Shown here: positions 1 through 64,000 of the stretch, one piece after another
Numbering within the stretch: the first letter of the stretch is position 1
Layout of the letters: every line of letters begins with the position of its first letter
The notes under the pieces: generated by a model
Databases searched by the model: none
What the model was told of the DNA's origin: nothing
The model's input: the letters and a program-made list of their open reading frames with translations, nothing else
Virus record (IMG/VR): IMGVR_UViG_3300037461_001787
Coordinates: 45,278-109,277 of that record
Strand: one strand, 5' to 3'
Source: a virus
DNA: 64,000 bases
Program-made: the position numbers and the translations under genes

Positions 1-1
1 G

Positions 2-406
2 ATTGCACAGCTCCTCGCTTCTCAGAACGCTTTCGCGGCCAATTGTTTGAGCGCGGACAGAGTGGGCGATTGCGTTTACTCAAGTGCGCCACCAGCGAGT
101 GGCGTGGTGCAGGTGACGCGCTGCGACCCGTTCAACTACGCAACACTCCCGGCTATCGGGGTCATCGTTTCAAAATCGACATCGACCAATTGCGTGGTGC
201 AATACGGGGGCATTCTCACTGGTGTCTATGGTGGATTGGAGCGGCCATTGCCTGTGTTTCTGGCTTCTGATGGCGGACTCACGCACGCGGTTCCAACCGC
301 GGATGTTGGCCATCCGGTCTGGCTCCAGCACATGGGTTCCGCGGTGGGGGAGAGCGTGATCGCGTTGAACCCTTCTCCTGTGCTGACAAAGTTGGTTCGA
401 GATTGA
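2..406 (+). CDS. Virion decoration / capsid-cement-like (DUF2190-like) protein, 5' truncated by window edge
   Basis: Frame is open from position 2 (IAQLLASQNAF...). GDCVY...PAIGV...GGILTG...PVFLASDGGLT aligns by eye with the C-terminal domain of 978..2585. Confidence 0.5.
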   Translation: MAQLLASQNAFAANCLSADRVGDCVYSSAPPASGVVQVTRCDPFNYATLPAIGVIVSKSTSTNCVVQYGGILTGVYGGLERPLPVFLASDGGLTHAVPTADVGHPVWLQHMGSAVGESVIALNPSPVLTKLVRD

Positions 407-439
407 CGTTTGGACAATAACCCCATGCGGAGGTGACAA

Positions 440-865
440 ATGGACGATTTGCGGACTCCACTTCGCCGGCTGGAGCCAGAGGTATCTTTGGTCTTGGGCC
501 AGGACCCCCTCGGGGCCAAAGAAAGCCCAAAAACCGCGGAGCAGGAAAAGGACAGCGGTTTTCGGGAGCGAATCGAAGACCCGGTAGGTGTGCTGCGATT
601 GGCGCTTTTGCAGGAGCGGATGCTGCGCATTCAGGCGGAGAAGCAAACCCGGCCAGCTTGGTATGAGGCACGAATTGCGCAGGCAATTCGCCAATTGAAT
701 GAGGAGCGCAATCGAAAAATGGCGGAGCTGCAGCAGGAAGAGGCAGAATCTACTGCCGAAATGAAAATGATGCGTGAATTTCTAGCAGAAAAGCATGGGA
801 TTGACCTATCCTCGTACTCATATGACGACGCTACCGGGACTCTGCTTTTGCTTCCGCAGGACTAG
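440..865 (+). CDS. Hypothetical coiled-coil protein
   Basis: ATG preceded by GGAGGT; E/Q/R-rich helical sequence. Confidence 0.7.
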   Translation: MDDLRTPLRRLEPEVSLVLGQDPLGAKESPKTAEQEKDSGFRERIEDPVGVLRLALLQERMLRIQAEKQTRPAWYEARIAQAIRQLNEERNRKMAELQQEEAESTAEMKMMREFLAEKHGIDLSSYSYDDATGTLLLLPQD

Positions 866-977
866 GCATTTTCCATTTTCTGGAACCTGGGCAGCGCGTA
901 TTTACCTTTGAATTAAAAGAGTTTTGATATTGCTGAATGCTGCGCGCGCATCTCAACCCTTTGCAAAGGAGATTTGA

Positions 978-2585
978 ATGGCAATCAAGAAATTCCTTTT
1001 CATGGACGGCACTTACGGTTACCAACATGAGCAAGAATCGACGGACGGCCTCAAGCTCCCCAGTCTGGTTCTGGGCGCGGGTTCCGAATCCGCTGGCAAT
1101 ATCCAGATGTCGGGTACGGGAAAGGTAATTGGTCTGGCCAACGGTACCGATGCGGCCGATGCAATCAACAAGAGCCAGCTGGATGCGGCGATAGCGGGCT
1201 ATGAATGGCAGGCGCCAGTTTCGGTGCTGAAAATGAAGTCGGATGTCGCACGCACACCCACGGGAGCGATCATCGAAGGTTCGGGTGGAACTGGAATCGT
1301 CAATCTGACCACGGGCAATGCTTTCACCGTGGCCATCGACGGCGAAACCCCGGTGGTTGTCACTCTCGCCTCTGCTCCGGCTGATGTGGCAGCGGCAATC
1401 GCGGCCATCAATTCGCTCTATGCGGCGGGTGGCGGAACGGGTGGAACCATCGCGGTCGATGGCGGTGGCGGACAGATCGACATCAAGAGCAACACCACAG
1501 GCACGGGTTCGAGCGTGGCGCTCACCTCGGTGCACGCCAACTGGGCTGAGGTCGGCATCACTGCTGGTACCGACGCTGGCACCAACGATTTGCCCACCGC
1601 GGGTGCTGCGGGCGAGGCGTGGGTCGTCAATGGCTGGGGCACTGGCTACAACAACGGCGACATCGTGGAGTGGGACGGGAGCACCTGGAATGTGGTGCTG
1701 TCCAATTCTGGTGGGGAGCCCCCCAATGCTACCCGTGTAGCGGTCATCAGCGCCAGTGCGGCTGGCTCGTTTGCGGCTCATGAGAATACCATCGGGACGT
1801 ACAATGCGACGACCGACACTTGGTCTTTCTTGGCTGCGACGGACGGGGACGCGGTGCTGGTCTCGGGCGAGAACAGTGTTTACGAAAACATCGGTTTCGT
1901 ATACGACACTGGCTCAAGTTGGGTGGCTTTTACGGGTCCAGCCAGCATTCCGGATGCGACTGGTGCCTCCGGTGGTGGGATCAAAGGCAAGGCGACCTTT
2001 GACACTGACAAAGGGCTTGCGGTTGCTTCGGGCGTGGTTTCGGCCAAGCTCGCTGCAGCGGGTTCGGGTACTGGCGGTTTGGAATTCAACGGCTCGGGTG
2101 CGATGCAGCTGGATCTGGATGCCAGTGGAGCGCTGGATCTGAGCGCCAGTGGGCTCGCCGTGAAGGTGGATGGCTCGACCATCACGATCAATGGTTCCAA
2201 TCAGCTGACAGCCGCTGTGGCGGAGTCGGAGCGGACGGAAAAGGATTACGCTGTTGGTGAAGCCATTGCCAAGGGTGATCCGGTCTATTTCTCGGCGAAT
2301 GACACTGTGTCCAAGGCCGATGCGGGCAATGAGACGAAAGCACGCACGGTCGGTATTGCGCGCATCGCCATCCCCAGCGGCAGCGGGCCCGTGTGCTTCT
2401 CGGGTTTGGTCACGGGTGTGCTCACCACGGCTACGGTCAACACCCCTTACTACTTGGCTTCTGGCGGCGGCTTGACCGCCACTCGGCCGACGGGTAACGT
2501 CCGCATTATCCGCATTGGGTATGCGGCCAGCGCGTCCGATCTGTTGGTCCAGATTACCGACTTTGGCCGTGGTGTTGCTGCGTAA
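978..2585 (+). CDS. Gly/Ala/Thr-rich virion fibre/decoration protein (stalk motif, C-terminal cement-like domain)
   Basis: AAGGAG RBS; LANGTDAADAINKSQLD trimeric-stalk-like motif; GDIVEWDGSTW; C-terminal GEAIAKGDPVY...YYLASGGGLT domain. Confidence 0.65.
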   Translation: MAIKKFLFMDGTYGYQHEQESTDGLKLPSLVLGAGSESAGNIQMSGTGKVIGLANGTDAADAINKSQLDAAIAGYEWQAPVSVLKMKSDVARTPTGAIIEGSGGTGIVNLTTGNAFTVAIDGETPVVVTLASAPADVAAAIAAINSLYAAGGGTGGTIAVDGGGGQIDIKSNTTGTGSSVALTSVHANWAEVGITAGTDAGTNDLPTAGAAGEAWVVNGWGTGYNNGDIVEWDGSTWNVVLSNSGGEPPNATRVAVISASAAGSFAAHENTIGTYNATTDTWSFLAATDGDAVLVSGENSVYENIGFVYDTGSSWVAFTGPASIPDATGASGGGIKGKATFDTDKGLAVASGVVSAKLAAAGSGTGGLEFNGSGAMQLDLDASGALDLSASGLAVKVDGSTITINGSNQLTAAVAESERTEKDYAVGEAIAKGDPVYFSANDTVSKADAGNETKARTVGIARIAIPSGSGPVCFSGLVTGVLTTATVNTPYYLASGGGLTATRPTGNVRIIRIGYAASASDLLVQITDFGRGVAA

Positions 2586-2667
2586 GGGAGTTGACACCCC
2601 GGGCATTGGTTTTGGTGTTCTTTTCCGCTTCCTTGTCCATCTCCAGATAATCGAGTAAGTTGAGGGC

Positions 2668-3228
2668 ATGGCGAAAGATCGTGTGCACCCGCTCAAGCTC
2701 GAAGACTCCCCTAGTGGTGGCGTGGAGCTGGATCCGTATCCCACTGGCTTGGATCCCAATGAGGATTATGTCGATGTGCACGGTATCACTTTCCAGGACG
2801 CGACTTCTAATGACGAGGACGTTTCGATTGAGCGCGATGATTCTGGAAATTTGGTTTTGACTGACAAGATTTCTGGAATCTGGAAACTCTCCGATTTGAG
2901 CGGCGGGGGGCTCACGGAGATAACGCACCCAGCAGTTCGGCAGCTCATTCATTTCGTTGACAATGGTCCGGCAGAGGGCTTTGCGTCTGGAGCTTACCGC
3001 GAGATCACAGGGACGGTGTTTCCGACGGCGGTAATTTGGTATGACCAGGCTGGCGTGGGGAAGAAAAAGATTGTTGAGAAGCTGATCACCTGGACGGGCG
3101 CAACGCCGACAACCATTGTCTGGAAGGTTTACGATGCTGCGGAAGTTTTGATCGCAACGTTGACCGATACGATTACGTATTCAGGGATGTTCGAGACTTC
3201 GCGGGCTCGGACAATTACGGTGGCCTAG
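2668..3228 (+). CDS. Hypothetical virion structural protein
   Basis: Clean ORF in late operon, coupled to next gene (TAG-ATG adjacent). Confidence 0.65.
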   Translation: MAKDRVHPLKLEDSPSGGVELDPYPTGLDPNEDYVDVHGITFQDATSNDEDVSIERDDSGNLVLTDKISGIWKLSDLSGGGLTEITHPAVRQLIHFVDNGPAEGFASGAYREITGTVFPTAVIWYDQAGVGKKKIVEKLITWTGATPTTIVWKVYDAAEVLIATLTDTITYSGMFETSRARTITVA

Positions 3229-4428
3229 ATGGGCGAGGGACCAAGCGCAGTTCTTGTCGATCCGGTATCGGGCACCACGTTGGCTGTTGCGACCGATGGT
3301 TCCGACAAAAAGTTGGACATCACGACCAAGGTTCGTGATTCGGACGGAGCCGTCATTGACCCGGCAACTGAAGATGGCAATTTGGCGACGCTCGCTGCAG
3401 TGGATTTCGCGACGGAGGCAACGCTTGCCGCGATCAAGGATACCGATGGGGTAAAGAAGATCACTGATCCATTGCCCGCAGGAGACAACAACATTGGGAA
3501 TGTCGATCTGGCATCTGCCATTCCGTCTGGGACGAATGAGATCGGAAAAGCTGCGCAGGGTACTCGCGCTGCGGCAGCGGCCGGGTGGCCGGTTTACGTG
3601 GTTGATGACGTGGGTAACAAAGTTGGTGTTGTGCTAGATGGTGCGATCTACCGATTGCAGACCGATACCAAGCTTGTCACCGGGACTGCGGAAATTGGAA
3701 AAGTGGCCCAAGGGACGCGGGCCGCTGCGGCCGCAGGGTGGCCGGTTTATGCTGTGGATGCCAGTGGAAATGCGGTTGGGGTCATACTCGACGGCGCGGT
3801 TTATCGTTTTGCGACCGACGCGAAGATCAGCAAGGGCGATTCGACTTTGGTGCATCTGGACGCGATCGATACGGCCTCTGGAAGAGGGCGGCTAAAAACA
3901 ACGCTGTACACGCAAGATGGGATTCCAGTTTCGTTTGGATCCACTCCCCCCAATCCTGAATCGATCAAGAATGCCTTCATCAAAAATGGGACGAATGATT
4001 CACTGCTGGTCAATGGCAGTGTCACGCCCGTTGTTTTCTCATACAATGCGGATGCGACCCGTGACATTTCGATCCAAGAGTTGAAGTTCGTCATGGGGGC
4101 AAATGGAATTACGTTTGGCACTGATAAATTCGGGGTTATTAATGCATTGACCAATGGGTTGCTTATCGAGTTGGTCTCAGACGGCAACACAGGAACGGTG
4201 GCGGTACTCAACATCAATGAATGCTTTGTGCATCTAGCGTCCCCTGGTGGATTTATTTGGGTGGTGTCGTCCAAGGATATGATGGCATCTGCGTACACCA
4301 TCGGGGGTAGTCTGCGACTCAAAGCAGGCACCAATGACATGGTAAAAGTGACGGTGCGTGACAATCTATCTTCCGCAGCAACGTATTTCAAATGCTGCGT
4401 GAAGGGTAACCTTCTGGAAAGCACATGA
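3229..4428 (+). CDS. Hypothetical virion structural protein with internal 51-aa duplication
   Basis: 399-aa ORF; two copies of EIGKxAQGTRAAAAAGWPVY...LDGAxYR. Confidence 0.7.
   Translation: MGEGPSAVLVDPVSGTTLAVATDGSDKKLDITTKVRDSDGAVIDPATEDGNLATLAAVDFATEATLAAIKDTDGVKKITDPLPAGDNNIGNVDLASAIPSGTNEIGKAAQGTRAAAAAGWPVYVVDDVGNKVGVVLDGAIYRLQTDTKLVTGTAEIGKVAQGTRAAAAAGWPVYAVDASGNAVGVILDGAVYRFATDAKISKGDSTLVHLDAIDTASGRGRLKTTLYTQDGIPVSFGSTPPNPESIKNAFIKNGTNDSLLVNGSVTPVVFSYNADATRDISIQELKFVMGANGITFGTDKFGVINALTNGLLIELVSDGNTGTVAVLNINECFVHLASPGGFIWVVSSKDMMASAYTIGGSLRLKAGTNDMVKVTVRDNLSSAATYFKCCVKGNLLEST
3529..3829 (+). repeat. 153-bp (51-codon) imperfect intragenic tandem duplication
   Basis: Copies start at 3529 and 3682. 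Confidence 0.85.
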
Positions 4429-4435
4429 GGGTGCA

Positions 4436-5281
4436 ATGAGCCCTGTAGCGATTTCAAGTGAGACGCCGATCCCGATCGTTGGCGATGTGCATCAGATGCC
4501 GTTAGACGGCCGACGCCACGATTGTTACACTTCTGACTTTTGCAAGAAGGAAACGTGGTGGCAAGACAGCTCGCGGGTGACGAATGAGACGCTGGCTGAT
4601 TCCGGCGATCACACCACTTATACTCCAGCAACAAGCCGTTACTGGGTAGACGTGATGCACGGCAAGCTTTTCCGTGAACGGGATTTGCGCGAGGATTATG
4701 CTCCAGTCATCAAGGTCAATGGAGACGCCAAAACTGAAAACCCTGCAGGGCGCACCACGGGCGATTATTCGATTGATTACACAACGGGAGCGGTGACTTT
4801 CAATGTGGCTCTTCAGGCGAACGATGTGGTCACTGCTAGCTATTCTTACGTGCGCACTTCACTGTTCAAGGCCCAGGTCCCCAGTGGTTATACCTGGACT
4901 TCGAACACGGTCAAGGTAATGTACGCCAAGAACGTTGGAATGCGGGACAGCGTGTTTTTCCAGCTTTGGGGTGATGTTGGGTACGGGATGATGCCGCTTT
5001 CTGATCCGGAAATCTACCAGACATTGGATGATCTGAAAAAGGACGCCTCGCGCATAGAATGGGAAGACGCTATTGAGAGCGGAGGCGGGGGCAGTTACGA
5101 TGGCTGGCGAATGCCGGCCCAGCCGCGGGTTTTTCTGTACTATGATTATACCGCGCGCGCAGCTAATGCCCTCCACAGTTGTTATTCGATGGAGATTCGT
5201 TGCTGGTTGGAAAATGACATTCCCTTTGTGGGCGAAATGGGAGTGGCCTCTTTCTTTGGTCGTAAGGACGAAGAGTCATGA
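4436..5281 (+). CDS. Virion structural protein with DYxIDYxTGxVTF beta-domain
   Basis: GDYSIDYTTGAVTFNVALQANDVVTASYSY is a motif common in baseplate and sheath-associated proteins. Confidence 0.6.
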   Translation: MSPVAISSETPIPIVGDVHQMPLDGRRHDCYTSDFCKKETWWQDSSRVTNETLADSGDHTTYTPATSRYWVDVMHGKLFRERDLREDYAPVIKVNGDAKTENPAGRTTGDYSIDYTTGAVTFNVALQANDVVTASYSYVRTSLFKAQVPSGYTWTSNTVKVMYAKNVGMRDSVFFQLWGDVGYGMMPLSDPEIYQTLDDLKKDASRIEWEDAIESGGGGSYDGWRMPAQPRVFLYYDYTARAANALHSCYSMEIRCWLENDIPFVGEMGVASFFGRKDEES

Positions 5282-5490
5282 GCGAAAACAAGCGTGAAAA
5301 GATGCGGGCCATCAAGCAGGAAATGGATCATTTGATCAAAAATAGTCCAGTTGCTGTGACTGCGGTGCTTTCTACGGCTGCTATGCGTGAATGCTTGCGC
5401 TTGAATTGGGCGCAGCAGGATGGGGCTGCCAATTTTGTGCCAACGGAATTGGGCAAGGCAATGATGGGGCGAAAGGAAGATGGATCGTGA
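5278..5490 (+). CDS. Hypothetical protein
   Basis: ATGA and GTGA 4-bp overlaps with both neighbours. Confidence 0.6.
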   Translation: MSENKREKMRAIKQEMDHLIKNSPVAVTAVLSTAAMRECLRLNWAQQDGAANFVPTELGKAMMGRKEDGS

Positions 5491-5990
5491 GCAAGGTCTG
5501 GATCGTATTTGAGCGCGATAGAGGATTTTCTGCTTGGCTGATTCGAGCGGTCATGGGGTTCGAGTATAACCATTGCGCCATCCTCTATGAGTCAGATGAT
5601 TGGGAGAGTCTATGGGTCGCAGAAGCCACCACGCGCGGGGTGCGCGCGGTGCCGCAAAAGAAGCGGATTTGGCGCCAACGATTCCGAGTTGAAGACCCGA
5701 AAATCTGGGAAGCAATGCGGGCTGAGGCTATTCATTTTGGCGAAAAATACGATTACGTGGGATTGGTCGTGTTTGGGTTGCTCATTCTTTTCTGGAAAAT
5801 GTGCAAGAAGAAATTACGCCATCCATTGCGATCTTTTTCTGGCCTGTTTTGCTCGGAATACTTGGCCATGGTCTTGAAGCAGTTGGGATGCGCTGTTGAG
5901 GATCCGCAGTATGCGGATGTTCGCGCCATCTGGAATTTGTGCGTTCAGAATCCGACACAATTTGTCGAAGAGCCGATAACGATCACCTGA
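5487..5990 (+). CDS. Permuted papain-like NlpC/P60 amidase (YiiX/YaeF, C92-like)
   Basis: His before Cys: YNHCAI...AEAT..GVR...GEKYDY...LFCSEY. GTG start at 5487 overlaps the upstream stop and follows AAGGA. Confidence 0.75.
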   Translation: MSKVWIVFERDRGFSAWLIRAVMGFEYNHCAILYESDDWESLWVAEATTRGVRAVPQKKRIWRQRFRVEDPKIWEAMRAEAIHFGEKYDYVGLVVFGLLILFWKMCKKKLRHPLRSFSGLFCSEYLAMVLKQLGCAVEDPQYADVRAIWNLCVQNPTQFVEEPITIT

Positions 5991-6003
5991 ATAGGAGGTA
6001 GCT

Positions 6004-6408
6004 TTGCGGGTACTCATCGCCGACCATGACGTTGAGGCCAAGCAGCGTTACCGCGCATATTTGGAGCAGCATCATTTCGAAATTCTGGAAGCTGGAACGG
6101 TCGAAGGCGCCTTGGAGCATCTGGTCAATTTTCAGGTGGATTTGTTGCTGGTGGATTTGGGACTGGCGCGAGAAAATCAATGGCAGTTGATCGATTATAT
6201 TCGCAAGGATCTACATCATGGGCCGATCGATTTGCCGATCATTATTCTGAGCAAGATAGAAGGTGTGGATTTGCAGCTCGACTACATGCGCCATGGGGTC
6301 AATGACTGGCTAGGCGAACCGATCCAGCCCCTGGCTCGCCTGCTCGCGCGCATCTGGATTCTACTGGGGGAGAAAGGGAAAGCCGATGCAGCAATCGATC
6401 AGCCTTGA
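6004..6408 (+). CDS. Stand-alone CheY-like response-regulator receiver domain (degenerate)
   Basis: RVLIADHD...EALE...DLLLVDLGL...PIIILS...GVNDWLGEP pattern; AGGAGGT RBS before TTG. Confidence 0.8.
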   Translation: MRVLIADHDVEAKQRYRAYLEQHHFEILEAGTVEGALEHLVNFQVDLLLVDLGLARENQWQLIDYIRKDLHHGPIDLPIIILSKIEGVDLQLDYMRHGVNDWLGEPIQPLARLLARIWILLGEKGKADAAIDQP

Positions 6409-6850
6409 GGTGGTGTTGGCGATTGCGGGCGGCGTAGTTACGCTGATTTCTTCTATCGTGGGATTTTTGATGCGCTCGCTCCTCCAGACCCATCGAGAAA
6501 AAACCGAGCAGAAGTACATGGAGCTTGGCAACGTGATTTCTGGCCTCATCATTCAGCGCAAAGAATGTGAAGAACGTGAATTGCGGGCGGTTTCGCGACT
6601 GGATGAGACCATGGAGAAATTGCGGGATCGATGGGAGCAATTTGTGCGCGAAGATACAGCCATGGAATCAACGCGGGGGCGTAAAGTGGATGCGCTTTTC
6701 AACGTTGTCGATCACATTCGCGAAGAGATGCGTCAGTTGCGACCGGCATTGCTGCAGCGCTTGGAAGATCTGCACACCCGCAGCAAACTGGATCTGCGCC
6801 AGGAGCTACGCGACTATGTGCGAGAATTGTGCGAAAAAAACGATGCTTGA
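6386..6850 (+). CDS. Membrane protein: N-terminal TM helix plus coiled coil
   Basis: VVLAIAGGVVTLISSIVGFLM hydrophobic segment followed by charged heptads. Confidence 0.7.
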   Translation: MQQSISLEVVLAIAGGVVTLISSIVGFLMRSLLQTHREKTEQKYMELGNVISGLIIQRKECEERELRAVSRLDETMEKLRDRWEQFVREDTAMESTRGRKVDALFNVVDHIREEMRQLRPALLQRLEDLHTRSKLDLRQELRDYVRELCEKNDA

Positions 6851-7037
6851 CGCGGAGATCGAGACATCGCGGTATAGTCCGCTGCGATTTCATGCCGAGA
6901 CCTTTCGGCACATGGATGATTTGCATGGGCAGTTAGAAGATCTGCTAGGAGAGTTACAACGGCTACGCAGCAATGACGAAGGATTGGATCTAATTTGGTA
7001 CGCTAAAACCATAGTGGACAATTCGAAATGGCACTAG
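6843..7037 (+). CDS. Small hypothetical protein
   Basis: ATG at 6843 overlaps the upstream stop (MLDAEIETSRY...). Confidence 0.5.
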   Translation: MLDAEIETSRYSPLRFHAETFRHMDDLHGQLEDLLGELQRLRSNDEGLDLIWYAKTIVDNSKWH

Positions 7038-7273
7038 TGATCACTCGCCGCACGGTTTACTGCCCACTCACCCCAGCCCCAGATGGGGTCACTCAGATTT
7101 TCTGGACAAGCGTGGAGTATATTTCTGGAACGGTATCGGTCTGGCGAAATGGGGTGCGTTTGGTAGCCAGCTGGGATACCGGATATGAGGAGCTGGGAAA
7201 TCGCCAAGTGCGTTTCCGCGAGGCGCCTTTGATTGGGGATAGCTTGACTGCGAAGTTCGAGAGGAAACCATGA
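7028..7273 (+). CDS. Small virion protein (DGxxxxF...V.V..NG beta-module)
   Basis: PAPDGVTQIF...TVSVWRNGVRL...APLIGDSL; paralogous to next ORF. Confidence 0.6.
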   Translation: MALVITRRTVYCPLTPAPDGVTQIFWTSVEYISGTVSVWRNGVRLVASWDTGYEELGNRQVRFREAPLIGDSLTAKFERKP

Positions 7274-7710
7274 TCACGCTCAAGGAGACTGCCGGCGATA
7301 CGCTGCTTGGGGCAGTCGATGGGGTCAACACGGAGTTTTACGTTTCTTTCGATTTTACTCCAGAAACGGTGCAGGTGTTCCTGAACGGGCGGCTGAAGAT
7401 TCGCGATTGGGACGATGGATTTTTGGTGCAGGGTGCGCGCAAGGTGGTGATGAAGGAGCCCCCTCTCGCGGGAGATTCTCTGGAAATCGAGTACGCATCT
7501 ACTGTGCGCACTGGAGGCGGCGCCGATGGGGGTTGCCCGAGCGCCCCGGAGGCCACTATCATGCAACCAGACACCCTCACGGGCGAGGACACCCCGGGGA
7601 TGGGCAGTGCGGAATTAGGTTCCATTTTGGCTGCCCAGTCCGAATCAGTGCCGGTGTTGGTGAATCTGTCGGAGCGACCGAGCTTGTTTGTCTCGGCGGT
7701 GGAGGATTAG
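7270..7710 (+). CDS. Small virion protein, paralog of 7028..7273
   Basis: GAVDGVNTEF...TVQVFLNGRL...PPLAGDSL. Confidence 0.6.
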   Translation: MITLKETAGDTLLGAVDGVNTEFYVSFDFTPETVQVFLNGRLKIRDWDDGFLVQGARKVVMKEPPLAGDSLEIEYASTVRTGGGADGGCPSAPEATIMQPDTLTGEDTPGMGSAELGSILAAQSESVPVLVNLSERPSLFVSAVED

Positions 7711-8739
7711 ATGGCGGTCATCACGCTAAAGATAGTCGTCGCAAATCTGGAAACAGTGCAGCGGACGTTCAACCAGATCAAAATCTATCGCTCCATCACT
7801 GGCATCGAGGGGGTTTACTCTGAGATCACGGGTCCCAGTTCGCGCATCGCGCTGGAGACGGGGAAGATGGTCTACGAGTATACCGATCAAGCTGGGGCTG
7901 CGGGCTATTACTACAAGTCGAGTTATTTTCATTCGGTCTCACTGCTGGAATCTTCGCTGTCTGCGGCGCAGCAGGGCGAAGGGGATTTCGCGCTGGACAT
8001 CGTATCGGTCGCGGAGCTGAAAACCAACTACCTCTATGGGCTCGATCTGACCGATGACCAGGGCAATGAAATGCCTGATTTGCTCTTCGAATGGTTCATA
8101 AAAAGCGCAGTGAGTTGGATGGAGCATAGGCTGCAAATTCCACTTCGCCCCAAACCAGTGACATCCGAATTACACGATTACTATGTGGAAGATTTTCGGC
8201 AGTATATTTGGATCAAAACTAAGGATTACCCAATCCTCGATGTCGATGAATTGCGCATCGTCATTCCTGGGGTTGGAGGGACTGTTTTGCAACAATTTGG
8301 GCGAGAAAATTTGCATGTCGAAAAAGAGGCGGGGCACGTTCAAGTGGTCCCAGGAACTACGGGAGCTGGGATGGTAATGATGGGCTCGGGAGTGCCTTGG
8401 GTACCCAATATGTTCGGGTCCCGCCGTTTTATTCCCGGAGCTTTTCAGATCGATTACACTGCAGGTTTTGAGAGTGGCGAGATCCCAATGGTTCTAAGAG
8501 ATGCCATCGCCAAACAAGCTAGTTTTGGGCCATTAAATCCGCTGGGAGATTTGCTTGGCGGCGCAGGTATTGCGTCGCAGAATCTTTCGATTGATGGGCT
8601 TTCTCAAGGGTATACTACAACTTCATCTGCGACCATGGCTGGCTATGGCGCACGGCTTTTCCAGTATGAGAAAGAATTGAAGGCTGTCATTCCTACGTTG
8701 GAGAAATGGTACAAGGGATTGCGCATGGTGGTGGCATGA
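7711..8739 (+). CDS. Head-tail adaptor / neck protein (SPO1/Twort-like)
   Basis: C-terminal GAGIASQNLSIDGLSQGYTTTSSATMAGYGAR resembles the conserved motif of SPO1/Twort-like neck proteins; position upstream of sheath. Confidence 0.7.
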   Translation: MAVITLKIVVANLETVQRTFNQIKIYRSITGIEGVYSEITGPSSRIALETGKMVYEYTDQAGAAGYYYKSSYFHSVSLLESSLSAAQQGEGDFALDIVSVAELKTNYLYGLDLTDDQGNEMPDLLFEWFIKSAVSWMEHRLQIPLRPKPVTSELHDYYVEDFRQYIWIKTKDYPILDVDELRIVIPGVGGTVLQQFGRENLHVEKEAGHVQVVPGTTGAGMVMMGSGVPWVPNMFGSRRFIPGAFQIDYTAGFESGEIPMVLRDAIAKQASFGPLNPLGDLLGGAGIASQNLSIDGLSQGYTTTSSATMAGYGARLFQYEKELKAVIPTLEKWYKGLRMVVA

Positions 8740-9560
8740 CCATCCGGCCGACCAGACCAGTCTTTCCAGTTTCTGGAATTCCGTCGGGAATGAAAGAGAC
8801 GATGAGCCGGGCGGATTTTTTGACCGACTCTTTCGCTTTTTTGGTCGAGACCAAAGGGTATTTGCTGTCCTGGGAGCGGGCGAGTATTTGCCCCTGTCGG
8901 CCGGTGGTTCCTACCACGGAACAGCCGGATCCCAATTGCGCACTTTGTAAAGGAGCGGGCTGGCTTTATTTCGGGCTGGAGACGCCTATCACCGATTTTT
9001 CTGACATTGGTGATCTGGACGAAGTGCAGCAGAAGATCGTGCAGCAGAATAACGCCATGGTCATCCGCGGGGTGATTACCAGCATCCAAAACGACTACAA
9101 TCCTTGGGATCGTTTTGGCAACTGGATGTCTGGATCGATGATGCTGACCGTGCGGCATGAAAACAAGATCGGCTATTACGATCGATTGACCATTCTGGAT
9201 AGTTCGATTGTCTACGTAGAAGTTCGCGACGCTACCGGCGACAACACTCTCCCGCTACGCTATTTGGCGACGGGGGTGAACTACCTGCGTAGTTTTGATC
9301 GGGTGTACAAAGCGGATGTGGATTTTGACATCGTGGAAGGGCACATCCGATTTTACGAGGGCAAGGCGCCATCGAGTGGAGAGCGGTTGTCGATCCATTA
9401 TATTTGCCATCCGACGGTATTGGTGGTGGAGCACCCGCATGTGATTCGCCAGACCACAATCCAGAAAAAAGTTCAGAAACCGAAAACTGTGCGAGGGGAC
9501 CCAGCGGGGATGCCGATTCAAGCCATGGTGCGCTATGATTTCATCCCGGAGCCGTCATGA
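8736..9560 (+). CDS. Head-closure / neck protein with CPC...CxxC zinc motif
   Basis: WERASICPC...PDPNCALCKGAGWLY; ATG 8736 overlaps previous stop. Confidence 0.7.
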   Translation: MTIRPTRPVFPVSGIPSGMKETMSRADFLTDSFAFLVETKGYLLSWERASICPCRPVVPTTEQPDPNCALCKGAGWLYFGLETPITDFSDIGDLDEVQQKIVQQNNAMVIRGVITSIQNDYNPWDRFGNWMSGSMMLTVRHENKIGYYDRLTILDSSIVYVEVRDATGDNTLPLRYLATGVNYLRSFDRVYKADVDFDIVEGHIRFYEGKAPSSGERLSIHYICHPTVLVVEHPHVIRQTTIQKKVQKPKTVRGDPAGMPIQAMVRYDFIPEPS

Positions 9561-10396
9561 GCGTAAAGGTGCAAATGGTACAAGCGCTCATCCCGCCGGA
9601 ATTGGTTGCGGGGTTGAGCAAAGGCGCGATCAACACGGTGCTGGGCGATATTGCGGCTGGGGCGCGAGCGGAGTGGGTGCGCCTCGGCTCTGAAATCAAT
9701 TCGAGCTTTCGCAACGACTATATCCGCGGCATCCAACCGGTGCAGATGATGGAGGGCGTAGCAGTAGTGGCGCTGGTCGGAGCCGTTCCGCATATGCTGG
9801 AAGACGGGGCCCCAAAGACTGATTTGCGCGATACGTTGCTTGGCCCAAATGTTCCGATCGTGCCAGTTGGCGAGCGCGGCAAACATCAGAGCAAGCCAAA
9901 GGGCAAAAACGAAGAGGGCGGCCCTTACTTTTATCGGGCTATTCCGTTGCGGCATTCCACCCCAGGCACGACCAAGCAAATCGGCCAGCCAATGGGCTCT
10001 CCCTACGCCGGGCATGACGCGGTTGTGAATTCGAAAAAACTCGGCAAAACTGTCTATGCAGCGGCGAAGAAGCTCGCGCCTACTACGGGAATGCCGTATG
10101 GGGGCACAAGCTGGGGGGAAAAGCTCAATACGAGCGATTTTGGGATTCCGCTTCTGAAGCCCCACCACAAGAGCGATATCTACTCCGGCATGTACCGGAT
10201 GCAGAAAACCTATGAAGCGGCTACTCAAAATTACTACATGACTTTCCGCACCATTTCGACCCGCCCGCATCATCGGGATAGTTGGATTCGCAAGCCCTTC
10301 CCCGCGCGGCATTTGGCCAAACAAGTGGCGGCTTACGTCCAGAAAATCGCGCCAGCGGCTTTCCAGGCATACTATCAGGAGCAAGGCATCAAATGA
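9557..10396 (+). CDS. Neck / tail-completion protein
   Basis: MLEDG and YMTFRTIS...SWI motifs; synteny in neck cluster. Confidence 0.6.
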   Translation: MSVKVQMVQALIPPELVAGLSKGAINTVLGDIAAGARAEWVRLGSEINSSFRNDYIRGIQPVQMMEGVAVVALVGAVPHMLEDGAPKTDLRDTLLGPNVPIVPVGERGKHQSKPKGKNEEGGPYFYRAIPLRHSTPGTTKQIGQPMGSPYAGHDAVVNSKKLGKTVYAAAKKLAPTTGMPYGGTSWGEKLNTSDFGIPLLKPHHKSDIYSGMYRMQKTYEAATQNYYMTFRTISTRPHHRDSWIRKPFPARHLAKQVAAYVQKIAPAAFQAYYQEQGIK

Positions 10397-11085
10397 TCCA
10401 GCGTTATCTATACGATTTGCTCAAAGAAGGTTTTGACAAGATTACTCAAGATCCGCTTTTGATCGAAGACATCTTTCTGGACAATTTTGGATTGGCGGAA
10501 TCTGAGGTCAGGGCGATCAAGACCTTTTACGCTGCGCACCCGGTGTACATTGTCAACGGCTACGCCCGTCAGGACAATAGGTATCCTGTGATCGCCATCA
10601 CCTTGGGGTCCGAAGGAGAAGCGGAGACTGTTTTGGGCGACGACGCTGGAATGATCGATGATCCAGACGATCATTTGTACCAATGCGATGTCACCTCGGC
10701 ACTTTGGAAACATACCTACTTTCTAACGGTGATCTCTGAGCATCCAGACGTGACAGCCTACTACTACGAGATGGCCAAACCCATCTTGCTGGCTGGTCTG
10801 GAATGGTTGACCACCAAAGGGCTTTCAGACTTCAGCCTGTCAGGGGAAGAATTGTTGTTAGAACCAACGTACATGCCGGAGCATTTGTTCCTGCGGCGGC
10901 TCATCTTTACGGCTCAGCGCGAGTTGTGGCAACCGGATCGGAAATCGCGGTTGCTCAAGGCGTTCAAGGTGGGGGGCATTGCGGTTGACAAATCCGGGAG
11001 CCCGAGTGATGTTGGTGGGGTCAATACCAACGTAATTCCCTATCTTGACGACGGAGATGAGTCTGATGCCGGAGACCAAAGTTGA
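10393..11085 (+). CDS. Tail terminator-like protein
   Basis: ATG 10393 (ATGA overlap); YPVIAITLGSEGE...LGD; position before sheath. Confidence 0.6.
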   Translation: MIQRYLYDLLKEGFDKITQDPLLIEDIFLDNFGLAESEVRAIKTFYAAHPVYIVNGYARQDNRYPVIAITLGSEGEAETVLGDDAGMIDDPDDHLYQCDVTSALWKHTYFLTVISEHPDVTAYYYEMAKPILLAGLEWLTTKGLSDFSLSGEELLLEPTYMPEHLFLRRLIFTAQRELWQPDRKSRLLKAFKVGGIAVDKSGSPSDVGGVNTNVIPYLDDGDESDAGDQS

Positions 11086-11332
11086 AATTTCAGATCTGAA
11101 AGTTCCTGCCGATTCGGTCGGAGAGTCTGTTGTTGTTCCTACCGCGCCTGAGACTGTTGCGCCGCTACCCCGAGCCGCTGTGAGCTTTGAGGTTTGGGCC
11201 CGGTTGTCGGGCAAGCGCTTCGACCAATTGGCCGGATTCCGCAACCACGTCAAACGTGGGAAAATTGGCCCGCTGACCGTCTTGGGGTGGCGTGAAGCGT
11301 TCCAGAAATTCATGAGCACCCCCACCAAATAA
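11066..11332 (+). CDS. Small hypothetical protein preceding sheath
   Basis: GGAG 9 nt upstream of ATG; QLAGFR motif. Confidence 0.55.
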   Translation: MPETKVEISDLKVPADSVGESVVVPTAPETVAPLPRAAVSFEVWARLSGKRFDQLAGFRNHVKRGKIGPLTVLGWREAFQKFMSTPTK

Positions 11333-11342
11333 GGAGCGCGCG

Positions 11343-13649
11343 ATGGCGACCAGCATTTTCTTCAACGGCAGGTTGATCAGCGTCCCGGGCAGCTACTCCC
11401 AGATCGATGCATCGGGATTAGAGTCGGTGGGCCTGGGCGCTTCTGGCATCATCGGTGTGATTGGCACGGCTGAAGGCGGGAAGCCTGCCTCGGCGATGAC
11501 CGAGCCAAATGAATTCTTGCGGCTGACCAAACCGGAGAAAGGAAAGCAGTTGTTCCGCTCAGGTGATCTGCGCGAGGTGGCGGATATGCTGTTCGCACCT
11601 TCGAAGGATCCGGATATCCTGGCCGGCGCGCAAGAAGTGGTAGCCATGAAAGTGAACCCGGCTACCCAATCCGCAGCGACACTGATCAACAGCTACGGCG
11701 ATTCGATCGCACTTTCATCGATCGACTACGGGGCTTTCACCGGGCAGATCAATGTGTCCATCGATGACGGCACAACGCAGGGCAAGCTCATTACCATCAC
11801 GTTCGAGGATGTGGTTGAGGCCGGGGACGATATCGGCGGTAACGTATTTTGCAAATTGAAATACGTCAAGCCGACCAACGGCTGGGACACGATGACCTCG
11901 GAAGTGGAATCGAGCGGGGCCATTGTGGCGAAGGCCACTCGCGCTCAGTTGGGGCTCGATGGCGACATCACCAGCCAGCTTTCCAGCGACACGCTGGTGG
12001 ATATCGTCTCGGCATCTGCTGCCGACGTGGGGCTCTCGGCCATTGTCTATGGTCTCACTGCAGGTGGTGCGGCCCAGATCGAGACGCTGGTGCTCAATGG
12101 CACAACGGCGGTCAACGGTGCGCTGACCTTCAGCAAGGTGCTTGGCATCCGCATTATCGGCACCACGGTTGGCACGGTGACCCTGACCAAGCATACTGGT
12201 GGCGCGACGGTACTGACCGTCGCTGCCGGAGCAAACGCCACCAAGGGTTTGGGCAAGTTTGCCTCTGGCTACGTCGCCAATCTACCGGTGACCGCGGTTT
12301 CCAGTGGCGCCAGCACCAAACGGTTGCTGCTCATCGGATTGAGCACCTCCGGAGCGGTTCAGGTAGAAAAGCTGACGCTCACCGGCACCACTCCGGTGGT
12401 CGGCGCAGCAAACTTCTCCGAGCTGCAATATCTCGCGATGGGCGAGGTAGAAGCGGCGCAAACCATCACTCTTTCGGCCAATGCCGGACGAACTTCAATA
12501 GCGGTGCAATCGACGCTCCAGAAATGCGCCGATTACTACAACGCCCGCTACGCCTCCAGCGCGGGATTTGTCTTTACGCTGGTCACGGGAAAGACGAGTT
12601 TTTCCCCCCAAAATCTGGACGTGACCACAGGGGCTCAGGGGCCTGTGAGCTGTCTCTCCCCGGCAGAGCCCAGCTACTACGCGGACCTCTGGACTTGCAT
12701 TGATTGGATCAACACGCATTCGCAATACGTCTCTGCGGCGAAGGCCTCTGGGGCCAAGGGTGGCGCTCCGGCGAACACCACCACTCCCACGTTCTTGGCT
12801 GGTGGTGGGGAAGGCACCACTCTCTTTTCGCATTGGCAAAACGCGCTGAACCTGCTCAAAAAGGTGCGCGTCAATTCCATCGTGGTATTGACCGGAGATC
12901 CGGCGGTGCATGCTGCGCTCGATGCGCATTGCGCGTATATGTGCGGGATCGGGCGGAATGAACGCGACGGCTTCGTGGGTTTACTCAACGCGGGGCTCAC
13001 GGACGTGGCAACCAAGACAGAAGCCAAAAGCCAAGCGGTGGATCTGAACACACGGCACATCCGCGCTTTCCCTCAGTCGATCGAGCGTTACAACACTGCA
13101 GGGGAGCGAGAAGATTTTCTTCCCTATTTTACCGCGGCGATTGCTGCGGGCATGCAAGCGGGCGCGCCTCCAGGCACGTCGCTGACGTTCAAGTACGCCA
13201 ATGTCCTTGCGCTGCGCCAGGACAGTAGCTGGAATCCAGTGGATGACGCTGAGGAGATGATCCAGGGCGGTCTTTGCTTTCTGGAAAACATCGAAGGCGT
13301 GGGCCGGCGGTTTGTGCGCAACGTGACAACCCACCTTTCTTCCGACAATCTTGCTTTCATCGAAGGGTCGGTGAATGCAGCGGTGAACTTCGCTTGCTTC
13401 AATTTTCGGACAAATATGGAGATGGCGGTTGGCAAGCGCGGGTTTGCTGGCACCATCAATGCGGCCAAGGGAGTCGCGCTGAACGCGTTGGGGCTGTTGG
13501 TCGATTCCATCGTGTTGGTGGCTTGGCGGAGCTTGGGAATCGAATTGGCGGTTGATGTGCTCGATGTGGAAGTGGAGATAGCGCCCATCATCCCGGTCAA
13601 TTTTGTCAAAAACACGATCCACCTGGTGACGATCCGCCAGACGACATAA
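11343..13649 (+). CDS. Contractile tail sheath protein
   Basis: N-terminal VPGSYSQID...IIGVIGTAEGGKP; LAGGGEG; C-terminal SLTFK...VRNVTT...PIIPVNFV. Confidence 0.93.
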   Translation: MATSIFFNGRLISVPGSYSQIDASGLESVGLGASGIIGVIGTAEGGKPASAMTEPNEFLRLTKPEKGKQLFRSGDLREVADMLFAPSKDPDILAGAQEVVAMKVNPATQSAATLINSYGDSIALSSIDYGAFTGQINVSIDDGTTQGKLITITFEDVVEAGDDIGGNVFCKLKYVKPTNGWDTMTSEVESSGAIVAKATRAQLGLDGDITSQLSSDTLVDIVSASAADVGLSAIVYGLTAGGAAQIETLVLNGTTAVNGALTFSKVLGIRIIGTTVGTVTLTKHTGGATVLTVAAGANATKGLGKFASGYVANLPVTAVSSGASTKRLLLIGLSTSGAVQVEKLTLTGTTPVVGAANFSELQYLAMGEVEAAQTITLSANAGRTSIAVQSTLQKCADYYNARYASSAGFVFTLVTGKTSFSPQNLDVTTGAQGPVSCLSPAEPSYYADLWTCIDWINTHSQYVSAAKASGAKGGAPANTTTPTFLAGGGEGTTLFSHWQNALNLLKKVRVNSIVVLTGDPAVHAALDAHCAYMCGIGRNERDGFVGLLNAGLTDVATKTEAKSQAVDLNTRHIRAFPQSIERYNTAGEREDFLPYFTAAIAAGMQAGAPPGTSLTFKYANVLALRQDSSWNPVDDAEEMIQGGLCFLENIEGVGRRFVRNVTTHLSSDNLAFIEGSVNAAVNFACFNFRTNMEMAVGKRGFAGTINAAKGVALNALGLLVDSIVLVAWRSLGIELAVDVLDVEVEIAPIIPVNFVKNTIHLVTIRQTT

Positions 13650-13659
13650 GGAGTGATTC

Positions 13660-14109
13660 ATGGCTGCCAAAGGAAATCTTTTCACCGGTGCAAGGGCTCG
13701 ATTTCTGATTGAAGGTGTCAAAGTCGGCTACGCAACCAGTGTCGCCATCACCGAAGAGATCGAATATCAGCCAGTTGAAGTGCTCGACAACATCGAGGTG
13801 GAGGAACACGTCCCGGTGGCGTATCGAGTGCGATTTTCCGCGCGGAAGTTTCGGATTGTTGGCGAGACGCTCAAAAGCAGGGGCTGGTTCCCTGCCACCG
13901 GAAAGAATACGGACGAGCACCTGGCGAACATCCTTGACGCGGGGGTGCTTTCGGCGCAGATTGAAGACACCAAGACAAGCAAAGTCATCAGCTACCTGGA
14001 TCAGGTGAAGATCGCCAGCCACAATTGGACGGTGGACGCTCGCGGGATTGTGGGCGAGGATGTAGAATTCGTCGCCATCAGGACCAAAGACGAAAGCGAG
14101 TTGGTCTGA
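13660..14109 (+). CDS. Tail tube protein
   Basis: 149 aa directly after sheath; FTGARA...KVGYA...EYQPVEVLDNIEVEEHVPVAY. Confidence 0.85.
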   Translation: MAAKGNLFTGARARFLIEGVKVGYATSVAITEEIEYQPVEVLDNIEVEEHVPVAYRVRFSARKFRIVGETLKSRGWFPATGKNTDEHLANILDAGVLSAQIEDTKTSKVISYLDQVKIASHNWTVDARGIVGEDVEFVAIRTKDESELV

Positions 14110-14142
14110 GACAGAATGCTCGGGCCTATAGTCTGAGCGAGT

Positions 14143-14191
14143 AAAGGGCCCTGGATGTCTCCCCCCCGCATCCGGCGGCCCTTTCTTTTTT
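14143..14191 (+). terminator. Rho-independent terminator after tail tube gene
   Basis: AAAGGGCC-CTGGATG...CATCCGG-C-GGCCCTTT stem followed by CTTTTTT. Confidence 0.75.
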
Positions 14192-14255
14192 GAGGGATTG
14201 CTCTCTCCCAGCGCATCTCGTATTCTCAGCGCAGACCCCAGGAAGGAGAGCGAGC

Positions 14256-14783
14256 ATGGCTGATAAGATTGGAATCCCCCCAGGTACGTATGAGAAGTTG
14301 ACCAAACCGGAGCATCTTCGTTCCATGATTCCAGAGGAGTTGGAAACCATCAAGGAGGCCATTGGCCGCAGAATGGAAAGCTTGGCAGAAGGCGTTCCAG
14401 AAAACGAAAAGGAAGCTGACAATCCACGATTGCAACGCGAGTATACTTTTGATTTTCGCTGGAAGGATGGACGGGGCAAAGTCTGGACAGGGAGCTTTAC
14501 CAACCGCGTGCTCAGTATCCGTGATCGGCAGTTGATGGGGATCATGCGTTCCAATTTAGGCGCGGGAATATCTCCAACGAATCTTGATGGGCTCACCGCT
14601 GAAATCAATCTGATGGTAGCGCATCTATCTTTCAGTTTGGTTTCTCGGCCCAAGTGGGCTGAGGATTTGCTCGCGCTCGATGATGTCCGGCTGCTGCAAG
14701 AGATCTACACGGAGGTGGTCTCGCACGAGTCTACCTTTCTCGGATATGCGAAAAGTTCGCTATCGAGCGGAGCGGGAAGTTGA
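14256..14783 (+). CDS. Tail assembly chaperone
   Basis: Lies between tube and tape measure; ends ...HESTFL; strong RBS. Confidence 0.7.
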   Translation: MADKIGIPPGTYEKLTKPEHLRSMIPEELETIKEAIGRRMESLAEGVPENEKEADNPRLQREYTFDFRWKDGRGKVWTGSFTNRVLSIRDRQLMGIMRSNLGAGISPTNLDGLTAEINLMVAHLSFSLVSRPKWAEDLLALDDVRLLQEIYTEVVSHESTFLGYAKSSLSSGAGS

Positions 14784-15093
14784 ATCGGGGCTGGCCGGAC
14801 TAAAGCGCTGGTGGAGCGGGAAGTACAAGTTACCGCCCAATCATGCGCTATTTCTGGAACAGAGTGTGTCTGAGCTGAACCAGGAAATGATCGAGGATCT
14901 ACTGACGCGCAAGCGCGAGATTCTTTCAGCGCTGGAAAACGACGAGTTGTCGATGAAAGAGCAGCAGGAGTTGAGCCGGCAGATGCGCGCGATATTGTCT
15001 GCGCTCGGCGACCCAGTTGAGACGGAAGATGCGTTGGTTGATCAATGGGAGCGCGATCTGGAAGAAGGGCGCATACCTGATCTGGAGGCATAG
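14746..15093 (+). CDS. Second tail assembly chaperone ORF (possibly reached by +1 frameshift)
   Basis: Overlaps previous ORF in the +1 frame; WWSGKYKLPPNH motif. Confidence 0.6.
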   Translation: MRKVRYRAEREVESGLAGLKRWWSGKYKLPPNHALFLEQSVSELNQEMIEDLLTRKREILSALENDELSMKEQQELSRQMRAILSALGDPVETEDALVDQWERDLEEGRIPDLEA

Positions 15094-15095
15094 CG

Positions 15096-17456
15096 ATGGC
15101 AGGCGAGATCCGTACCGGGGTAGTCATTGCCGCTGAAGCGCAGGGCTTTGATGAAGCGCTCCAGAAAATCCTCAAAGTCAATGAGTCAACGCTCAAGGGC
15201 ATGAAGGAACAAGCCAAGAGCTACGACGAAGCTCAGGCAAAGATTTTGGGACTTGAGGGCCAAATCGGAAAGCTCGCCAAAACCCAAGCCTCACTCTATG
15301 AATCGATGAGTGGGATCAAGGACAAATCTTCTGCGGCCTACAAAGCTCTGGCCGAAAGCCTGAAGGACGTGCAGGGGCAGTCGGCAGATCTGGAAGGGGC
15401 GGTCAAAAATCTGGAAAAGGCCTACGCCGCTGAAGCGCGTGCGGTGAAAGAATTGAACCGCGCGGAAGAGCAGTTGGCCAAGACGGAAGAACGGCGCCAG
15501 CAGAACGCTGCCAGAGAGCAAGAGCGCGAGGATCAGAAGCGCAGTCAAGCGGAACAGCAGGGCAAGTGGGCTTTCACCCAGGGCTTCGCGCAGACCGCAA
15601 CCCCTTGGATGGCGCCATTGTTTCTGCAGCGCGGCCCAGGATTTTTGCGCCAAGCCGCGGGGCAGATGACTGGCGCTGCGGTACGCGGGGGGCTGCAGCG
15701 CGCCGGGGCTTTTGGGGGTGCAGTATTGCAAGCGCCATTTCAAGGCGCGCAAGGGTTAGCGAGCATGATGGGGGCGCTGCCCATCCCAGGCGCTGGAATT
15801 CTCGGCGGGCTGATGGGCACTGCGACCGGATATGCCGGGCGAGCGATGGAGTGGCATCGGCAACGGCTTGAAGCGCTCCCGTATATCGGCGGCGGGCTTG
15901 AGATGGGCCAAGGGCGCGGAACGTTGGATGCGCGAACCCAATCAATCCAGAAACAGTTCAATCTGGAATACAATGCCGCAGAGAAGACAGCGATTCGAGC
16001 GACAAGTGCTGCCCGAGCGTGGGATAAAATTGGTGGAGCAGCTAGTCTTTTGCCCCTGAACATAAGCGGATCACTTCCAGAAAACATCGATCGGCTCGCA
16101 GGGAGAGGGCCTGGGTTTCGTGATGCAAATAAAAGACTGCGGAGCGCCAAGCTTGCCGAGATAGAAGCCAGGAAAAAGTATCCCCTGGAATCATTGTTAG
16201 CACCCGTTCGCAAAAGAGCCGAGGTTGGGCTGGAAGCGGTGCGCGCAGAACGCGGGCAGCTCAACGCGCGATATCAAGAGCCTTACTACGCTGCTCAGCG
16301 CGAAGGCCTCCAGTTCGGCATGGCCAAAGATCAGGCGCTCCAAGCGATGACTGCAATCATTCGCGGAGGCGGTGGTGGCGGGCGCGAAATGCTGAGCCAA
16401 GGCATGCTCCAGACCGGATTTGCCGCGCAGACTCTTTTCGGGATCGGTCCTGAGACTTCTGGCGCGTTCCTGCAAGCGGGGCGTCGTGGAGGTATTGTTG
16501 GGGGTCCAGGGAGAGCCGACCAGCTGATGACGCAAGCGCTTGCTGATGGTCTCAAACTCGGGCTGGAAGGCAGTGAGCTAGTCGATTACATGCAGTCGAT
16601 GGCCGAGGGCATCCAGCAATGGGAGACCACGGGTATCCCGATCGCTCCAGACGCCATCAAGGCCATGGCTACGAGCTTTTCGCAAGCGGGAATTTCTGGA
16701 ACCCGGGCAGCACAGATGGCGCGTGGGGCGGCAGGTTATATCCAGAATATTGGGGCCCGGGGCCCGCAGGGCGGGCTTGATCTAATGCTGCTTAACAAGA
16801 TGGGCGGTTACACTGGCGTGGGCGGTGCCGCGGAATATGAGAGAGCCGTGCTCCAGATGGAGGATCTGGGTGGAAAATTGCGGGAAGGTGGAGTAGGTGC
16901 AGTGGGAGCGGACAAAGGGTTGAGCGACACCATGCGCTCGATCATGGAGATGGGTGGAGGGGGCGCGACCGGCCGGTTTTTCTTGCGCAGTGTGCTCGGC
17001 AAACAGATGGGCATCCAGATGGGGCAGCGTGAAATAGGGTTACTGGAGAAGCAGCTCACCGGCGGGAAGCTCACTCCCGAAGAACAAAAGTACGTGGATG
17101 CGGAGGCCGCTCGGCGGGCTGAAGGAGAAGGGCGTGCAGGAATAGTCGGCACACCAGGAGGGCTTATCAAGACCGCAAAAGGTGCCGTTCCGGGAGATTT
17201 GCGCTCCCAGGCCGCTATCCAGAATCAACAGATTGCCGCTGGCGAGCAGATGATTGGAATCGTGAACCGCATGGACAAAGCTGCAGTAGATCTCGTCAAA
17301 GCATTTGCCAATCTTGCTGGGGATAGTGGGATCATCGCGGATTTGACCAAAAAGTTCGAAAATTTTGGAGAGGCAATCGAAAAGGCGACTGGACAGAGAG
17401 ATGTAACTTTCGGTGACGTTTGGGAAGCTGGAAAACAAGCGTTGGGACTGAATTGA
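15096..17456 (+). CDS. Tape measure protein
   Basis: 786 aa, Ala/Gly/Gln-rich and helical, directly after the chaperones. Confidence 0.8.
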   Translation: MAGEIRTGVVIAAEAQGFDEALQKILKVNESTLKGMKEQAKSYDEAQAKILGLEGQIGKLAKTQASLYESMSGIKDKSSAAYKALAESLKDVQGQSADLEGAVKNLEKAYAAEARAVKELNRAEEQLAKTEERRQQNAAREQEREDQKRSQAEQQGKWAFTQGFAQTATPWMAPLFLQRGPGFLRQAAGQMTGAAVRGGLQRAGAFGGAVLQAPFQGAQGLASMMGALPIPGAGILGGLMGTATGYAGRAMEWHRQRLEALPYIGGGLEMGQGRGTLDARTQSIQKQFNLEYNAAEKTAIRATSAARAWDKIGGAASLLPLNISGSLPENIDRLAGRGPGFRDANKRLRSAKLAEIEARKKYPLESLLAPVRKRAEVGLEAVRAERGQLNARYQEPYYAAQREGLQFGMAKDQALQAMTAIIRGGGGGGREMLSQGMLQTGFAAQTLFGIGPETSGAFLQAGRRGGIVGGPGRADQLMTQALADGLKLGLEGSELVDYMQSMAEGIQQWETTGIPIAPDAIKAMATSFSQAGISGTRAAQMARGAAGYIQNIGARGPQGGLDLMLLNKMGGYTGVGGAAEYERAVLQMEDLGGKLREGGVGAVGADKGLSDTMRSIMEMGGGGATGRFFLRSVLGKQMGIQMGQREIGLLEKQLTGGKLTPEEQKYVDAEAARRAEGEGRAGIVGTPGGLIKTAKGAVPGDLRSQAAIQNQQIAAGEQMIGIVNRMDKAAVDLVKAFANLAGDSGIIADLTKKFENFGEAIEKATGQRDVTFGDVWEAGKQALGLN

Positions 17457-17457
17457 C

Positions 17458-18957
17458 ATGGCCAACGTTTATAAAACTGGATATCAAGGCAGTGAGACCA
17501 GCTGGGTGGAGGTCATTCTTTACTCGCATGGCGATGATCCGTTGGTCATGCTGCCGGATGGAATGGGCCGATATCCATTTTCTGGAAAACGCGCAGACTC
17601 AAGGCACCCATCGCTGGTCTCGGTATCGACGCAAAAGATGCTTGGAGCTGCGAGCGGCTCTTTTACGATCGACATCAAACCGTCGCTTGCGGCAGCGAAC
17701 CTTTTTCAACATATCTGCGATGACGACTGGGTGGACATTGTTTTCTACCGCCACTCTCAGCCGTGGCATGTGATGCGCGGGTTGATTGACGAAATTAGAC
17801 GCAACCGTTCGGTGGGGGGCTCTGGGGCGACAACGCGAAGCTACACGCTCACGGGGCGGGATTTTGCCAAGATTTGGGAGATCACCCCGGTGTGGTTTTC
17901 ACCTTGTGGTGATAAGGACATGGTTTCTGATGCGTGGGCTACGATGATTTTTCAAGCGATCCCGAGTTTGCGCGGAACGCCGCCGGAGGCAGTCAAAGCG
18001 TTTCTCTGGAATTTTATGGAGGCAGTGACGGTCACTGCGGGGGTCAATTGGGAGATGCCTGCAGGCATGCCCAATGGGGGTGGATCATTTTTGAAATGGG
18101 TGCAGTTCAATGACAATCACTACTATAACACCCCTGCGCGAAAGTCTTTCAATCCAAATTTTCTGGACCCGAATAACACTCTTTGGGCGACGGCACAACA
18201 GCATGCTGATCCAGCGTTTGTTGAGGTCTACGCGGACATGCTGCCGGATGGCGGGCCATTTGATGCGCGCTTGCAATCGGGGGAACCCCTTGCTCCAAAA
18301 GATGCGCGAATGACTGTGGTGGTGCGCGATCGGCCTTTTCCTGTGGTGGACCCATTGATCGATTCCTGGCCGATCAGTTGGGACGCGGTGCCGCAGTTCA
18401 CGGTGTTTCGACAGCAAATCGTCACTGACAATGTGGGGCGCTCGGGATTGGAGCGATTCAATGCTTTCTTTGTCGCTAGTCAGCTTCATCAAGAGGCTTT
18501 TGGCCAAAATTCACTCAACATTCTCACTCCGCTGGTAGACTTCCAGTCGCTGCATCGGCATGGGTTGCGACGTTTTGATGTGCAGTCTTCGATGAGCCCT
18601 GATCAGCTCGACTTCTCCAAACTTTGTGAACAACAGCGGCGAATTGCAAAAGATTGGCATTGTTTGAATCCATACTTTTTATCAGGAACCATCAATCTTG
18701 GTATTGGGAGACCGGATATCAAGATCGGCTGTAAGGTGCGTATTCCTGGTGAGCACGGGGAACGTGATCAAGAAACCTATTACATCGAATCGGTGGGGCA
18801 CAACTGGCGCTTTGGTCAGGGCATACGCACTGCGCTGGGCGTCACTCGGGGGTGGATGGGTTCGGATCAATCGATGGTAGCAGCTCTCCAGCAAATGTCG
18901 GCCCGCTACCAGGAACCACAGTTGTTGACGGACGTTTCTTGGTTACAATGGCAATGA
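17458..18957 (+). CDS. Baseplate hub protein (T4 gp27 / P2 gpD-like)
   Basis: GSFTI...MRGLIDEI...LTGRDFAK; C-terminal SGTI...GRPDIKIG...YYIESVGHNW...T.LGVTRG. Confidence 0.75.
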   Translation: MANVYKTGYQGSETSWVEVILYSHGDDPLVMLPDGMGRYPFSGKRADSRHPSLVSVSTQKMLGAASGSFTIDIKPSLAAANLFQHICDDDWVDIVFYRHSQPWHVMRGLIDEIRRNRSVGGSGATTRSYTLTGRDFAKIWEITPVWFSPCGDKDMVSDAWATMIFQAIPSLRGTPPEAVKAFLWNFMEAVTVTAGVNWEMPAGMPNGGGSFLKWVQFNDNHYYNTPARKSFNPNFLDPNNTLWATAQQHADPAFVEVYADMLPDGGPFDARLQSGEPLAPKDARMTVVVRDRPFPVVDPLIDSWPISWDAVPQFTVFRQQIVTDNVGRSGLERFNAFFVASQLHQEAFGQNSLNILTPLVDFQSLHRHGLRRFDVQSSMSPDQLDFSKLCEQQRRIAKDWHCLNPYFLSGTINLGIGRPDIKIGCKVRIPGEHGERDQETYYIESVGHNWRFGQGIRTALGVTRGWMGSDQSMVAALQQMSARYQEPQLLTDVSWLQWQ

Positions 18958-18964
18958 GGTAAGT

Positions 18965-20026
18965 ATGGGTACTGAAGATACATATAAGTCTGTGCGTACT
19001 CGGGCTGGCACTTTGTTGCAGTCAGCTGTCCCGAAGCGCCAAATTGGGGCGCTGCGGGCCAATGGGCTGCTTCTGCGTGGGGTGGTGACCGCTACCTATG
19101 TCCTGGACGACCCCCACCATCCCTATGCCTCTGAGGGCGCGCTACAGCCGGGGGATAAGGGGGCTACTCCAGTCGGGGTTTACTGCGATGTGCTCCTTTT
19201 CCCTTCCATCCCTGGCCAACGTTGGGTTGGGTTGACCAATGTGATGGTCATGCAGGAAGGTGGATCGGGATTGCACGCAGGCAGAATCTGGATGCCCCGG
19301 CCTTCACGAGTGGACTTGCATCAAGGGATTTGCCCGACCTCGGACCCGGCGTACATGGACGGGGATCATGTCATTGTCGGATTCCTGAATGATTCTATGG
19401 AAATGCCGGTAATTTTGGGCGCTCTTCCCCACCCGGTGCTCGATTTGGGCAGACGAGACGAGGACCTCGGAGTGCGGATGGGGGTGAAGCTGGCTGATGG
19501 GAACCCTGATTTGCGCCGGCACAATGGGGTGCACTGGGGCGTCGATGGGTTGGGAAATTGGCTGCTTGATACCCGGAGAGCTGGTGATGGCAGTCTGGAG
19601 CAGGATGGCACTGAGAAGCTCTATCCGACAGATGCCACCAAGGGGAATCAGACACTCAATCTGCCCAAAGAGGCCAAGCTGCAGGTGGCCATCTACGACA
19701 TGGATGATCCAGATAACCCTACTGAACTTGCCAGGTTAGTGTTCCAGAAAACGGGTTTAGAAGTAACTCTGGAAGGAGATCCGGAGTGGCGAGTGGAAGG
19801 CAGTGCGGAGACAGCCAAACTCATTCTTGGTGATGGGGCAGTCCAGGTGGCGATAGCTGACCACTTGAAAACACTGTACAATTCGTTGAAATCAAAGCTA
19901 GATGCCTTTGACGCGCATGTACACCCACATCCGCAGGGGCCCACATCGGCGACGACTACGCCGATTGCAGCGCCAGAATGGGATGAGGGTATAGAGTCAA
20001 ATCATTTACTAATTCCAGATGGTTAG
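18965..20026 (+). CDS. Central spike protein (gpV / gp5-like)
   Basis: GDHVIVGFL...PVILGALPH OB-fold motif; C-terminal HVHPH (HxH metal-binding apex). Confidence 0.8.
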   Translation: MGTEDTYKSVRTRAGTLLQSAVPKRQIGALRANGLLLRGVVTATYVLDDPHHPYASEGALQPGDKGATPVGVYCDVLLFPSIPGQRWVGLTNVMVMQEGGSGLHAGRIWMPRPSRVDLHQGICPTSDPAYMDGDHVIVGFLNDSMEMPVILGALPHPVLDLGRRDEDLGVRMGVKLADGNPDLRRHNGVHWGVDGLGNWLLDTRRAGDGSLEQDGTEKLYPTDATKGNQTLNLPKEAKLQVAIYDMDDPDNPTELARLVFQKTGLEVTLEGDPEWRVEGSAETAKLILGDGAVQVAIADHLKTLYNSLKSKLDAFDAHVHPHPQGPTSATTTPIAAPEWDEGIESNHLLIPDG

Positions 20027-20122
20027 CACGGATATGGTTATCATTGCCTTTACAGCGCGGTATCACTCGGTATATTGGAATGACCTTGGTTGTGGGGCCA
20101 TTCTAGTTGCCCGATGCTGTTT

Positions 20123-20160
20123 GACACCCGGCGCTGTTTTCCACGGCGGCGCCGGGTGTC
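20123..20160. repeat. 12-bp perfect inverted repeat (hairpin) upstream of baseplate gene
   Basis: GACACCCGGCGC (20123-20134) and GCGCCGGGTGTC (20149-20160). Confidence 0.8.
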
Positions 20161-20181
20161 GATCGCTTGAGGAGAACGCGG

Positions 20182-22158
20182 ATGGCCTTCACCGACAACA
20201 TTCCTGGTAGGGCAATCGCCCAATTCAAAGAGGTCGCGCGTCAGAAGCAAAACAAGGACGATTATTTCTACAAACGGTTGCTCTACTATTTCGAGTTGCG
20301 CGTACCGACGAGCATTGCGGCGCAAATCGGTAACGAGCCGTTTCTCTTTCCGTTGGTCATTCCGCCGCAAAACTATTCGATGAGCGAGCCTTTCGCTGTG
20401 GAGGTGACGCAGACGCAAGGGGGTGGAGTTTACGTGGAAGAAAACGGCATCATCGTGCGCACCATCCGTTTGTCGGGGCACACTGGATGGCGGCCACGAA
20501 CGCTACCGTTGAAACGGTCTGTAGCGTTGTCGCTGGAGAAGACGGATAAGAATTATAGCCGCGCATTGCAACCCACTTGGGTTGGGGCGCTTTCTGGGCA
20601 ACGGCATTTCCAGTATCTCCAGGATTCGGTTTTCCGCACTTATGGGGATTTGAAACGCAATCCCGAGACTGCGGCGGACACAAAACTGATCTTCCACAAT
20701 CCTCGGGATCAGGAAGACTGGGAGGTGATCCCTCAGCGTTTCGATCTGACGCGCACTGCGGGGGAGCCGCTCCTCTATCGCTATGACATTGAGCTACTCG
20801 CTGTGGGCCCGGCTGAGGATGTCAAAGCAGACTTTTCGGAAGATCAATCCGTCTTTGACGCGATCAAAGACAAATTGGCTTGGGTAAAGGCGGGCGCTGA
20901 TTGGGTGCGAGGAGCCGTGAGCGATTTGACTGCGTTGGTCAATGAAGTGCGCTTGTACGTGCAAAACATCAACGTCATCCTGGATTCAGTGAATGCTATT
21001 TTGAAAGCAGTGGATGATTTTCTGGATGGGAGTACTGTGCTCATCCAAGCCCCTTACGCTTTTCTGGAAACGACCATCGATATTGTAGAAAACGCGCTGG
21101 AGATCGAAAACTCTGCTCAAGAGATGCGGGATGCGGCCGGCGCAATCTCGAATTTTCCAGAAGTTGCACGGCAGAAGCTACGGCAAGTGCAAGACGGGCT
21201 GGAACGGTTGGGGACTACGCCAGAAAAATGGGAGCGTGGGAATGACACAGTGATGGAGGACATTCGCAGATTCCAAGAAATGCGCCGGAGAGTAAGCGCG
21301 CAGAGGCGCGCAGAGGCGCGCGCGGGAGTTTCGCCTGCGACCTTCAATGATTTGCGCAATTGGGGCAGCAAGCTCACCCCAGGCGAAGAAATCGCGATCG
21401 ATGGCGAGTTTGTGATCGGCGGGGAGACCTTCAAATTCCGATCAGCTCGTTTGGTTGTCGTGGGCCAAGGGGATACGCTCATGTCCCTTGCCGCTCAGTA
21501 TCTGGGAGATGCCCGCAAATGGCAGTACATCGCTATCATCAATGGGCTTCAACCGCCTTTCACCAATGCGCAGGCTTCAGCTCCATTGGTTGGAGTTCGA
21601 ATTTCTGGAACAACCAGTGGGGTAGATGCGGGACCGTTTCCGCAGGCGATAGGTGTTGGTTCAAAGATTCTGATTCCCAGCAATCAGATCTCAGTGATCG
21701 ATTTACCCGTGCTACCCATTGCCGGGGTCCAGCTCAACGAACCAGCCGAGAATCATCTGTTGGGAGTCGATTTTGCGTTAGAGGTGGCCGTGGGCCATAC
21801 CGGAGAACGCAATGCGCGGTATGACATCGCGATTGACATCGATATGGGTTCGGTGGATGCCAAATTGGTTGAGGGCAGAGCCAACATCAAGCAGGCTGTT
21901 TTTCAGCGCTTGGTCATCGACCGTGGGACTGATACCTTATACAAGAATGTCGGTTTGCGCCGTGTGGTGGGCTTGGGATTGGCCACCGTAGATATCGAGA
22001 TGGCGCGATTTCGCGTAGTAGAAGCGGTGCGCGCGGATCCTCGCATTGTGGGAGTAGAGGATGTAGCGTTCAATGTTGAAGATGACATTTTCGAAACCGA
22101 CTTGACTGTCTCGGTGCGTGGTTCAGCCGAATCTATCGCGATCAAGGCAGCGGTGTAG
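20182..22158 (+). CDS. Baseplate fusion protein: tube-initiator-like + LysM + gp25-like wedge domain
   Basis: PPQNYSMSEP...TQTQGG...IRLSGHTG; VGQGDTLMSLAAQYLGDARKWQYIAIINGL (LysM); EGRANIKQA...ADPRIVGV (gp25-like). Confidence 0.7.
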   Translation: MAFTDNIPGRAIAQFKEVARQKQNKDDYFYKRLLYYFELRVPTSIAAQIGNEPFLFPLVIPPQNYSMSEPFAVEVTQTQGGGVYVEENGIIVRTIRLSGHTGWRPRTLPLKRSVALSLEKTDKNYSRALQPTWVGALSGQRHFQYLQDSVFRTYGDLKRNPETAADTKLIFHNPRDQEDWEVIPQRFDLTRTAGEPLLYRYDIELLAVGPAEDVKADFSEDQSVFDAIKDKLAWVKAGADWVRGAVSDLTALVNEVRLYVQNINVILDSVNAILKAVDDFLDGSTVLIQAPYAFLETTIDIVENALEIENSAQEMRDAAGAISNFPEVARQKLRQVQDGLERLGTTPEKWERGNDTVMEDIRRFQEMRRRVSAQRRAEARAGVSPATFNDLRNWGSKLTPGEEIAIDGEFVIGGETFKFRSARLVVVGQGDTLMSLAAQYLGDARKWQYIAIINGLQPPFTNAQASAPLVGVRISGTTSGVDAGPFPQAIGVGSKILIPSNQISVIDLPVLPIAGVQLNEPAENHLLGVDFALEVAVGHTGERNARYDIAIDIDMGSVDAKLVEGRANIKQAVFQRLVIDRGTDTLYKNVGLRRVVGLGLATVDIEMARFRVVEAVRADPRIVGVEDVAFNVEDDIFETDLTVSVRGSAESIAIKAAV

Positions 22159-22169
22159 AAGGAGCGGCG

Positions 22170-23582
22170 ATGCCGGTTTTTACTACCAAGAGGTATGAGC
22201 AGTTTTTGGCGCAAATGATTGCGAAAGTAGTCACCCGCACCAAACTCTCGGATATCTCAGATACGTCAGTAGTCAAGCATGTGCTGGCCGCTACGGCCCG
22301 CCAGCTCGATGAGATCAGCTACCAGATGTATCTTCTGCGCCAGATTTTTTCGATCGACACTGCCACTGGCGATGATCTGGATGAACGGGCAGCTGAAATT
22401 CAGCCGGCGCTCATTTCCAGAAATCAGCCGGCAAAGGCGACTGGGCTGTTGGTATTTTCCAGAAATTCGCCCATAGGCACCGTGGTCATTCCAGTCGGGA
22501 CAAGAGTGCGCACTTCGACAGGCACTGAGTTTGTCACAACGGTTGCGGGGTCGATTACTCCGACCAGCCCAGAGCAAATCAGTGGGCATGGAATTGGTGC
22601 CGATTCTGGACAGATTGCCGCGCAAGCGTCGCTGCCCGGTCTTTCTGGAAATGCTGCGGCTAATACGGTTGTCCGATTTGTCTCTCGCCCTTCTGGGGTA
22701 GATAGTGTGACTAATCAAACCGCATTCGCCTGGGGCACAGACAAAGAGAGCGACGACAGCTTTCGGAATCGCATCAAACGATTTGTTGCGTCTCTTGGGC
22801 GATCTACTGTGGAATCCATTGAGGATGCGGTACGTGGAGTGATTGATCCCGCTACTGGAGCCACCATCCTGTTTGTGAAAGCGGTCGAAGATATCGTCAA
22901 TCCGGGGCATGTGATGTTGTACATCGACGATGGTACCGGGGCGGCAGAATCAACAGAAGTGGTGGTGGACGAGATCGTGACGGAAGGTCTCGCTGGCCCT
23001 CCAGCCGGTTCAGCGGTGGGTGGAGAGACACGGCTCTACTTAGACTACGCAGCGATCAAAGATGCAGCTGGATTCACGTTGGTGAGTAACTACCGTGGAG
23101 AGTTGGAGCGCGGGGTAGACTTCTGGTTGAATGCGGCTTCAGGGCAGCTTGTTTTTGACCCCGCATTGACCGCGGGGGAAATTTTGACTGCCAACTACAC
23201 CCGCTATACTGGGCTCATTGCGCTTGCACAGAAGATTGTCGATGGCGATGCCAATGACCGCGCGAATTATCCGGGGTATCGTGCGGCGGGTGTGTTGGTC
23301 ATCGTTGCGACCCCGCAGGTGCTGATTCAAACCGTCAGTGCTGTGGTCACAGTTCAGGATGGATACGATCTGGAGGAAGTTCGGGCGGCTCTCAAATCTG
23401 CTATTCGCGATTATATCAACACGCTCGGCATTTCTGGGGATATGCTGCGAGCGCAGTTGATCAAACAGATCATGAGCACAGCAGGAGTCTACAACGTAAA
23501 TTTGGTGGCTCCAGCAACGGATGTTATTTTGCTCGACGATCAGATTGCGCGTGTCACGGACGAAAACATCGTCATCGGCTAG
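22170..23582 (+). CDS. Baseplate J-like wedge protein (gpJ / gp6)
   Basis: TATGDDLD...ATG.LVF...IPVGT...GTDKESDDSFRNR...YRAAGV. Confidence 0.9.
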   Translation: MPVFTTKRYEQFLAQMIAKVVTRTKLSDISDTSVVKHVLAATARQLDEISYQMYLLRQIFSIDTATGDDLDERAAEIQPALISRNQPAKATGLLVFSRNSPIGTVVIPVGTRVRTSTGTEFVTTVAGSITPTSPEQISGHGIGADSGQIAAQASLPGLSGNAAANTVVRFVSRPSGVDSVTNQTAFAWGTDKESDDSFRNRIKRFVASLGRSTVESIEDAVRGVIDPATGATILFVKAVEDIVNPGHVMLYIDDGTGAAESTEVVVDEIVTEGLAGPPAGSAVGGETRLYLDYAAIKDAAGFTLVSNYRGELERGVDFWLNAASGQLVFDPALTAGEILTANYTRYTGLIALAQKIVDGDANDRANYPGYRAAGVLVIVATPQVLIQTVSAVVTVQDGYDLEEVRAALKSAIRDYINTLGISGDMLRAQLIKQIMSTAGVYNVNLVAPATDVILLDDQIARVTDENIVIG

Positions 23583-23591
23583 GAGATTTCG

Positions 23592-24005
23592 ATGAGTCTA
23601 ACCCTATTTTCATTTTCTCCGTTGATTGTGCCTGATGCAGGAGGAGTGCTCGTAGAAATGCGTGGATCGTTTGTCATGGGGCATCGGCATCGCGCGCGTA
23701 TTGGAGATACTCTGCTCCCGATAGATCCTAAATGTTATTCCGGAATACCCGGGCAAGGAGATATTCTTTACCCACTTACCGAAAATACTTTGCGGGCTTA
23801 CTCGCCTCGGTTGCGGCACACCGCAGGAGTAGCAGCGCCGTATTCGGTGTTGCTGGTGGACTTGGAGACTTTGGAACAAGGGATACTGATGAATGTGGTG
23901 GAAGTATGCCGTCAAAGTTATTCGGATGCAACGTATGCACTTCGGAAGGTTTTGCCGTTGCACTACCTGACCGGGGCAAGAGATATTAGCCAAGAAAAAG
24001 TTTGA
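23592..24005 (+). CDS. Hypothetical protein
   Basis: AGGAG RBS; operon context. Confidence 0.6.
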   Translation: MSLTLFSFSPLIVPDAGGVLVEMRGSFVMGHRHRARIGDTLLPIDPKCYSGIPGQGDILYPLTENTLRAYSPRLRHTAGVAAPYSVLLVDLETLEQGILMNVVEVCRQSYSDATYALRKVLPLHYLTGARDISQEKV

Positions 24006-24033
24006 GCCAATTTTTAGAAAGAAAGGATCCGCC

Positions 24034-24282
24034 ATGCCGGTCAACGTGAGGCAAATCGCAATTCAATTTTCCTGCATCTATCGAGAGACCGATCAAGTCT
24101 ATTATCCGGATCTGGATTTCGTCGGGGTGCAAGTCGAATCGGACCGGGGAACGCTTTCTTTCCCGATTCAGCTCACCACAGAGATGCGCAACAAAGTATT
24201 TCAGGCAACCAATGCCGAGGGAGAATTTGTCCACGATCTTTGCGCAGCGATCAAGGCATTCCTTTCCGGCCAGGAGGGATGA
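24034..24282 (+). CDS. Hypothetical protein
   Basis: AAAGGA RBS; operon context. Confidence 0.6.
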   Translation: MPVNVRQIAIQFSCIYRETDQVYYPDLDFVGVQVESDRGTLSFPIQLTTEMRNKVFQATNAEGEFVHDLCAAIKAFLSGQEG

Positions 24283-24285
24283 GCC

Positions 24286-26187
24286 ATGGCGTACAAAGGA
24301 AAGCACATACTGGTCAACAGCGCTTTGGACTTCAACAAACGGCTAGTCGATTGGCTCGTGAATGAAGTAGGCTGGGCGCATGATCCCAACAGCCCTACCA
24401 TAGATTTGACCGCACGTACCGCGCAAGACGACAAGCACGCTTTCAAACTCGGCTGGTTTTTGAAATCGAACGGAGAAGACGGGAATCAGAATATTCCGAT
24501 CCATATTGGTTGGCAGGACATCTCCAATATCGCAACCTCCTATACCATGTGGTATGGGCGGACTGCGTATTTGTCTGCAGGGATAAGCGCTACAGATACT
24601 GCTATCACGCTAAAATCGGCAATGACCAATCTGGCTAATGGAGACATTATCCAGATTGGCGATGAGCTGATCTATGCCGGCGTGGTGTCTGGAGCGAATC
24701 TTTCATCGTGTGTTCGCGGGTATTACGGCACAACCGCAACAACCCACGATGTGAAAGATGTGGTAGGGAGAATCACGGGAAGTGCGCCAGCGATCACGGT
24801 CTTTGGCGTGCGGGATTTGGCGACTCCGCTGCTATCTAGTTCGGGTACGCCAAGCTGGTCTTTCGGAGAGACCGCCACTTCTAGCAACAATCTGGCAGTC
24901 GATCTCCCGAGGAACACTTCGCGGGATGCGAGCAAACTCAACCACAGCACATTGGTCAAAATCACCAGTGGCGCTGAATCTGGAAAGTGGCGCTGGGTGA
25001 CGGCCCAGCCTTGCACCATCACCAATCAGATCGGCCTTACCTACGATGAATTTTACGGAGCGCCGGGTGCGGCATCTTGCGAGATTTATTCTGGTGGGAT
25101 GCACCCATCGGTATCTCGCCATATGTCTATAGGACCGAATGGCAGTAGCTACACTGCAGCGCTCTACCCGACAGCTTTTGCAAGCCCAAAAGATGTCTGG
25201 CTCTATGGATCGAAAAACGGCTTTACCATCGTGCTGCTCGCTGCCAACAATACCTATCGCATGTTCTATTTCGGGCAGTACGCCCCTTACGGCAACATGA
25301 CGGCGACCACGGCCACTTCTGCAGCTGATGGAGATATCGCTTTGGGAGCTACGCAGATCAAAGTCGCCAACATCAATCTGTTTGCGGTAGGCGGCAGGTA
25401 CATGCTGCTCTCTGCTTCCCCAGCGCTTGATTACCGGGCGAATTGCAATCAGATCTCAAACTCCTATATGGGAGCACCTGGAGGAGGATCGCCCAATTCT
25501 TGGCCGAATTTAGACGGGGATGAAGCATGCTTCGAGTACGTGCTGGTTACCAACGTCAATCTTGTATCCAACGTGATTACCGTTCAGTGCGGCACTTGTT
25601 ATTCCTATAAAGCGGGAGCACTGATTGGCGAATGCTTGCGCCCGCATATAGGGTATGCTTGCCAATCAGATGGAGCTGCCAATCAGTTTGCGGGATCAAG
25701 TCTCGGGGGGTACGCAAATTGCGTCGTATGGCATGCGCATCGCAATAGCCGAGTATTCACTACGCATCCGGCGCATCGTGTGCGTTGGCGATGCTGCCAA
25801 AGTGAAAACAACAGTGGGTTCCCAACGGTCAAACCCTGGAATGCGGACTTTGGCCGCAACGCTTACGTGCAGCGCGAATGCGCATACGGGAATCTTGGAG
25901 ACGGAACAGCTGAGATTGGCGCCTCTCCAGAACCGTATTCGGGATCGGCGATGCTACTTGCGCCAAGACTTCGCGATACCGATCCTGGCAACGATCGATC
26001 TGCCTGGGGTGGAGACATGAATCGGCGGCCTGGGTACATTCCTGGTCCGCGCGCAGTAAACAATGTCTGGAGCGCTTTGAATGAGGATCTCATCCGCGTC
26101 ATGTTCCAAGGCGCTTATTGCAATTTTCGGCTTTTCTACCATAGCGATTCTGGCTATTGGTGGGCTTGCGGTCCCGAGACGGATTAA
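24286..26187 (+). CDS. Putative tail fibre / baseplate-associated adsorption protein
   Basis: IQIGDELI.Y...RGYYGTTATTH motif typical of virion fibre proteins; Gly/Ser/Thr/Asn-rich. Confidence 0.6.
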   Translation: MAYKGKHILVNSALDFNKRLVDWLVNEVGWAHDPNSPTIDLTARTAQDDKHAFKLGWFLKSNGEDGNQNIPIHIGWQDISNIATSYTMWYGRTAYLSAGISATDTAITLKSAMTNLANGDIIQIGDELIYAGVVSGANLSSCVRGYYGTTATTHDVKDVVGRITGSAPAITVFGVRDLATPLLSSSGTPSWSFGETATSSNNLAVDLPRNTSRDASKLNHSTLVKITSGAESGKWRWVTAQPCTITNQIGLTYDEFYGAPGAASCEIYSGGMHPSVSRHMSIGPNGSSYTAALYPTAFASPKDVWLYGSKNGFTIVLLAANNTYRMFYFGQYAPYGNMTATTATSAADGDIALGATQIKVANINLFAVGGRYMLLSASPALDYRANCNQISNSYMGAPGGGSPNSWPNLDGDEACFEYVLVTNVNLVSNVITVQCGTCYSYKAGALIGECLRPHIGYACQSDGAANQFAGSSLGGYANCVVWHAHRNSRVFTTHPAHRVRWRCCQSENNSGFPTVKPWNADFGRNAYVQRECAYGNLGDGTAEIGASPEPYSGSAMLLAPRLRDTDPGNDRSAWGGDMNRRPGYIPGPRAVNNVWSALNEDLIRVMFQGAYCNFRLFYHSDSGYWWACGPETD

Positions 26188-26232
26188 CAGGCGTGATTCC
26201 AGAAAACACCACCGGTCGGGAGACGCTGAGCG

Positions 26233-27123
26233 ATGGCAATCAACAATAGTATTCTAGGGCACCCGAGTTTACCCAATGAGCTTGTTGCGTACTACAAGCT
26301 TGATGGCGATGCCAACGACGCGCATATCAATGCGCTCCATGGCACTGCCGTAGGCACTCCGACATGGCCTACAGCGGCAGCAAACTGCCGGCTACGTCAA
26401 GGCCTCCAGCTCAATGGGACTACTCAGTATATCTGGATGGCGGACAACGATCTCTTTGAGCCAACTACTGGGCTTTCTGCCGGAGGTTGGTTTTGGATTG
26501 ACAGTACTGGCAGTGATTGGCAACCATTGGTCAACAAATACTATTGGGGGAGTCCCTGGACAAATAAAAGTTGGCAGCTGTATTTTCAGCTCAGCACCAA
26601 TACGCTAACGGCTAGTATCGTTTGGGGCCCTACAAATGGAGTGGATTATTGGACAGTGATCAAGGGTTCTTTGAGCGCGCTAAAAAATTCCTGGCACTAT
26701 ATAGCTTTTACGTATGACAAGTCTATTTTCATTTTGTACGTAGATGGAATTGAGGTGGCCAGGACTACGGGATGTTCTGGGAATCCTTTGGCCAATGCTA
26801 CGCCAGTGTATATCGGAAGTTTTTGGGATCAAGACGGTTCCATCCGTTATTACTCCAAAGGGTATTTTGATGAAATTGCCATTGCTGCTCGCGCGTGGAC
26901 GCCAGCTGAAGTACTTGCATTCTATCATTCGGGATACCCTATTCGCTACGCAGAAGTTTATGCAGACGCTTCAGGTACTGCAGGCAGTAAGGTAATCGAG
27001 AATCTCATCATTCACCCAGCACCAGAAAATTACAGAGTGGTGACTCCGCGAGTGCATCCAGATCCGATACCGCGAGTGGTGCAAACCCCGGGATGGGGAT
27101 ACGGCATCAAGGGAAGAGGGTGA
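26233..27123 (+). CDS. LamG / concanavalin-A-like lectin domain virion protein
   Basis: LVAYYKLDG...WHYIAFTYD...LYVDG...IG...GYFDEIAI...AEV. Confidence 0.85.
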   Translation: MAINNSILGHPSLPNELVAYYKLDGDANDAHINALHGTAVGTPTWPTAAANCRLRQGLQLNGTTQYIWMADNDLFEPTTGLSAGGWFWIDSTGSDWQPLVNKYYWGSPWTNKSWQLYFQLSTNTLTASIVWGPTNGVDYWTVIKGSLSALKNSWHYIAFTYDKSIFILYVDGIEVARTTGCSGNPLANATPVYIGSFWDQDGSIRYYSKGYFDEIAIAARAWTPAEVLAFYHSGYPIRYAEVYADASGTAGSKVIENLIIHPAPENYRVVTPRVHPDPIPRVVQTPGWGYGIKGRG

Positions 27124-27124
27124 C

Positions 27125-30100
27125 ATGGGCAATTCGATCATTTCAGATCCCGCATTGGTCTCTGCTCTTCTCGCTTATTATAAGCTAGATGGAAACGCGC
27201 TTGATAGCCATGGCAGCAATCATGGCACTGCCGAAAAAACAATTGTCACTGCATCGGGTATGCTCAGGAATTGTATTGTTTTCGATGGCAATGGTGATCC
27301 GCCAGATGCACAGGGAACTTGCCAGATAATCAATTGCGGATCAGTGCTAAATACAAGCGCGAGTTTTTCGATCTCTTACTGGGCGTATGCCAACGGTGTT
27401 GACCCGTATAATTGTCATCTTTCGATCGCGTGCTGGAATGGAGGCGGATGGCAACAGCCTGGTACTCGTTTGTTCATCCAGCAACCCAATGGTTCCTATA
27501 TCACTGTAACTTTCGCTTATTTTGGAAGTAGTGGTAATGTTTCAGTGCCTATCAGCGCAGAAGGGGGATTGTGGACGCATTGGGTGATCGCGGTAAACTA
27601 TAATGTTGGCACCGGAATATCCACTCTCACCATTTATAAAAATGGTGTTCGAGCTGGAACCAATGCAGGATCGGTTGGCGGGCCAAGCTTTGGGCCTATT
27701 CCACTGTTGATTGGGGGCGCTTGCTATAATTGGGGTTCTAACTATCGGCTGCACCAGGTAAATGGAAAAATAGATGAAGTGGCAGTGTTCAATCGGGCTC
27801 TTACCCCCCTTGAGGCGATCCAACTTTATCATGCGGGTTACCCGTATCGATACGATGAATTCTATGCGGACATTTCTGGAACGGCTGACGCTACACTTTT
27901 CGATTTGGAATCGTTGGCGGGTTTGACTTCCGGGTATGTGTTTCCTGCGGCCACTGACTTTGAAGCGATTACCGGTCCAGCGCAAAGGCAAATTTCTCTT
28001 TCTTGGGTCAACCCAGTGCACCCTGATTTTCTGGAAGTCACAGTACGCCGTTCAAAAACTGGATATCCACCTTCGATACACGTTGGCGAGACTGCGTATA
28101 CCGGGACCGGTACTGGTTTTATCGACAGCAATTTGGATCCTGATGAGCTGTACTATTATTCAATTTTTGCCTGTGACACTTATCGCACCTACTCAGTAGC
28201 GGTCAATGCTAGTGCGGTTGCAAAAGAACTAAATCGCGCAAAACTTCTCTCGGCTGTTGCGATCGCCAAAGACAAAGTGCGGGTCACCTGGGACCAAGAG
28301 CTGCATTTGGGTGAGGGGGATGCTACAGACGCGCTTGTCCCGGCAAACTGGACCTTCGAGACGCTGGCGCATCCAGTAGCAGCACAAGCAATCAGCACCC
28401 ATCAGCTCGCGCCAACAATTCTGGACATTACCTTAGATGAGGAAGGGACTGTTGACGCGGACTATACCGCAATAGCAGCGGCTACGTTGCAGGCGGCGGA
28501 TCTGCGCACCATCAGCCCTACTGATCGTGAATTTGAGTTCACTGGTTTGGGCGAAATGCCGCAAGTGATGTTTGCGCAATCGATTGGGCTTTTTTACGCT
28601 ATCGTACAATTCTCCGAGGCGGTGCTTGGCGCTGAGGACAAGGCCAACTACAATATTCCCGGTTTGGTCATCGCCAGTGTTTCTGTGTTTGATCCCGTGC
28701 TCTACAAATACCAGCTGCGTACTGGCCAGCAAGCTTTTGCGGCACCTTATTTGGTGGAGGTGTCTGGGGTCACCGATTTGGCGGGGAGCCCCATCGATCC
28801 AGCGCACGATACTTACGCATTCACTGGATTCTCGCCAGAAAGTTCCAGCGCGGTAGAGCCTTCAGATCTAGGATTGATTGCCGCATTGACTAGCGCCATT
28901 GGGGAAGCTTGCACTGAGATGGCGGGGCTTGTCTCCACTCGGTTGAGTGAGCCTGTAACAGAGGGGGAAACGGTCTTTCCCGTCGAATCCACAGAAGGAT
29001 GGTCAGATGCAGGGCGTTTTGCGGTAGAGGGCATCCCGTATACGTATACTGGCAAAGGCACTGCTTCGCTGACTGGGGTAAAGCACATACGCGGTGGGGA
29101 AGAGCAGAACGGCGCGGCCATGCTCCACCATGTGGAAGCTGCAGTTACTGATATCGGTCGAAATCGAAGTTATGCAGAAAAGCTTCGCCGAGCGCTGCTA
29201 CTCAATTACGCTGAGGGCGAGGATCTGAATGTCGTCGGGCGCAATTTTGGGCTCATTCGTCATCCATTTTTTACGGATGATGCAGTTTACCGTGAAGTCA
29301 TTCGGGCCATGGCTTACAGCCCGAAGGGGACGATGCTCGGATTAGAGCTTGGGCTTTGCGGGATGGTAGGGGAGGGGAACTTTGAGATTTATGAAGACCT
29401 CATTCGCTATCCCTGCCAAGTGTTTATTCGGCTAACGGGAGATGCGCTCCAGGCACAACAAACGGTGGTAGGCAAAGCCTGGATGACCGAGCTGTACTGG
29501 GATGCGCTGCGCACTACGGCCAATCAATTGGATCTAGGTGCTGCTCCACTGAGTGTCTATGGGGTGCAGCTCAAACCGCTGCAGGAGGTTTTTGATTTCC
29601 GTACTCTCAAGCCCAGTGACGTGACCTATCCATATTACCCAGGCAGCACTCCACAAGCTGCGTTTGGCTACGCGGGCACGCTCGTGGAGGGGGATTCGGT
29701 CTTGGTCGCTGAAGGGCAAACCAAACTCACCTGCGGCAGCGTGGGCACTATTTTCTATCGCATGCTCGATACCCAAGGCGCCCGCGTGACGCCCGCGTCT
29801 GATTGGGTAGTGTCGATGCTGATGTGCATCCCAACCGGAGCAAGCCTGAAGCACGGAGAGCTTTTTCAGGCTGGGCTTTCCGTCTTTGACGGTCAGTACC
29901 GGATAAGCTGTGGCCTGGAAGACGATCTGACTTTTGGTTTGATGGCGACTTCTGGCGGAGGGTTCCTGGGTACGACGGTAACGCTTGCCCGAGATACGTA
30001 CTATGCAGTGGAACTTCGTCGAGCCTGGGGTGACGTGATCGAGTTACGGGTCAACGGACAACTTGTTGCTTCTGTGGCTCGATCGAACTTTTCTGCCGCG

Positions 30101-31024
30101 CCGACTACCGACCATCAAATTGAGTTTGGCATCCGCGGTACGCCAAATTCTGGAATGGCTTTTTGGGGTAAGCAGTTTATGGCGTCAATCACGGCCCCAA
30201 CTGATTACTGGAGTGGACGCGGGGTGGACGGGGCGACCAATGATGCAGCTCCCACCCAGCTCATTATTGGTGGCGCAACCCATGATTTTCTCCTGGAGGA
30301 CGTGGGTAAATCATTGCGGACTTTCGGCTCAGCAGTTACCAATGCGCGTGGTGGGAACAACAATGGGCGGTGGAGAATCGCGACTTACGTGAGCGCTACA
30401 ACGGTGACGTTGCGCGGGGTGGAACAAGCAGATGCTGAGACCAGTAGCGCTGCTCCCACCCAAATCACTGTCCCTCTTTTTGATGGGCTGGGCCCGTTTG
30501 TCTACCCGGACGATTTGGGCAAGCAGCTTGTGATTTCTGGGTCGCATTACGGCAATGATGGCGTCTATACCATCTCCAAGCTTTTCGACTCGAATGGTGT
30601 CGATTACGCGACTACGCGCATTTCTGGAACAGCTCGATCGAATGTCTGCCAGGTGACCACGCCAACCATTACTACCGAAGTGGGGTTGACCTGGGAATTG
30701 CGCCCGGCTTTTGTGGATGAGACGGGGCTCTCTTTCGAGATGAGCGGCGCGGGGTCAATTTCTGGAACAGAATTGACCTTGCGTAAGTCGCTCTGGAAGA
30801 ATGATTTGATCATGGAAATTTTGGCGATTGATGAGCATTCTGCGCAGCTCGTCGATCATTCGGCGGCGAATTTTGTCAAAGACGAGGGGCCCCCTCCAGT
30901 CTTCGCTGCCTACCCATGGTATGTGGCAGATCCATTGGCTATGCTGAAGCCGTTTAGTGACCAACTGACGGCGGCTGGTGTGGTGCCTAAATATTACATA
31001 GGAGACGAGCTAAATGGCGACTGA
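27125..31024 (+). CDS. Large multidomain baseplate protein: LamG + FN3/Ig-like + gpI-like wedge domain
   Basis: N-terminal LamG (GKIDEVAVFNRAL); FN3 (ISLSWVNP...YYYSIFA); internal AEGEDLNVVGRNFGLIR...DDAVYREVI...PKGT wedge motif. Confidence 0.75.
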   Translation: MGNSIISDPALVSALLAYYKLDGNALDSHGSNHGTAEKTIVTASGMLRNCIVFDGNGDPPDAQGTCQIINCGSVLNTSASFSISYWAYANGVDPYNCHLSIACWNGGGWQQPGTRLFIQQPNGSYITVTFAYFGSSGNVSVPISAEGGLWTHWVIAVNYNVGTGISTLTIYKNGVRAGTNAGSVGGPSFGPIPLLIGGACYNWGSNYRLHQVNGKIDEVAVFNRALTPLEAIQLYHAGYPYRYDEFYADISGTADATLFDLESLAGLTSGYVFPAATDFEAITGPAQRQISLSWVNPVHPDFLEVTVRRSKTGYPPSIHVGETAYTGTGTGFIDSNLDPDELYYYSIFACDTYRTYSVAVNASAVAKELNRAKLLSAVAIAKDKVRVTWDQELHLGEGDATDALVPANWTFETLAHPVAAQAISTHQLAPTILDITLDEEGTVDADYTAIAAATLQAADLRTISPTDREFEFTGLGEMPQVMFAQSIGLFYAIVQFSEAVLGAEDKANYNIPGLVIASVSVFDPVLYKYQLRTGQQAFAAPYLVEVSGVTDLAGSPIDPAHDTYAFTGFSPESSSAVEPSDLGLIAALTSAIGEACTEMAGLVSTRLSEPVTEGETVFPVESTEGWSDAGRFAVEGIPYTYTGKGTASLTGVKHIRGGEEQNGAAMLHHVEAAVTDIGRNRSYAEKLRRALLLNYAEGEDLNVVGRNFGLIRHPFFTDDAVYREVIRAMAYSPKGTMLGLELGLCGMVGEGNFEIYEDLIRYPCQVFIRLTGDALQAQQTVVGKAWMTELYWDALRTTANQLDLGAAPLSVYGVQLKPLQEVFDFRTLKPSDVTYPYYPGSTPQAAFGYAGTLVEGDSVLVAEGQTKLTCGSVGTIFYRMLDTQGARVTPASDWVVSMLMCIPTGASLKHGELFQAGLSVFDGQYRISCGLEDDLTFGLMATSGGGFLGTTVTLARDTYYAVELRRAWGDVIELRVNGQLVASVARSNFSAAPTTDHQIEFGIRGTPNSGMAFWGKQFMASITAPTDYWSGRGVDGATNDAAPTQLIIGGATHDFLLEDVGKSLRTFGSAVTNARGGNNNGRWRIATYVSATTVTLRGVEQADAETSSAAPTQITVPLFDGLGPFVYPDDLGKQLVISGSHYGNDGVYTISKLFDSNGVDYATTRISGTARSNVCQVTTPTITTEVGLTWELRPAFVDETGLSFEMSGAGSISGTELTLRKSLWKNDLIMEILAIDEHSAQLVDHSAANFVKDEGPPPVFAAYPWYVADPLAMLKPFSDQLTAAGVVPKYYIGDELNGD

Positions 31025-33413
31025 CAGATTGCGCGTGGAAGGCAATGAGCGAATGGATTTGCAGGATTTCCAATACCTGGTGGGGGAGCAGCAGGTGGCC
31101 GCTGAGCGGCAGCTGCTTTCGCAGCTCATTTGCTCTCCAGATCGAGAGCGCAAATGGGTGCTCTCGGGTTTTGCCATCAGCAATCCCACTGGCGCTCAGG
31201 TACAGGTGACCAAGGGCAGGGCCTTGTTGGCCGAGTTTCGAAACGGGGCGGCCTACTATGGGATGCTTACGACGGAAGGGGATGCTACGAAGATTGTGGA
31301 CATCAACACCTACGCAAATGGCGTCTATGGGATTTACGTTCGCTTCGAAGAAATTGAGGGTGCCTTTCAACCACGAATTTTCTGGAACGCGGCGGGGCTT
31401 GGTTCGGAATACCCCGAGACCATCGCTACCCGTTATCTGGCCAACTGGGCAGTGCGGGTAGAAGCAGCAAGCCCCGGAGAGGAATGGTTACAGATCGGCA
31501 CGGTGAATCGCGCCGACATGGCGCTGGTGGATATGCGCGATTTCTATTTTGAAGGGCCTGTGGATGACAGCTACAAGAGCGGCTGGTCAACGGACGGGGG
31601 CGGGAGCGCCAATGATCGCAGCGCGGATCGGAAGACCTACGGGGTTAGCGATTTCCAGAAATTTAGCGCAGCGACTCGCCAGTGTCTGGAAGACATCAAA
31701 GGCCGGGGGCTGCGTCGTTGGTGGGAGAGGGACATTGGTGGGATGAATCTCGGCTTTGATGCGGCTCCAGTCGAAGATCGACTCGCGCTCGGAGACGCAG
31801 ACTTCTACCTCGATGGCGGGGCTACCAAACGCTGGCAGTTTGCGCCCAATGATCATCTGACTTACGACCGCACGGGCAACGTGTTGGCGCTTTCTATTGG
31901 TGCAGATAAATATAAATGGGATGCAACCGCATATTTTCCAGAAACCGCTGATGCGGTTGATCTGGGCAAGAGTGACAAGCGCTTCAACACCCTTTACCTG
32001 GGGGGGTTGGCTCGTTTTGCGCATGCGACAGCGGACGAAGGTGAACGCAATTGGCAGATTTCCATTGCTGAAGTGGATGGAGCTGAGACTCTTCGAATTG
32101 GTACGGCGACCGCAGCTTGGGCGCATGCCATGGCTGGGATTTCTTTTACTCGGACCCTAAATGGTTGGTCTATCACCAAAGTCAATTTTCCCAATGGGCT
32201 TTATTACGATGTGGCCAATTACGCACTCTGCGCCGATACCACTTATGGTGCATTGGGCAAGACCGATGAGCGCTGGAAATATGTGTACGCTGATCTTGTT
32301 CATGGTACCACTGTTCAGGGCCCTGCTGTGGTCGCTGAAACAGCTTTTCTTCCCGATGCTCATAATGGAGCAAATTTGGGAGCAGATGACAAATATTTCA
32401 ATAGTGGGTGGGTGACCACTTTGACTATGGCAACCGGTATCGTCAACACGGTTATAAAACCTGATGTAGATGAAGGCGCGGATATCGGTACAAATCTGAT
32501 TTATTTTAATAATGCGTACCTTGAATCAGTGTTTATTGGCACGAAACTTATGCCCCGTTTTCATAACCAGCAAGATTTGGGGGATGTGAATACGTGGTTT
32601 CGCAATGGGTACGTAGATAATTTTAATATGTATACGGCGACTATTGGGCATTCATTAGTGCCAGATGATCATGGGGGAGCAAGTTTAGGCACTGCAAGTC
32701 CGCTTAAATGGTTTAGCACTACTTATACTCTGAACCTGATGTTAAGTACTGATGTTGGTGGCGGAGTGGGTACTGATCTAAGACCTTCTGAAAATGGTAC
32801 TCTGGATTTAGGGCATTCAAGCTATCGTTGGAAAGCTGGGTACGTCAATTCCCTGTATTCCGCATGGGTATATACCGAAAAACTTTCTCGGGCTGATGCC
32901 GGAGACATTCTTGTCTATTATGATTTGGTGCCTAGTACGAATGGCGCTGCCAATCTTGGTACGGTAGACACAACCTGGGGTACTTTGTGGGTGGGTACGA
33001 TCACTGGAGGGGTAGGTGGAATTTCTTCTGGCGGCGTAGTTAGCGGCGCGGGAATGACTTGCAGTGGCGAGTTGTACCTACCAGGTTTTGCAGGGTCGCA
33101 TGGACGGGAGATCAAGTGGGAATGGGCGGCAGGTGGAACTTGGTCGCCGTGGAATGTGCTGTACTCGGAGGTTGGCGCCTTTTATTCCGTAGGCCTTTAT
33201 ACGCAATATTGGACGAAACTAGGGGGCACTCTGCCGATCCTCGTCAGCGGGCAAGTATTGATTGGAGAAGCATATGACGCGCACATAAACCACAACGTCA
33301 GTGAGATCCATGGGGTTGGCGCAGTGGCCAATCGTGGGTTCCTTACCCTCCGGTTCAATGAAGTTGATTACGTGATCCCGGTTTGGTATTGGACCGATAT
33401 GGAAACTCCCTAA
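31014..33413 (+). CDS. Tail fibre protein with P-x5-LG-x4-(F/W)-x3-(Y/W) repeats
   Basis: About 8 repeats such as PETADAVDLGKSDKRFNTLY and PSENGTLDLGHSSYRWKAGY. Confidence 0.75.
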   Translation: MATDRLRVEGNERMDLQDFQYLVGEQQVAAERQLLSQLICSPDRERKWVLSGFAISNPTGAQVQVTKGRALLAEFRNGAAYYGMLTTEGDATKIVDINTYANGVYGIYVRFEEIEGAFQPRIFWNAAGLGSEYPETIATRYLANWAVRVEAASPGEEWLQIGTVNRADMALVDMRDFYFEGPVDDSYKSGWSTDGGGSANDRSADRKTYGVSDFQKFSAATRQCLEDIKGRGLRRWWERDIGGMNLGFDAAPVEDRLALGDADFYLDGGATKRWQFAPNDHLTYDRTGNVLALSIGADKYKWDATAYFPETADAVDLGKSDKRFNTLYLGGLARFAHATADEGERNWQISIAEVDGAETLRIGTATAAWAHAMAGISFTRTLNGWSITKVNFPNGLYYDVANYALCADTTYGALGKTDERWKYVYADLVHGTTVQGPAVVAETAFLPDAHNGANLGADDKYFNSGWVTTLTMATGIVNTVIKPDVDEGADIGTNLIYFNNAYLESVFIGTKLMPRFHNQQDLGDVNTWFRNGYVDNFNMYTATIGHSLVPDDHGGASLGTASPLKWFSTTYTLNLMLSTDVGGGVGTDLRPSENGTLDLGHSSYRWKAGYVNSLYSAWVYTEKLSRADAGDILVYYDLVPSTNGAANLGTVDTTWGTLWVGTITGGVGGISSGGVVSGAGMTCSGELYLPGFAGSHGREIKWEWAAGGTWSPWNVLYSEVGAFYSVGLYTQYWTKLGGTLPILVSGQVLIGEAYDAHINHNVSEIHGVGAVANRGFLTLRFNEVDYVIPVWYWTDMETP

Positions 33414-33434
33414 TTGTTTGTAACCGAGGAACCC

Positions 33435-33695
33435 ATGCCTACCATTATTCCAGAAAATGTGCAGATCAATGTACCCAAGTACCAAGAGAAGCTCAATCAG
33501 TTGCTCTCGGTGACTTTGGACGCGGCTACTGTGTTCAGCTACATCCAGGCGCATGAGATTCCAGAATTGGCGGATATCATGAGCACCTTCAACATTGGCA
33601 AACCAGACGCGGTGAAAATAGGGTATTTGGCTCGCGATTGGCATATCGGAATGTGCCGGAAGAAGCTAAATTACCCTGAGTATAACATGCTGTAA
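33435..33695 (+). CDS. Hypothetical protein (possible fibre assembly helper)
   Basis: GAGGAA RBS before ATG 33435; follows the fibre gene. Confidence 0.55.
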   Translation: MPTIIPENVQINVPKYQEKLNQLLSVTLDAATVFSYIQAHEIPELADIMSTFNIGKPDAVKIGYLARDWHIGMCRKKLNYPEYNML

Positions 33696-33716
33696 CGAGC
33701 AAAAAGGAGAGCGAGC

Positions 33717-34109
33717 ATGAATCCAGAATTGAAGAAAACAATGGAATTCAGTGGGGACGAAGAACGATTGCTTCAGCGTGCAGAAGAGCTGCGGCAAAAG
33801 AAACTGAAGGAGAAAAATTCCAGGGCCGCTGCCCTGGTCAATGGCGAAATCAAACCGCCCAATGAAATGGTGTCATATCTGGTGCAGCGAATTCGCGCTA
33901 CCCGTCGCGAGTACGAGCAAGTCACGCAGCAGATTCAACAGCTCAATACCCAGCTGCAATCATTGACGCAACGGCAGGCCAATCTCGAAGGCGATCACAA
34001 TAGCCATGTTGCCGATTTGCAGTTCTGGGACAAGGATTCGACAGAATCTCTGGAAAATCCCAATGTCATCTCCATGAAGTTACCTGACGTAGAAATTCCC
34101 GTTCCCTGA
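33717..34109 (+). CDS. Coiled-coil hypothetical protein
   Basis: AAGGAG RBS; Q-rich heptads. Confidence 0.7.
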   Translation: MNPELKKTMEFSGDEERLLQRAEELRQKKLKEKNSRAAALVNGEIKPPNEMVSYLVQRIRATRREYEQVTQQIQQLNTQLQSLTQRQANLEGDHNSHVADLQFWDKDSTESLENPNVISMKLPDVEIPVP

Positions 34110-34168
34110 TTTTTCTTTTCTCCCACAGCTGCGGTAGCCTGGATGAAACTTCGATACGGAGGGCAATC

Positions 34169-34495
34169 ATGATTTGCCGCGTCTGGACTTGGATCTGGGT
34201 GGTATTCTACCGTTACGTGCTGCGCTTGATCATGGAAAAAGACGAAAACCGCAAACCGATAGTGTCTCTCGGGCGGCTGGCTTTTGCGGCGGTGCTCATC
34301 CAGTTTTTCATTCTCTGGCGTCGCGCCTTATTTTCTGGAACAGAGGTGCAATGCCCGCCCGGTCTTCTGGAAGTTTTTTACACGCTGGCCGCTTACGTCT
34401 TGGGCACCAAAATCGTTCGCGCTGGAGTGGAAGCAATAGAGGCGCGAAAAAATCAAGCGGTGTTGCTCTCCAGGGATAAGGAGCCGCAGTCATGA
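34169..34495 (+). CDS. Putative holin
   Basis: 108 aa with hydrophobic segments (SLGRLAFAAVLIQFFILW; LLEVFYTLAAYVLGTK) and a charged C-terminus. Confidence 0.6.
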   Translation: MICRVWTWIWVVFYRYVLRLIMEKDENRKPIVSLGRLAFAAVLIQFFILWRRALFSGTEVQCPPGLLEVFYTLAAYVLGTKIVRAGVEAIEARKNQAVLLSRDKEPQS

Positions 34496-34839
34496 TGCCT
34501 GGGCAGTGGAGATTGGCGCTGCGGGTGACCGGGATTGCGCTGGTGGTCACGTTGTTGGTGGTGGGAGTGGCCTTGCTTCACCGGTTTTTCCCACAGCTCG
34601 CCAGTCGCTCTATCGGGCGATTGCAGGGGCGACTGGATGCGGAGAAAGCTGGACTGGCTGTTGCCAAGATTGAGGCACAAGAAGGAGCTGCGGCAGCTCG
34701 GGCTGAAGTGCTCGCTTGTTACGCCCACCAAATGGAGGTGCTTGATGTGCGGCAAAAGGCTCAGGCCGAATCGCTGGAGAAGGACCCCGTGGCTCTCGCT
34801 CGTTATCTGGTGCGGGTGGGCTCTACTGTTTCTCGGTAG
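34492..34839 (+). CDS. Putative inner-membrane spanin-like protein
   Basis: Single N-terminal TM helix plus Ala-rich coiled coil, after holin. Confidence 0.5.
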   Translation: MMPGQWRLALRVTGIALVVTLLVVGVALLHRFFPQLASRSIGRLQGRLDAEKAGLAVAKIEAQEGAAAARAEVLACYAHQMEVLDVRQKAQAESLEKDPVALARYLVRVGSTVSR

Positions 34840-35245
34840 CCTCTACGTGCTTTTCTGGGCTGCGCAGGCAAGCGCGCAAGAGGGCGAGCGGGTCTGTGAC
34901 CCCAAGGACGCAGGGAAGTGCTCCCAGGCGCTCGAAAAGGGTGAAGAGGCGCCATTCAGCGGGCAGTTGTTGACACCAAAGCTCGCAATCGCCTTGGCGC
35001 AGAAGGCTGAAAGGTTCGACATCGAGCTGCAAATCGAGCTGGAAAAGGACCGTGCGCTGGCCCGAATTGACCTTGAATTGCAGCGGCGTCTCAGACAGCT
35101 CGAAAATGCCAGTTTCGAGCGTCAAAAAACGGAGTACGAAAATGCGATTTTTCAGTTTTCGCGTTGGTTTCGCGCTCCGATCGTCGTTTTTGGCAGCGGT
35201 TTGCTTATAGGAATTTTCTCCACACTACTGATTTCAAGCATTTAG
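34745..35245 (+). CDS. Putative second spanin-like membrane protein
   Basis: Signal-like N-terminus ending AQASA; GEEAPFSGQLL; coiled coil; C-terminal TM helix. Start codon uncertain. Confidence 0.45.
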   Translation: MCGKRLRPNRWRRTPWLSLVIWCGWALLFLGSLYVLFWAAQASAQEGERVCDPKDAGKCSQALEKGEEAPFSGQLLTPKLAIALAQKAERFDIELQIELEKDRALARIDLELQRRLRQLENASFERQKTEYENAIFQFSRWFRAPIVVFGSGLLIGIFSTLLISSI

Positions 35246-35251
35246 CTTCAA

Positions 35252-35592
35252 AAAATGCACAAACTTTGTGCATTTTGCCTGTCTGTTTTGCACCAAGTTT
35301 GTGCATTTTTGCGTCCATTTTTGGGGCAAATGGGGGGCATTTGCCAACAGGGGAGGTTTTATTAAATGATTTTGACCAATGTTTTGTGGACCCGGGGGAT
35401 CTCTTGCTTTTTCACCCGAAACGTATTCAAAGGTAGTACCTACTCCCATAGTAATAGATTTTTTATTTATTGATATTACTTCATAAATTGGAAATTTTTT
35501 TTCTGGAATTTTTCTGGAATATAGGGTGCTCTAACCGAAAAATAAAACCCTGTGGAAAAAGTTTTGTCATGCGCACAACATTTGTGCATTTT
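35252..35592. repeat. TTTGTGCATTTT 12-mer family (perfect palindrome plus two further copies)
   Basis: AAAATGCACAAA-C-TTTGTGCATTTT at 35252-35276; direct copies at 35298 and 35581. Confidence 0.85.
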
Positions 35593-35719
35593 CCGCGCAA
35601 CATCTTGGAGCACAACGATTTTTAGGCCTGCCGTGAATCACGCTATTTTCCAGAAAATTCGTGAACTTTTTTCGTTTGGCTGCCCCTGATCGACTGGCCG
35701 TAGATACTTGTTCTTATTA

Positions 35720-35767
35720 TGGAAAAAAATAATCCTTGACACGGGCAAAAAAAAGTTTTGGTAAGTA
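35720..35767 (+). promoter_or_regulatory. Possible sigma70-type promoter for the replication module
   Basis: TTGACA at 35736 behind an A-rich UP-like tract; -10 match (TGGTAAGT) is weak. Confidence 0.35.
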
Positions 35768-35880
35768 TGCATCCCTGATGCAGGTCTGCATGTTTTGAAG
35801 ATTTTCCGAAAGGGACTGAGCGAGTACCCGCAAACTCCAAAAATCGAGGTTCCTGCTTTTAGCGTACAAGCTGGGGAAAC

Positions 35881-36060
35881 GATCAAAATCTGGAAGTAGC
35901 AGATCGAAGACGATCAAAGCTGGGAAAAGACGATCAGAGCAGATCAAAGTTGGGGGAAGACGATCAAAGCGGATCAAAGCTGGGAGAAGACGATCAGAGC
36001 GGATCGAAACTGGGGGAAGGCGATTAAAGCAGATCGAAGCTGGGAGAAGGCGATCGAAAC
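35881..36060 (+). repeat. 30-bp tandem array with 10-bp-phased GATC subunits (candidate iterons/origin)
   Basis: Five units, consensus-like nGATCAAAGCTGGGRGAAGRCGATCARAGC, at 35911-36060; 11 GATC plus 1 GATT in 180 bp. Confidence 0.9.
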
Positions 36061-36445
36061 CTGGTAGCAGTAAACAAGCAAAGAGTGGTGAGTGGATAAA
36101 GAGGGCGAGGGCGCGCAAATGGGATCCTCTGCCCACAAATTTTGAGAAGGGGGATAAACGATGGAAGTGATCAGGCGGCTCAAGCGACGGCAACGGAGAG
36201 AAGGGGTACAGCGATTTCTGGTGAGGTGCGCGGATTGCGTGCATCTGGAGGGGTGCCGGCAGAAGCTTGGCGGGGAGTTGATGGAAGACGGTCCGTGCTC
36301 GTTCTATCCCAGTTCTTGGCAAAGGCGTCCGGAAAAATAGCCGGTGCGCCTTTTCTGGACTTTTTGTGCTTGCACTTTCTGGAACATTTTCGTAGAACAA
36401 AGGTACGCGCGTAGTGCGCGGGATGTCCAACAACGGGAGAATGAG

Positions 36446-36634
36446 ATGCCAAGAATCGCAAAAAAAGTAGAATCAAAGCGCGCTACCACTACGCGCGCTG
36501 CAGGTACAAAGACCGCGGCCAAGTCAACGCGAGGTGCGAAGAAGGTGGCCAAGAGTGCGGCCAAGCCCGCCCAGGCCAAAAAAAGGAAGAGCCGTGTCGC
36601 GAAAGCCACGCAAGATGATGACGCTGACCTTTGA
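36446..36634 (+). CDS. Small Lys/Ala-rich histone-H1-like basic protein
   Basis: GGGAG RBS; MPRIAKKVESKRATTTRAAGTKTAAKSTRGAKKVAKSAAKPAQAKKRK...QDDDADL. Confidence 0.6.
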   Translation: MPRIAKKVESKRATTTRAAGTKTAAKSTRGAKKVAKSAAKPAQAKKRKSRVAKATQDDDADL

Positions 36635-36827
36635 CAGCGTTCTTCGCGAGAGTGAGAGTGGCTTTGCCTTGCTGTTTGACTTTGGCAAAGGAAAGCGTGA
36701 GTGGATTCCCAAGAGCCAGATCAAAGAATTGGTGGAGCCGGCGGTAGCAGGGGATTCGGGTACGGCGCTCGTCCCTGAGTGGTTGGTGCTGGAGAAGGGA
36801 TTGGAGGCGTTCGCCGAGGAGTATTGA
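36615..36827 (+). CDS. Small phage protein of the WxPKSQ...PEWL..EKGL type
   Basis: EWIPKSQI and VPEWLVLEKGL motifs. Confidence 0.65.
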   Translation: MMTLTFDSVLRESESGFALLFDFGKGKREWIPKSQIKELVEPAVAGDSGTALVPEWLVLEKGLEAFAEEY

Positions 36828-36828
36828 C

Positions 36829-39369
36829 GTGGTTTTGTTGCGCGTCCAGAATTCCCGCACGGAAATTTATCAGGCTGATCCATTTTTACTGCACATCCTA
36901 GACACGGAATTTCGATATCCGACTTCTACGGCGCATCTGATTGCCCGGGCGGGGCCAGAGGCTGTTGAGCAGTCCGGGGGATGGGATGGCTGGATCCGTC
37001 TACTTCGCCAGCCGCGGTCTAGTGCTCCTTGGGTGCCAAGTGGGCTTCTCGATCGCGTGATCTATTTTGCGCAAAAATTTGGGTATCCAGTGCGCGTCGA
37101 GGATCAACGCCAGCGCCCAGAAGGGGATGTGCCAGATCCGGTGCGCATTCCGTTGCGGCATTATCAGCTCGAAGCGGTGGAACGCGCGGTGGAGCGTGGG
37201 ATGGGCGTACTTGATTTACCTCCGCGTTGTCATGCTTTAGGGGAATTGGTGCTTATGGCTAATGGGGAATGCAAGCCGGCGGAGCAAATCTGCGTAGGGG
37301 ATCGGCTGTTGGGCCCGGATGGGCGTTCTCGGGTAGTTTTGGAAGTGCATCAAGGAGAAGGGCAACTGTACCGTGTCACTCCGTTTTGGAGTCAGGAGTC
37401 TTTTGTGGTCAACGGGCACCACGAACTAGTTTTGCGCAAGCATTGTGATCGGGGAAAGCAGAAGCATAAACTGAGATGGCATTGGGAAGATCGGGTTGTC
37501 GCAGTTCAAGATTTCGTCAATTGGCCGCATAATTCCCGCAGGAAAAGTTATTTGATTTACCCTCAGACGGTGGAATTCCCGGAAGGATTTTCGGGAATTC
37601 ATCGAATAGATCCCTATGTGCTTGGGGTTTTGTTGGGAGATGGGTATTTTAGAAAGACTGGTGTTTGCGTGTCTACTAGTTCAGTATTGTTACAGCGCAA
37701 ATTGGTAGCTGAAGGACTGCGGTTAGGGTGTGAGCGCTGTCGAGTTGTGCCAAGCAGGACGCGGGTTCCTACGGTTGTTTTTTCTAGAATGCGCGGAAGT
37801 TGTCAGCGGCGAGGGGAAAGAAACCCCCTCATGTTGGAAGTAGAACGGTTGGGGTTGGTAGGGTGTAGGGCTGGAAACAAATTTATTCCGTGGGAGTATA
37901 AAACCGGCTCGGTGCCATCGCGGTTGGCGTTGTTGGCTGGGCTGATGGATACTGATGGGCATTGCACGGGCACTAGTTTTGACTATGTGAGCAAGAGTTT
38001 TCAGTTGGTGCAGGATGTCATGTTTGTGGCGCGCAGTTTGGGTTTTTGCGCTAGTCCAGGTAAGCCGCGGGTGGTCAAGGGGGTGCAGTATTACCGATGC
38101 GCGATTCTGGGAGATATCGCGAGAATCCCGACCATCCGTCGCATTAGCCATCATGTGCCAAAAAATAGGGATTTCAGAAACGGGAGTTTTTCAGTAGAAG
38201 CGATAGGTGTTGGGGAATTTGTTGGGTTCACGGTGAATGCGGATAATCTGTATCTGCATCGTGATTTTGCGGTATTGAAAAATAGCGGGAAGACTCGGGT
38301 TGCTTGCGAAGTCACCCGCAGACTCGCGCTGCCGACCATCTGGATCGCTCCTACCGATCGCATCGTGGCACAGACGCAAGAGGTGCTGGAGGGATTTTTT
38401 GGCAAGCATTACTCAGCGCATTTGATCGGATCGGCTGGAGCGTTGGCGGCGTCCAGAAAAAGGATAGTGCTGGCCACCGCTGCTACTGCGTCGCATTTGC
38501 CCGCCGAGTTCTATGCTTCCAGAAAAGTGATAGTGGTCGATGAGTGGCATCATGGTGGGGCGGCGAGCTACCGTAAGATTTTTAATATGTGCGATCACAT
38601 CTATCATCGCTACGGGATGACTGGGACCTATTTTCGCTCGGGCGATGACGATATGGCCATGCACGCGCTGATTTCTGGGACCATCCACCGCGCGACCTCC
38701 CAGGACATGCTGCGGTTGGGGCATCTGGTGCCGGTGCGGGCGGTATTTTTGCCTGTCGATGCGGGCCGGATTTCAGCTCGCTCAGCGAGCTTTTTTTCCG
38801 ATCATGGGAAGCACGGCATTCATGAGCATTCACTACGCAATCAATGGGCGGCGTATGCCGCGCAGGCGCTTTATGCGGTGGGGCGAAAGGTACTGATTCT
38901 GGTCGGGACCAAGGCTCAGGGCAACATTCTCCGCGATATGTTGCTTCCTGCGCTACCTGCTGCGCCACAGGCGGCGGAGTTTGCTGCGGCGGAGTTTGTC
39001 TCGACGGCTTGTAGGCGGGATCGGCAAGGGCGAATTTTGAAGTCGTTTGTAGCGGGGGAGGAAGTGAAAATTCTCATCGGGACTTCGATTCTCGGGGAGG
39101 GGGTTGATCTGCCCGCCGTGGACGCTTTGGTTTACGCGAAGGGTGAGAAAGCCGAGGTATCGCTGACCCAGGCGATCTACCGTGTTTGCACGGCCATTGA
39201 GGGAAAGCGCGAAGCGGTGCTGGTAGATTTCGCAGATAGGCATCATCGAAAATTATTGGCGCATGCGCAGGAAAGATTGCGTATTTATTATGAAGAGCCG
39301 ATTTTTCGAGTCGAAGTAGTCAAGGATACGCAGGCCTTTGTCGCGTGGTTGGCGAATTTGGCTAGGTAG
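36829..39369 (+). CDS. SF2 DExH helicase (UvsW / ResIII-like) containing an intein
   Basis: LRHYQLEAV; Walker A LPPR//SGKT split by intein; DEWHH; GMTGT; EGVDLP. Confidence 0.9.
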   Translation: MVLLRVQNSRTEIYQADPFLLHILDTEFRYPTSTAHLIARAGPEAVEQSGGWDGWIRLLRQPRSSAPWVPSGLLDRVIYFAQKFGYPVRVEDQRQRPEGDVPDPVRIPLRHYQLEAVERAVERGMGVLDLPPRCHALGELVLMANGECKPAEQICVGDRLLGPDGRSRVVLEVHQGEGQLYRVTPFWSQESFVVNGHHELVLRKHCDRGKQKHKLRWHWEDRVVAVQDFVNWPHNSRRKSYLIYPQTVEFPEGFSGIHRIDPYVLGVLLGDGYFRKTGVCVSTSSVLLQRKLVAEGLRLGCERCRVVPSRTRVPTVVFSRMRGSCQRRGERNPLMLEVERLGLVGCRAGNKFIPWEYKTGSVPSRLALLAGLMDTDGHCTGTSFDYVSKSFQLVQDVMFVARSLGFCASPGKPRVVKGVQYYRCAILGDIARIPTIRRISHHVPKNRDFRNGSFSVEAIGVGEFVGFTVNADNLYLHRDFAVLKNSGKTRVACEVTRRLALPTIWIAPTDRIVAQTQEVLEGFFGKHYSAHLIGSAGALAASRKRIVLATAATASHLPAEFYASRKVIVVDEWHHGGAASYRKIFNMCDHIYHRYGMTGTYFRSGDDDMAMHALISGTIHRATSQDMLRLGHLVPVRAVFLPVDAGRISARSASFFSDHGKHGIHEHSLRNQWAAYAAQALYAVGRKVLILVGTKAQGNILRDMLLPALPAAPQAAEFAAAEFVSTACRRDRQGRILKSFVAGEEVKILIGTSILGEGVDLPAVDALVYAKGEKAEVSLTQAIYRVCTAIEGKREAVLVDFADRHHRKLLAHAQERLRIYYEEPIFRVEVVKDTQAFVAWLANLAR
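37228..38283 (+). mobile_element. Intein with LAGLIDADG homing endonuclease in helicase Walker A
   Basis: Starts CHALGELV; LGVLLGDG and LAGLMDTDG blocks; ends AVLKN|S. Confidence 0.92.
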
Positions 39370-39527
39370 ATTTCCGGTCTCTTTTTTTGGCTGGCGACTT
39401 AAATCTGATGCCGGGAACGTGAAGCATGTGGTATCGTGGCGGCGAACTTCCACGAGTAGCGCTGACCACGCACCAGGGCTCCGAGTTACCCGCTCGGAGC
39501 CCATTTTATTTTCTGGAAGGAGACGCC

Positions 39528-39944
39528 ATGCAGCAGGTGTTGTTGCTCGAAGCAGAGGGCTTGAGTGAGCAGGAGAAATTGGAGCGTTTGGGCCGAGTGG
39601 CGATCAGCGATCCGGCGCATTTAAAAGCTTGGCTGCGCGACACAAATCGGCGCTGGCTCATTTTTGATGCGTTAGATCTGGTAGATTCTTTGCCTTTTCC
39701 AAGTGGGGTTGACAGTCTGGTGCAGCTGATCGCATGCTACAGGGACCACCGCAGAGCGATCCCCACCGGTCGTGTAGAGGTGCAGACCGATCCGGTAACC
39801 GGCGCCGCAGTCGAGGTGCCTGTATGCAAAGGAGACGCGCTGGAAGTGAGTGAGCTGGATCAGGTGATCCGCTACCTGGTTACGCTCATTCATGAGCGGG
39901 ATCCTGCCTGGCCGTTGGGTTGGGATGCGAGCGGTAAAATATAA
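39528..39944 (+). CDS. Hypothetical protein
   Basis: AAGGAG before ATG 39528 (longer GTG start at 39426 possible). Confidence 0.6.
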   Translation: MQQVLLLEAEGLSEQEKLERLGRVAISDPAHLKAWLRDTNRRWLIFDALDLVDSLPFPSGVDSLVQLIACYRDHRRAIPTGRVEVQTDPVTGAAVEVPVCKGDALEVSELDQVIRYLVTLIHERDPAWPLGWDASGKI

Positions 39945-39968
39945 ACCAGGTAGACGTGGAGAGCGAGC

Positions 39969-40607
39969 ATGTCAGGCCTGATCGAACAGCTGTTTGGGGA
40001 TTACTGTTTCTATCGTCGGCAGACCGCCAACATTCGTGCCTTGAAAAACAAGGGGGCGCGAATCAGCGATCCAGAATTGAACGCAGAGCGCGCAGAAGTA
40101 TTTGGGGCGCTGGTGGTATTTTGCAAGCAGCATGCAGTCCCGCCGCGCCAGTGGCTCTATTATATTTTTGCGCGCCGGAGGTGGCTTTATTCCCCTCGCT
40201 GTGATCGGGCCAATTTGCTCTGCGAGCGGGCGCTCGCGGGATATCGTAGTTGGCCGGATTTTTCTGGATTCCAGAAAAGGATAGCGGCTACCGAGGCCCA
40301 AAGAGAGGCCATTTACCTCGATCATGTGTACGATCCAAATCGGGACTTGAATCATTCTGTGGAGCTGCTAAAAGGGGCGTTGGTGGCTCGCGGGCAGGTT
40401 GACCGGTGCCTCGTGGGGATGCACTCCCAGACGTTTGGCTATCACCCGCGAAGCCACATTTGTCAGCGTTGTATGGTGCGTTTTGTTTGCGCGGAGCAGT
40501 TGCGGGGGGCTGTCAATTTCGACATTCTGGCATTGCGCCGGGGCGAGATAACTTCCGCCCAGGCGCAAGCGAATGCGCTGGCGGGGGTCAATCGGTATGC
40601 CCGTTGA
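39969..40607 (+). CDS. Hypothetical protein with C-terminal Cys cluster, upstream of DnaB
   Basis: GGAG RBS; C...FGYHPRSHICQRCMVRFVC. Confidence 0.7.
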   Translation: MSGLIEQLFGDYCFYRRQTANIRALKNKGARISDPELNAERAEVFGALVVFCKQHAVPPRQWLYYIFARRRWLYSPRCDRANLLCERALAGYRSWPDFSGFQKRIAATEAQREAIYLDHVYDPNRDLNHSVELLKGALVARGQVDRCLVGMHSQTFGYHPRSHICQRCMVRFVCAEQLRGAVNFDILALRRGEITSAQAQANALAGVNRYAR

Positions 40608-42054
40608 GCGGACCCCGGTACCGGCTTCGGCTGCACCTGCGGCTGGAGATAGATTTCCATTTGGAGTTGAGTATCAAGCGTCATTGCTCAAGTTGCTTGC
40701 GCAGGATGGTTCTTTTGCGTCAGCTGTTATGCCGCATTTGAAGCCGGGGTTTTTCGAGAACGAGGTTTACGGCTGGGCCTTCGCTCGCATGCAGGAGTAC
40801 CGCGAGAAGTACGACAGTGTTCCTTCCTTGCGGATCGTCTGCGAGCAGACGCGCGCGCTCGATGCCCGCGCGCGTGAGTTTTTTCGGCTGACTTTGGAGC
40901 GCGTGCTGGAGGCCGATCTTTCTGCTGAGAGTTGGTTGCGTGATACGGTCATTGATTTTGTCAAACGCCATCTATTCGTGTCTGCTTTTCATGAGTCCCG
41001 CGCTTTTTTCAATACCGGAAATGTCGCTCAGAGCTATGAGGTGATGTACCGGGCCATGGATCGCATCTTTCATACCCAATGGGAGACGGCCGATCGGTGT
41101 TTTTTCTTTGAGGAGTTGTCTCGGCGCATGGCCTACCGGATGGGTACAGATGTGCACGCGGATGCGATGCCTTCGGGTATCCCTGAGTTGGATCATGTGC
41201 TCTCTGGCGGGCTGAAAAAAGGCGAGATGGGTGTTTGGGTCGCTTACCCCAAACGGGGGAAATCGACCATGCTGGTCAATCTGGGCGCGCAGGGTGTTCG
41301 GCGGGCAGATATGCGCGTGCTGCATTATGTTTTGGAGGGTTCCAGAAAAATGGTGGAGAACCGCTATGACGCGGTTTTCGCCCAGGAAGAATATTGGCGG
41401 ATCAAAGATGGATCGCTTTCTACTGAGGCGTGGCAGCGCTTGCAGTATGAGTATCAGGCATATCGGTCGAAGCTGGTTATTCGCGGGCTCACTGAGCGCT
41501 GGACGTATTCGGTGGCGGATTTGCAAGAGGAGATTCGCGAGCTGAAGCAGCGTTACAATTGGGTGCCGGATGCACTGGTCGTCGATTACGGGGACTTGCT
41601 CCGTGCGCGGGAAGAGCATCTGCGCACTGAGACTGAGGTGCAAAGAGCAGCTTTTCGCGATCTGAAGACATTGGCCAATCGTGGCTACGTGTTGTGGACT
41701 GCCTCTCAAGCGCAGCGGCCAAAAGATGATATCGATGTGTCCACTGAGATTCTGCAAGCGCGGCGAGTCGCTGATTGTTACGACAAGGTGCGGGTGGCTG
41801 ATTTTTTGGGGTCGATCAATCAGACGCAAGAGGAACGCGAAGCTCGCCAGGCGCGATTGTACGCAGAACTTTATCGGGACAATGCTGCCGGGCAGCTGAT
41901 TTTGGTTTACGCGGATTTCCAGAAAATGACGATCGCTTCTGCTTCGGCGTTCGGGAATGTAACGCCGGTGGGAGCGGTAGCGGGGGTGGGGCCGGTAGTT
42001 CCGTTGGGCTACGTGAAACCTATAACTCCGATCCAAATGAGGGCGCCAATATGA
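40597..42054 (+). CDS. dnaB: DnaB-like (SF4) replicative helicase
   Basis: SGIPELD..LSGGL; AYPKRGKST; VVDYGDLL; WTASQ. Confidence 0.9.
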   Translation: MPVERTPVPASAAPAAGDRFPFGVEYQASLLKLLAQDGSFASAVMPHLKPGFFENEVYGWAFARMQEYREKYDSVPSLRIVCEQTRALDARAREFFRLTLERVLEADLSAESWLRDTVIDFVKRHLFVSAFHESRAFFNTGNVAQSYEVMYRAMDRIFHTQWETADRCFFFEELSRRMAYRMGTDVHADAMPSGIPELDHVLSGGLKKGEMGVWVAYPKRGKSTMLVNLGAQGVRRADMRVLHYVLEGSRKMVENRYDAVFAQEEYWRIKDGSLSTEAWQRLQYEYQAYRSKLVIRGLTERWTYSVADLQEEIRELKQRYNWVPDALVVDYGDLLRAREEHLRTETEVQRAAFRDLKTLANRGYVLWTASQAQRPKDDIDVSTEILQARRVADCYDKVRVADFLGSINQTQEEREARQARLYAELYRDNAAGQLILVYADFQKMTIASASAFGNVTPVGAVAGVGPVVPLGYVKPITPIQMRAPI

Positions 42055-43064
42055 GCTGGTCCGCGATCGATCGTTTTGACGTGTCAGGTTATCTGCAAAA
42101 GTTTTCTCCCAGGCGGGTGCAGGCGGATGAGGTGGTGCTGCGATGCCCGAAATGCGGAAAAGACAAATTGACGGTCAATGTTCAACGTAGGACCTGGCAT
42201 TGCTGGGTTTGCGAAGAGTTTACGATCGATTACCAGACTGGCCAGCGCCGGGCGGTGAGCGGGGCAGGCGGGTTGCTCGCGCTCATCTCCATGCTGGAAG
42301 GGATAGGGAGGGAGCAGGCTGCGGAATGGGTGCGGAATCGGAGTGGGCTGCTTGGCGAAGAGGCCTGGATGCGCGGCGGGCAGATGGAGCAGCGGCCTGA
42401 GTCGTTTGAGCTACCTACGCTGCCGATGATCCTCCCGCCGGAAGGCGCTGCCCCAATACACGGCACCTTGCCGTATTTAGAAAAACGCGGTATACTGGAA
42501 GATGATGTGCGGCTCTTTGGTTTGTTCTGGTGTTCGAGCGGGCGCTACGCCAACCGGGTGGTGTTCCCCGTCTATGAGACCGGGCGCATGGTCTACTACC
42601 AGGCTCGGGCGATGTGGGATCCGTTCCCAGGAGAGCGGTTCCAGAAAGCACTCAATCCGCCGGCGGCTCCGGGGGCAGCGACAGCGGGTGAGGTGTTGAT
42701 GAATCTGGACGTGGCCAAGAATTTCCCGCGGGTGGCGATCGTGGAGGGTCCGGTGGATTGCATTCACGCGGGGCCCAGTGCGGTGGCCACCTTTGGGAAG
42801 AAGATCACTTTGGTCCAGATGCTCAAGCTCCGGCAGGCCGGGGTGCGGGCAGTGGACCTGATGTGGGATGGGCCAAGCGCCAGCGAGCCGGAGGGCGCAT
42901 GGCCGGAGATGGTAGCCACCGCTCCAAAGCTTGCGGGGCTCTTTGATGTTCGATTGGTGCGGCTGCCGCAGGGGGACCCTGGGGAGTACAGTCGTGGAGC
43001 GCTGGAGGCCTTCCGGTTCCAGGCCCGGCCGGTGGGAGCGGTATCCAGGTTGGAGTCGTTGTAG
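42051..43064 (+). CDS. dnaG: DNA primase (zinc finger + TOPRIM)
   Basis: CPKC...HCWVC; YLEKRGI; RVVFP; VEGPVD; MWDG; DPGE. Confidence 0.88.
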   Translation: MSWSAIDRFDVSGYLQKFSPRRVQADEVVLRCPKCGKDKLTVNVQRRTWHCWVCEEFTIDYQTGQRRAVSGAGGLLALISMLEGIGREQAAEWVRNRSGLLGEEAWMRGGQMEQRPESFELPTLPMILPPEGAAPIHGTLPYLEKRGILEDDVRLFGLFWCSSGRYANRVVFPVYETGRMVYYQARAMWDPFPGERFQKALNPPAAPGAATAGEVLMNLDVAKNFPRVAIVEGPVDCIHAGPSAVATFGKKITLVQMLKLRQAGVRAVDLMWDGPSASEPEGAWPEMVATAPKLAGLFDVRLVRLPQGDPGEYSRGALEAFRFQARPVGAVSRLESL

Positions 43065-43084
43065 GCGTGAAAGGAGAGCGAGCA

Positions 43085-43342
43085 ATGACCAAGAAAAGTT
43101 TGTTGGGGGCCCAGGAGGATCGGATCAAAACTGACCTCCGGCTGCCTCCGGAGTTGCTGGATCAGGTTGAGCAGATCACCACGGCGTTGCAGATACCCAA
43201 AAACGCTTTTTTCGTCTTGGCGGCGTCGTTGCTGGTGTTGCAGTTATCGCCTTTGGTGCGGGTCAAGCAGCGCAAGGCGCTGGTAATGGCGGTTCAGGAT
43301 CTTTTCCAGAAAGTGCTGGGAGAGATTGCAAAGACCTTATAA
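43085..43342 (+). CDS. Ribbon-helix-helix (Arc/CopG-like) DNA-binding protein
   Basis: RIKTDLRLPPELLDQVEQITTALQIPKNAFFVLA. Confidence 0.65.
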   Translation: MTKKSLLGAQEDRIKTDLRLPPELLDQVEQITTALQIPKNAFFVLAASLLVLQLSPLVRVKQRKALVMAVQDLFQKVLGEIAKTL

Positions 43343-43395
43343 TCATGGGTTAGAAGTTGCCCTTCCAGATTTTGCGTCAATTACATTTTCTACTG

Positions 43396-43424
43396 TTGAC
43401 ATTTCCGGCGTAGAGCCGTATTCC
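43396..43424 (+). promoter_or_regulatory. Putative sigma70 promoter upstream of AAA ATPase
   Basis: TTGACA-17 bp-TATTCC in the intergenic gap. Confidence 0.5.
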
Positions 43425-43445
43425 AGATATGGGTGTGTGGGAAAA

Positions 43446-44360
43446 ATGATGCAAGTGATCAAGCATGAGATCCCGGGAACGGGCATTTACCTCGATCGAG
43501 TCGAGGGTTTTGTTCATCCGCTTATCCCAGAAGGCATAGGTGAATATTGCTTTCGCCGTGATCTGGTGGAGGAGATTGCGTATTGCCTGGAGACGGCTAC
43601 GCACTGCCTCTTAGTTGGAGATGCGGGGACGGGGAAGAGTTCGATCGTTGAGCAGCTCGCCTTTCAGCTCAATCGGCCGCTGCGGCGGCTGAACCTTCAT
43701 GGTGAGTCGGATACCACGGTGCTGCTCGGGCGCGACTATCCTTCGATCGCTGAGGATGGCACTAGGATTTTGCAGTTTCGCCGGGGACCGCTGCCCGAGG
43801 CGGTGGCTCTCGGGCACTGGATTTTGCTCGATGAGATCGACGCGGCGCTGCAACCGGTTCTCTTTTGCCTGCAACAGTTGCTCGAAGAGGGCGGGAAGAT
43901 CGTGCTGGAGGACGTGGAGGGCACGGTGATCCGCCCGCATCCGGCTTTTCGGTTTTTTGCGACCGCCAATTCGGTTGGGATCGCTAGCCGGCATAAATTG
44001 TTGTACACCGGGACGATGGCGCGGATGAATGAGGCTACTTTGGATCGGTTTGGTGTGGTGGTGCACGTTGAGTCGATGTCGGCGGCGTTGGAGCAAGAGG
44101 TTATTCGCAAACGGGTGCCTGCTTTGGATGCGGATTTCATCGAGGCTATTGTGCGCATTGCTGGAGAGGCGCGAAAAGATTTGACCAACGACAAGATCGC
44201 CTGCACGTTTTCCACGCGAAGGTGTTTGCAGTGGGCGCGGGCGATGACCCGCTTTCATCCGTTGCGCGCGGCCAAACTGACCGTTTTGAACAAATTGGCG
44301 GAGGATGACTACCGGGTGCTGGAGGGGGTTGTGCAGCGCTATTTTGGAAAGGAAAAATGA
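43446..44360 (+). CDS. CobS / MoxR-family AAA+ ATPase
   Basis: GDAGTGKSS; LLDEID; FRFFATANS; MNEATLDRF; FSTR. Confidence 0.88.
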   Translation: MMQVIKHEIPGTGIYLDRVEGFVHPLIPEGIGEYCFRRDLVEEIAYCLETATHCLLVGDAGTGKSSIVEQLAFQLNRPLRRLNLHGESDTTVLLGRDYPSIAEDGTRILQFRRGPLPEAVALGHWILLDEIDAALQPVLFCLQQLLEEGGKIVLEDVEGTVIRPHPAFRFFATANSVGIASRHKLLYTGTMARMNEATLDRFGVVVHVESMSAALEQEVIRKRVPALDADFIEAIVRIAGEARKDLTNDKIACTFSTRRCLQWARAMTRFHPLRAAKLTVLNKLAEDDYRVLEGVVQRYFGKEK

Positions 44361-44361
44361 C

Positions 44362-44913
44362 GTGGACGATACTGTGTATCGATTGGAATATTATTCGGTG
44401 GTAGTGGAGGAGGATTCGAAAACTCCAGTGTTTGTTACGCTGGGTGATACTGTGGACGAAATCAAGGAATGGGCAACGCTTCAGATGACTGCGATGTTGG
44501 CTACGGCAATGGAGGAAAAGGTGATTTTGCCGTTCGACGCATCCAAGATGCAGTTGTGGCCGCGGGCAAAGTTTCGTCGGGAGATTGGGCAGCTTGATTT
44601 GCATACTGCGGAGTACGCTGAATGGTACGGCCGTTCGATAGTGGCGTATTTGACATTTCGGGTGGGCAAAGAGGTCGAGTGGCTCAGCGCAGCGCTGCGT
44701 GCTGGGGAGCACAAAGAAGCTACAAAATTTGGGGATTCGCTGCGAAAGAGTTGGTTTCATCTGTTCGCCGCGTTGGAATCCTGTGATGTGCGGCCGGTTA
44801 TTATCGAGCATGAGCCGGATGCGCGGTGTGCTTCTTGCTCTGAAGTGCATGATTGCTCCAAGGGGTTGGAGTATATGTTGCACCTGGATCCGGCAAAGAA
44901 AATTCTGAACTGA
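44362..44913 (+). CDS. Hypothetical protein
   Basis: GTG after AAGGA; fills gap between the AAA and vWA genes; CASC near the C-terminus. Confidence 0.6.
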   Translation: MDDTVYRLEYYSVVVEEDSKTPVFVTLGDTVDEIKEWATLQMTAMLATAMEEKVILPFDASKMQLWPRAKFRREIGQLDLHTAEYAEWYGRSIVAYLTFRVGKEVEWLSAALRAGEHKEATKFGDSLRKSWFHLFAALESCDVRPVIIEHEPDARCASCSEVHDCSKGLEYMLHLDPAKKILN

Positions 44914-46655
44914 TGCCCTTGTCGTTTACAGAAGCTGCTTTGGAATCCCGGAGTGAACGCATCGCGCGGATGATGACCCGCCAGTACGGGGTGCGGGTGC
45001 GCATTGAGGGTTCGCTTGCTTATGTGGATTCTTGCACGCTGGAAATTGTGTTGCCCAATTTTAGTGATGCGCATTTAGGAGCATTGGGCAAGGCTTTTGA
45101 CGGATTTTTAGACCATGAATGCGCGCATCTCCTGTTCACAAAGTTTGACTGCGTGGCAGCGTTGCGCGAGCCCACACGCGGAATCTGGAATGCGTTGGAA
45201 GATGCTTGGATCGAGCGGCGCATGTCGCAGGAGTATCCCGGGTGCGGGGAAAATCTAGGCGTGTTGGATCAATTGATTGGCGAGAAGGTGCGGGAGGAAT
45301 GGGAAATGGTGCCCCATGGGGCACGTTTTTTGCACATGGTTGGTTGTTATGCGCGAAAAGGGCGCTGCCCAAAAGAGTTGGAATTGGATGCTGTGGTCCA
45401 GAAATGGGTGGAGGCGGCGCGGGCAGAGCTAGAGCGGGCTTCCAGGATCGCTTCGACGGCCGAGGCCGCAAAATTGGCCGAGGCTATTGTCGCGGCGATA
45501 TGCTGGAAGGCGCTTGCGCCTCCTCCATCAGCTGTTGGGGGGATGGAGGGGATGCCTCTGTCGCTGATGGGGGAAGGGGAGATGGATGCTTTGATGGATT
45601 TGGCTACGGGTACGGGCCCGCGATGCGATGCTGAGTGGCTGGTCAATTCTATCGGAGAGCGGGTAGCGGCAGAGAGCGCAATCGGGGAGAAAGGGAGTGG
45701 GCCAGCGGAGTACAACGTGTTTTCTACTGCTTACGATTTTGATCGGGTTTTTGATAGGGAGGAGCGGCTCGAATGGAGCGCGGAATATCGAGCGCTACGT
45801 GAGAAGGTCGCGGACTATATCGGCACCATGGCAGCGAGCTTAGAGCTGGCTCTGGCCTCCCAGTCTCAGGTGCGTTGGATTGGGGGACAGCGCCGGGGGC
45901 GGCGATGGGATCGGCGGGCGTTACCGCGTTGGTTTTTGGGGGGAGACGATGATCGTGTTTTTGCCGTAAAAGAGCAGGGGACGGCGCTCGATACGGCGGT
46001 CACGTTGCTGTGGGATTGTTCGGGGTCAATGGGCTCTGTCCGGCACGTCACTTCAAAGTCTGTGTTAGCGCGTTTGGCGGCTGTGGCATTTCACGAGGCG
46101 TTGTTGAAGGCGGGAGTGCCGCATGAGGTGCTTGGCTTCAATACCTCTGCCAGTCCACCGGCAGAGTTGGTGGACCGGGTGCGTCGAGTGATTGCTGCGG
46201 GGGGGAATGTTTCTGCGTACAGTAGGCTCGATGAGATCGATAATCGGATGGTGCTTGTACCTTTTTCTGGAACGGATGGGCGCGCAATTTGTGCGATTGA
46301 TGGGCATGGCGCCAATCGGGATGGAGAGTGTGTGCTTTGGGCTGCGCGGCGTCTTGCTGCGCGCCCGGAGAGTCGGCGGATTCTCATCGTGGGTTCGGAT
46401 GGCCTACCCCAAGGGGCGATTTACAACGATACCGAATGCCGCTATCTCAAGCAGGTGGTGGAACGGATTTCGGCTGCGGGGATTGAGACGATTGGTATTG
46501 GGATTCAGAGCAAAGCTGTGAAGGAATTTTATCCCCGTTCGGTGGTGCTGCGGGATATTTCAGCGTTGCCGGGCGTGATTATGCGAGAGTTAGTCACCCT
46601 TTTGACAAGTGAGGCACATCGTGGAAGTGCAAAAGGAGCAGGTGGAGTATCTTGA
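44913..46655 (+). CDS. CobT-like protein: HExxH zincin-like N-domain + vWA (MIDAS) domain
   Basis: DHECAH...WNALEDAWIE; WDCSGSM; SDGLP; TIGIGI. Confidence 0.85.
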   Translation: MPLSFTEAALESRSERIARMMTRQYGVRVRIEGSLAYVDSCTLEIVLPNFSDAHLGALGKAFDGFLDHECAHLLFTKFDCVAALREPTRGIWNALEDAWIERRMSQEYPGCGENLGVLDQLIGEKVREEWEMVPHGARFLHMVGCYARKGRCPKELELDAVVQKWVEAARAELERASRIASTAEAAKLAEAIVAAICWKALAPPPSAVGGMEGMPLSLMGEGEMDALMDLATGTGPRCDAEWLVNSIGERVAAESAIGEKGSGPAEYNVFSTAYDFDRVFDREERLEWSAEYRALREKVADYIGTMAASLELALASQSQVRWIGGQRRGRRWDRRALPRWFLGGDDDRVFAVKEQGTALDTAVTLLWDCSGSMGSVRHVTSKSVLARLAAVAFHEALLKAGVPHEVLGFNTSASPPAELVDRVRRVIAAGGNVSAYSRLDEIDNRMVLVPFSGTDGRAICAIDGHGANRDGECVLWAARRLAARPESRRILIVGSDGLPQGAIYNDTECRYLKQVVERISAAGIETIGIGIQSKAVKEFYPRSVVLRDISALPGVIMRELVTLLTSEAHRGSAKGAGGVS

Positions 46656-47157
46656 GTATCGAGCAAAGATCGGAGCGCAAAAGTTGTGTAGAAGTTTGCC
46701 CGGCGGAGAGTCTGTCCTTGGATCTGGGTATCAGGAGCGTCTTTTTGATCGTGTTTTTGACGCATTTGTTTCTCAGAATCCAATAGCGGAAAGGGATTTT
46801 GAGCATTTTGTGCATTCGGTGATTTTTTTCGAGGCACGGAATATTCGTAATTTGGTTGTGCGAAGGGGATATCTTGATCTGGAATTCAGGGGATATTGTT
46901 CTGCTGGCGATGATTGCAGCGATTTTTATTGCCGTCAGTTGGAGGCCCGCTCTGACATCGAGTTGTTGCGCAAACGGCTCTCGAAATGGGATTTGGCGTT
47001 GATATCTATATTTCTGGAATATGAGAAGGTGCGTCCGGCGGCGAAGGCCTGGGCCCAACAGCGCGCAGCGGAGGGTAAGTTTCCGCGTGGGCGGAATTGG
47101 TGTGCGTATCAAATACGGCGATCGATCAGGCGGGCGCGGGAAATTTTGGGAGAATAG
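46609..47157 (+). CDS. Hypothetical protein, possibly a divergent sigma70/ECF-like factor
   Basis: FEHFVHSVIFFEARN (region-2-like); RLSKWDLALI and IRRSIRRAREIL (region-4-like). Similarity is weak. Confidence 0.35.
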   Translation: MRHIVEVQKEQVEYLEYRAKIGAQKLCRSLPGGESVLGSGYQERLFDRVFDAFVSQNPIAERDFEHFVHSVIFFEARNIRNLVVRRGYLDLEFRGYCSAGDDCSDFYCRQLEARSDIELLRKRLSKWDLALISIFLEYEKVRPAAKAWAQQRAAEGKFPRGRNWCAYQIRRSIRRAREILGE

Positions 47158-47162
47158 AAAAA

Positions 47163-47225
47163 TCTGGATTTCTGGACTTCGCTGCGATAGGTCTGAATGC
47201 GGGCAGTCCAGAAAAATTCCAGAAA
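47163..47225. promoter_or_regulatory. Inverted cluster of TCCAGA(AA) motifs in intergenic DNA
   Basis: TCTGGA-TTTCTGGACT ... AGTCCAGAAA-AATTCCAGAAA, with a 10-bp perfect inverted core. Confidence 0.6.
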
Positions 47226-47236
47226 GGATCTGAGTC

Positions 47237-48310
47237 ATGAGCATGCCAAGTTGTTACGGTCAGGTGTGGGAAGGGGTTGCGGGATCCATTTGCGTGGATC
47301 AGGGATGCGGGGTGATCGATGACTGTCTCATGCGTTTCGCCAGTGGGGTGCTAGTGGACTGGCAGCGGCAGCTGGGTGAGTCGGCCAGCGTTGAGCAGCT
47401 CTCCCAGGCCATGGCAGTTAAGCCAGAGGCGATTCAGCGGGCGCTTGAATTCCAGAAAACTGCAGGGATTATCCCGTTTGTCAAATCAGTTGTGATCCCA
47501 GCTCCGGTAGAGCAGGTACTGCCGCAGGCTTCGCCTGCAATGGTAGAGGTGGCGGTTACTGAAGTATCGGAGGTGGGGTGCCCGTCTGAAGAGCAACAGC
47601 AATCTGTTGTGGATGCTCCATTGGCGGAGGTGGTCGAGATGCCCGTGACCGCGGAAGCAACGCGGGCGCTAGAGGAGGTAGCGGGGATGGTCATTCGGAA
47701 GAAAAATAAGGGCAGGGCAAAAGCCGCGCCCAAGGGCAAAATGCCCAGGGGTACGGGGACGAAAAAGGGGGCGGCGTCAACTGTTACCCGCCGCCCCAAG
47801 TCGGCCGGGCCTGCGAAGAGTGCCAGGGTACCGGCCAAGGGCAACAAGGCGTGTGTGCGCCTTGTTGCGGCACAGGGCGCCAGCAAAAAACGGGGGCGCA
47901 AGCCGGCACAGCCGGAACAGGGTGCGCACAAGAAGTTGGAGCGCAAGTCAGCGGCGGAAGAGCAGAGCCGGCAGTGGGGCCGATCGGCAGCGATGAATCG
48001 CAGTCGGTGGCAGCGGGAGCGGGAGCGGTCATCTCTCATTGCGCAGTTGAAGCCCGGCATGAAGTTGAAGCGACTTTGGGAGGGCAAAACTCTGGAAGTC
48101 GTCTGTGTGCGGGACGGGTACCGGTACCAGGGAGATATCTATCCGACGCTTTACAGCGTGGTGATGGCGATTGTGGGGACAGTTCCCAGAAAGAAACAGA
48201 AGAAGGCGGACGGCACAATCCCTGGGGGTACGCGCAATCTAACAAACTGGTCAGCGCCGAAATTTTTCAGACTCCCCTGGATCATCGGGGGCAAGAAGGG
48301 CGCGACGTAA
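47237..48310 (+). CDS. DUF2924-domain protein with N-terminal Cys motif and Lys/Ala-rich H1-like linker
   Basis: C-terminal LKPGMKLKRLWEG...GYRYQGDIYPTLYSVVMAIVGT...NWSAPKFFRL; N-terminal CYG...C....C.....C. Confidence 0.7.
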   Translation: MSMPSCYGQVWEGVAGSICVDQGCGVIDDCLMRFASGVLVDWQRQLGESASVEQLSQAMAVKPEAIQRALEFQKTAGIIPFVKSVVIPAPVEQVLPQASPAMVEVAVTEVSEVGCPSEEQQQSVVDAPLAEVVEMPVTAEATRALEEVAGMVIRKKNKGRAKAAPKGKMPRGTGTKKGAASTVTRRPKSAGPAKSARVPAKGNKACVRLVAAQGASKKRGRKPAQPEQGAHKKLERKSAAEEQSRQWGRSAAMNRSRWQRERERSSLIAQLKPGMKLKRLWEGKTLEVVCVRDGYRYQGDIYPTLYSVVMAIVGTVPRKKQKKADGTIPGGTRNLTNWSAPKFFRLPWIIGGKKGAT

Positions 48311-48315
48311 ATGCT

Positions 48316-48600
48316 GTGCCGGTGGCGCAGTGGGTGCTGAATTTGACCTCGCTGCAGATGGCGCGGGTCGATTGGCCTGGGCATCCTTCACTTGCGACAT
48401 TGGCGAGTGGGGATCAGATCATGCAGATACTCATCTGGGTTCCGGCGTTGAACAAATGGATGCGGATCGGGTCCCAGGGCAAAGGTATTGATGCGCATGG
48501 GACGGTCAATGTGACATTTGCGGAATTCACGTTTTTGGCGCAATCAGCTGAGCGAGGGCTGCCGTTGGATCAAGCTCTCGCTATGTTGCTGACGCGATAG
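48316..48600 (+). CDS. Small hypothetical protein
   Basis: Fills gap before polA; GTG start uncertain. Confidence 0.45.
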   Translation: MPVAQWVLNLTSLQMARVDWPGHPSLATLASGDQIMQILIWVPALNKWMRIGSQGKGIDAHGTVNVTFAEFTFLAQSAERGLPLDQALAMLLTR

Positions 48601-48615
48601 ATTAGGCGGTGCGGG

Positions 48616-51435
48616 ATGGCGGTGCAGACAACCGGTTTTCACGATTACGTGTTGGAGCATCGCCGTCCCGACTGTCATTTGATCATGACGGGAGATCGCT
48701 TTGAGTGGATGATTCGTTTTCTGGAGGCAAGCCCAATATTGGTTTATGACACTGAGACAAGCGGGCTTGATTGGTTTCGCGATGCCCGGGCGTGCGGGGT
48801 AGCTTTTGGCGGAATTTCTGGAACGGAGGCCCATCAGTTTTACGTGCCTTTCCGCCATCGCACTGGCGAGCAGCAATTGGACATCGAGCGCATCTCGCCG
48901 GCGATTCGTCAGCTGCTCGCCAGTGCGAAGTTTAAGATCGGTCATCATCTGAAGTTTGATAAGCACATTTCGCATCGGGAGGGTTGGAAAATTGCACCTC
49001 CAGTCTATGACACGATGGTTGCGGCCAAGCTTTACGATGAGAATCGTTTTATCGCGCTCAAGACCCGAGCGGTCGAGGATCTGGGTCGTGAGGATGCCAA
49101 GGTTGGCGAGCGCAGAGTGGCGATGATGGTCGCGCAGCTCGCCAAGCAGCAGAAGATGGGTATCTCTGAGTACCGCTCGCGGTACGGTTACAGTCAGGTG
49201 CCGATTTGGCTGCTCGGGGAGTACGCTTGCGGGGATGTGGAGTTTACCCGGTTGCTTTGGCAGTTCTACGAGGATCCGCAGCGCTCCATCTCCCAGCGTT
49301 TCCCGCGCATCTGGGCCACTGAGATGGACTTGATCGATGTGCTTTGCGATGCCGAGGAGGCGGGGATCGCCATCGATGTGGAGTATCTATCGCGGTTGCG
49401 CCAGGAGCTGCGCGATCACCTTGCGCAGATCGAGGCTGAGATCAGGTTGTTGTTTGATGGGCGCAAGTTAGAATTGGGATCGGATGCGGCGGTGCGTCGG
49501 TTTCTGTTGGAGGAGTTACGTTGTCCGCTGACCAAGCTCACCCGCGGGGGTAAGAGCGGGGAGAAGCAGTTTGCGGTGGACAAGGAGGTGTTGGCTGAGT
49601 TTGCTCATGTGCACCCGGTGGTCCCGCGTATCGTGGCTTGGCGAGAAGCGGAAAAGTTGGCGAACACGTACACCTCGTCGATTCTGGATCGGATTGATTC
49701 CAGAAATTACCTGCATCCGGAGTTTCAGCAGGTGGGAACTACTTCGGGTAGGCTATCTTGTAGTTCACCTAATTTCCAGAATCAGCCGGTGGACGATGAC
49801 GAACGGGCCAAGCGCTATTCTGGAAAGTCTCTGGAAGAGGGCGGGGTTGATCCTTGGTCTATTCGTCGGGCTTACGTGGTGGGAAGGCCGGGGTGTGCTA
49901 GATTGTTTTTTGATTACTGCCTTGCGCCGGAGACGCTGGTGGAGACGGTTGCGGGTAAGCGCCCGTTGGGCGACCTGCAAGCGGGAGACAAAGTTTATAC
50001 CTATCGCGATGGGAAAATTGCGTGGGGGGCGGTGACGCGCAGCGTGCGAGTGGGATTTCTCCCGGCGTACCGGGTGACGTTTGACAATGGGGAGAGTGTG
50101 GTGGCGTCGGCGGATCATAGGTGGCCGATTCGGGTGCGTAGACCGGGGAAAGGGGGGCCGCTGGCGGAAGAGATTCGGACTACCAGCGAGTTGCAAGTTG
50201 GGGATCGGATGATTCCGATGAAGCGGGTGCAAGCTAATTACGTCCACCTCTATTCTCGGGGAGCTACGTTGTACACCAAAGAGCATTTGTTGGTGGCAGA
50301 AGCGGTATTAGGGCCTTGCCCTGCGGATTACGTGGTGCACCACATAGATGAAGATAAAAGCAACAATCATTTTTCTAATTTGAAATATGTGCCGCGGGGA
50401 GCGCATTTCAGTGTTCATGGGAGAGCGAATTACCAAAAGCAAGATCACATAAAGCGGCTGGCGGCTTTACGGGTGGGGTTGGCGGATCGGCGTAACTATG
50501 CTGGGGCGGGGAATCCCAATTTTGGGAAGCAGAAAGGCGCGCCAGTGGAGTGCGCTTGCTGCGGGAAAGTCTTTTATCGTCCGCCCAGTCATGCGGCTAA
50601 GTTTTGTTCGCAAAAATGCTATTTCCAAGCAAAGCGCGACGGGAATAATCATCGGGTGGTGGCGATTGAATTTCTTGGGGATCGGGAAATGGCCGCGATC
50701 ACGGTAGAGCCTGATCATAATTTTGTATTGGGTTGTGGGGTGGTGACTTGTAACTCGCAAATCGAACTTCGCGTTTTGGCGTTTTATACTCGTGACCCCA
50801 TTCTGGTGGACGCTTACTTGAAGGGCGAGGACATTCACACCCGTACTTCCCAGGAGGTGTTTGGTACTGCTGACAAGGCTTGGCGGAGGAAGGCAAAGGT
50901 AGTGAATTTCGGCCTGTCATATTGTATGACAGAGTACGGATTTTCCCGACAAGCCAAGATACCGGTCGATGAGGCGCGGGCTTATCTGGAAAAGTTTTTC
51001 CAGCGATACAAAGGTATTATGGACTTTCGCCGGGCGTTCTGGACGCAGGTGCGGGTGCAGCATGGGTACTTCGCGAATTTATTCGGGCGGCCGCGGCGGG
51101 TTACGGGCATCAGTTCGGCGGATGATTACAAGCGGGGGCAGGCTGAGCGCGAGGCTATCGCTAGCCTGGTGCAGGGGACAGCGGCCGAGCTGACCAAGGA
51201 ATCGCTGGTGCGCATTGCTCGATTCTTCAAGGAACGCTCGCTGCCCGCTCAGATTGTCTCGACGGTGCATGATGAGATCCAAATTGATTGCGACTCGCGG
51301 GCGCTACCGGAAGTGGTTCTGGGGGTGAAGGCCTTGATGGAGGCGTTTCCCGAATTCGCCCCTATCCCGATCAAGGTGGATGGTGATTACAGCGCGACGA
51401 GTTGGGCAGATAAGCGAAAGTTACCAAAGGAATAG
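48616..51435 (+). CDS. polA: Family A DNA polymerase with 3'-5' exonuclease, containing an intein
   Basis: YDTETSGL; TTSGRLS..PNFQN; motif A DY//SQIELR split by intein; RRKAKVVNFG; VHDEI. Confidence 0.95.
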   Translation: MAVQTTGFHDYVLEHRRPDCHLIMTGDRFEWMIRFLEASPILVYDTETSGLDWFRDARACGVAFGGISGTEAHQFYVPFRHRTGEQQLDIERISPAIRQLLASAKFKIGHHLKFDKHISHREGWKIAPPVYDTMVAAKLYDENRFIALKTRAVEDLGREDAKVGERRVAMMVAQLAKQQKMGISEYRSRYGYSQVPIWLLGEYACGDVEFTRLLWQFYEDPQRSISQRFPRIWATEMDLIDVLCDAEEAGIAIDVEYLSRLRQELRDHLAQIEAEIRLLFDGRKLELGSDAAVRRFLLEELRCPLTKLTRGGKSGEKQFAVDKEVLAEFAHVHPVVPRIVAWREAEKLANTYTSSILDRIDSRNYLHPEFQQVGTTSGRLSCSSPNFQNQPVDDDERAKRYSGKSLEEGGVDPWSIRRAYVVGRPGCARLFFDYCLAPETLVETVAGKRPLGDLQAGDKVYTYRDGKIAWGAVTRSVRVGFLPAYRVTFDNGESVVASADHRWPIRVRRPGKGGPLAEEIRTTSELQVGDRMIPMKRVQANYVHLYSRGATLYTKEHLLVAEAVLGPCPADYVVHHIDEDKSNNHFSNLKYVPRGAHFSVHGRANYQKQDHIKRLAALRVGLADRRNYAGAGNPNFGKQKGAPVECACCGKVFYRPPSHAAKFCSQKCYFQAKRDGNNHRVVAIEFLGDREMAAITVEPDHNFVLGCGVVTCNSQIELRVLAFYTRDPILVDAYLKGEDIHTRTSQEVFGTADKAWRRKAKVVNFGLSYCMTEYGFSRQAKIPVDEARAYLEKFFQRYKGIMDFRRAFWTQVRVQHGYFANLFGRPRRVTGISSADDYKRGQAEREAIASLVQGTAAELTKESLVRIARFFKERSLPAQIVSTVHDEIQIDCDSRALPEVVLGVKALMEAFPEFAPIPIKVDGDYSATSWADKRKLPKE
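49918..50754 (+). mobile_element. Intein with HNH homing endonuclease in PolA motif A
   Basis: Starts CLAPETLV; ASADHRW; VHHIDEDKSNNHFSNL; CACCGKVF...FCSQKC; ends VVTCN|S. Confidence 0.92.
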
Positions 51436-51445
51436 AGGAGAGATC

Positions 51446-51889
51446 ATGGTGGTATTGGCTCAGGACCAAAAGCGCAGTGAGGCGGAGAAAGAGTGGAAGG
51501 GGGCGGATGCGCTTTACCACGAGCGGCGTGCTGTGGTGCGCAATCATGCGGATGCCAGGCGGAAGGCAAAAATGCGGGAGGGCACGGATAAGGTGGCTGC
51601 GGTTACCCGCGAGCAGCAAGCAGCGCGCGAGAAGGTCGATAAGTGGCGGGATCAGGCGCACAAGCAAATTGAGCAGGAGTTTGCGGCGAAAATAGCTGGT
51701 ATCACTGCGGACAAGCATCGTGCGTGTTTGGCTATCGAGGAAGAGATTGCGCGGGTAACGCGGGCGATCGAGGACGAGGAGCGCAAAGCCATCGCGCTAT
51801 TGGAAGTGGAACGCGAAGTGGCGGTGCAACGTTATTTGGGGGTGATCGATTCTTTGAAAGTGCCGGGGGTACCGGTGGAAAGCGAGTAG
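51446..51889 (+). CDS. Coiled-coil hypothetical protein
   Basis: GAGGAG RBS; charged helical sequence. Confidence 0.65.
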   Translation: MVVLAQDQKRSEAEKEWKGADALYHERRAVVRNHADARRKAKMREGTDKVAAVTREQQAAREKVDKWRDQAHKQIEQEFAAKIAGITADKHRACLAIEEEIARVTRAIEDEERKAIALLEVEREVAVQRYLGVIDSLKVPGVPVESE

Positions 51890-51893
51890 GGAA

Positions 51894-52424
51894 ATGAGCG
51901 GTACTGGAAGTAGCAGGGCGACGTTGGAGGCAGCAGTGATGCGTTTGGCGACCATTCACCCGGTGAACATTTGGGAGGTCGATGAGGCCACGGGCGATGC
52001 CCGCCCTTGGTACCTGGTGGATGGGTCAATTGCGCATCAGGTGGTCATCCGGGAAGTGGAGCTGCAGGAGCAGGTGCAGCTTATCTCGGGGCAGATCATG
52101 CATTGGGGGCGGCTCGCTGCGCAGGCCAAGCGGGTTTGGGAGATTGAGGAGCGCAACTACCGAATCTGGCGGGATGGGACTTTGTTGAAGTTTGTGGGGG
52201 AGGCGGGAGAGGGCGAAAAAAAGAAAAGCCCACCGCAGTGGCAGGCGGAAGCAATGTTGCGGGCTGATCCGTTGTACCGCGTGCATCAGGTGCGGTTGGA
52301 GCGAGCGGAAGAGGCCTACAATGTTGCGCATGCAATTTTGGAAGGGTTTATGGCCAAGAAAGAAATGATGAAATCGGCTGTGATTCGCGCAAAAGAAGAC
52401 GGGGCGCCCCGTCTTTCGGTTTGA
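51894..52424 (+). CDS. UvsY-like recombination mediator
   Basis: Helical; AEAMLRADPLY...ILEGFMAKKEMMKS; adjacent to SSB and RecA. Confidence 0.5.
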   Translation: MSGTGSSRATLEAAVMRLATIHPVNIWEVDEATGDARPWYLVDGSIAHQVVIREVELQEQVQLISGQIMHWGRLAAQAKRVWEIEERNYRIWRDGTLLKFVGEAGEGEKKKSPPQWQAEAMLRADPLYRVHQVRLERAEEAYNVAHAILEGFMAKKEMMKSAVIRAKEDGAPRLSV

Positions 52425-52476
52425 AAAAATTTGGTCGCTTTTTAGTGCTGGTGACTTAACCGAGTGGAGGAATACT

Positions 52477-54354
52477 ATGAACCAATTTGGATATCCGCCG
52501 GGGTCCGTACCACCGGTTTCTTTACAGCAGCAATGGCCACAATTCGCGGCGAACCCAGCACCTATGGGGGCGCCGGCGTACCCCGCGGTGGCGAGTCAAA
52601 GCCATCCGCAGATGGGGCCACCGGGCTATCCGGGGGCGGGCCCATTCACCCCAATGGCGACTCCTCCGGTACCTACCATGGCGCAAGCGCCTATGGCCTC
52701 GGCAGGTATCGGAGGAGTTCCTGCCTTTTACATCCCAGATGAGGAGATGGTCCGGGCCCAGTATCGCGAGTTCCAGGAGGAGGCCGCCCAGCGTGGAGGG
52801 ACTCGTGCGCAGTACGTGAAATTTCCGGGGCCCCAGGGTCAGACCAAGTGGGATATGGTCCCGGCGGGGTATGCGGTGTCGTTGAATGTGTACATTTTGC
52901 CCGCATGGAAGTCTGGGGTGAATGTTTACCGGCGCGTGCGTTCACATTTTTGGCGAAGCCATCAGCATCCCAAAGGCGCGTCGATCAATTGCACGGGCCC
53001 GGAGACATGCCTGCTCTGTAAGGCGCGCGATGCGGGGATCAATTCCACGGATCCGATGATCCAGAAACGCGCCAAGGATTACGGGCGCACGCGGACCCAG
53101 TATTTGTACAACGTCGTGTTGCTGGACAACCCAACAGGGCATATCGATCGCACGGGGCAGATGCGCCCGTTTATTTTGGGCGCGGGGCAGACTTTGCACG
53201 ATGCCATTCAAAATTTCATCTCTGAGCGCGGATTGATTTCTATCGTGCATCCGCTCAATGGGCGCCCGCTGAAGATCACGCGCAAAAAGACAGGCCCAAA
53301 TGAGATGGATGTGGAATATTCCGTTGTGGATATGAATCCAGCGCCGTTACACCCATACTATTATCCAGCCCTGGCTGCGTTGTGGGACTTGGATGCGGAG
53401 GATAAACAGGCCGCTCCAGATCAGCAAATGCGAGCAGTACAGGAGCTTGGATTGCCGATGCCGATGGAGGCGATGGGGAGCGTGCCGGGATACACAGCGC
53501 AACCCGGGATGCCGATGGCGCCGATGGGGCCTAATCCGTTTCCAGTAGGATCCCCGACAGGCCCGGTCATGATGCCCCCGCCGGCTTTCGGGCCGCCACC
53601 GATGCCGAGCGCGCAGCAACAGTTCGGTGGGTTCCCGCCAGTTCCGCAACCGCAGTCCTATTTTTCTGGAATGGCAGCGCCGATGGCACCACCGGCTCCG
53701 TTTTCTGGAATGACACAGCCCCAGATGGTTCCGCCTCAAATGACACAGCCCCAGATGGCATCACCGCAAATGGCACAGTCGCAAATGGCACAACCCCAAA
53801 TGGCAGTATCGGCACAGTTCGCCGGGATTCCGGCACAGCATACCCATTCGCCGTCGCCTATGGAGCCACCTTCGATGCCGTCTATGCCACCACCTCCGAT
53901 GCCGTCTATGGGGCCTCCGTCATTCATGGCGCCGCCACCGATGCCGATACCGCCTCCGGTGCAATCGGGATCCATTTCGCCCAGTCCTTACGCCCCCCAG
54001 CCGGGGTCCGGGATGGCGCCGATGCCATTGGCCGCTTCACCATCTCCACCGGTGTCTGCTTTGGCATCTTCAGCGCTCTCGGCTCCGGCTGGAGGGGCGT
54101 TTTCGCCTCCCAATGCGGGGCCACCGATGGCGGGGGTATCGTTGCCGGGCGGGAGGGAGCGTTGCTTTGGTCGTTTTAGCGCTCAGGACCGTTATTGTCA
54201 GGAGTGTCCGCCGGATATTGGAGCCCAATGCCAGCGGACTGCCCAGGCGATAGGTGGGGCGCCTTTCGCGGCTCCATCGCTTGGAGGTTCTCCGCCACAA
54301 CCGGGGGCACCTACGTTAGCGCAGCTGTCGAGTCAGTTGAGTGGGGGGAGCTAA
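52477..54354 (+). CDS. gp32-like ssDNA-binding protein with long Pro/Met/Gln-rich disordered tails
   Basis: Core YILPAW...HFW...C.....CLLC...YLYNVV...GRPLKITRKKTG...EYSV; located between polA and recA; GGAGG RBS. Confidence 0.75.
   Translation: MNQFGYPPGSVPPVSLQQQWPQFAANPAPMGAPAYPAVASQSHPQMGPPGYPGAGPFTPMATPPVPTMAQAPMASAGIGGVPAFYIPDEEMVRAQYREFQEEAAQRGGTRAQYVKFPGPQGQTKWDMVPAGYAVSLNVYILPAWKSGVNVYRRVRSHFWRSHQHPKGASINCTGPETCLLCKARDAGINSTDPMIQKRAKDYGRTRTQYLYNVVLLDNPTGHIDRTGQMRPFILGAGQTLHDAIQNFISERGLISIVHPLNGRPLKITRKKTGPNEMDVEYSVVDMNPAPLHPYYYPALAALWDLDAEDKQAAPDQQMRAVQELGLPMPMEAMGSVPGYTAQPGMPMAPMGPNPFPVGSPTGPVMMPPPAFGPPPMPSAQQQFGGFPPVPQPQSYFSGMAAPMAPPAPFSGMTQPQMVPPQMTQPQMASPQMAQSQMAQPQMAVSAQFAGIPAQHTHSPSPMEPPSMPSMPPPPMPSMGPPSFMAPPPMPIPPPVQSGSISPSPYAPQPGSGMAPMPLAASPSPPVSALASSALSAPAGGAFSPPNAGPPMAGVSLPGGRERCFGRFSAQDRYCQECPPDIGAQCQRTAQAIGGAPFAAPSLGGSPPQPGAPTLAQLSSQLSGGS
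53710..53805 (+). repeat. 15-bp coding repeat (M-x-x-P/S-Q pentapeptide x6)
   Basis: MTQPQ MVPPQ MTQPQ MASPQ MAQSQ MAQPQ. Confidence 0.8.
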
Positions 54355-54355
54355 C

Positions 54356-55483
54356 GTGCCCAAGCGATCGAGCACGAGGCCGGCGCGCGCATCGCCTAAG
54401 CGTACACCGGTGCGCGCGCCGGCTAGGCGCGAGAGCCGTCAGCCCCAAATCCGCAAAGACGTGCTGCGAGACTATGAAGAGGCTATGGGCAAAGATGGCT
54501 CGGTTGAGGTGCTGACTCTGGCGGATGAGGGATGTTTGGCCAATGTTCCGATGCATATTTCTACTCAGTCGGTGGAGCTGGATCGGCTGCTCAATGGGCA
54601 GGGTATTCCTTGCGGGCGTTGCATCGAGATCTATGGACCACCGCATATAGGGAAAAGCACTTTGCTTGATCATATGTTTGCTTCGGTCCAGAAAATAGGA
54701 GGACTGGGGATCCTGATCGACGCTGAAGGGGCGCGGGATGTGCGGTACTCGCGCTCCATTGGCATTGATGCAGGGAGGCTACAATATCTGATGTTTGAGC
54801 GGGATCAGTTGCACGTCGAAAACATCCTGACCAAGATCATTGAGACGGTCGAATTCTGGACGGAGAAAGACCCGCAGGTACCTATCGTGATTGGGTGGGA
54901 TGCCCTCGGTGGGACCGCGACTCGCGATGAGCTAGAAGGGCGGTTGGAGAAGAATGAACGCCCTGCGCAGGCTGCAAAAGTGCTGCGGACGGCATGTCGG
55001 CAATTGCCGGCGAAATTGGGGAATACCAGGATCGCTTTGGTGGTCTGCAATCACGAGTATGAGAATATCCAGATGGGGTTTATGGCCAATAAGGTGGGCA
55101 AGAAGCGCGAGACCTATGGTGGGGAGGCCATTCGGCACTTGTCGAGTATTCGGTTGCAACTATTCCCAACGGGCTGGATCAAGCGGGCTGATGGGGCGAT
55201 TATCGGGCGGGAGGTGGGCGCGAAGTTGGTCAAAAATCGTTTGGGTGCTCCTTGGGGCGAGGCGCGGGTGGCATTGCTTTCTGGAATCGGGATCGATAAT
55301 GTCTGGAGTATTTATCAGCGTCTTGCTGCGGCGAGATTGATTTCTGTTTCTGGCAGTTGGGCGGCGATCAATTTAGATGGCGCTGTGCTGAAGTTTCAGG
55401 GTTGGAGCGGCTTGGCGGCGAAGTGCGCGGAGGATGTCACACTATTTCCGCGATTGGTGTCGGTCTATCAATCGCTCGGGTGA
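54356..55483 (+). CDS. recA: RecA / UvsX-like recombinase
   Basis: ISTQSVELD..L...GIPCGRCIEIYGPPHIGKST; IDAE; TYGGEAIRH; VKNRL. Confidence 0.92.
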   Translation: MPKRSSTRPARASPKRTPVRAPARRESRQPQIRKDVLRDYEEAMGKDGSVEVLTLADEGCLANVPMHISTQSVELDRLLNGQGIPCGRCIEIYGPPHIGKSTLLDHMFASVQKIGGLGILIDAEGARDVRYSRSIGIDAGRLQYLMFERDQLHVENILTKIIETVEFWTEKDPQVPIVIGWDALGGTATRDELEGRLEKNERPAQAAKVLRTACRQLPAKLGNTRIALVVCNHEYENIQMGFMANKVGKKRETYGGEAIRHLSSIRLQLFPTGWIKRADGAIIGREVGAKLVKNRLGAPWGEARVALLSGIGIDNVWSIYQRLAAARLISVSGSWAAINLDGAVLKFQGWSGLAAKCAEDVTLFPRLVSVYQSLG

Positions 55484-55487
55484 GATC

Positions 55488-55835
55488 ATGCAAGTAGTCA
55501 TGTTTGATTGCCCGCCGGACTGCGGCGGGTGCAGTTGCCATATCAATCCTCCATGTACGCATTGCGTCGAGCATGCGGCAATAGAGGAAGCACCATTGGC
55601 ATTGGTGGATGATCCAATAGAGCAGCTGCATCTGCGGGTGAATGGATTACAGGAGATGCTCGATGGGCTTGTCTCTGTGGTCCATACGCGCCTTGAGTGC
55701 CAGGCTGAGGAGATTGGGAGGTTGGCAGAGTTGACGCGGCTGGCGGTGGAGAAGGTGCGGGAGGCTCGCGATCGCATGGAGCACAAATACCAGCGGGTGC
55801 TAACCGCGTTGGAGAGTTTGGGTGGGGAGGAGTAG
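55488..55835 (+). CDS. Hypothetical protein with CSCHINPPCxxC motif and coiled coil
   Basis: CGGCSCHINPPCTHC. Confidence 0.65.
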   Translation: MQVVMFDCPPDCGGCSCHINPPCTHCVEHAAIEEAPLALVDDPIEQLHLRVNGLQEMLDGLVSVVHTRLECQAEEIGRLAELTRLAVEKVREARDRMEHKYQRVLTALESLGGEE

Positions 55836-56078
55836 ATGCCTGTCTATGATTATGTTTGCGCGCAGTGCAAAGAGTGCTGCGAACAGCTTCGCGCGGTGGA
55901 AGAGCGGGATGCTGAGATGCCCGTCTGTGGTTGCGGAGGAGTGTTGCGTCGGGTGTTGTTGGTTGCTCCTAAGTTGGGGCAAGAGCGCTATCAGATGAAG
56001 GCAGTATTGGGAGATGGCAGTCATGTGGCGGGGCATTTTGGCAAACAAGCGCCACTCTACAAGGGAGCTAAGCGATGA
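55836..56078 (+). CDS. FmdB-family zinc-ribbon protein
   Basis: MPVYDYVCAQC...E...C.CGG.LRRV. Confidence 0.85.
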   Translation: MPVYDYVCAQCKECCEQLRAVEERDAEMPVCGCGGVLRRVLLVAPKLGQERYQMKAVLGDGSHVAGHFGKQAPLYKGAKR

Positions 56079-57058
56079 TTGTGTTTTCAGATCTGCATCT
56101 GAGCGAGGACAGCGAAATAACGGTGTTCCAGAAAGTTTTGCCGGGGATTCTGGAAGCTGCAAAGGGGGACGATGGGGTCATCGCTTGCTTGGGAGATTTT
56201 TGGCATGTCCGGTATAAAATTCCAGTTGCTCTCCAGAACCAGGTGGCGATGTGGTTACGCGCGTTGAAGCGGGAAGGGTTCCAGCTGTATTTGTTGCCTG
56301 GTAATCATGACCAGATCAATAGCGTTGGGGAGAATGCGCTGGAGGTGTTCGCGGACCTGGATCATGTGACGGTCATCACTGAGCCGGTCTGGAATCGGTA
56401 TGGGCTTTGGATTCCCTATCGCAAGGAGCGCGCAGACATAGAGCGCGCGTTGGCATTGCCAGTTCCGCCGATGGCAGCACCCCCGGTGTTGTGGCTGCAT
56501 CATGGGGTCAAGGGAGCTGAGATGGCACCTGGAGTTTTAGGGGAGATCGGGATGGAGCCGGGCGTATTCGCCCGTTGGCATCTGGTGCTTTGCGGTCATT
56601 TTCACAAGCGCCAGTGGTTGGGCAACATTGTCTACGTAGGATCGCCGTACCAAGTGACTGCAGCTGAAGCAGATCAGCCAAAGGGGTATGCGATTTGGAA
56701 TCCGGATACTGGAGAGTTTGTTTGGCGGGATACGGCGTGGGGAAAGCGCTATCACAATGTCGATCTCACCCAGGGCAATGCGCGGGAGATTCTACAGTCG
56801 CGGGTGGCAGTGCCGGGTGACGAGGTGCGCATTCATGGGGGGAATTCGCGGGAATCAGAGGAGTGGGTCAAGGCGTTCCAGAAATCGGGAGCGCATTGCG
56901 TGGCAGAGGTAAAGGCCGAGGCGCCTCCGCAGCGGTTAGAAGTTGGGTTGAACCCTACGTTGGAGGGTTATGCGCGCGCTTTTGCGCAGAAGGCCATCAG
57001 TCTTCCAGAAGAGGCCGAGGCTGCGATGGCTGTTTATCGGGAGATCGCTCAGTCATGA
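56075..57058 (+). CDS. sbcD: SbcD / Mre11 (gp47-like) metallophosphoesterase nuclease
   Basis: SDLH; LGDFWH; PGNHD; GHFHKRQ; YVGSPYQ. Confidence 0.92.
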   Translation: MIVFSDLHLSEDSEITVFQKVLPGILEAAKGDDGVIACLGDFWHVRYKIPVALQNQVAMWLRALKREGFQLYLLPGNHDQINSVGENALEVFADLDHVTVITEPVWNRYGLWIPYRKERADIERALALPVPPMAAPPVLWLHHGVKGAEMAPGVLGEIGMEPGVFARWHLVLCGHFHKRQWLGNIVYVGSPYQVTAAEADQPKGYAIWNPDTGEFVWRDTAWGKRYHNVDLTQGNAREILQSRVAVPGDEVRIHGGNSRESEEWVKAFQKSGAHCVAEVKAEAPPQRLEVGLNPTLEGYARAFAQKAISLPEEAEAAMAVYREIAQS

Positions 57059-59079
57059 AGTTCCAGAAAATATGTTTGGCGAATTATGGTCCGTTTTTTG
57101 GTGAGCATACATTTTCTTTTTCCAGAAAAGGGTTGGTGCTCATTTGCGGGCGGAATTTGGATGATCCCCGGTGCGATTCTAATGGGGCTGGGAAATCTAG
57201 TCTCTTTGACGCTTTGGATTGGGCGTTATTTGGTAAGGTTCCGCGTGGGGATCATGTGGATTCTGTCATCCATGATTGCGCTACCTCTTGCCAGGTGCGG
57301 GTGGAGCTGGAGGATGACGGCGGGAGGCCGATCGTCATTGAGCGCCGGCGGGGCAAGGAGAGCAGCTTGCGTTTCTGGGTGGCGGGGGAGGATCGGCAAG
57401 CGCTCGATGTACGGGAGACGCAGAAGCACATTGAAAAGGTGCTGGGGGTGGATCGCGACACGTTTCATGCTGCGGTGTATTTTGGCCAGACGGATCTCAT
57501 CCGTTACGCGGATTCGACCGATGCCGAGCGCATGGAGGTGCTGACCCGCATTCTGCAGTTGGAGGAGATTGACGGGTTGCTGGAGCGGACCAAGGGGCTC
57601 TTGCAAGCGCTGTCTGATCAAGAGGCGGCCAGCCGCGAGCGTCTTGCGCGTTTGAGTGCGGAAGAAGGGGTACTGCGGTCTCAAAATTTGGTGGACAAGA
57701 GCGCGGAATGGGAGGGGCGGCGGCAGGCGGATGTGCAGGGATGGGCGGCGGATCATTCGCGACGGACTAATGATTTGCTGGCGACTGAGATGCGCGTGAG
57801 AGAGCTATACCCAGCGGCACAGGCAGAGGCGGAGCGGTTGGCGGCAGAGATGGATGCGTTGGCGGCACCCCCAGTGTTGGTGAGTGACGCGAACAAGCGT
57901 TTGGCTTCAGCGCAGGAGGTCTGCGGGGTGGCTCGCTACCGGATGACTGAGGCGCAGCGGGTGCTGTCGATTTTTCAGCCGTTGGGTGAGACATGCAGTG
58001 TATGCGGTCAGCCGGTGCCGGAGGCTTTGCGCAGTGGGGAGAGGCAGAAGCGCGAGTTGGCGCTTGCTCAGGCGACGGCCGAGTATCAGCAGGCAGAGCA
58101 AGTCATGCGGGCAGCGCAGGCTGAGGTAAACCACGAGGAGATGGTGCGCGCGAGAGAGAATGCTGCCTTGGTCCAGCGTCGTCTGCAATTGCGACAGCAG
58201 GCAGAAGGGGCTCAGCGGGCGGTTCTGCAACATGAGCAAACTTTCCGCGCGGTGGAAGCTGGGCGTTTGGCTCTCGCGCAGCTTTGGGAGCAGATCCAGC
58301 GCCGGGCGATGGAGGTCAATCCTTTTGCTTCGCAGATCGAACAGACCGCGATGCGGCTAGCGGAGATCGGGGAGACGTTGGCGCGTGAGGGAGCGTGGGT
58401 TGAGGGGGCGAAACGGCGTAGGAATTTTCTGGAATTCTGGAAAGATGCTTTTGGTCCACATGGGCTCAAGAGCTACATTTTGGATGCGCGGTTGCATGAT
58501 CTTACGGAGGCGGCCAATCGTTGGGTGCAGCAGTTGACCGGGGGGGTTTACTGGGTCCAGTTCCAATCTCAGCGGCAGACACGGGGGAAGAAGATCGTCA
58601 ATGCTCCGGAGGTTCGGGTGGCGCGCTGGCAACCAGATGGCACGATCACTGAGCGAAACTATCGATCGCTTTCGGGCGGGGAGAAGCAGCGGGTGAGCTT
58701 TCCGATTGATTTTGGCCTGTCGCATTTGCTCGCGAGCCGTTCGCGGCAGCGGTATGATTTGCTGTTGTTAGACGAGGTTTTTCGCCATCTCGATCGCACG
58801 GGCAAAGAAGCGATGGTTGAAATGTTGGAGTTGCTTGCGAGGGAAAAGGGAGCGGTCTACGTCATTGAGCACGATGCTGAGATGCAGGGGCTCTTTGAGC
58901 AACGGGTGGTGGTCGAAAAGAAAAATCGCTGTAGCGTGATCCGAGAGGAGACTAGCCATGGGCAACATGCAAAAGAAGAGAAACCAATTACAGCGGCGCT
59001 TGAGCACAGTGTACCAAGTGGTGCCATTGGTCAGCCCCCGATCCACCGACCCGTACAACGCACTCCTGTGCCCCGGTGA
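57055..59079 (+). CDS. sbcC: SbcC / Rad50 (gp46-like) ATPase
   Basis: ATG 57055; SNGAGKSS; CSVC zinc hook; LSGGEKQR; LLDEVF.HLD; IEHD. Confidence 0.92.
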   Translation: MKFQKICLANYGPFFGEHTFSFSRKGLVLICGRNLDDPRCDSNGAGKSSLFDALDWALFGKVPRGDHVDSVIHDCATSCQVRVELEDDGGRPIVIERRRGKESSLRFWVAGEDRQALDVRETQKHIEKVLGVDRDTFHAAVYFGQTDLIRYADSTDAERMEVLTRILQLEEIDGLLERTKGLLQALSDQEAASRERLARLSAEEGVLRSQNLVDKSAEWEGRRQADVQGWAADHSRRTNDLLATEMRVRELYPAAQAEAERLAAEMDALAAPPVLVSDANKRLASAQEVCGVARYRMTEAQRVLSIFQPLGETCSVCGQPVPEALRSGERQKRELALAQATAEYQQAEQVMRAAQAEVNHEEMVRARENAALVQRRLQLRQQAEGAQRAVLQHEQTFRAVEAGRLALAQLWEQIQRRAMEVNPFASQIEQTAMRLAEIGETLAREGAWVEGAKRRRNFLEFWKDAFGPHGLKSYILDARLHDLTEAANRWVQQLTGGVYWVQFQSQRQTRGKKIVNAPEVRVARWQPDGTITERNYRSLSGGEKQRVSFPIDFGLSHLLASRSRQRYDLLLLDEVFRHLDRTGKEAMVEMLELLAREKGAVYVIEHDAEMQGLFEQRVVVEKKNRCSVIREETSHGQHAKEEKPITAALEHSVPSGAIGQPPIHRPVQRTPVPR

Positions 59080-59584
59080 GGACTACCAGATCCAGGGAGA
59101 GGTAGCGGATTACGTGGTCGTTTCTGTGCCGACTACCATGAGCCAGAATTCTGCGGAGGCGTTGCGCAAGCGATTGGCCGAGGCCATTCAGCGTCCGATT
59201 ATCATGGTCACTCACAACATTCATTTTCTGCGGGCGCGGAAGTTGCCTTTTGCCGAGGCGCGGAAAGTGATCAACCGCGCGGAGGTGGGGCTTGAACAAG
59301 TTACCCGGGCCATGCTCGCCAATCAGACAGCCAGTGAAGAATCAATGGGCGCCCAAGCCGGCGAGCCCTCCAGTTCTGGAGCCATCCCAGTGCCAGAAAT
59401 CAGCGGAGCAGGCGACTGTGGGGATGGATGTGGTGATGGGGATCGATCCGGGGTTTGCATCGATGGGAGTGGCGGTGATCGGGCGCTCGAATGCGGGGGC
59501 GCGGATCCAGCTGCTGCATCTGGGGACAGTATCGACGGCGAAGGCCACAAAAAAAGCGCGGGTGAATCTGCGGGCGACCAATGA
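58958..59584 (+). CDS. Hypothetical protein overlapping both neighbours
   Basis: GAGGAG RBS before ATG 58958. Confidence 0.55.
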   Translation: MGNMQKKRNQLQRRLSTVYQVVPLVSPRSTDPYNALLCPGEDYQIQGEVADYVVVSVPTTMSQNSAEALRKRLAEAIQRPIIMVTHNIHFLRARKLPFAEARKVINRAEVGLEQVTRAMLANQTASEESMGAQAGEPSSSGAIPVPEISGAGDCGDGCGDGDRSGVCIDGSGGDRALECGGADPAAASGDSIDGEGHKKSAGESAGDQ

Positions 59585-59987
59585 CGATCAGCGTCGATAC
59601 GATGAAATTTACGATGCGATCGAAGCGTTGCGGCAGCGTTACCGCCCTACTGCGGTAGGGGTTGAGGCGTATCATCCCTATGTCGAAGCTGCGACTGGAT
59701 GGAAGACGGCAGTGGTGTACGGCGGGATTATATTTTGGGCGAGGGCGTCCAATATTTATTGCGCGCCTTACATCCCTCAGGACCTGAAGCGGCGGTTTTG
59801 TGGCAATCAATCGGGCAGCAAGCTTGCGGTGGCGTCCGTGGTTATGCAGTTGATCGTGGGCGCTCCGGAGGCGTATCTTGCCACGAATAAAACGCAGCGG
59901 GAGCATGTGGGGGACGCTTTGGGGCATGCGGTTTTGGTGTTAGAGGAGATCGATCGTGTGCGAAAAATTGTGCGAGGGATGCCATGA
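59424..59987 (+). CDS. ruvC: RuvC-like Holliday junction resolvase
   Basis: MGIDPGFASMG; VGVE; P..LK...G...SK; HVGDALGHA. Confidence 0.9.
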   Translation: MDVVMGIDPGFASMGVAVIGRSNAGARIQLLHLGTVSTAKATKKARVNLRATNDDQRRYDEIYDAIEALRQRYRPTAVGVEAYHPYVEAATGWKTAVVYGGIIFWARASNIYCAPYIPQDLKRRFCGNQSGSKLAVASVVMQLIVGAPEAYLATNKTQREHVGDALGHAVLVLEEIDRVRKIVRGMP

Positions 59988-60355
59988 TATTTTTGCTCAA
60001 CCCGGCCAGGGTCCTGTTGGAGAGTCTGGAGCTTGCGCGTCTGAAGCTTGCTGCGCGGACCAATACTGTTCCAGAAAAAGTTACTGCACGATTGGAAGTG
60101 AACGATGGTAAGATTATGCCGGTGTTCCAGCTTTCTTGCGATATCGCTGGAGCCTTGGAGAAGGAGTACATTGAGAAGTTGATGCGCGATATCTGGAAAG
60201 AGGGACAACCAGAGTTGATCGAGCGATTGCGCGGATTGTTGGAGGTGCGCTATGGGTGCGGCCCATCCAAAGAAGCTGAAACGGGTGAAGATACCCAAGG
60301 GACCAACGTTGAGGAACGAGGCGGTGAATCAGTTCGGGGTCTCGACATGCGTTGA
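59984..60355 (+). CDS. Hypothetical protein
   Basis: ATGA overlap with ruvC. Confidence 0.55.
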   Translation: MIFLLNPARVLLESLELARLKLAARTNTVPEKVTARLEVNDGKIMPVFQLSCDIAGALEKEYIEKLMRDIWKEGQPELIERLRGLLEVRYGCGPSKEAETGEDTQGTNVEERGGESVRGLDMR

Positions 60356-60962
60356 GACGGCGGCGATTGGGCTGGCGGAACCAAGCAAAGAGGTCCCGGG
60401 GTATTTGTGGTTGCGTCGGCTTGCCGAGGTCCAATACGCGACGAGTCGTGAGGGCATCACGGTCGATGAGATGGCGCGGGATCCGCTCTACAGCAATTTA
60501 AGTAAGATGACCTTGCAGCGTTGGAGCTGCGAGGATCGTTGGGTCGAGAAGCGGCAGAAATATTACGAGGGCATCAGCTGTAAAATACAGGCCAAGATCG
60601 GCCAGGGCATGATGCGCGAGCAGTTGCGCGCGCTGAAGGAGATTCAGAGTCTCGGGGCTGAGATTCTGGAAAAGCTTCGAGACAAGCAGGTGCGGGTGGG
60701 GACGTATGAGGGGCTGGTGACCGCCTATTTGAAGCTGCTTGATTATGAGACCGAAATGCAAAAAAAGGTCTCCAAGGAAGTGGTGCACGAGAGGGATGGC
60801 GGGGTACGCACGGATGGAGTGAAGGTGGCGGCGTCGCTCTCCGAGGCCGAGGCACGGGTAGCGGTGGATACAATCTTGAGGATGCGTCGAGACCAAATCC
60901 GCGCGGCTGCGCCCTCCAGTGCTTTGCAACGTGAGGCGGCGAAGAAAGGCGATATTGTTTGA
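60252..60962 (+). CDS. HTH protein, possibly terminase small subunit-like
   Basis: ITVDEMAR...LSKMTLQRWSCEDRWVEKR followed by helical segments; GGAGGT RBS. Confidence 0.45.
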   Translation: MGAAHPKKLKRVKIPKGPTLRNEAVNQFGVSTCVETAAIGLAEPSKEVPGYLWLRRLAEVQYATSREGITVDEMARDPLYSNLSKMTLQRWSCEDRWVEKRQKYYEGISCKIQAKIGQGMMREQLRALKEIQSLGAEILEKLRDKQVRVGTYEGLVTAYLKLLDYETEMQKKVSKEVVHERDGGVRTDGVKVAASLSEAEARVAVDTILRMRRDQIRAAAPSSALQREAAKKGDIV

Positions 60963-60981
60963 TTTCGGAGGTAGCATAGCG

Positions 60982-61632
60982 ATGGGACGAGGTAAGCGAT
61001 GGACCAAGCAAGAGGAGCAGGCGCTACTGCATGGTGTAGGCGTATATGGAGTTGCTTGGTTCCAGAAAAATACTGGAGATGCGCTCGATTGGCCGGCAGC
61101 GCCAAAGGGTAGGACGCGTCGGGCGGTTTACTCGAAAGCCTATCGGATGTATGGGATTGGGGGTTTGAGCCGCGGTACCTACACATTGCGGCGTTTGATT
61201 TGTGAGACTGGATATGGCCCCAGCCATTTTTACCGCGCGATGCGCGCTTGTGGGCAAAAATGGAAACGCACGAGCGTTCGTGGTAGATACTTGATTTGTG
61301 AAGATCAGGTAGACGAATTACTGGCGTGGCTGCGTCAAGATTATTGGGGTAAGCGGCATCGATTGTATCGGTGCAGTTGGTGCGGGGTTGAGCATCGGCG
61401 GCACCATGCCCAAGGGCTCTGTCGCAGGTGCTATCAGCGGTATGCCCAACGGTTGTGGCGGGCTGGACTGCCGATTGGGCGAAAGGAGTTGAGCGTGGAA
61501 CTTAGGAAAATGGCGCAATGTGAGCAAGTAAGTGATTTTTTAGCTATGGCAATGCGTCATGCTCAACGAGGGTGGGCAATCCCAGAAGAGTCGCTGCGGC
61601 GGTTGATTAAGGAGCGGCGCCATGCTGATTGA
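60982..61632 (+). CDS. Myb/SANT-like + HTH + zinc-finger DNA-binding protein
   Basis: KRWTKQEEQALLHGVGVYG...GRTRRAVYSKA; YTLRRLICETGY; CSWC...HHAQGLCRRCY. Confidence 0.6.
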   Translation: MGRGKRWTKQEEQALLHGVGVYGVAWFQKNTGDALDWPAAPKGRTRRAVYSKAYRMYGIGGLSRGTYTLRRLICETGYGPSHFYRAMRACGQKWKRTSVRGRYLICEDQVDELLAWLRQDYWGKRHRLYRCSWCGVEHRRHHAQGLCRRCYQRYAQRLWRAGLPIGRKELSVELRKMAQCEQVSDFLAMAMRHAQRGWAIPEESLRRLIKERRHAD

Positions 61633-61822
61633 CCTGGACGAACAGGAATTGGGGCTACTTGTGCGGGTTGTGAGCTTGGCCAGGCACGCCGAGGTGGTGT
61701 TATTGGATTGCACAGCAGAAGAGCAGGCGCGCTTGCGTGAGTTAGGGGGGAAACTCGACCAAGCGCGAAATAAGGAGATGGATGGTGGATCTACGAGTAC
61801 AGGAGTTGGTGCGGATAGCTGA
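61622..61822 (+). CDS. Small hypothetical protein
   Basis: AAGGAG RBS. Confidence 0.55.
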   Translation: MLIDLDEQELGLLVRVVSLARHAEVVLLDCTAEEQARLRELGGKLDQARNKEMDGGSTSTGVGADS

Positions 61823-62021
61823 TCGGATGGCGCTCTACACCTTGGAGTCTGCATCCGGGAATACGGAGCGCGCGCATCGTGAGGCGATCGTGATCGCGTA
61901 TCTTACGCTGCAGATGTTGAAGCTGACTTACCCGCAAAAAAATGTGACAAAGGTTTTTGAAGCGTTGCAGGAAGCTGAGGGAGTGATGGATTTGCTTGCA
62001 CGCCCTAAGGGAGTCGTCTGA
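61782..62021 (+). CDS. Small hypothetical protein
   Basis: AAGGAG RBS; TGATG coupling to next gene. Confidence 0.55.
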   Translation: MVDLRVQELVRIADRMALYTLESASGNTERAHREAIVIAYLTLQMLKLTYPQKNVTKVFEALQEAEGVMDLLARPKGVV

Positions 62022-63022
62022 TGGATTTGGGGCAGGCCATCAAAACAGTGCTGCGAATTTGCCCCAAGGAACAGCACTATTATCGGTCTGTACGGTTTTT
62101 TCCTGGCAGTGATGGGGGTCCGGATACGGTTTGCGCTACCGATGGCATGTGCACTTTTGTTTGCGCTTTGCCCTCTTCTGGATTGCCCAATGCGCTGCTC
62201 TCTGCTGATTTGCTCAAACGTGCTTTGGCAGGCGGGACGGCGCCATTGGCGCTTACGGCTGCGCCTTATGGTTGGGTGACTGGGCAAGTAGGTGGCGCTA
62301 CTTATCAATTTCCGGGTATCGATTTTGCGAACTATCCTGGCATCCCGCAAATACCGCAGTGGTCTGGGAGGATCGATGCGGAGGATATCGCTCATGTGGC
62401 GGTGGCGGCCGAGAAGGCGGGTGGGGAGCTGGATTTGATTCGTTTTGGTAACGGTTTTTTGGAGGCGACCGATCGCGCGCAATTCATTCGCTTGGAAGTT
62501 TCCGCGGCTTTTGATGCGGTAGTTCCTGCGCGTTTGTTTGCGGGGTGGAAAGACGGCATGGTGTGGATGGGCAAAACGGAATCGACGGCGTTTTTCGCCC
62601 GTGATTGCGAGCTACGTTTTGCGGCGCTCCAAAAAAATGTTTTTCCGCATACTGAGGATACGCCAGATGAGCATATGGGCCCGTGGGCGCTGTTGCCGAC
62701 AGAGGCATTTGCGACGGCGATCAAGCGGGGAGCGGCAGTATCGCGTTTTCATGTAGTGGAGCTATCTTTTGCGGCGGACAAGGTGACGGTACGGGCCCTC
62801 ATCGAAGATCGCTCCAAAGGTGATAAGCTATACCTGGCTGAGGTGCCGGTGCTTGGTGGCGTAATCGAACCTGAAGTGATGGTGTTGTCCGGGAGGGTTT
62901 TCTATCGCATTCTCGGTCTGATCAAGACGCCTAATGTGAAGGTTGGTTACGGCGGTCCGTTGCGCCCGGTGCGTGTGGAATCGGCGAATTGGTTTGCGCT
63001 ACTGTGGCAGATGACCATTTGA
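62021..63022 (+). CDS. Divergent DNA polymerase III beta-clamp-like protein
   Basis: 333 aa; repeated ATD motifs (VCATDG, LEATDR); NYPGIP linker; three-domain size. Confidence 0.5.
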   Translation: MDLGQAIKTVLRICPKEQHYYRSVRFFPGSDGGPDTVCATDGMCTFVCALPSSGLPNALLSADLLKRALAGGTAPLALTAAPYGWVTGQVGGATYQFPGIDFANYPGIPQIPQWSGRIDAEDIAHVAVAAEKAGGELDLIRFGNGFLEATDRAQFIRLEVSAAFDAVVPARLFAGWKDGMVWMGKTESTAFFARDCELRFAALQKNVFPHTEDTPDEHMGPWALLPTEAFATAIKRGAAVSRFHVVELSFAADKVTVRALIEDRSKGDKLYLAEVPVLGGVIEPEVMVLSGRVFYRILGLIKTPNVKVGYGGPLRPVRVESANWFALLWQMTI

Positions 63023-63041
63023 GCATCATCGGAGGTGCGCA

Positions 63042-64000
63042 GTGGCAGACGCGACGGAATTTTTCGCGCAATTGGGAGAGTTCTCGCGGCGGGTTTTTTC
63101 TATGCTGGGGCTTCAGAACACGAGTAGTCCGTGGGTCACTGGGGTTTTTCCTGAGGGGCAACCCACTGGGGCGGTGTTGCATTACACTGGTTCTCGTGAT
63201 GCTTACTCCACGGCTCTTTGGTTTATGAATCCAGAATTAGAAAGCAAGGTATCGGCGCACGTAATTATTGGCACTGAGTGGCCGCAGGGGGTGCGCGAGC
63301 GGCATGCGCATGATTTGCTTTTGGTGCGCGAGCTGCCGACGATGGTTTTGCAATGTGTCGCTCCCAACGTCATCGCGCATCATGCGACCTGGTGCAATCG
63401 GCATTCGGTTGGGTTGGAGCTGGTGAATTGGGGTGAGGTGCGTTTTAATTCTGAATTGGGTTGGGTTGTGTACCCACAGGGTTGGACCAAGCGTTATCAG
63501 GCGCGGGGCAATGACTTCCCGCAGTCTGCGTTGAAGCGTTATTGGGAACCCTACTCAGCGGCACAGGTGCGTTGCGCGGTCGAGGTGCTGCGTTGGTATC
63601 GGCGGTGGATGGGAGGCCGGATGCGCCCGGAATGGGTGCTTGGGCATGAGCAAGTGCAGGGTGTGGCTACTATTGGTGCTACTGGCGATAAGCGGGATCC
63701 GGGTCCGTTGCTGCCGTTACATGATATGCGGTTGGCCGCTTTGGGTGATGATGTGGTGGAGCAGTTGGGGTGGTTCCAGAAATTTTCGTCGGATCCGTTA
63801 TACGCCAGCAAAATACGCGATGGGATGCTGATCGATTGGTATCTCGGGCATCCTGGCGCGGTGGTGGGGGAACGCGCTTTGGATGTGGCGCAGAAGCGAT
63901 TTGCGGCGGCGGTCTATGAGTTGGGGACGGCAGGATCATGGAAAGCTGCTTTTGGTGCGTTGGGCAAAACGTGCTTGCGGTTGCTGGGTTATTATATTCC
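63042..64000 (+). CDS. N-acetylmuramoyl-L-alanine amidase (Amidase_2), probable endolysin, 3' truncated; absent from supplied ORF track
   Basis: My translation from GTG 63042 (GGAGGT RBS): AVLHYTG...VSAHVIIG...AHHA...N..SVGLELVN...VLGHEQV...KRDPGP; frame open to the window end. Confidence 0.88.
   Translation, partial: MADATEFFAQLGEFSRRVFSMLGLQNTSSPWVTGVFPEGQPTGAVLHYTGSRDAYSTALWFMNPELESKVSAHVIIGTEWPQGVRERHAHDLLLVRELPTMVLQCVAPNVIAHHATWCNRHSVGLELVNWGEVRFNSELGWVVYPQGWTKRYQARGNDFPQSALKRYWEPYSAAQVRCAVEVLRWYRRWMGGRMRPEWVLGHEQVQGVATIGATGDKRDPGPLLPLHDMRLAALGDDVVEQLGWFQKFSSDPLYASKIRDGMLIDWYLGHPGAVVGERALDVAQKRFAAAVYELGTAGSWKAAFGALGKTCLRLLGYYI

Follow-up and report, generated by a model that had tools for sequence, protein, structure and literature searches.

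The recurrent word and its genomic surroundings

The window analysed here is the whole 64,000-nucleotide stretch, part of an uncultured phage contig of 109,277 bp, and it is written through with copies of a 9-bp word, TTCCAGAAA. Features of the window on which the analysis draws are listed below; 'reader' denotes a protein that would recognise the word.

877..63782, 27 on the plus and 29 on the minus strand: 56 exact copies of TTCCAGAAA, assessed by counts, flanking bases, sibling words and codon nulls
34535..35245, plus strand: 236-aa protein of no known family, alternative reader candidate
35500..35519, minus strand: tandem double site, two copies 11 bp apart, in non-coding DNA and facing a small minus-strand ORF
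39426..39944, plus strand: 172-aa protein of no known family, alternative reader candidate
40573-42054: DnaB-like helicase
42051..43064, plus strand: DNA primase (PHROG 47)
47163..47225, plus strand: operator-like 2+2 inverted array, directly 5′ of the DUF2924 gene
47237..48310, plus strand: candidate reader of 357 aa, proposed from its Pfam DUF2924 domain, structural neighbours and the adjoining array

The phage encodes a replication and recombination set (primase, replicative helicase, SSB, clamp, PolA, RecA, SbcCD and RuvC) and large injected polyvalent proteins with SNF2 helicase and nucleotidyltransferase. A six-frame search of the complete contig returned no DNA methyltransferase (N6/N4, C5 or D12-class), Pfam scans of about 80 ORFs returned no other modification enzyme, and the complete contig holds no integrase of the tyrosine or serine recombinase type. 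The giant 2443-aa protein matches no Pfam family and has no similarity to the DUF2924 protein.

Enrichment of the word and selection on DNA

Each of the 56 coordinates at which the initial annotation had placed the word is an exact TTCCAGAAA or TTTCTGGAA; dinucleotide-preserving shuffles of the window average 0.57 copies and never exceed 3. The entire contig carries 112 copies (55 plus, 57 minus), or about one per kb over the whole phage chromosome, where Markov models of order 0 to 3 predict 0.6–2.8. Sibling words are scarce genome-wide, with three copies of TTCCGGAAA, one of TTCTAGAAA and none of TTCCTGAAA. Our literature search found no paper that describes this phage word.

Within genes, 94 real copies compare with 6.9 ± 2.3 (maximum 13) after synonymous-codon shuffling, which held every protein and the per-gene codon usage constant, and with 0.9 after shuffling of codon order. 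The tripeptides FQK and FLE are over-represented 7.5-fold and 3.7-fold, and the motif spelling is used by 18 of 18 and 19 of 21 of them, respectively. As first described, all six reading phases are occupied; the S-R reading imposes AGA, the rarest Arg codon, at eight sites.

Individual sites are also conserved. In the related phage G005, at a background identity of 71%, 48 of 71 sites (68%) are exact at the same position, compared with 6.8% of background 9-mers, and per-base identity is 0.79–0.93 within the motif and about 0.68 in its flanks; single sites are under purifying selection. Sites are gained through conservative amino-acid swaps, for example from M-K-I-N-R to M-K-F-Q-K, and independent assemblies from other metagenomes have identical sites at homologous positions, which speaks against an assembly artefact. 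The shuffles, the FQK and FLE spelling, the positional conservation and the site-creating replacements agree with the original proposal of a selected signal at the DNA level: the enrichment is selection on the DNA itself, and neither a protein motif nor codon bias explains it.

A functionless word, left by biased mutation, repair or gene conversion or by codon or dipeptide usage, is already disfavoured by these data and seems to us very improbable. Enterobacterial very-short-patch repair can favour CCAG-type words, and the 5–7 of 9 bases by which some gained sites differ from the sequence of relatives would suit such a process. However, the excess vanishes under the synonymous and codon-order shuffles, T-for-C neighbours of the word show no unusual depletion and are far too few to feed 112 sites, position-wise conservation is ten times background, gains take conservative amino-acid routes, and a sister phage trends in the opposite direction.

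Shape, orientation and placement of sites

The initial annotation had read the extended site as a quasi-palindrome, TTTTC-CA-GAAAA. The flanking bases do not agree with this: the base 5′ of the motif is G, A or T in 41, 28 and 24% of cases and C in 6%, and the base 3′ is A or T in 52 and 25%, giving an asymmetric consensus, D-TTCCAGAAA-W, around an invariant TCCAG centre. Variants with mismatches at the edges are mildly enriched and the centre does not vary, as would be expected of graded binding affinity. Orientation is random (55/57, runs test), no polarity was seen along the genome, and site density is the same in coding and non-coding DNA, a combination that fits double-strand recognition. 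Most sites are intragenic, and their orientation is without bias relative to transcription.

The density on each strand, about one site per 1.95 kb and evenly spread on both, could also be that of priming signals, at which the phage's own DnaG-type primase and DnaB-like helicase would begin primers of the lagging strand, with (TTT)CTGGA(A) as the start word. Selection would then maintain a site roughly every 2 kb on either strand, since forks may pass either way in a genome replicated by recombination. The phage does encode primase, helicase and a replication set, and primases use short template words, such as CTG for E. coli DnaG and GTC for T7; the core includes CTG, and differences in the word among relatives could track changes in the primase zinc finger. 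We know of no primase that requires a 9-bp word and of no phage with a 40-fold enrichment of primase sites. Priming leaves unexplained the inverted array and the double modules at gene starts, as well as the loss of the core from both strands in the relatives G308 and G004, of which G308 still has a 44%-identical primase, and we consider it improbable.

Dialects and avoidance among related phages

Across the lineage the word occurs in dialects, namely TTCCAGAAA, GTCCAGAA, TCCAGAC(T/A), TTCCAGAGA or bare TCCAG, carried by G005, L149-151, L152, G309, G002 and G001. The dialect of G002 is TCCAGAC(R), and in G001 the enriched word is merely the pentamer (800 copies). For a docking site of a specific protein a pentamer is unusually short, and docking in itself leaves unexplained what benefit more than 100 sites per genome would bring. 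TCCAG tops the enrichment among all 512 pentamers in three genomes, is the most depleted pentamer in another relative, and is purged in a sister phage. Strong avoidance of TCCAG is seen in G308, G004 and G003, and in G308 and G004 the pentamer is purged from both strands.

The initial annotation had drawn an analogy to uptake sequences and host-wide words. This analogy finds no support in the candidate host phylum, the only one indicated and by a weak host link, where none of 301 genomes is enriched; the bacterial genomes searched carry no more than about 0.03 sites per kb, a large contrast to the phage. When IMG/VR was scanned for motif pairs, the single truly enriched recovery was a relative. 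Together with the dialects, these results show that the word is a lineage trait of the phage, not of the host.

A factor of the host might nonetheless be what reads the word, as a Chi-like signal that tames a helicase-nuclease or as a decoy that soaks up a defence protein. Some phages accumulate Chi words, the G001 dialect GCTGGA bears what we take to be a resemblance to the first half of E. coli Chi, and a single factor could have prompted enrichment in some close relatives and avoidance in others. Besides the 301 unenriched genomes, this explanation meets the lack of any polarity or orientation switch along the genomes, the fixed-end G001 included, and the occurrence of multiple dialects within one lineage and of an array at the start of a phage gene, which point to a phage-encoded partner; we therefore think a host reader quite unlikely.

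An operator-like array and the candidate reader

The left half of the array holds two CTGGA cores, at 47164 and 47172 (8 bp apart), and the right half two TCCAG cores, at 47207 and 47218 (11 bp apart), with a spacer of about 30 nt between the halves. The final core extends into the ribosome-binding site (AAAGGA) of the gene, whose ATG lies at 47237. The 2+2 inverted arrangement recurs, with diverged spacer sequence, in G005, L149, L150 and L151 (five phages in total) and is absent from the more distant G001, L154 and L156; a simple scan found no sigma-70 consensus promoter at the array. As TCCAG cores run at 5.3 per kb, a cluster of four in about 60 bp is not in itself improbable, and the four cores might be kept merely because motif sites generally are. 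The double site at 35500..35519 matches the right half of the array (47207-47225) in form, and similar double modules immediately precede two genes of the plus strand that lie outside the window (L145:12335-12360 and genome 43372). Since the array stands before a gene predicted to encode a DNA-binding protein, it supports the part of the initial proposal that invoked protein binding, whereas the asymmetry of the site makes a dimer on a quasi-palindrome unlikely.

The 357-aa product of this gene (47237-48310) is, tentatively, our most likely reader, with binding predicted from its domains. Alignments, domain matches and structural comparisons outline its make-up. A Cys-rich N-terminus leads into a winged-helix-like domain (residues ~25-85) whose structural neighbours are wHTH DNA-binding domains throughout, at weak Z scores of 5-6.1. 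The linker is basic, H1-like and rich in Lys, Ala and Pro, and relatives carry AT-hook RGRP repeats. The C-terminal DUF2924 (RAMA) domain, at ~250-350, matches Pfam with an E-value of 5.4e-9 and 36.9 bits (cut-off 31.2), and its model has a pLDDT of 91.5; its best structural neighbours, the C-terminal DNA-binding domain of CcrM and MPND, have a weak Z of 4.7. A published account (PMC11342252) identifies DUF2924 with the DNA-binding domain RAMA.

The gene is intact in every enriched contig that spans the syntenic region, and the sole syntenic relative in which it is rearranged, G308, is the TCCAG avoider. The G308 version lies in two frames, with a loop deletion and an inserted CxxCxGxG finger, and retains a DUF2924 domain that looks selected; the link between an altered reader and a lost motif is thus one of a single case. 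Every motif-enriched relative examined (G001, G005 and G309) has the 236-aa protein, for which G308 gives no hit, and the 172-aa protein likewise occurs in the enrichers and goes undetected in G308. This distribution makes both alternative reader candidates, with a presence/absence pattern equal to or better than that of the 357-aa protein.

Avoidance of a short word, as in G308, G004 and G003, is also a hallmark of nuclease targets, and the word could be subject to a modification or restriction-like system, a phage equivalent of the HIP words linked to methyltransferases, whose owners modify it and tolerate or exploit the sites, with relatives that lack the system avoiding it. RAMA domains commonly occur in fusion with restriction enzymes and adenine methylases (PMC11342252, citing Iyer 2016), the best, though weak, neighbour of the C-domain belongs to the CcrM methyltransferase, and the SNF2-helicase and nucleotidyltransferase polyvalent proteins could add to such a case. 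Nevertheless, the six-frame search for a DNA methyltransferase and the scan of about 80 ORFs for other modification enzymes were both negative, which also tells against the modification or repair footprint suggested at the outset. Toleration, moreover, fails to account for enrichment of 40-100-fold, for purifying selection at individual sites and for site-creating amino-acid changes, and the site is asymmetric, which HIP words are not. A modification target accordingly has little probability in our view.

A proposed phage-encoded DNA-binding protein as the best explanation

From the observed enrichment, selection on DNA, positional conservation, dialects with avoidance and conserved array, we infer that a phage-encoded, sequence-specific double-strand DNA-binding protein recognises TTCCAGAAA, a reading to which we assign a probability of about 0.5; the binding itself, the identity of the protein and what binding achieves are proposed as follows. 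Selection would keep about one site per kb, genic and intergenic and in both orientations, which would allow the protein to mark or organise the phage's own DNA. The winged-helix-like N-domain and the RAMA/DUF2924 C-domain may read the TCCAG core, with the basic H1/AT-hook-like linker lying in the A-tract next to it; feedback control would come from the 2+2 array at the reader's own start. Dialects would mirror co-evolution of the reader with its sites. Sister phages may have purged TCCAG because untended sites are a liability near a relative's reader, through silencing, exclusion or roadblocks.

Comparison with known systems

Cyanobacterial HIP1 and the alternate highly iterated palindromes (PMC4390886) are likewise words of 8-9 bp that are about 100-fold enriched and selected within genes, and are palindromes tied to orphan methyltransferases. 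The phage word differs in being asymmetric, with rare palindromic siblings and no methyltransferase.

Stoperators, known from Cluster A mycobacteriophages (L5 gp71, Bxb1 gp69), number 20-36 sites and lie at gene boundaries. The phage word shares with them a short asymmetric site in many copies, presumably one phage-encoded reader, sites at a regulatory region and a site sequence that varies among related phages. A repressor of this type could silence a dormant (plasmid-like or carrier) genome and block superinfecting kin, in which case dialects would be immunity groups and avoiders escape lineages. This is a sub-model of the DNA-binding protein proposed above, not a true alternative to it. Many asymmetric sites genome-wide with an array resembling an operator at the gene of the candidate reader, dialects and sister purging of the kind expected on escape from a relative's repressor, and the 'provirus' class of G005 in IMG/VR would fit. 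Yet G005 is alignable to G000 over its full length with no host flank seen, no integrase is encoded, the sites number 112 (with as many as 800 pentamer cores in G001) and are mostly intragenic and unbiased in orientation, the candidate reader has a wHTH/basic-linker/RAMA make-up and is not gp71-type, and sisters avoid the core. We regard the immunity version as unlikely.

DNA uptake sequences with dialects are found in Neisseriaceae (DUS) and Pasteurellaceae (USS). They too are asymmetric words of 9-12 bp, at about one per kb and in all frames of genes, with a conserved core, dialects and use as a label of 'self'. Here the carrier is instead a phage without uptake machinery, the bacterial genomes searched are not enriched, and sister lineages, unlike in DUS, avoid the core.

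Site sets of nucleoid proteins (NBS of Noc, SBS of SlmA, matS of MatP and parS of ParB) are palindromic, 14-16 bp long and placed on cellular chromosomes. They are far fewer per kb than the phage word, and the candidate reader has no homology to Noc, SlmA, MatP or ParB. The likeness lies in the principle that tens of specific sites across a replicon let one protein mark or organise it.

A highly iterated 9-mer in a tailed phage genome

The window forms the right-hand 64 kb of one 109,277-bp contig (G000), which is that of a tailed phage whose genes, called here simply as longest ORFs, lie nearly all on one strand (+). Its structural and lysis genes include those for a large terminase, a portal, baseplate J, a tail-tube initiator and an amidase endolysin, together with three giant head-associated proteins. 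The replication and recombination set comprises a DnaB-like helicase, a primase, SSB, a clamp, an intein-bearing PolA, RecA, SbcCD-like proteins, RuvC and a CobS/CobT pair, for neither member of which tblastn found a homologue in the relative G001. At least four inteins are present (window 36829-39369 and 48616-51435; L002:1849-7371 and 9213-13553).

Selected genes and inteins of the phage, with the candidate reader of the word
Intein in a ResIII/DEAD helicase, LAGLIDADG
Intein in PolA, HNH
Intein in the SNF2 helicase module of an 1840-aa head protein, LAGLIDADG
Intein in a 1446-aa protein with InPase and a PolyA-polymerase-type nucleotidyltransferase as well
L001:2879-3931, ADP-ribosylglycohydrolase gene in the phage early region (Pfam E 5.6e-63)
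Window 43326-44360 and 44853-46655, CobS-like AAA+ (MoxR/CbbQ type) ATPase and CobT-like vWA protein, just upstream of the DUF2924 gene
Window 47237-48310 (+), 357-aa DUF2924 protein, candidate reader

The initial annotation listed 56 copies of a 9-mer, TTCCAGAAA or its other-strand spelling TTTCTGGAA, and all 56 coordinates proved to be exact matches (27 + and 29 -), whereas dinucleotide-preserving shuffles of the window hold 0.57 ± 0.70 copies. Over the whole contig the word occurs 112 times, which makes it by far the most frequent 9-mer, against 0.6-2.8 copies predicted by Markov models of order 0-3. The palindromic and near sibling words named for comparison in the annotation are rare, at 0-3 copies each; among palindromes, TTCCGGAAA is found three times and TTCTAGAAA and TTCCAGGAA once each. 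Motif positions 3-7 (CCAGA, within the TCCAG core) hardly vary, and change is tolerated at the outer positions only. With its flanks the consensus reads D-TTCCAGAAA-W, that is, 'not C' on either side, so that the quasi-palindromic extension proposed at first is unsupported.

The two strands share the copies almost equally (55 + vs 57 -) in random order (runs test), all six codon phases are used, as had been claimed, and spacing is near random (mean 968 bp, CV 0.85). Most sites (94/112) are intragenic, at a density of 0.99 per kb of coding vs 1.25 per kb of non-coding DNA. No orientation skew or switch was found along G000, its syntenic relative G005 or G001, which has terminal repeats. This absence of polarity tells against a Chi/KOPS-type polar signal and against the Chi-like form of a host-factor signal, an explanation that we regard, whether Chi-like or as a decoy, as improbable. 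Use of the copies as priming sites, for which the primase encoded by the phage can be cited, likewise has a low probability in our estimate.

Selection for the word at the DNA level

Codon-preserving controls, the check proposed in the initial annotation, leave the excess intact: the 94 copies in genes compare with 6.9 ± 2.3 after synonymous shuffling within genes and with 0.9 after codon-order shuffling, and a codon or dipeptide artefact is thereby excluded. TTCCAGAAA spells every one of the 18 FQK tripeptides, and TTTCTGGAA spells 19 of 21 FLE tripeptides. These peptides are themselves in excess (FQK 18 vs 2.4 expected, FLE 21 vs 5.7 expected), and therefore the protein sequence has been bent to accommodate the word.

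G005 (96.8 kb, ~71% nucleotide identity to G000) has 105 copies of TTCCAGAAA. Within DNA alignable between the two, 48 of 71 G000 sites are exactly conserved, vs 6.8% of background 9-mers, and identity is 0.79-0.93 inside the motif vs ~0.68 in its flanks. In a five-way alignment of ~20 kb (G000, G005 and the relative loci L149, L150 and L151), many sites are common to all five genomes, while others were gained in particular lineages, within well-aligned coding DNA and via conservative amino-acid replacements. For example, one gained site at a gene start gives M-K-F-Q-K in G000, where relatives have M-K-I-N-R, M-R-V-N-R or M-K-I-E-K; a second turned F-E-Q or F-G-Q into F-Q-K. Set beside these kept and gained sites, a purely mutational origin of the word is unlikely. 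Selection acts on the word as DNA, and the word's position-by-position conservation, demonstrated here, is a new result. A word that prevails over codon choice and even over protein sequence must bring a large benefit.

Dialects of the word in related phages

Relatives were drawn from IMG/VR, JGI metagenomes and one MAG. No cultured relative was found, the best TerL match being only 35% identical (Bacteroides phages) and nucleotide searches giving no match. More distant relatives have the TCCAG core in common but differ in its extension. Across the relatives the extensions are AAA, AA(T), AC(T/A), AGA and C(A/T)(A/T), and the dialect words include GTCCAGAAT, TCCAGACT and TTCCAGAGA.

Dialects in four relatives
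G002, TCCAGAC(T/A), 44 in 14.4 kb
L152, TTCCAGAGA
G309, GTCCAGAA(T); TCCAGAA 41 vs control 5
G001 (109 kb, terminal repeats, 64% GC), bare pentamer TCCAG, 800 copies, with a weak C(A/T)(A/T) extension

In genes of G001 the core is counted 718 times vs 355 after synonymous shuffling, and core spacing reaches ~1 per 140 bp in one relative. Sites are not shared by position between G000 and G001. A second word, GAGGAGAGCGA, is also over-represented genome-wide in G001 (L010-L015; ~25 copies vs 1-2 expected); it stands just before start codons and looks like an extended ribosome-binding site. G000 has a similar AGGAGAGCGAGCG-ATG context at L145:12020-12040.

Enrichment and avoidance of the same pentamer

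When all 512 pentamers were scored against synonymous shuffles, TCCAG/CTGGA was the top enriched one in each of G000, G001 and G005. In the syntenic relative G308 (IMGVR_UViG_3300037308_000202, L169-L173; 84,958 bp) it is the most depleted of the 512, in both orientations (61 vs 151.6 expected, z -14.4). No other strongly iterated word was found in G308, where CTGCAG and CTCGAG are ~3x enriched. The same pentamer is fifth-lowest in the relative G004 and depleted in G003.

The contrast extends to sister phages. G001 and G004 are sisters in a portal tree (support 100/99), and their aligned DNA (9,451 bases, 72% identity) holds 68 cores in G001 vs 5 in G004. Only 3 of 67 G001 cores are kept in G004, vs 19.8% for background pentamers. 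At the changed sites G004 has TCCAA, TCAAG, TCGAG or TTCAG, and in 32 of 57 the amino acids are unchanged. Directional selection on a single short word therefore runs opposite ways in phages that are close relatives, and this enrich-or-purge dichotomy on a single pentamer, sister pair included, is a new result. That the top enriched word of some relatives is the most avoided word of others points to conflict, either among related phages or with host defence.

Such a pattern raises the question of a modification or restriction target. The models for N6/N4, C5 and D12 DNA methyltransferases (PF01555, PF00145 and PF02086) have no match at E <= 0.1 in six frames of the complete phage contig, which weighs against this reading, and we give it little credence. 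In G000 itself the most depleted words are the TTAA-containing pentamers ATTAA, CTTAA, TTAAA and TAATA (e.g. 9-12 vs ~80-98 expected), with CTTAA depleted in G005 too; the phage may thereby avoid a restriction-type target or words that resemble stop codons.

A candidate reader with an array of cores at its own start

Directly upstream of the DUF2924 gene lies an array of four cores (window 47163-47225): a CTGGA pair 8 bp apart, a ~30-nt spacer and a TCCAG pair 11 bp apart, the last TCCAG extending into the ribosome-binding site. The 2+2 inverted array recurs in G005, L149, L150 and L151, with diverged spacer sequence, and tandem double modules of a like kind lie just upstream of three further gene starts. 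A simple scan of the array region showed no sigma-70 promoter.

The encoded protein begins with a Cys-rich stretch followed by a helical domain. Of the 50 closest structural neighbours of this domain nearly all are wHTH DNA-binding domains, but at a modest Z of 5-6.1 (local model pLDDT ~78-80). A variable, Lys/Ala/Pro-rich, H1-like linker, with AT-hook RGRP repeats in relatives, leads to a C-terminal PF11149 (DUF2924) domain (residues 251-315, E 5.4e-9, 36.9 bits vs a cut-off of 31.2). DUF2924 was recently equated with RAMA, a DNA-binding domain (PMC11342252). Pfam models RAMA separately as PF18755, and that model gave no match. The C-domain is modelled with high confidence (pLDDT 91.5); Foldseek returned no PDB match at E <= 0.001, and its best VIA neighbours, the CcrM C-terminal DNA-binding domain and the MPND SAND-like domain, are weak (Z 4.7). 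Prediction of the full-length structure is poor (pLDDT 47).

The family counts 228 clusters of relatives, mostly of the same architecture and with the domain C-terminal in most; the distant-family alignments A3 and A4 are too diverse for locating loci. Among 50,697 phage records the DUF2924 domain had no tblastn match. TCCAG density is 4.8-7.4 per kb in all eight metagenome loci found to encode a homologue, although these come from one phage lineage and so do not count as independent evidence. The homologue in the avoider G308 is rearranged (L167:8974-10413 and 9833-10267), with its N-part and DUF2924 part in different frames. One frame has the N-domain, five AT-hook repeats (PVKRGRGRPPK) and an inserted DnaJ-like CxxCxGxG finger; the other has the DUF2924 domain with a loop deleted. 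The split gene may be an assembly error or frameshift, a programmed frameshift, or decay, and as a single case it fits a link between reader and word.

That the DUF2924 protein is the word's reader is a possibility we hold at somewhat less than even. Two other proteins, which every enricher examined has but for which G308 gave no match, are alternative candidates:
Window 34535-35245, alternative candidate reader, family not known
Window 39426-39944, alternative candidate reader, family not known

The giant 2443-aa virion protein was rejected as reader, having no Pfam family, RAMA match or BLASTP similarity to the DUF2924 protein. The naming of a specific candidate reader with a conserved site array is a further new result. 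To our knowledge, no function has been solved for RAMA/DUF2924.

Host and spread of the word

The only host lead is a four-gene capsid module of the phage's lineage in CP070713.1, 'MAG: Myxococcales bacterium bin5' (2.82-2.98 Mb; L146, L157-L164), whose capsid is 70% identical. The module is bounded by 100-N scaffold gaps, and since the 'chromosome' is itself a scaffolded MAG, binning is the sole ground for the host link. This MAG has 18 copies of the word vs 25 of a control word, hence no enrichment, and none of 301 genomes sampled from the candidate host phylum exceeds ~0.03 copies per kb. A host-wide signal is accordingly rejected, enrichment being absent from the Myxococcales MAG and 300 others of its phylum.

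Occurrence in unrelated phages was not borne out either. A scan of IMG/VR for two motif copies within 31 bp returned >119 loci, of which the only truly enriched one was the relative G005 (= L070). In the AT-rich loci the TCCAG excess is modest (1.2-2x) and strongly strand-biased, consistent with codon usage and ascertainment. Literature searches on this word, on over-represented phage oligomers and on this clade found nothing relevant.

Possible function of the word

We favor, at a probability of about one half, a reading in which a phage-encoded protein recognizes TCCAG plus a lineage-specific extension in double-stranded DNA, the sites being maintained as a mark across the phage chromosome. 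Binding to double strands is argued for by sites that are asymmetric and yet free of orientation, by graded tolerance at the edges, by equal densities in genes and spacers, by the dialects and by a conserved array at a regulatory position. As to the purpose of the mark, the fact that sister phages avoid the word suggests that DNA with untended sites would be harmed or hindered by the reader of a relative, by silencing, exclusion or roadblocks.

More tentatively, the clade may practice a form of 'chromosome-tagging', in which selection would write the word about every kilobase into the phage's own genes, and a candidate phage-encoded wHTH/H1-like/RAMA reader and its word would co-evolve into dialects, giving a sequence-addressed self/non-self system. 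Sister phages that had left the tagging system would purge the word completely, and such purging would imply that reading of the tag works in trans, as a weapon among related phages or a barrier between them. If true, viral chromosomes would have a self/non-self system unlike any described.

The case is compact, with a 109-kb genome, a sharply defined 9-mer and at least five dialects in sequenced relatives. Natural 'purged' sister genomes and a short list of candidate readers, one with an array at its own start, make it tractable. The reader's identity would yield a new sequence-specific DNA-binding module, and would let sequence alone reveal phages of this kind and the immunity or exclusion groups to which they belong.

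Comparison with known iterated words

Few highly iterated DNA words under selection are known (HIP1, uptake sequences, Chi, stoperators), and several are unexplained after decades. HIP words are iterated palindromes linked to methyltransferases; here the consensus is asymmetric, palindromic siblings have 1-3 copies, and a cognate methyltransferase was not found in the phage contig, a host enzyme lying outside that search. DUS/USS are enriched throughout the chromosomes of naturally competent bacteria. The present word shares with them a conserved core with lineage-specific dialects, but its carrier is a phage, and the 301 candidate-phylum genomes reach at most ~0.03 sites per kb. Chi and KOPS are skewed in orientation relative to replication direction or DNA ends, unlike the copies in G000, G005 and G001, which show neither skew nor switch.

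The stoperators of Cluster A mycobacteriophages are asymmetric sites of ~13 bp, some 20-36 copies of which are spread across the phage genome, in one orientation relative to transcription and mainly in short intergenic gaps. The phages that carry them are temperate and encode both an integrase and a site-binding immunity repressor. The word studied here, asymmetric and dispersed, instead measures 9-11 bp and has 112 copies. It differs in having no common orientation (55 + vs 57 -, with genes nearly all +), in lying inside genes rather than gaps at 94 of 112 sites, and in a genome where no tyrosine or serine recombinase was found in six frames of the complete contig. Three features that define stoperators thus fail here: a bias in orientation, an intergenic location and a temperate genome. 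With a relative's reader acting against untended sites, the proposed mark would still come nearest in logic to stoperator-based immunity.
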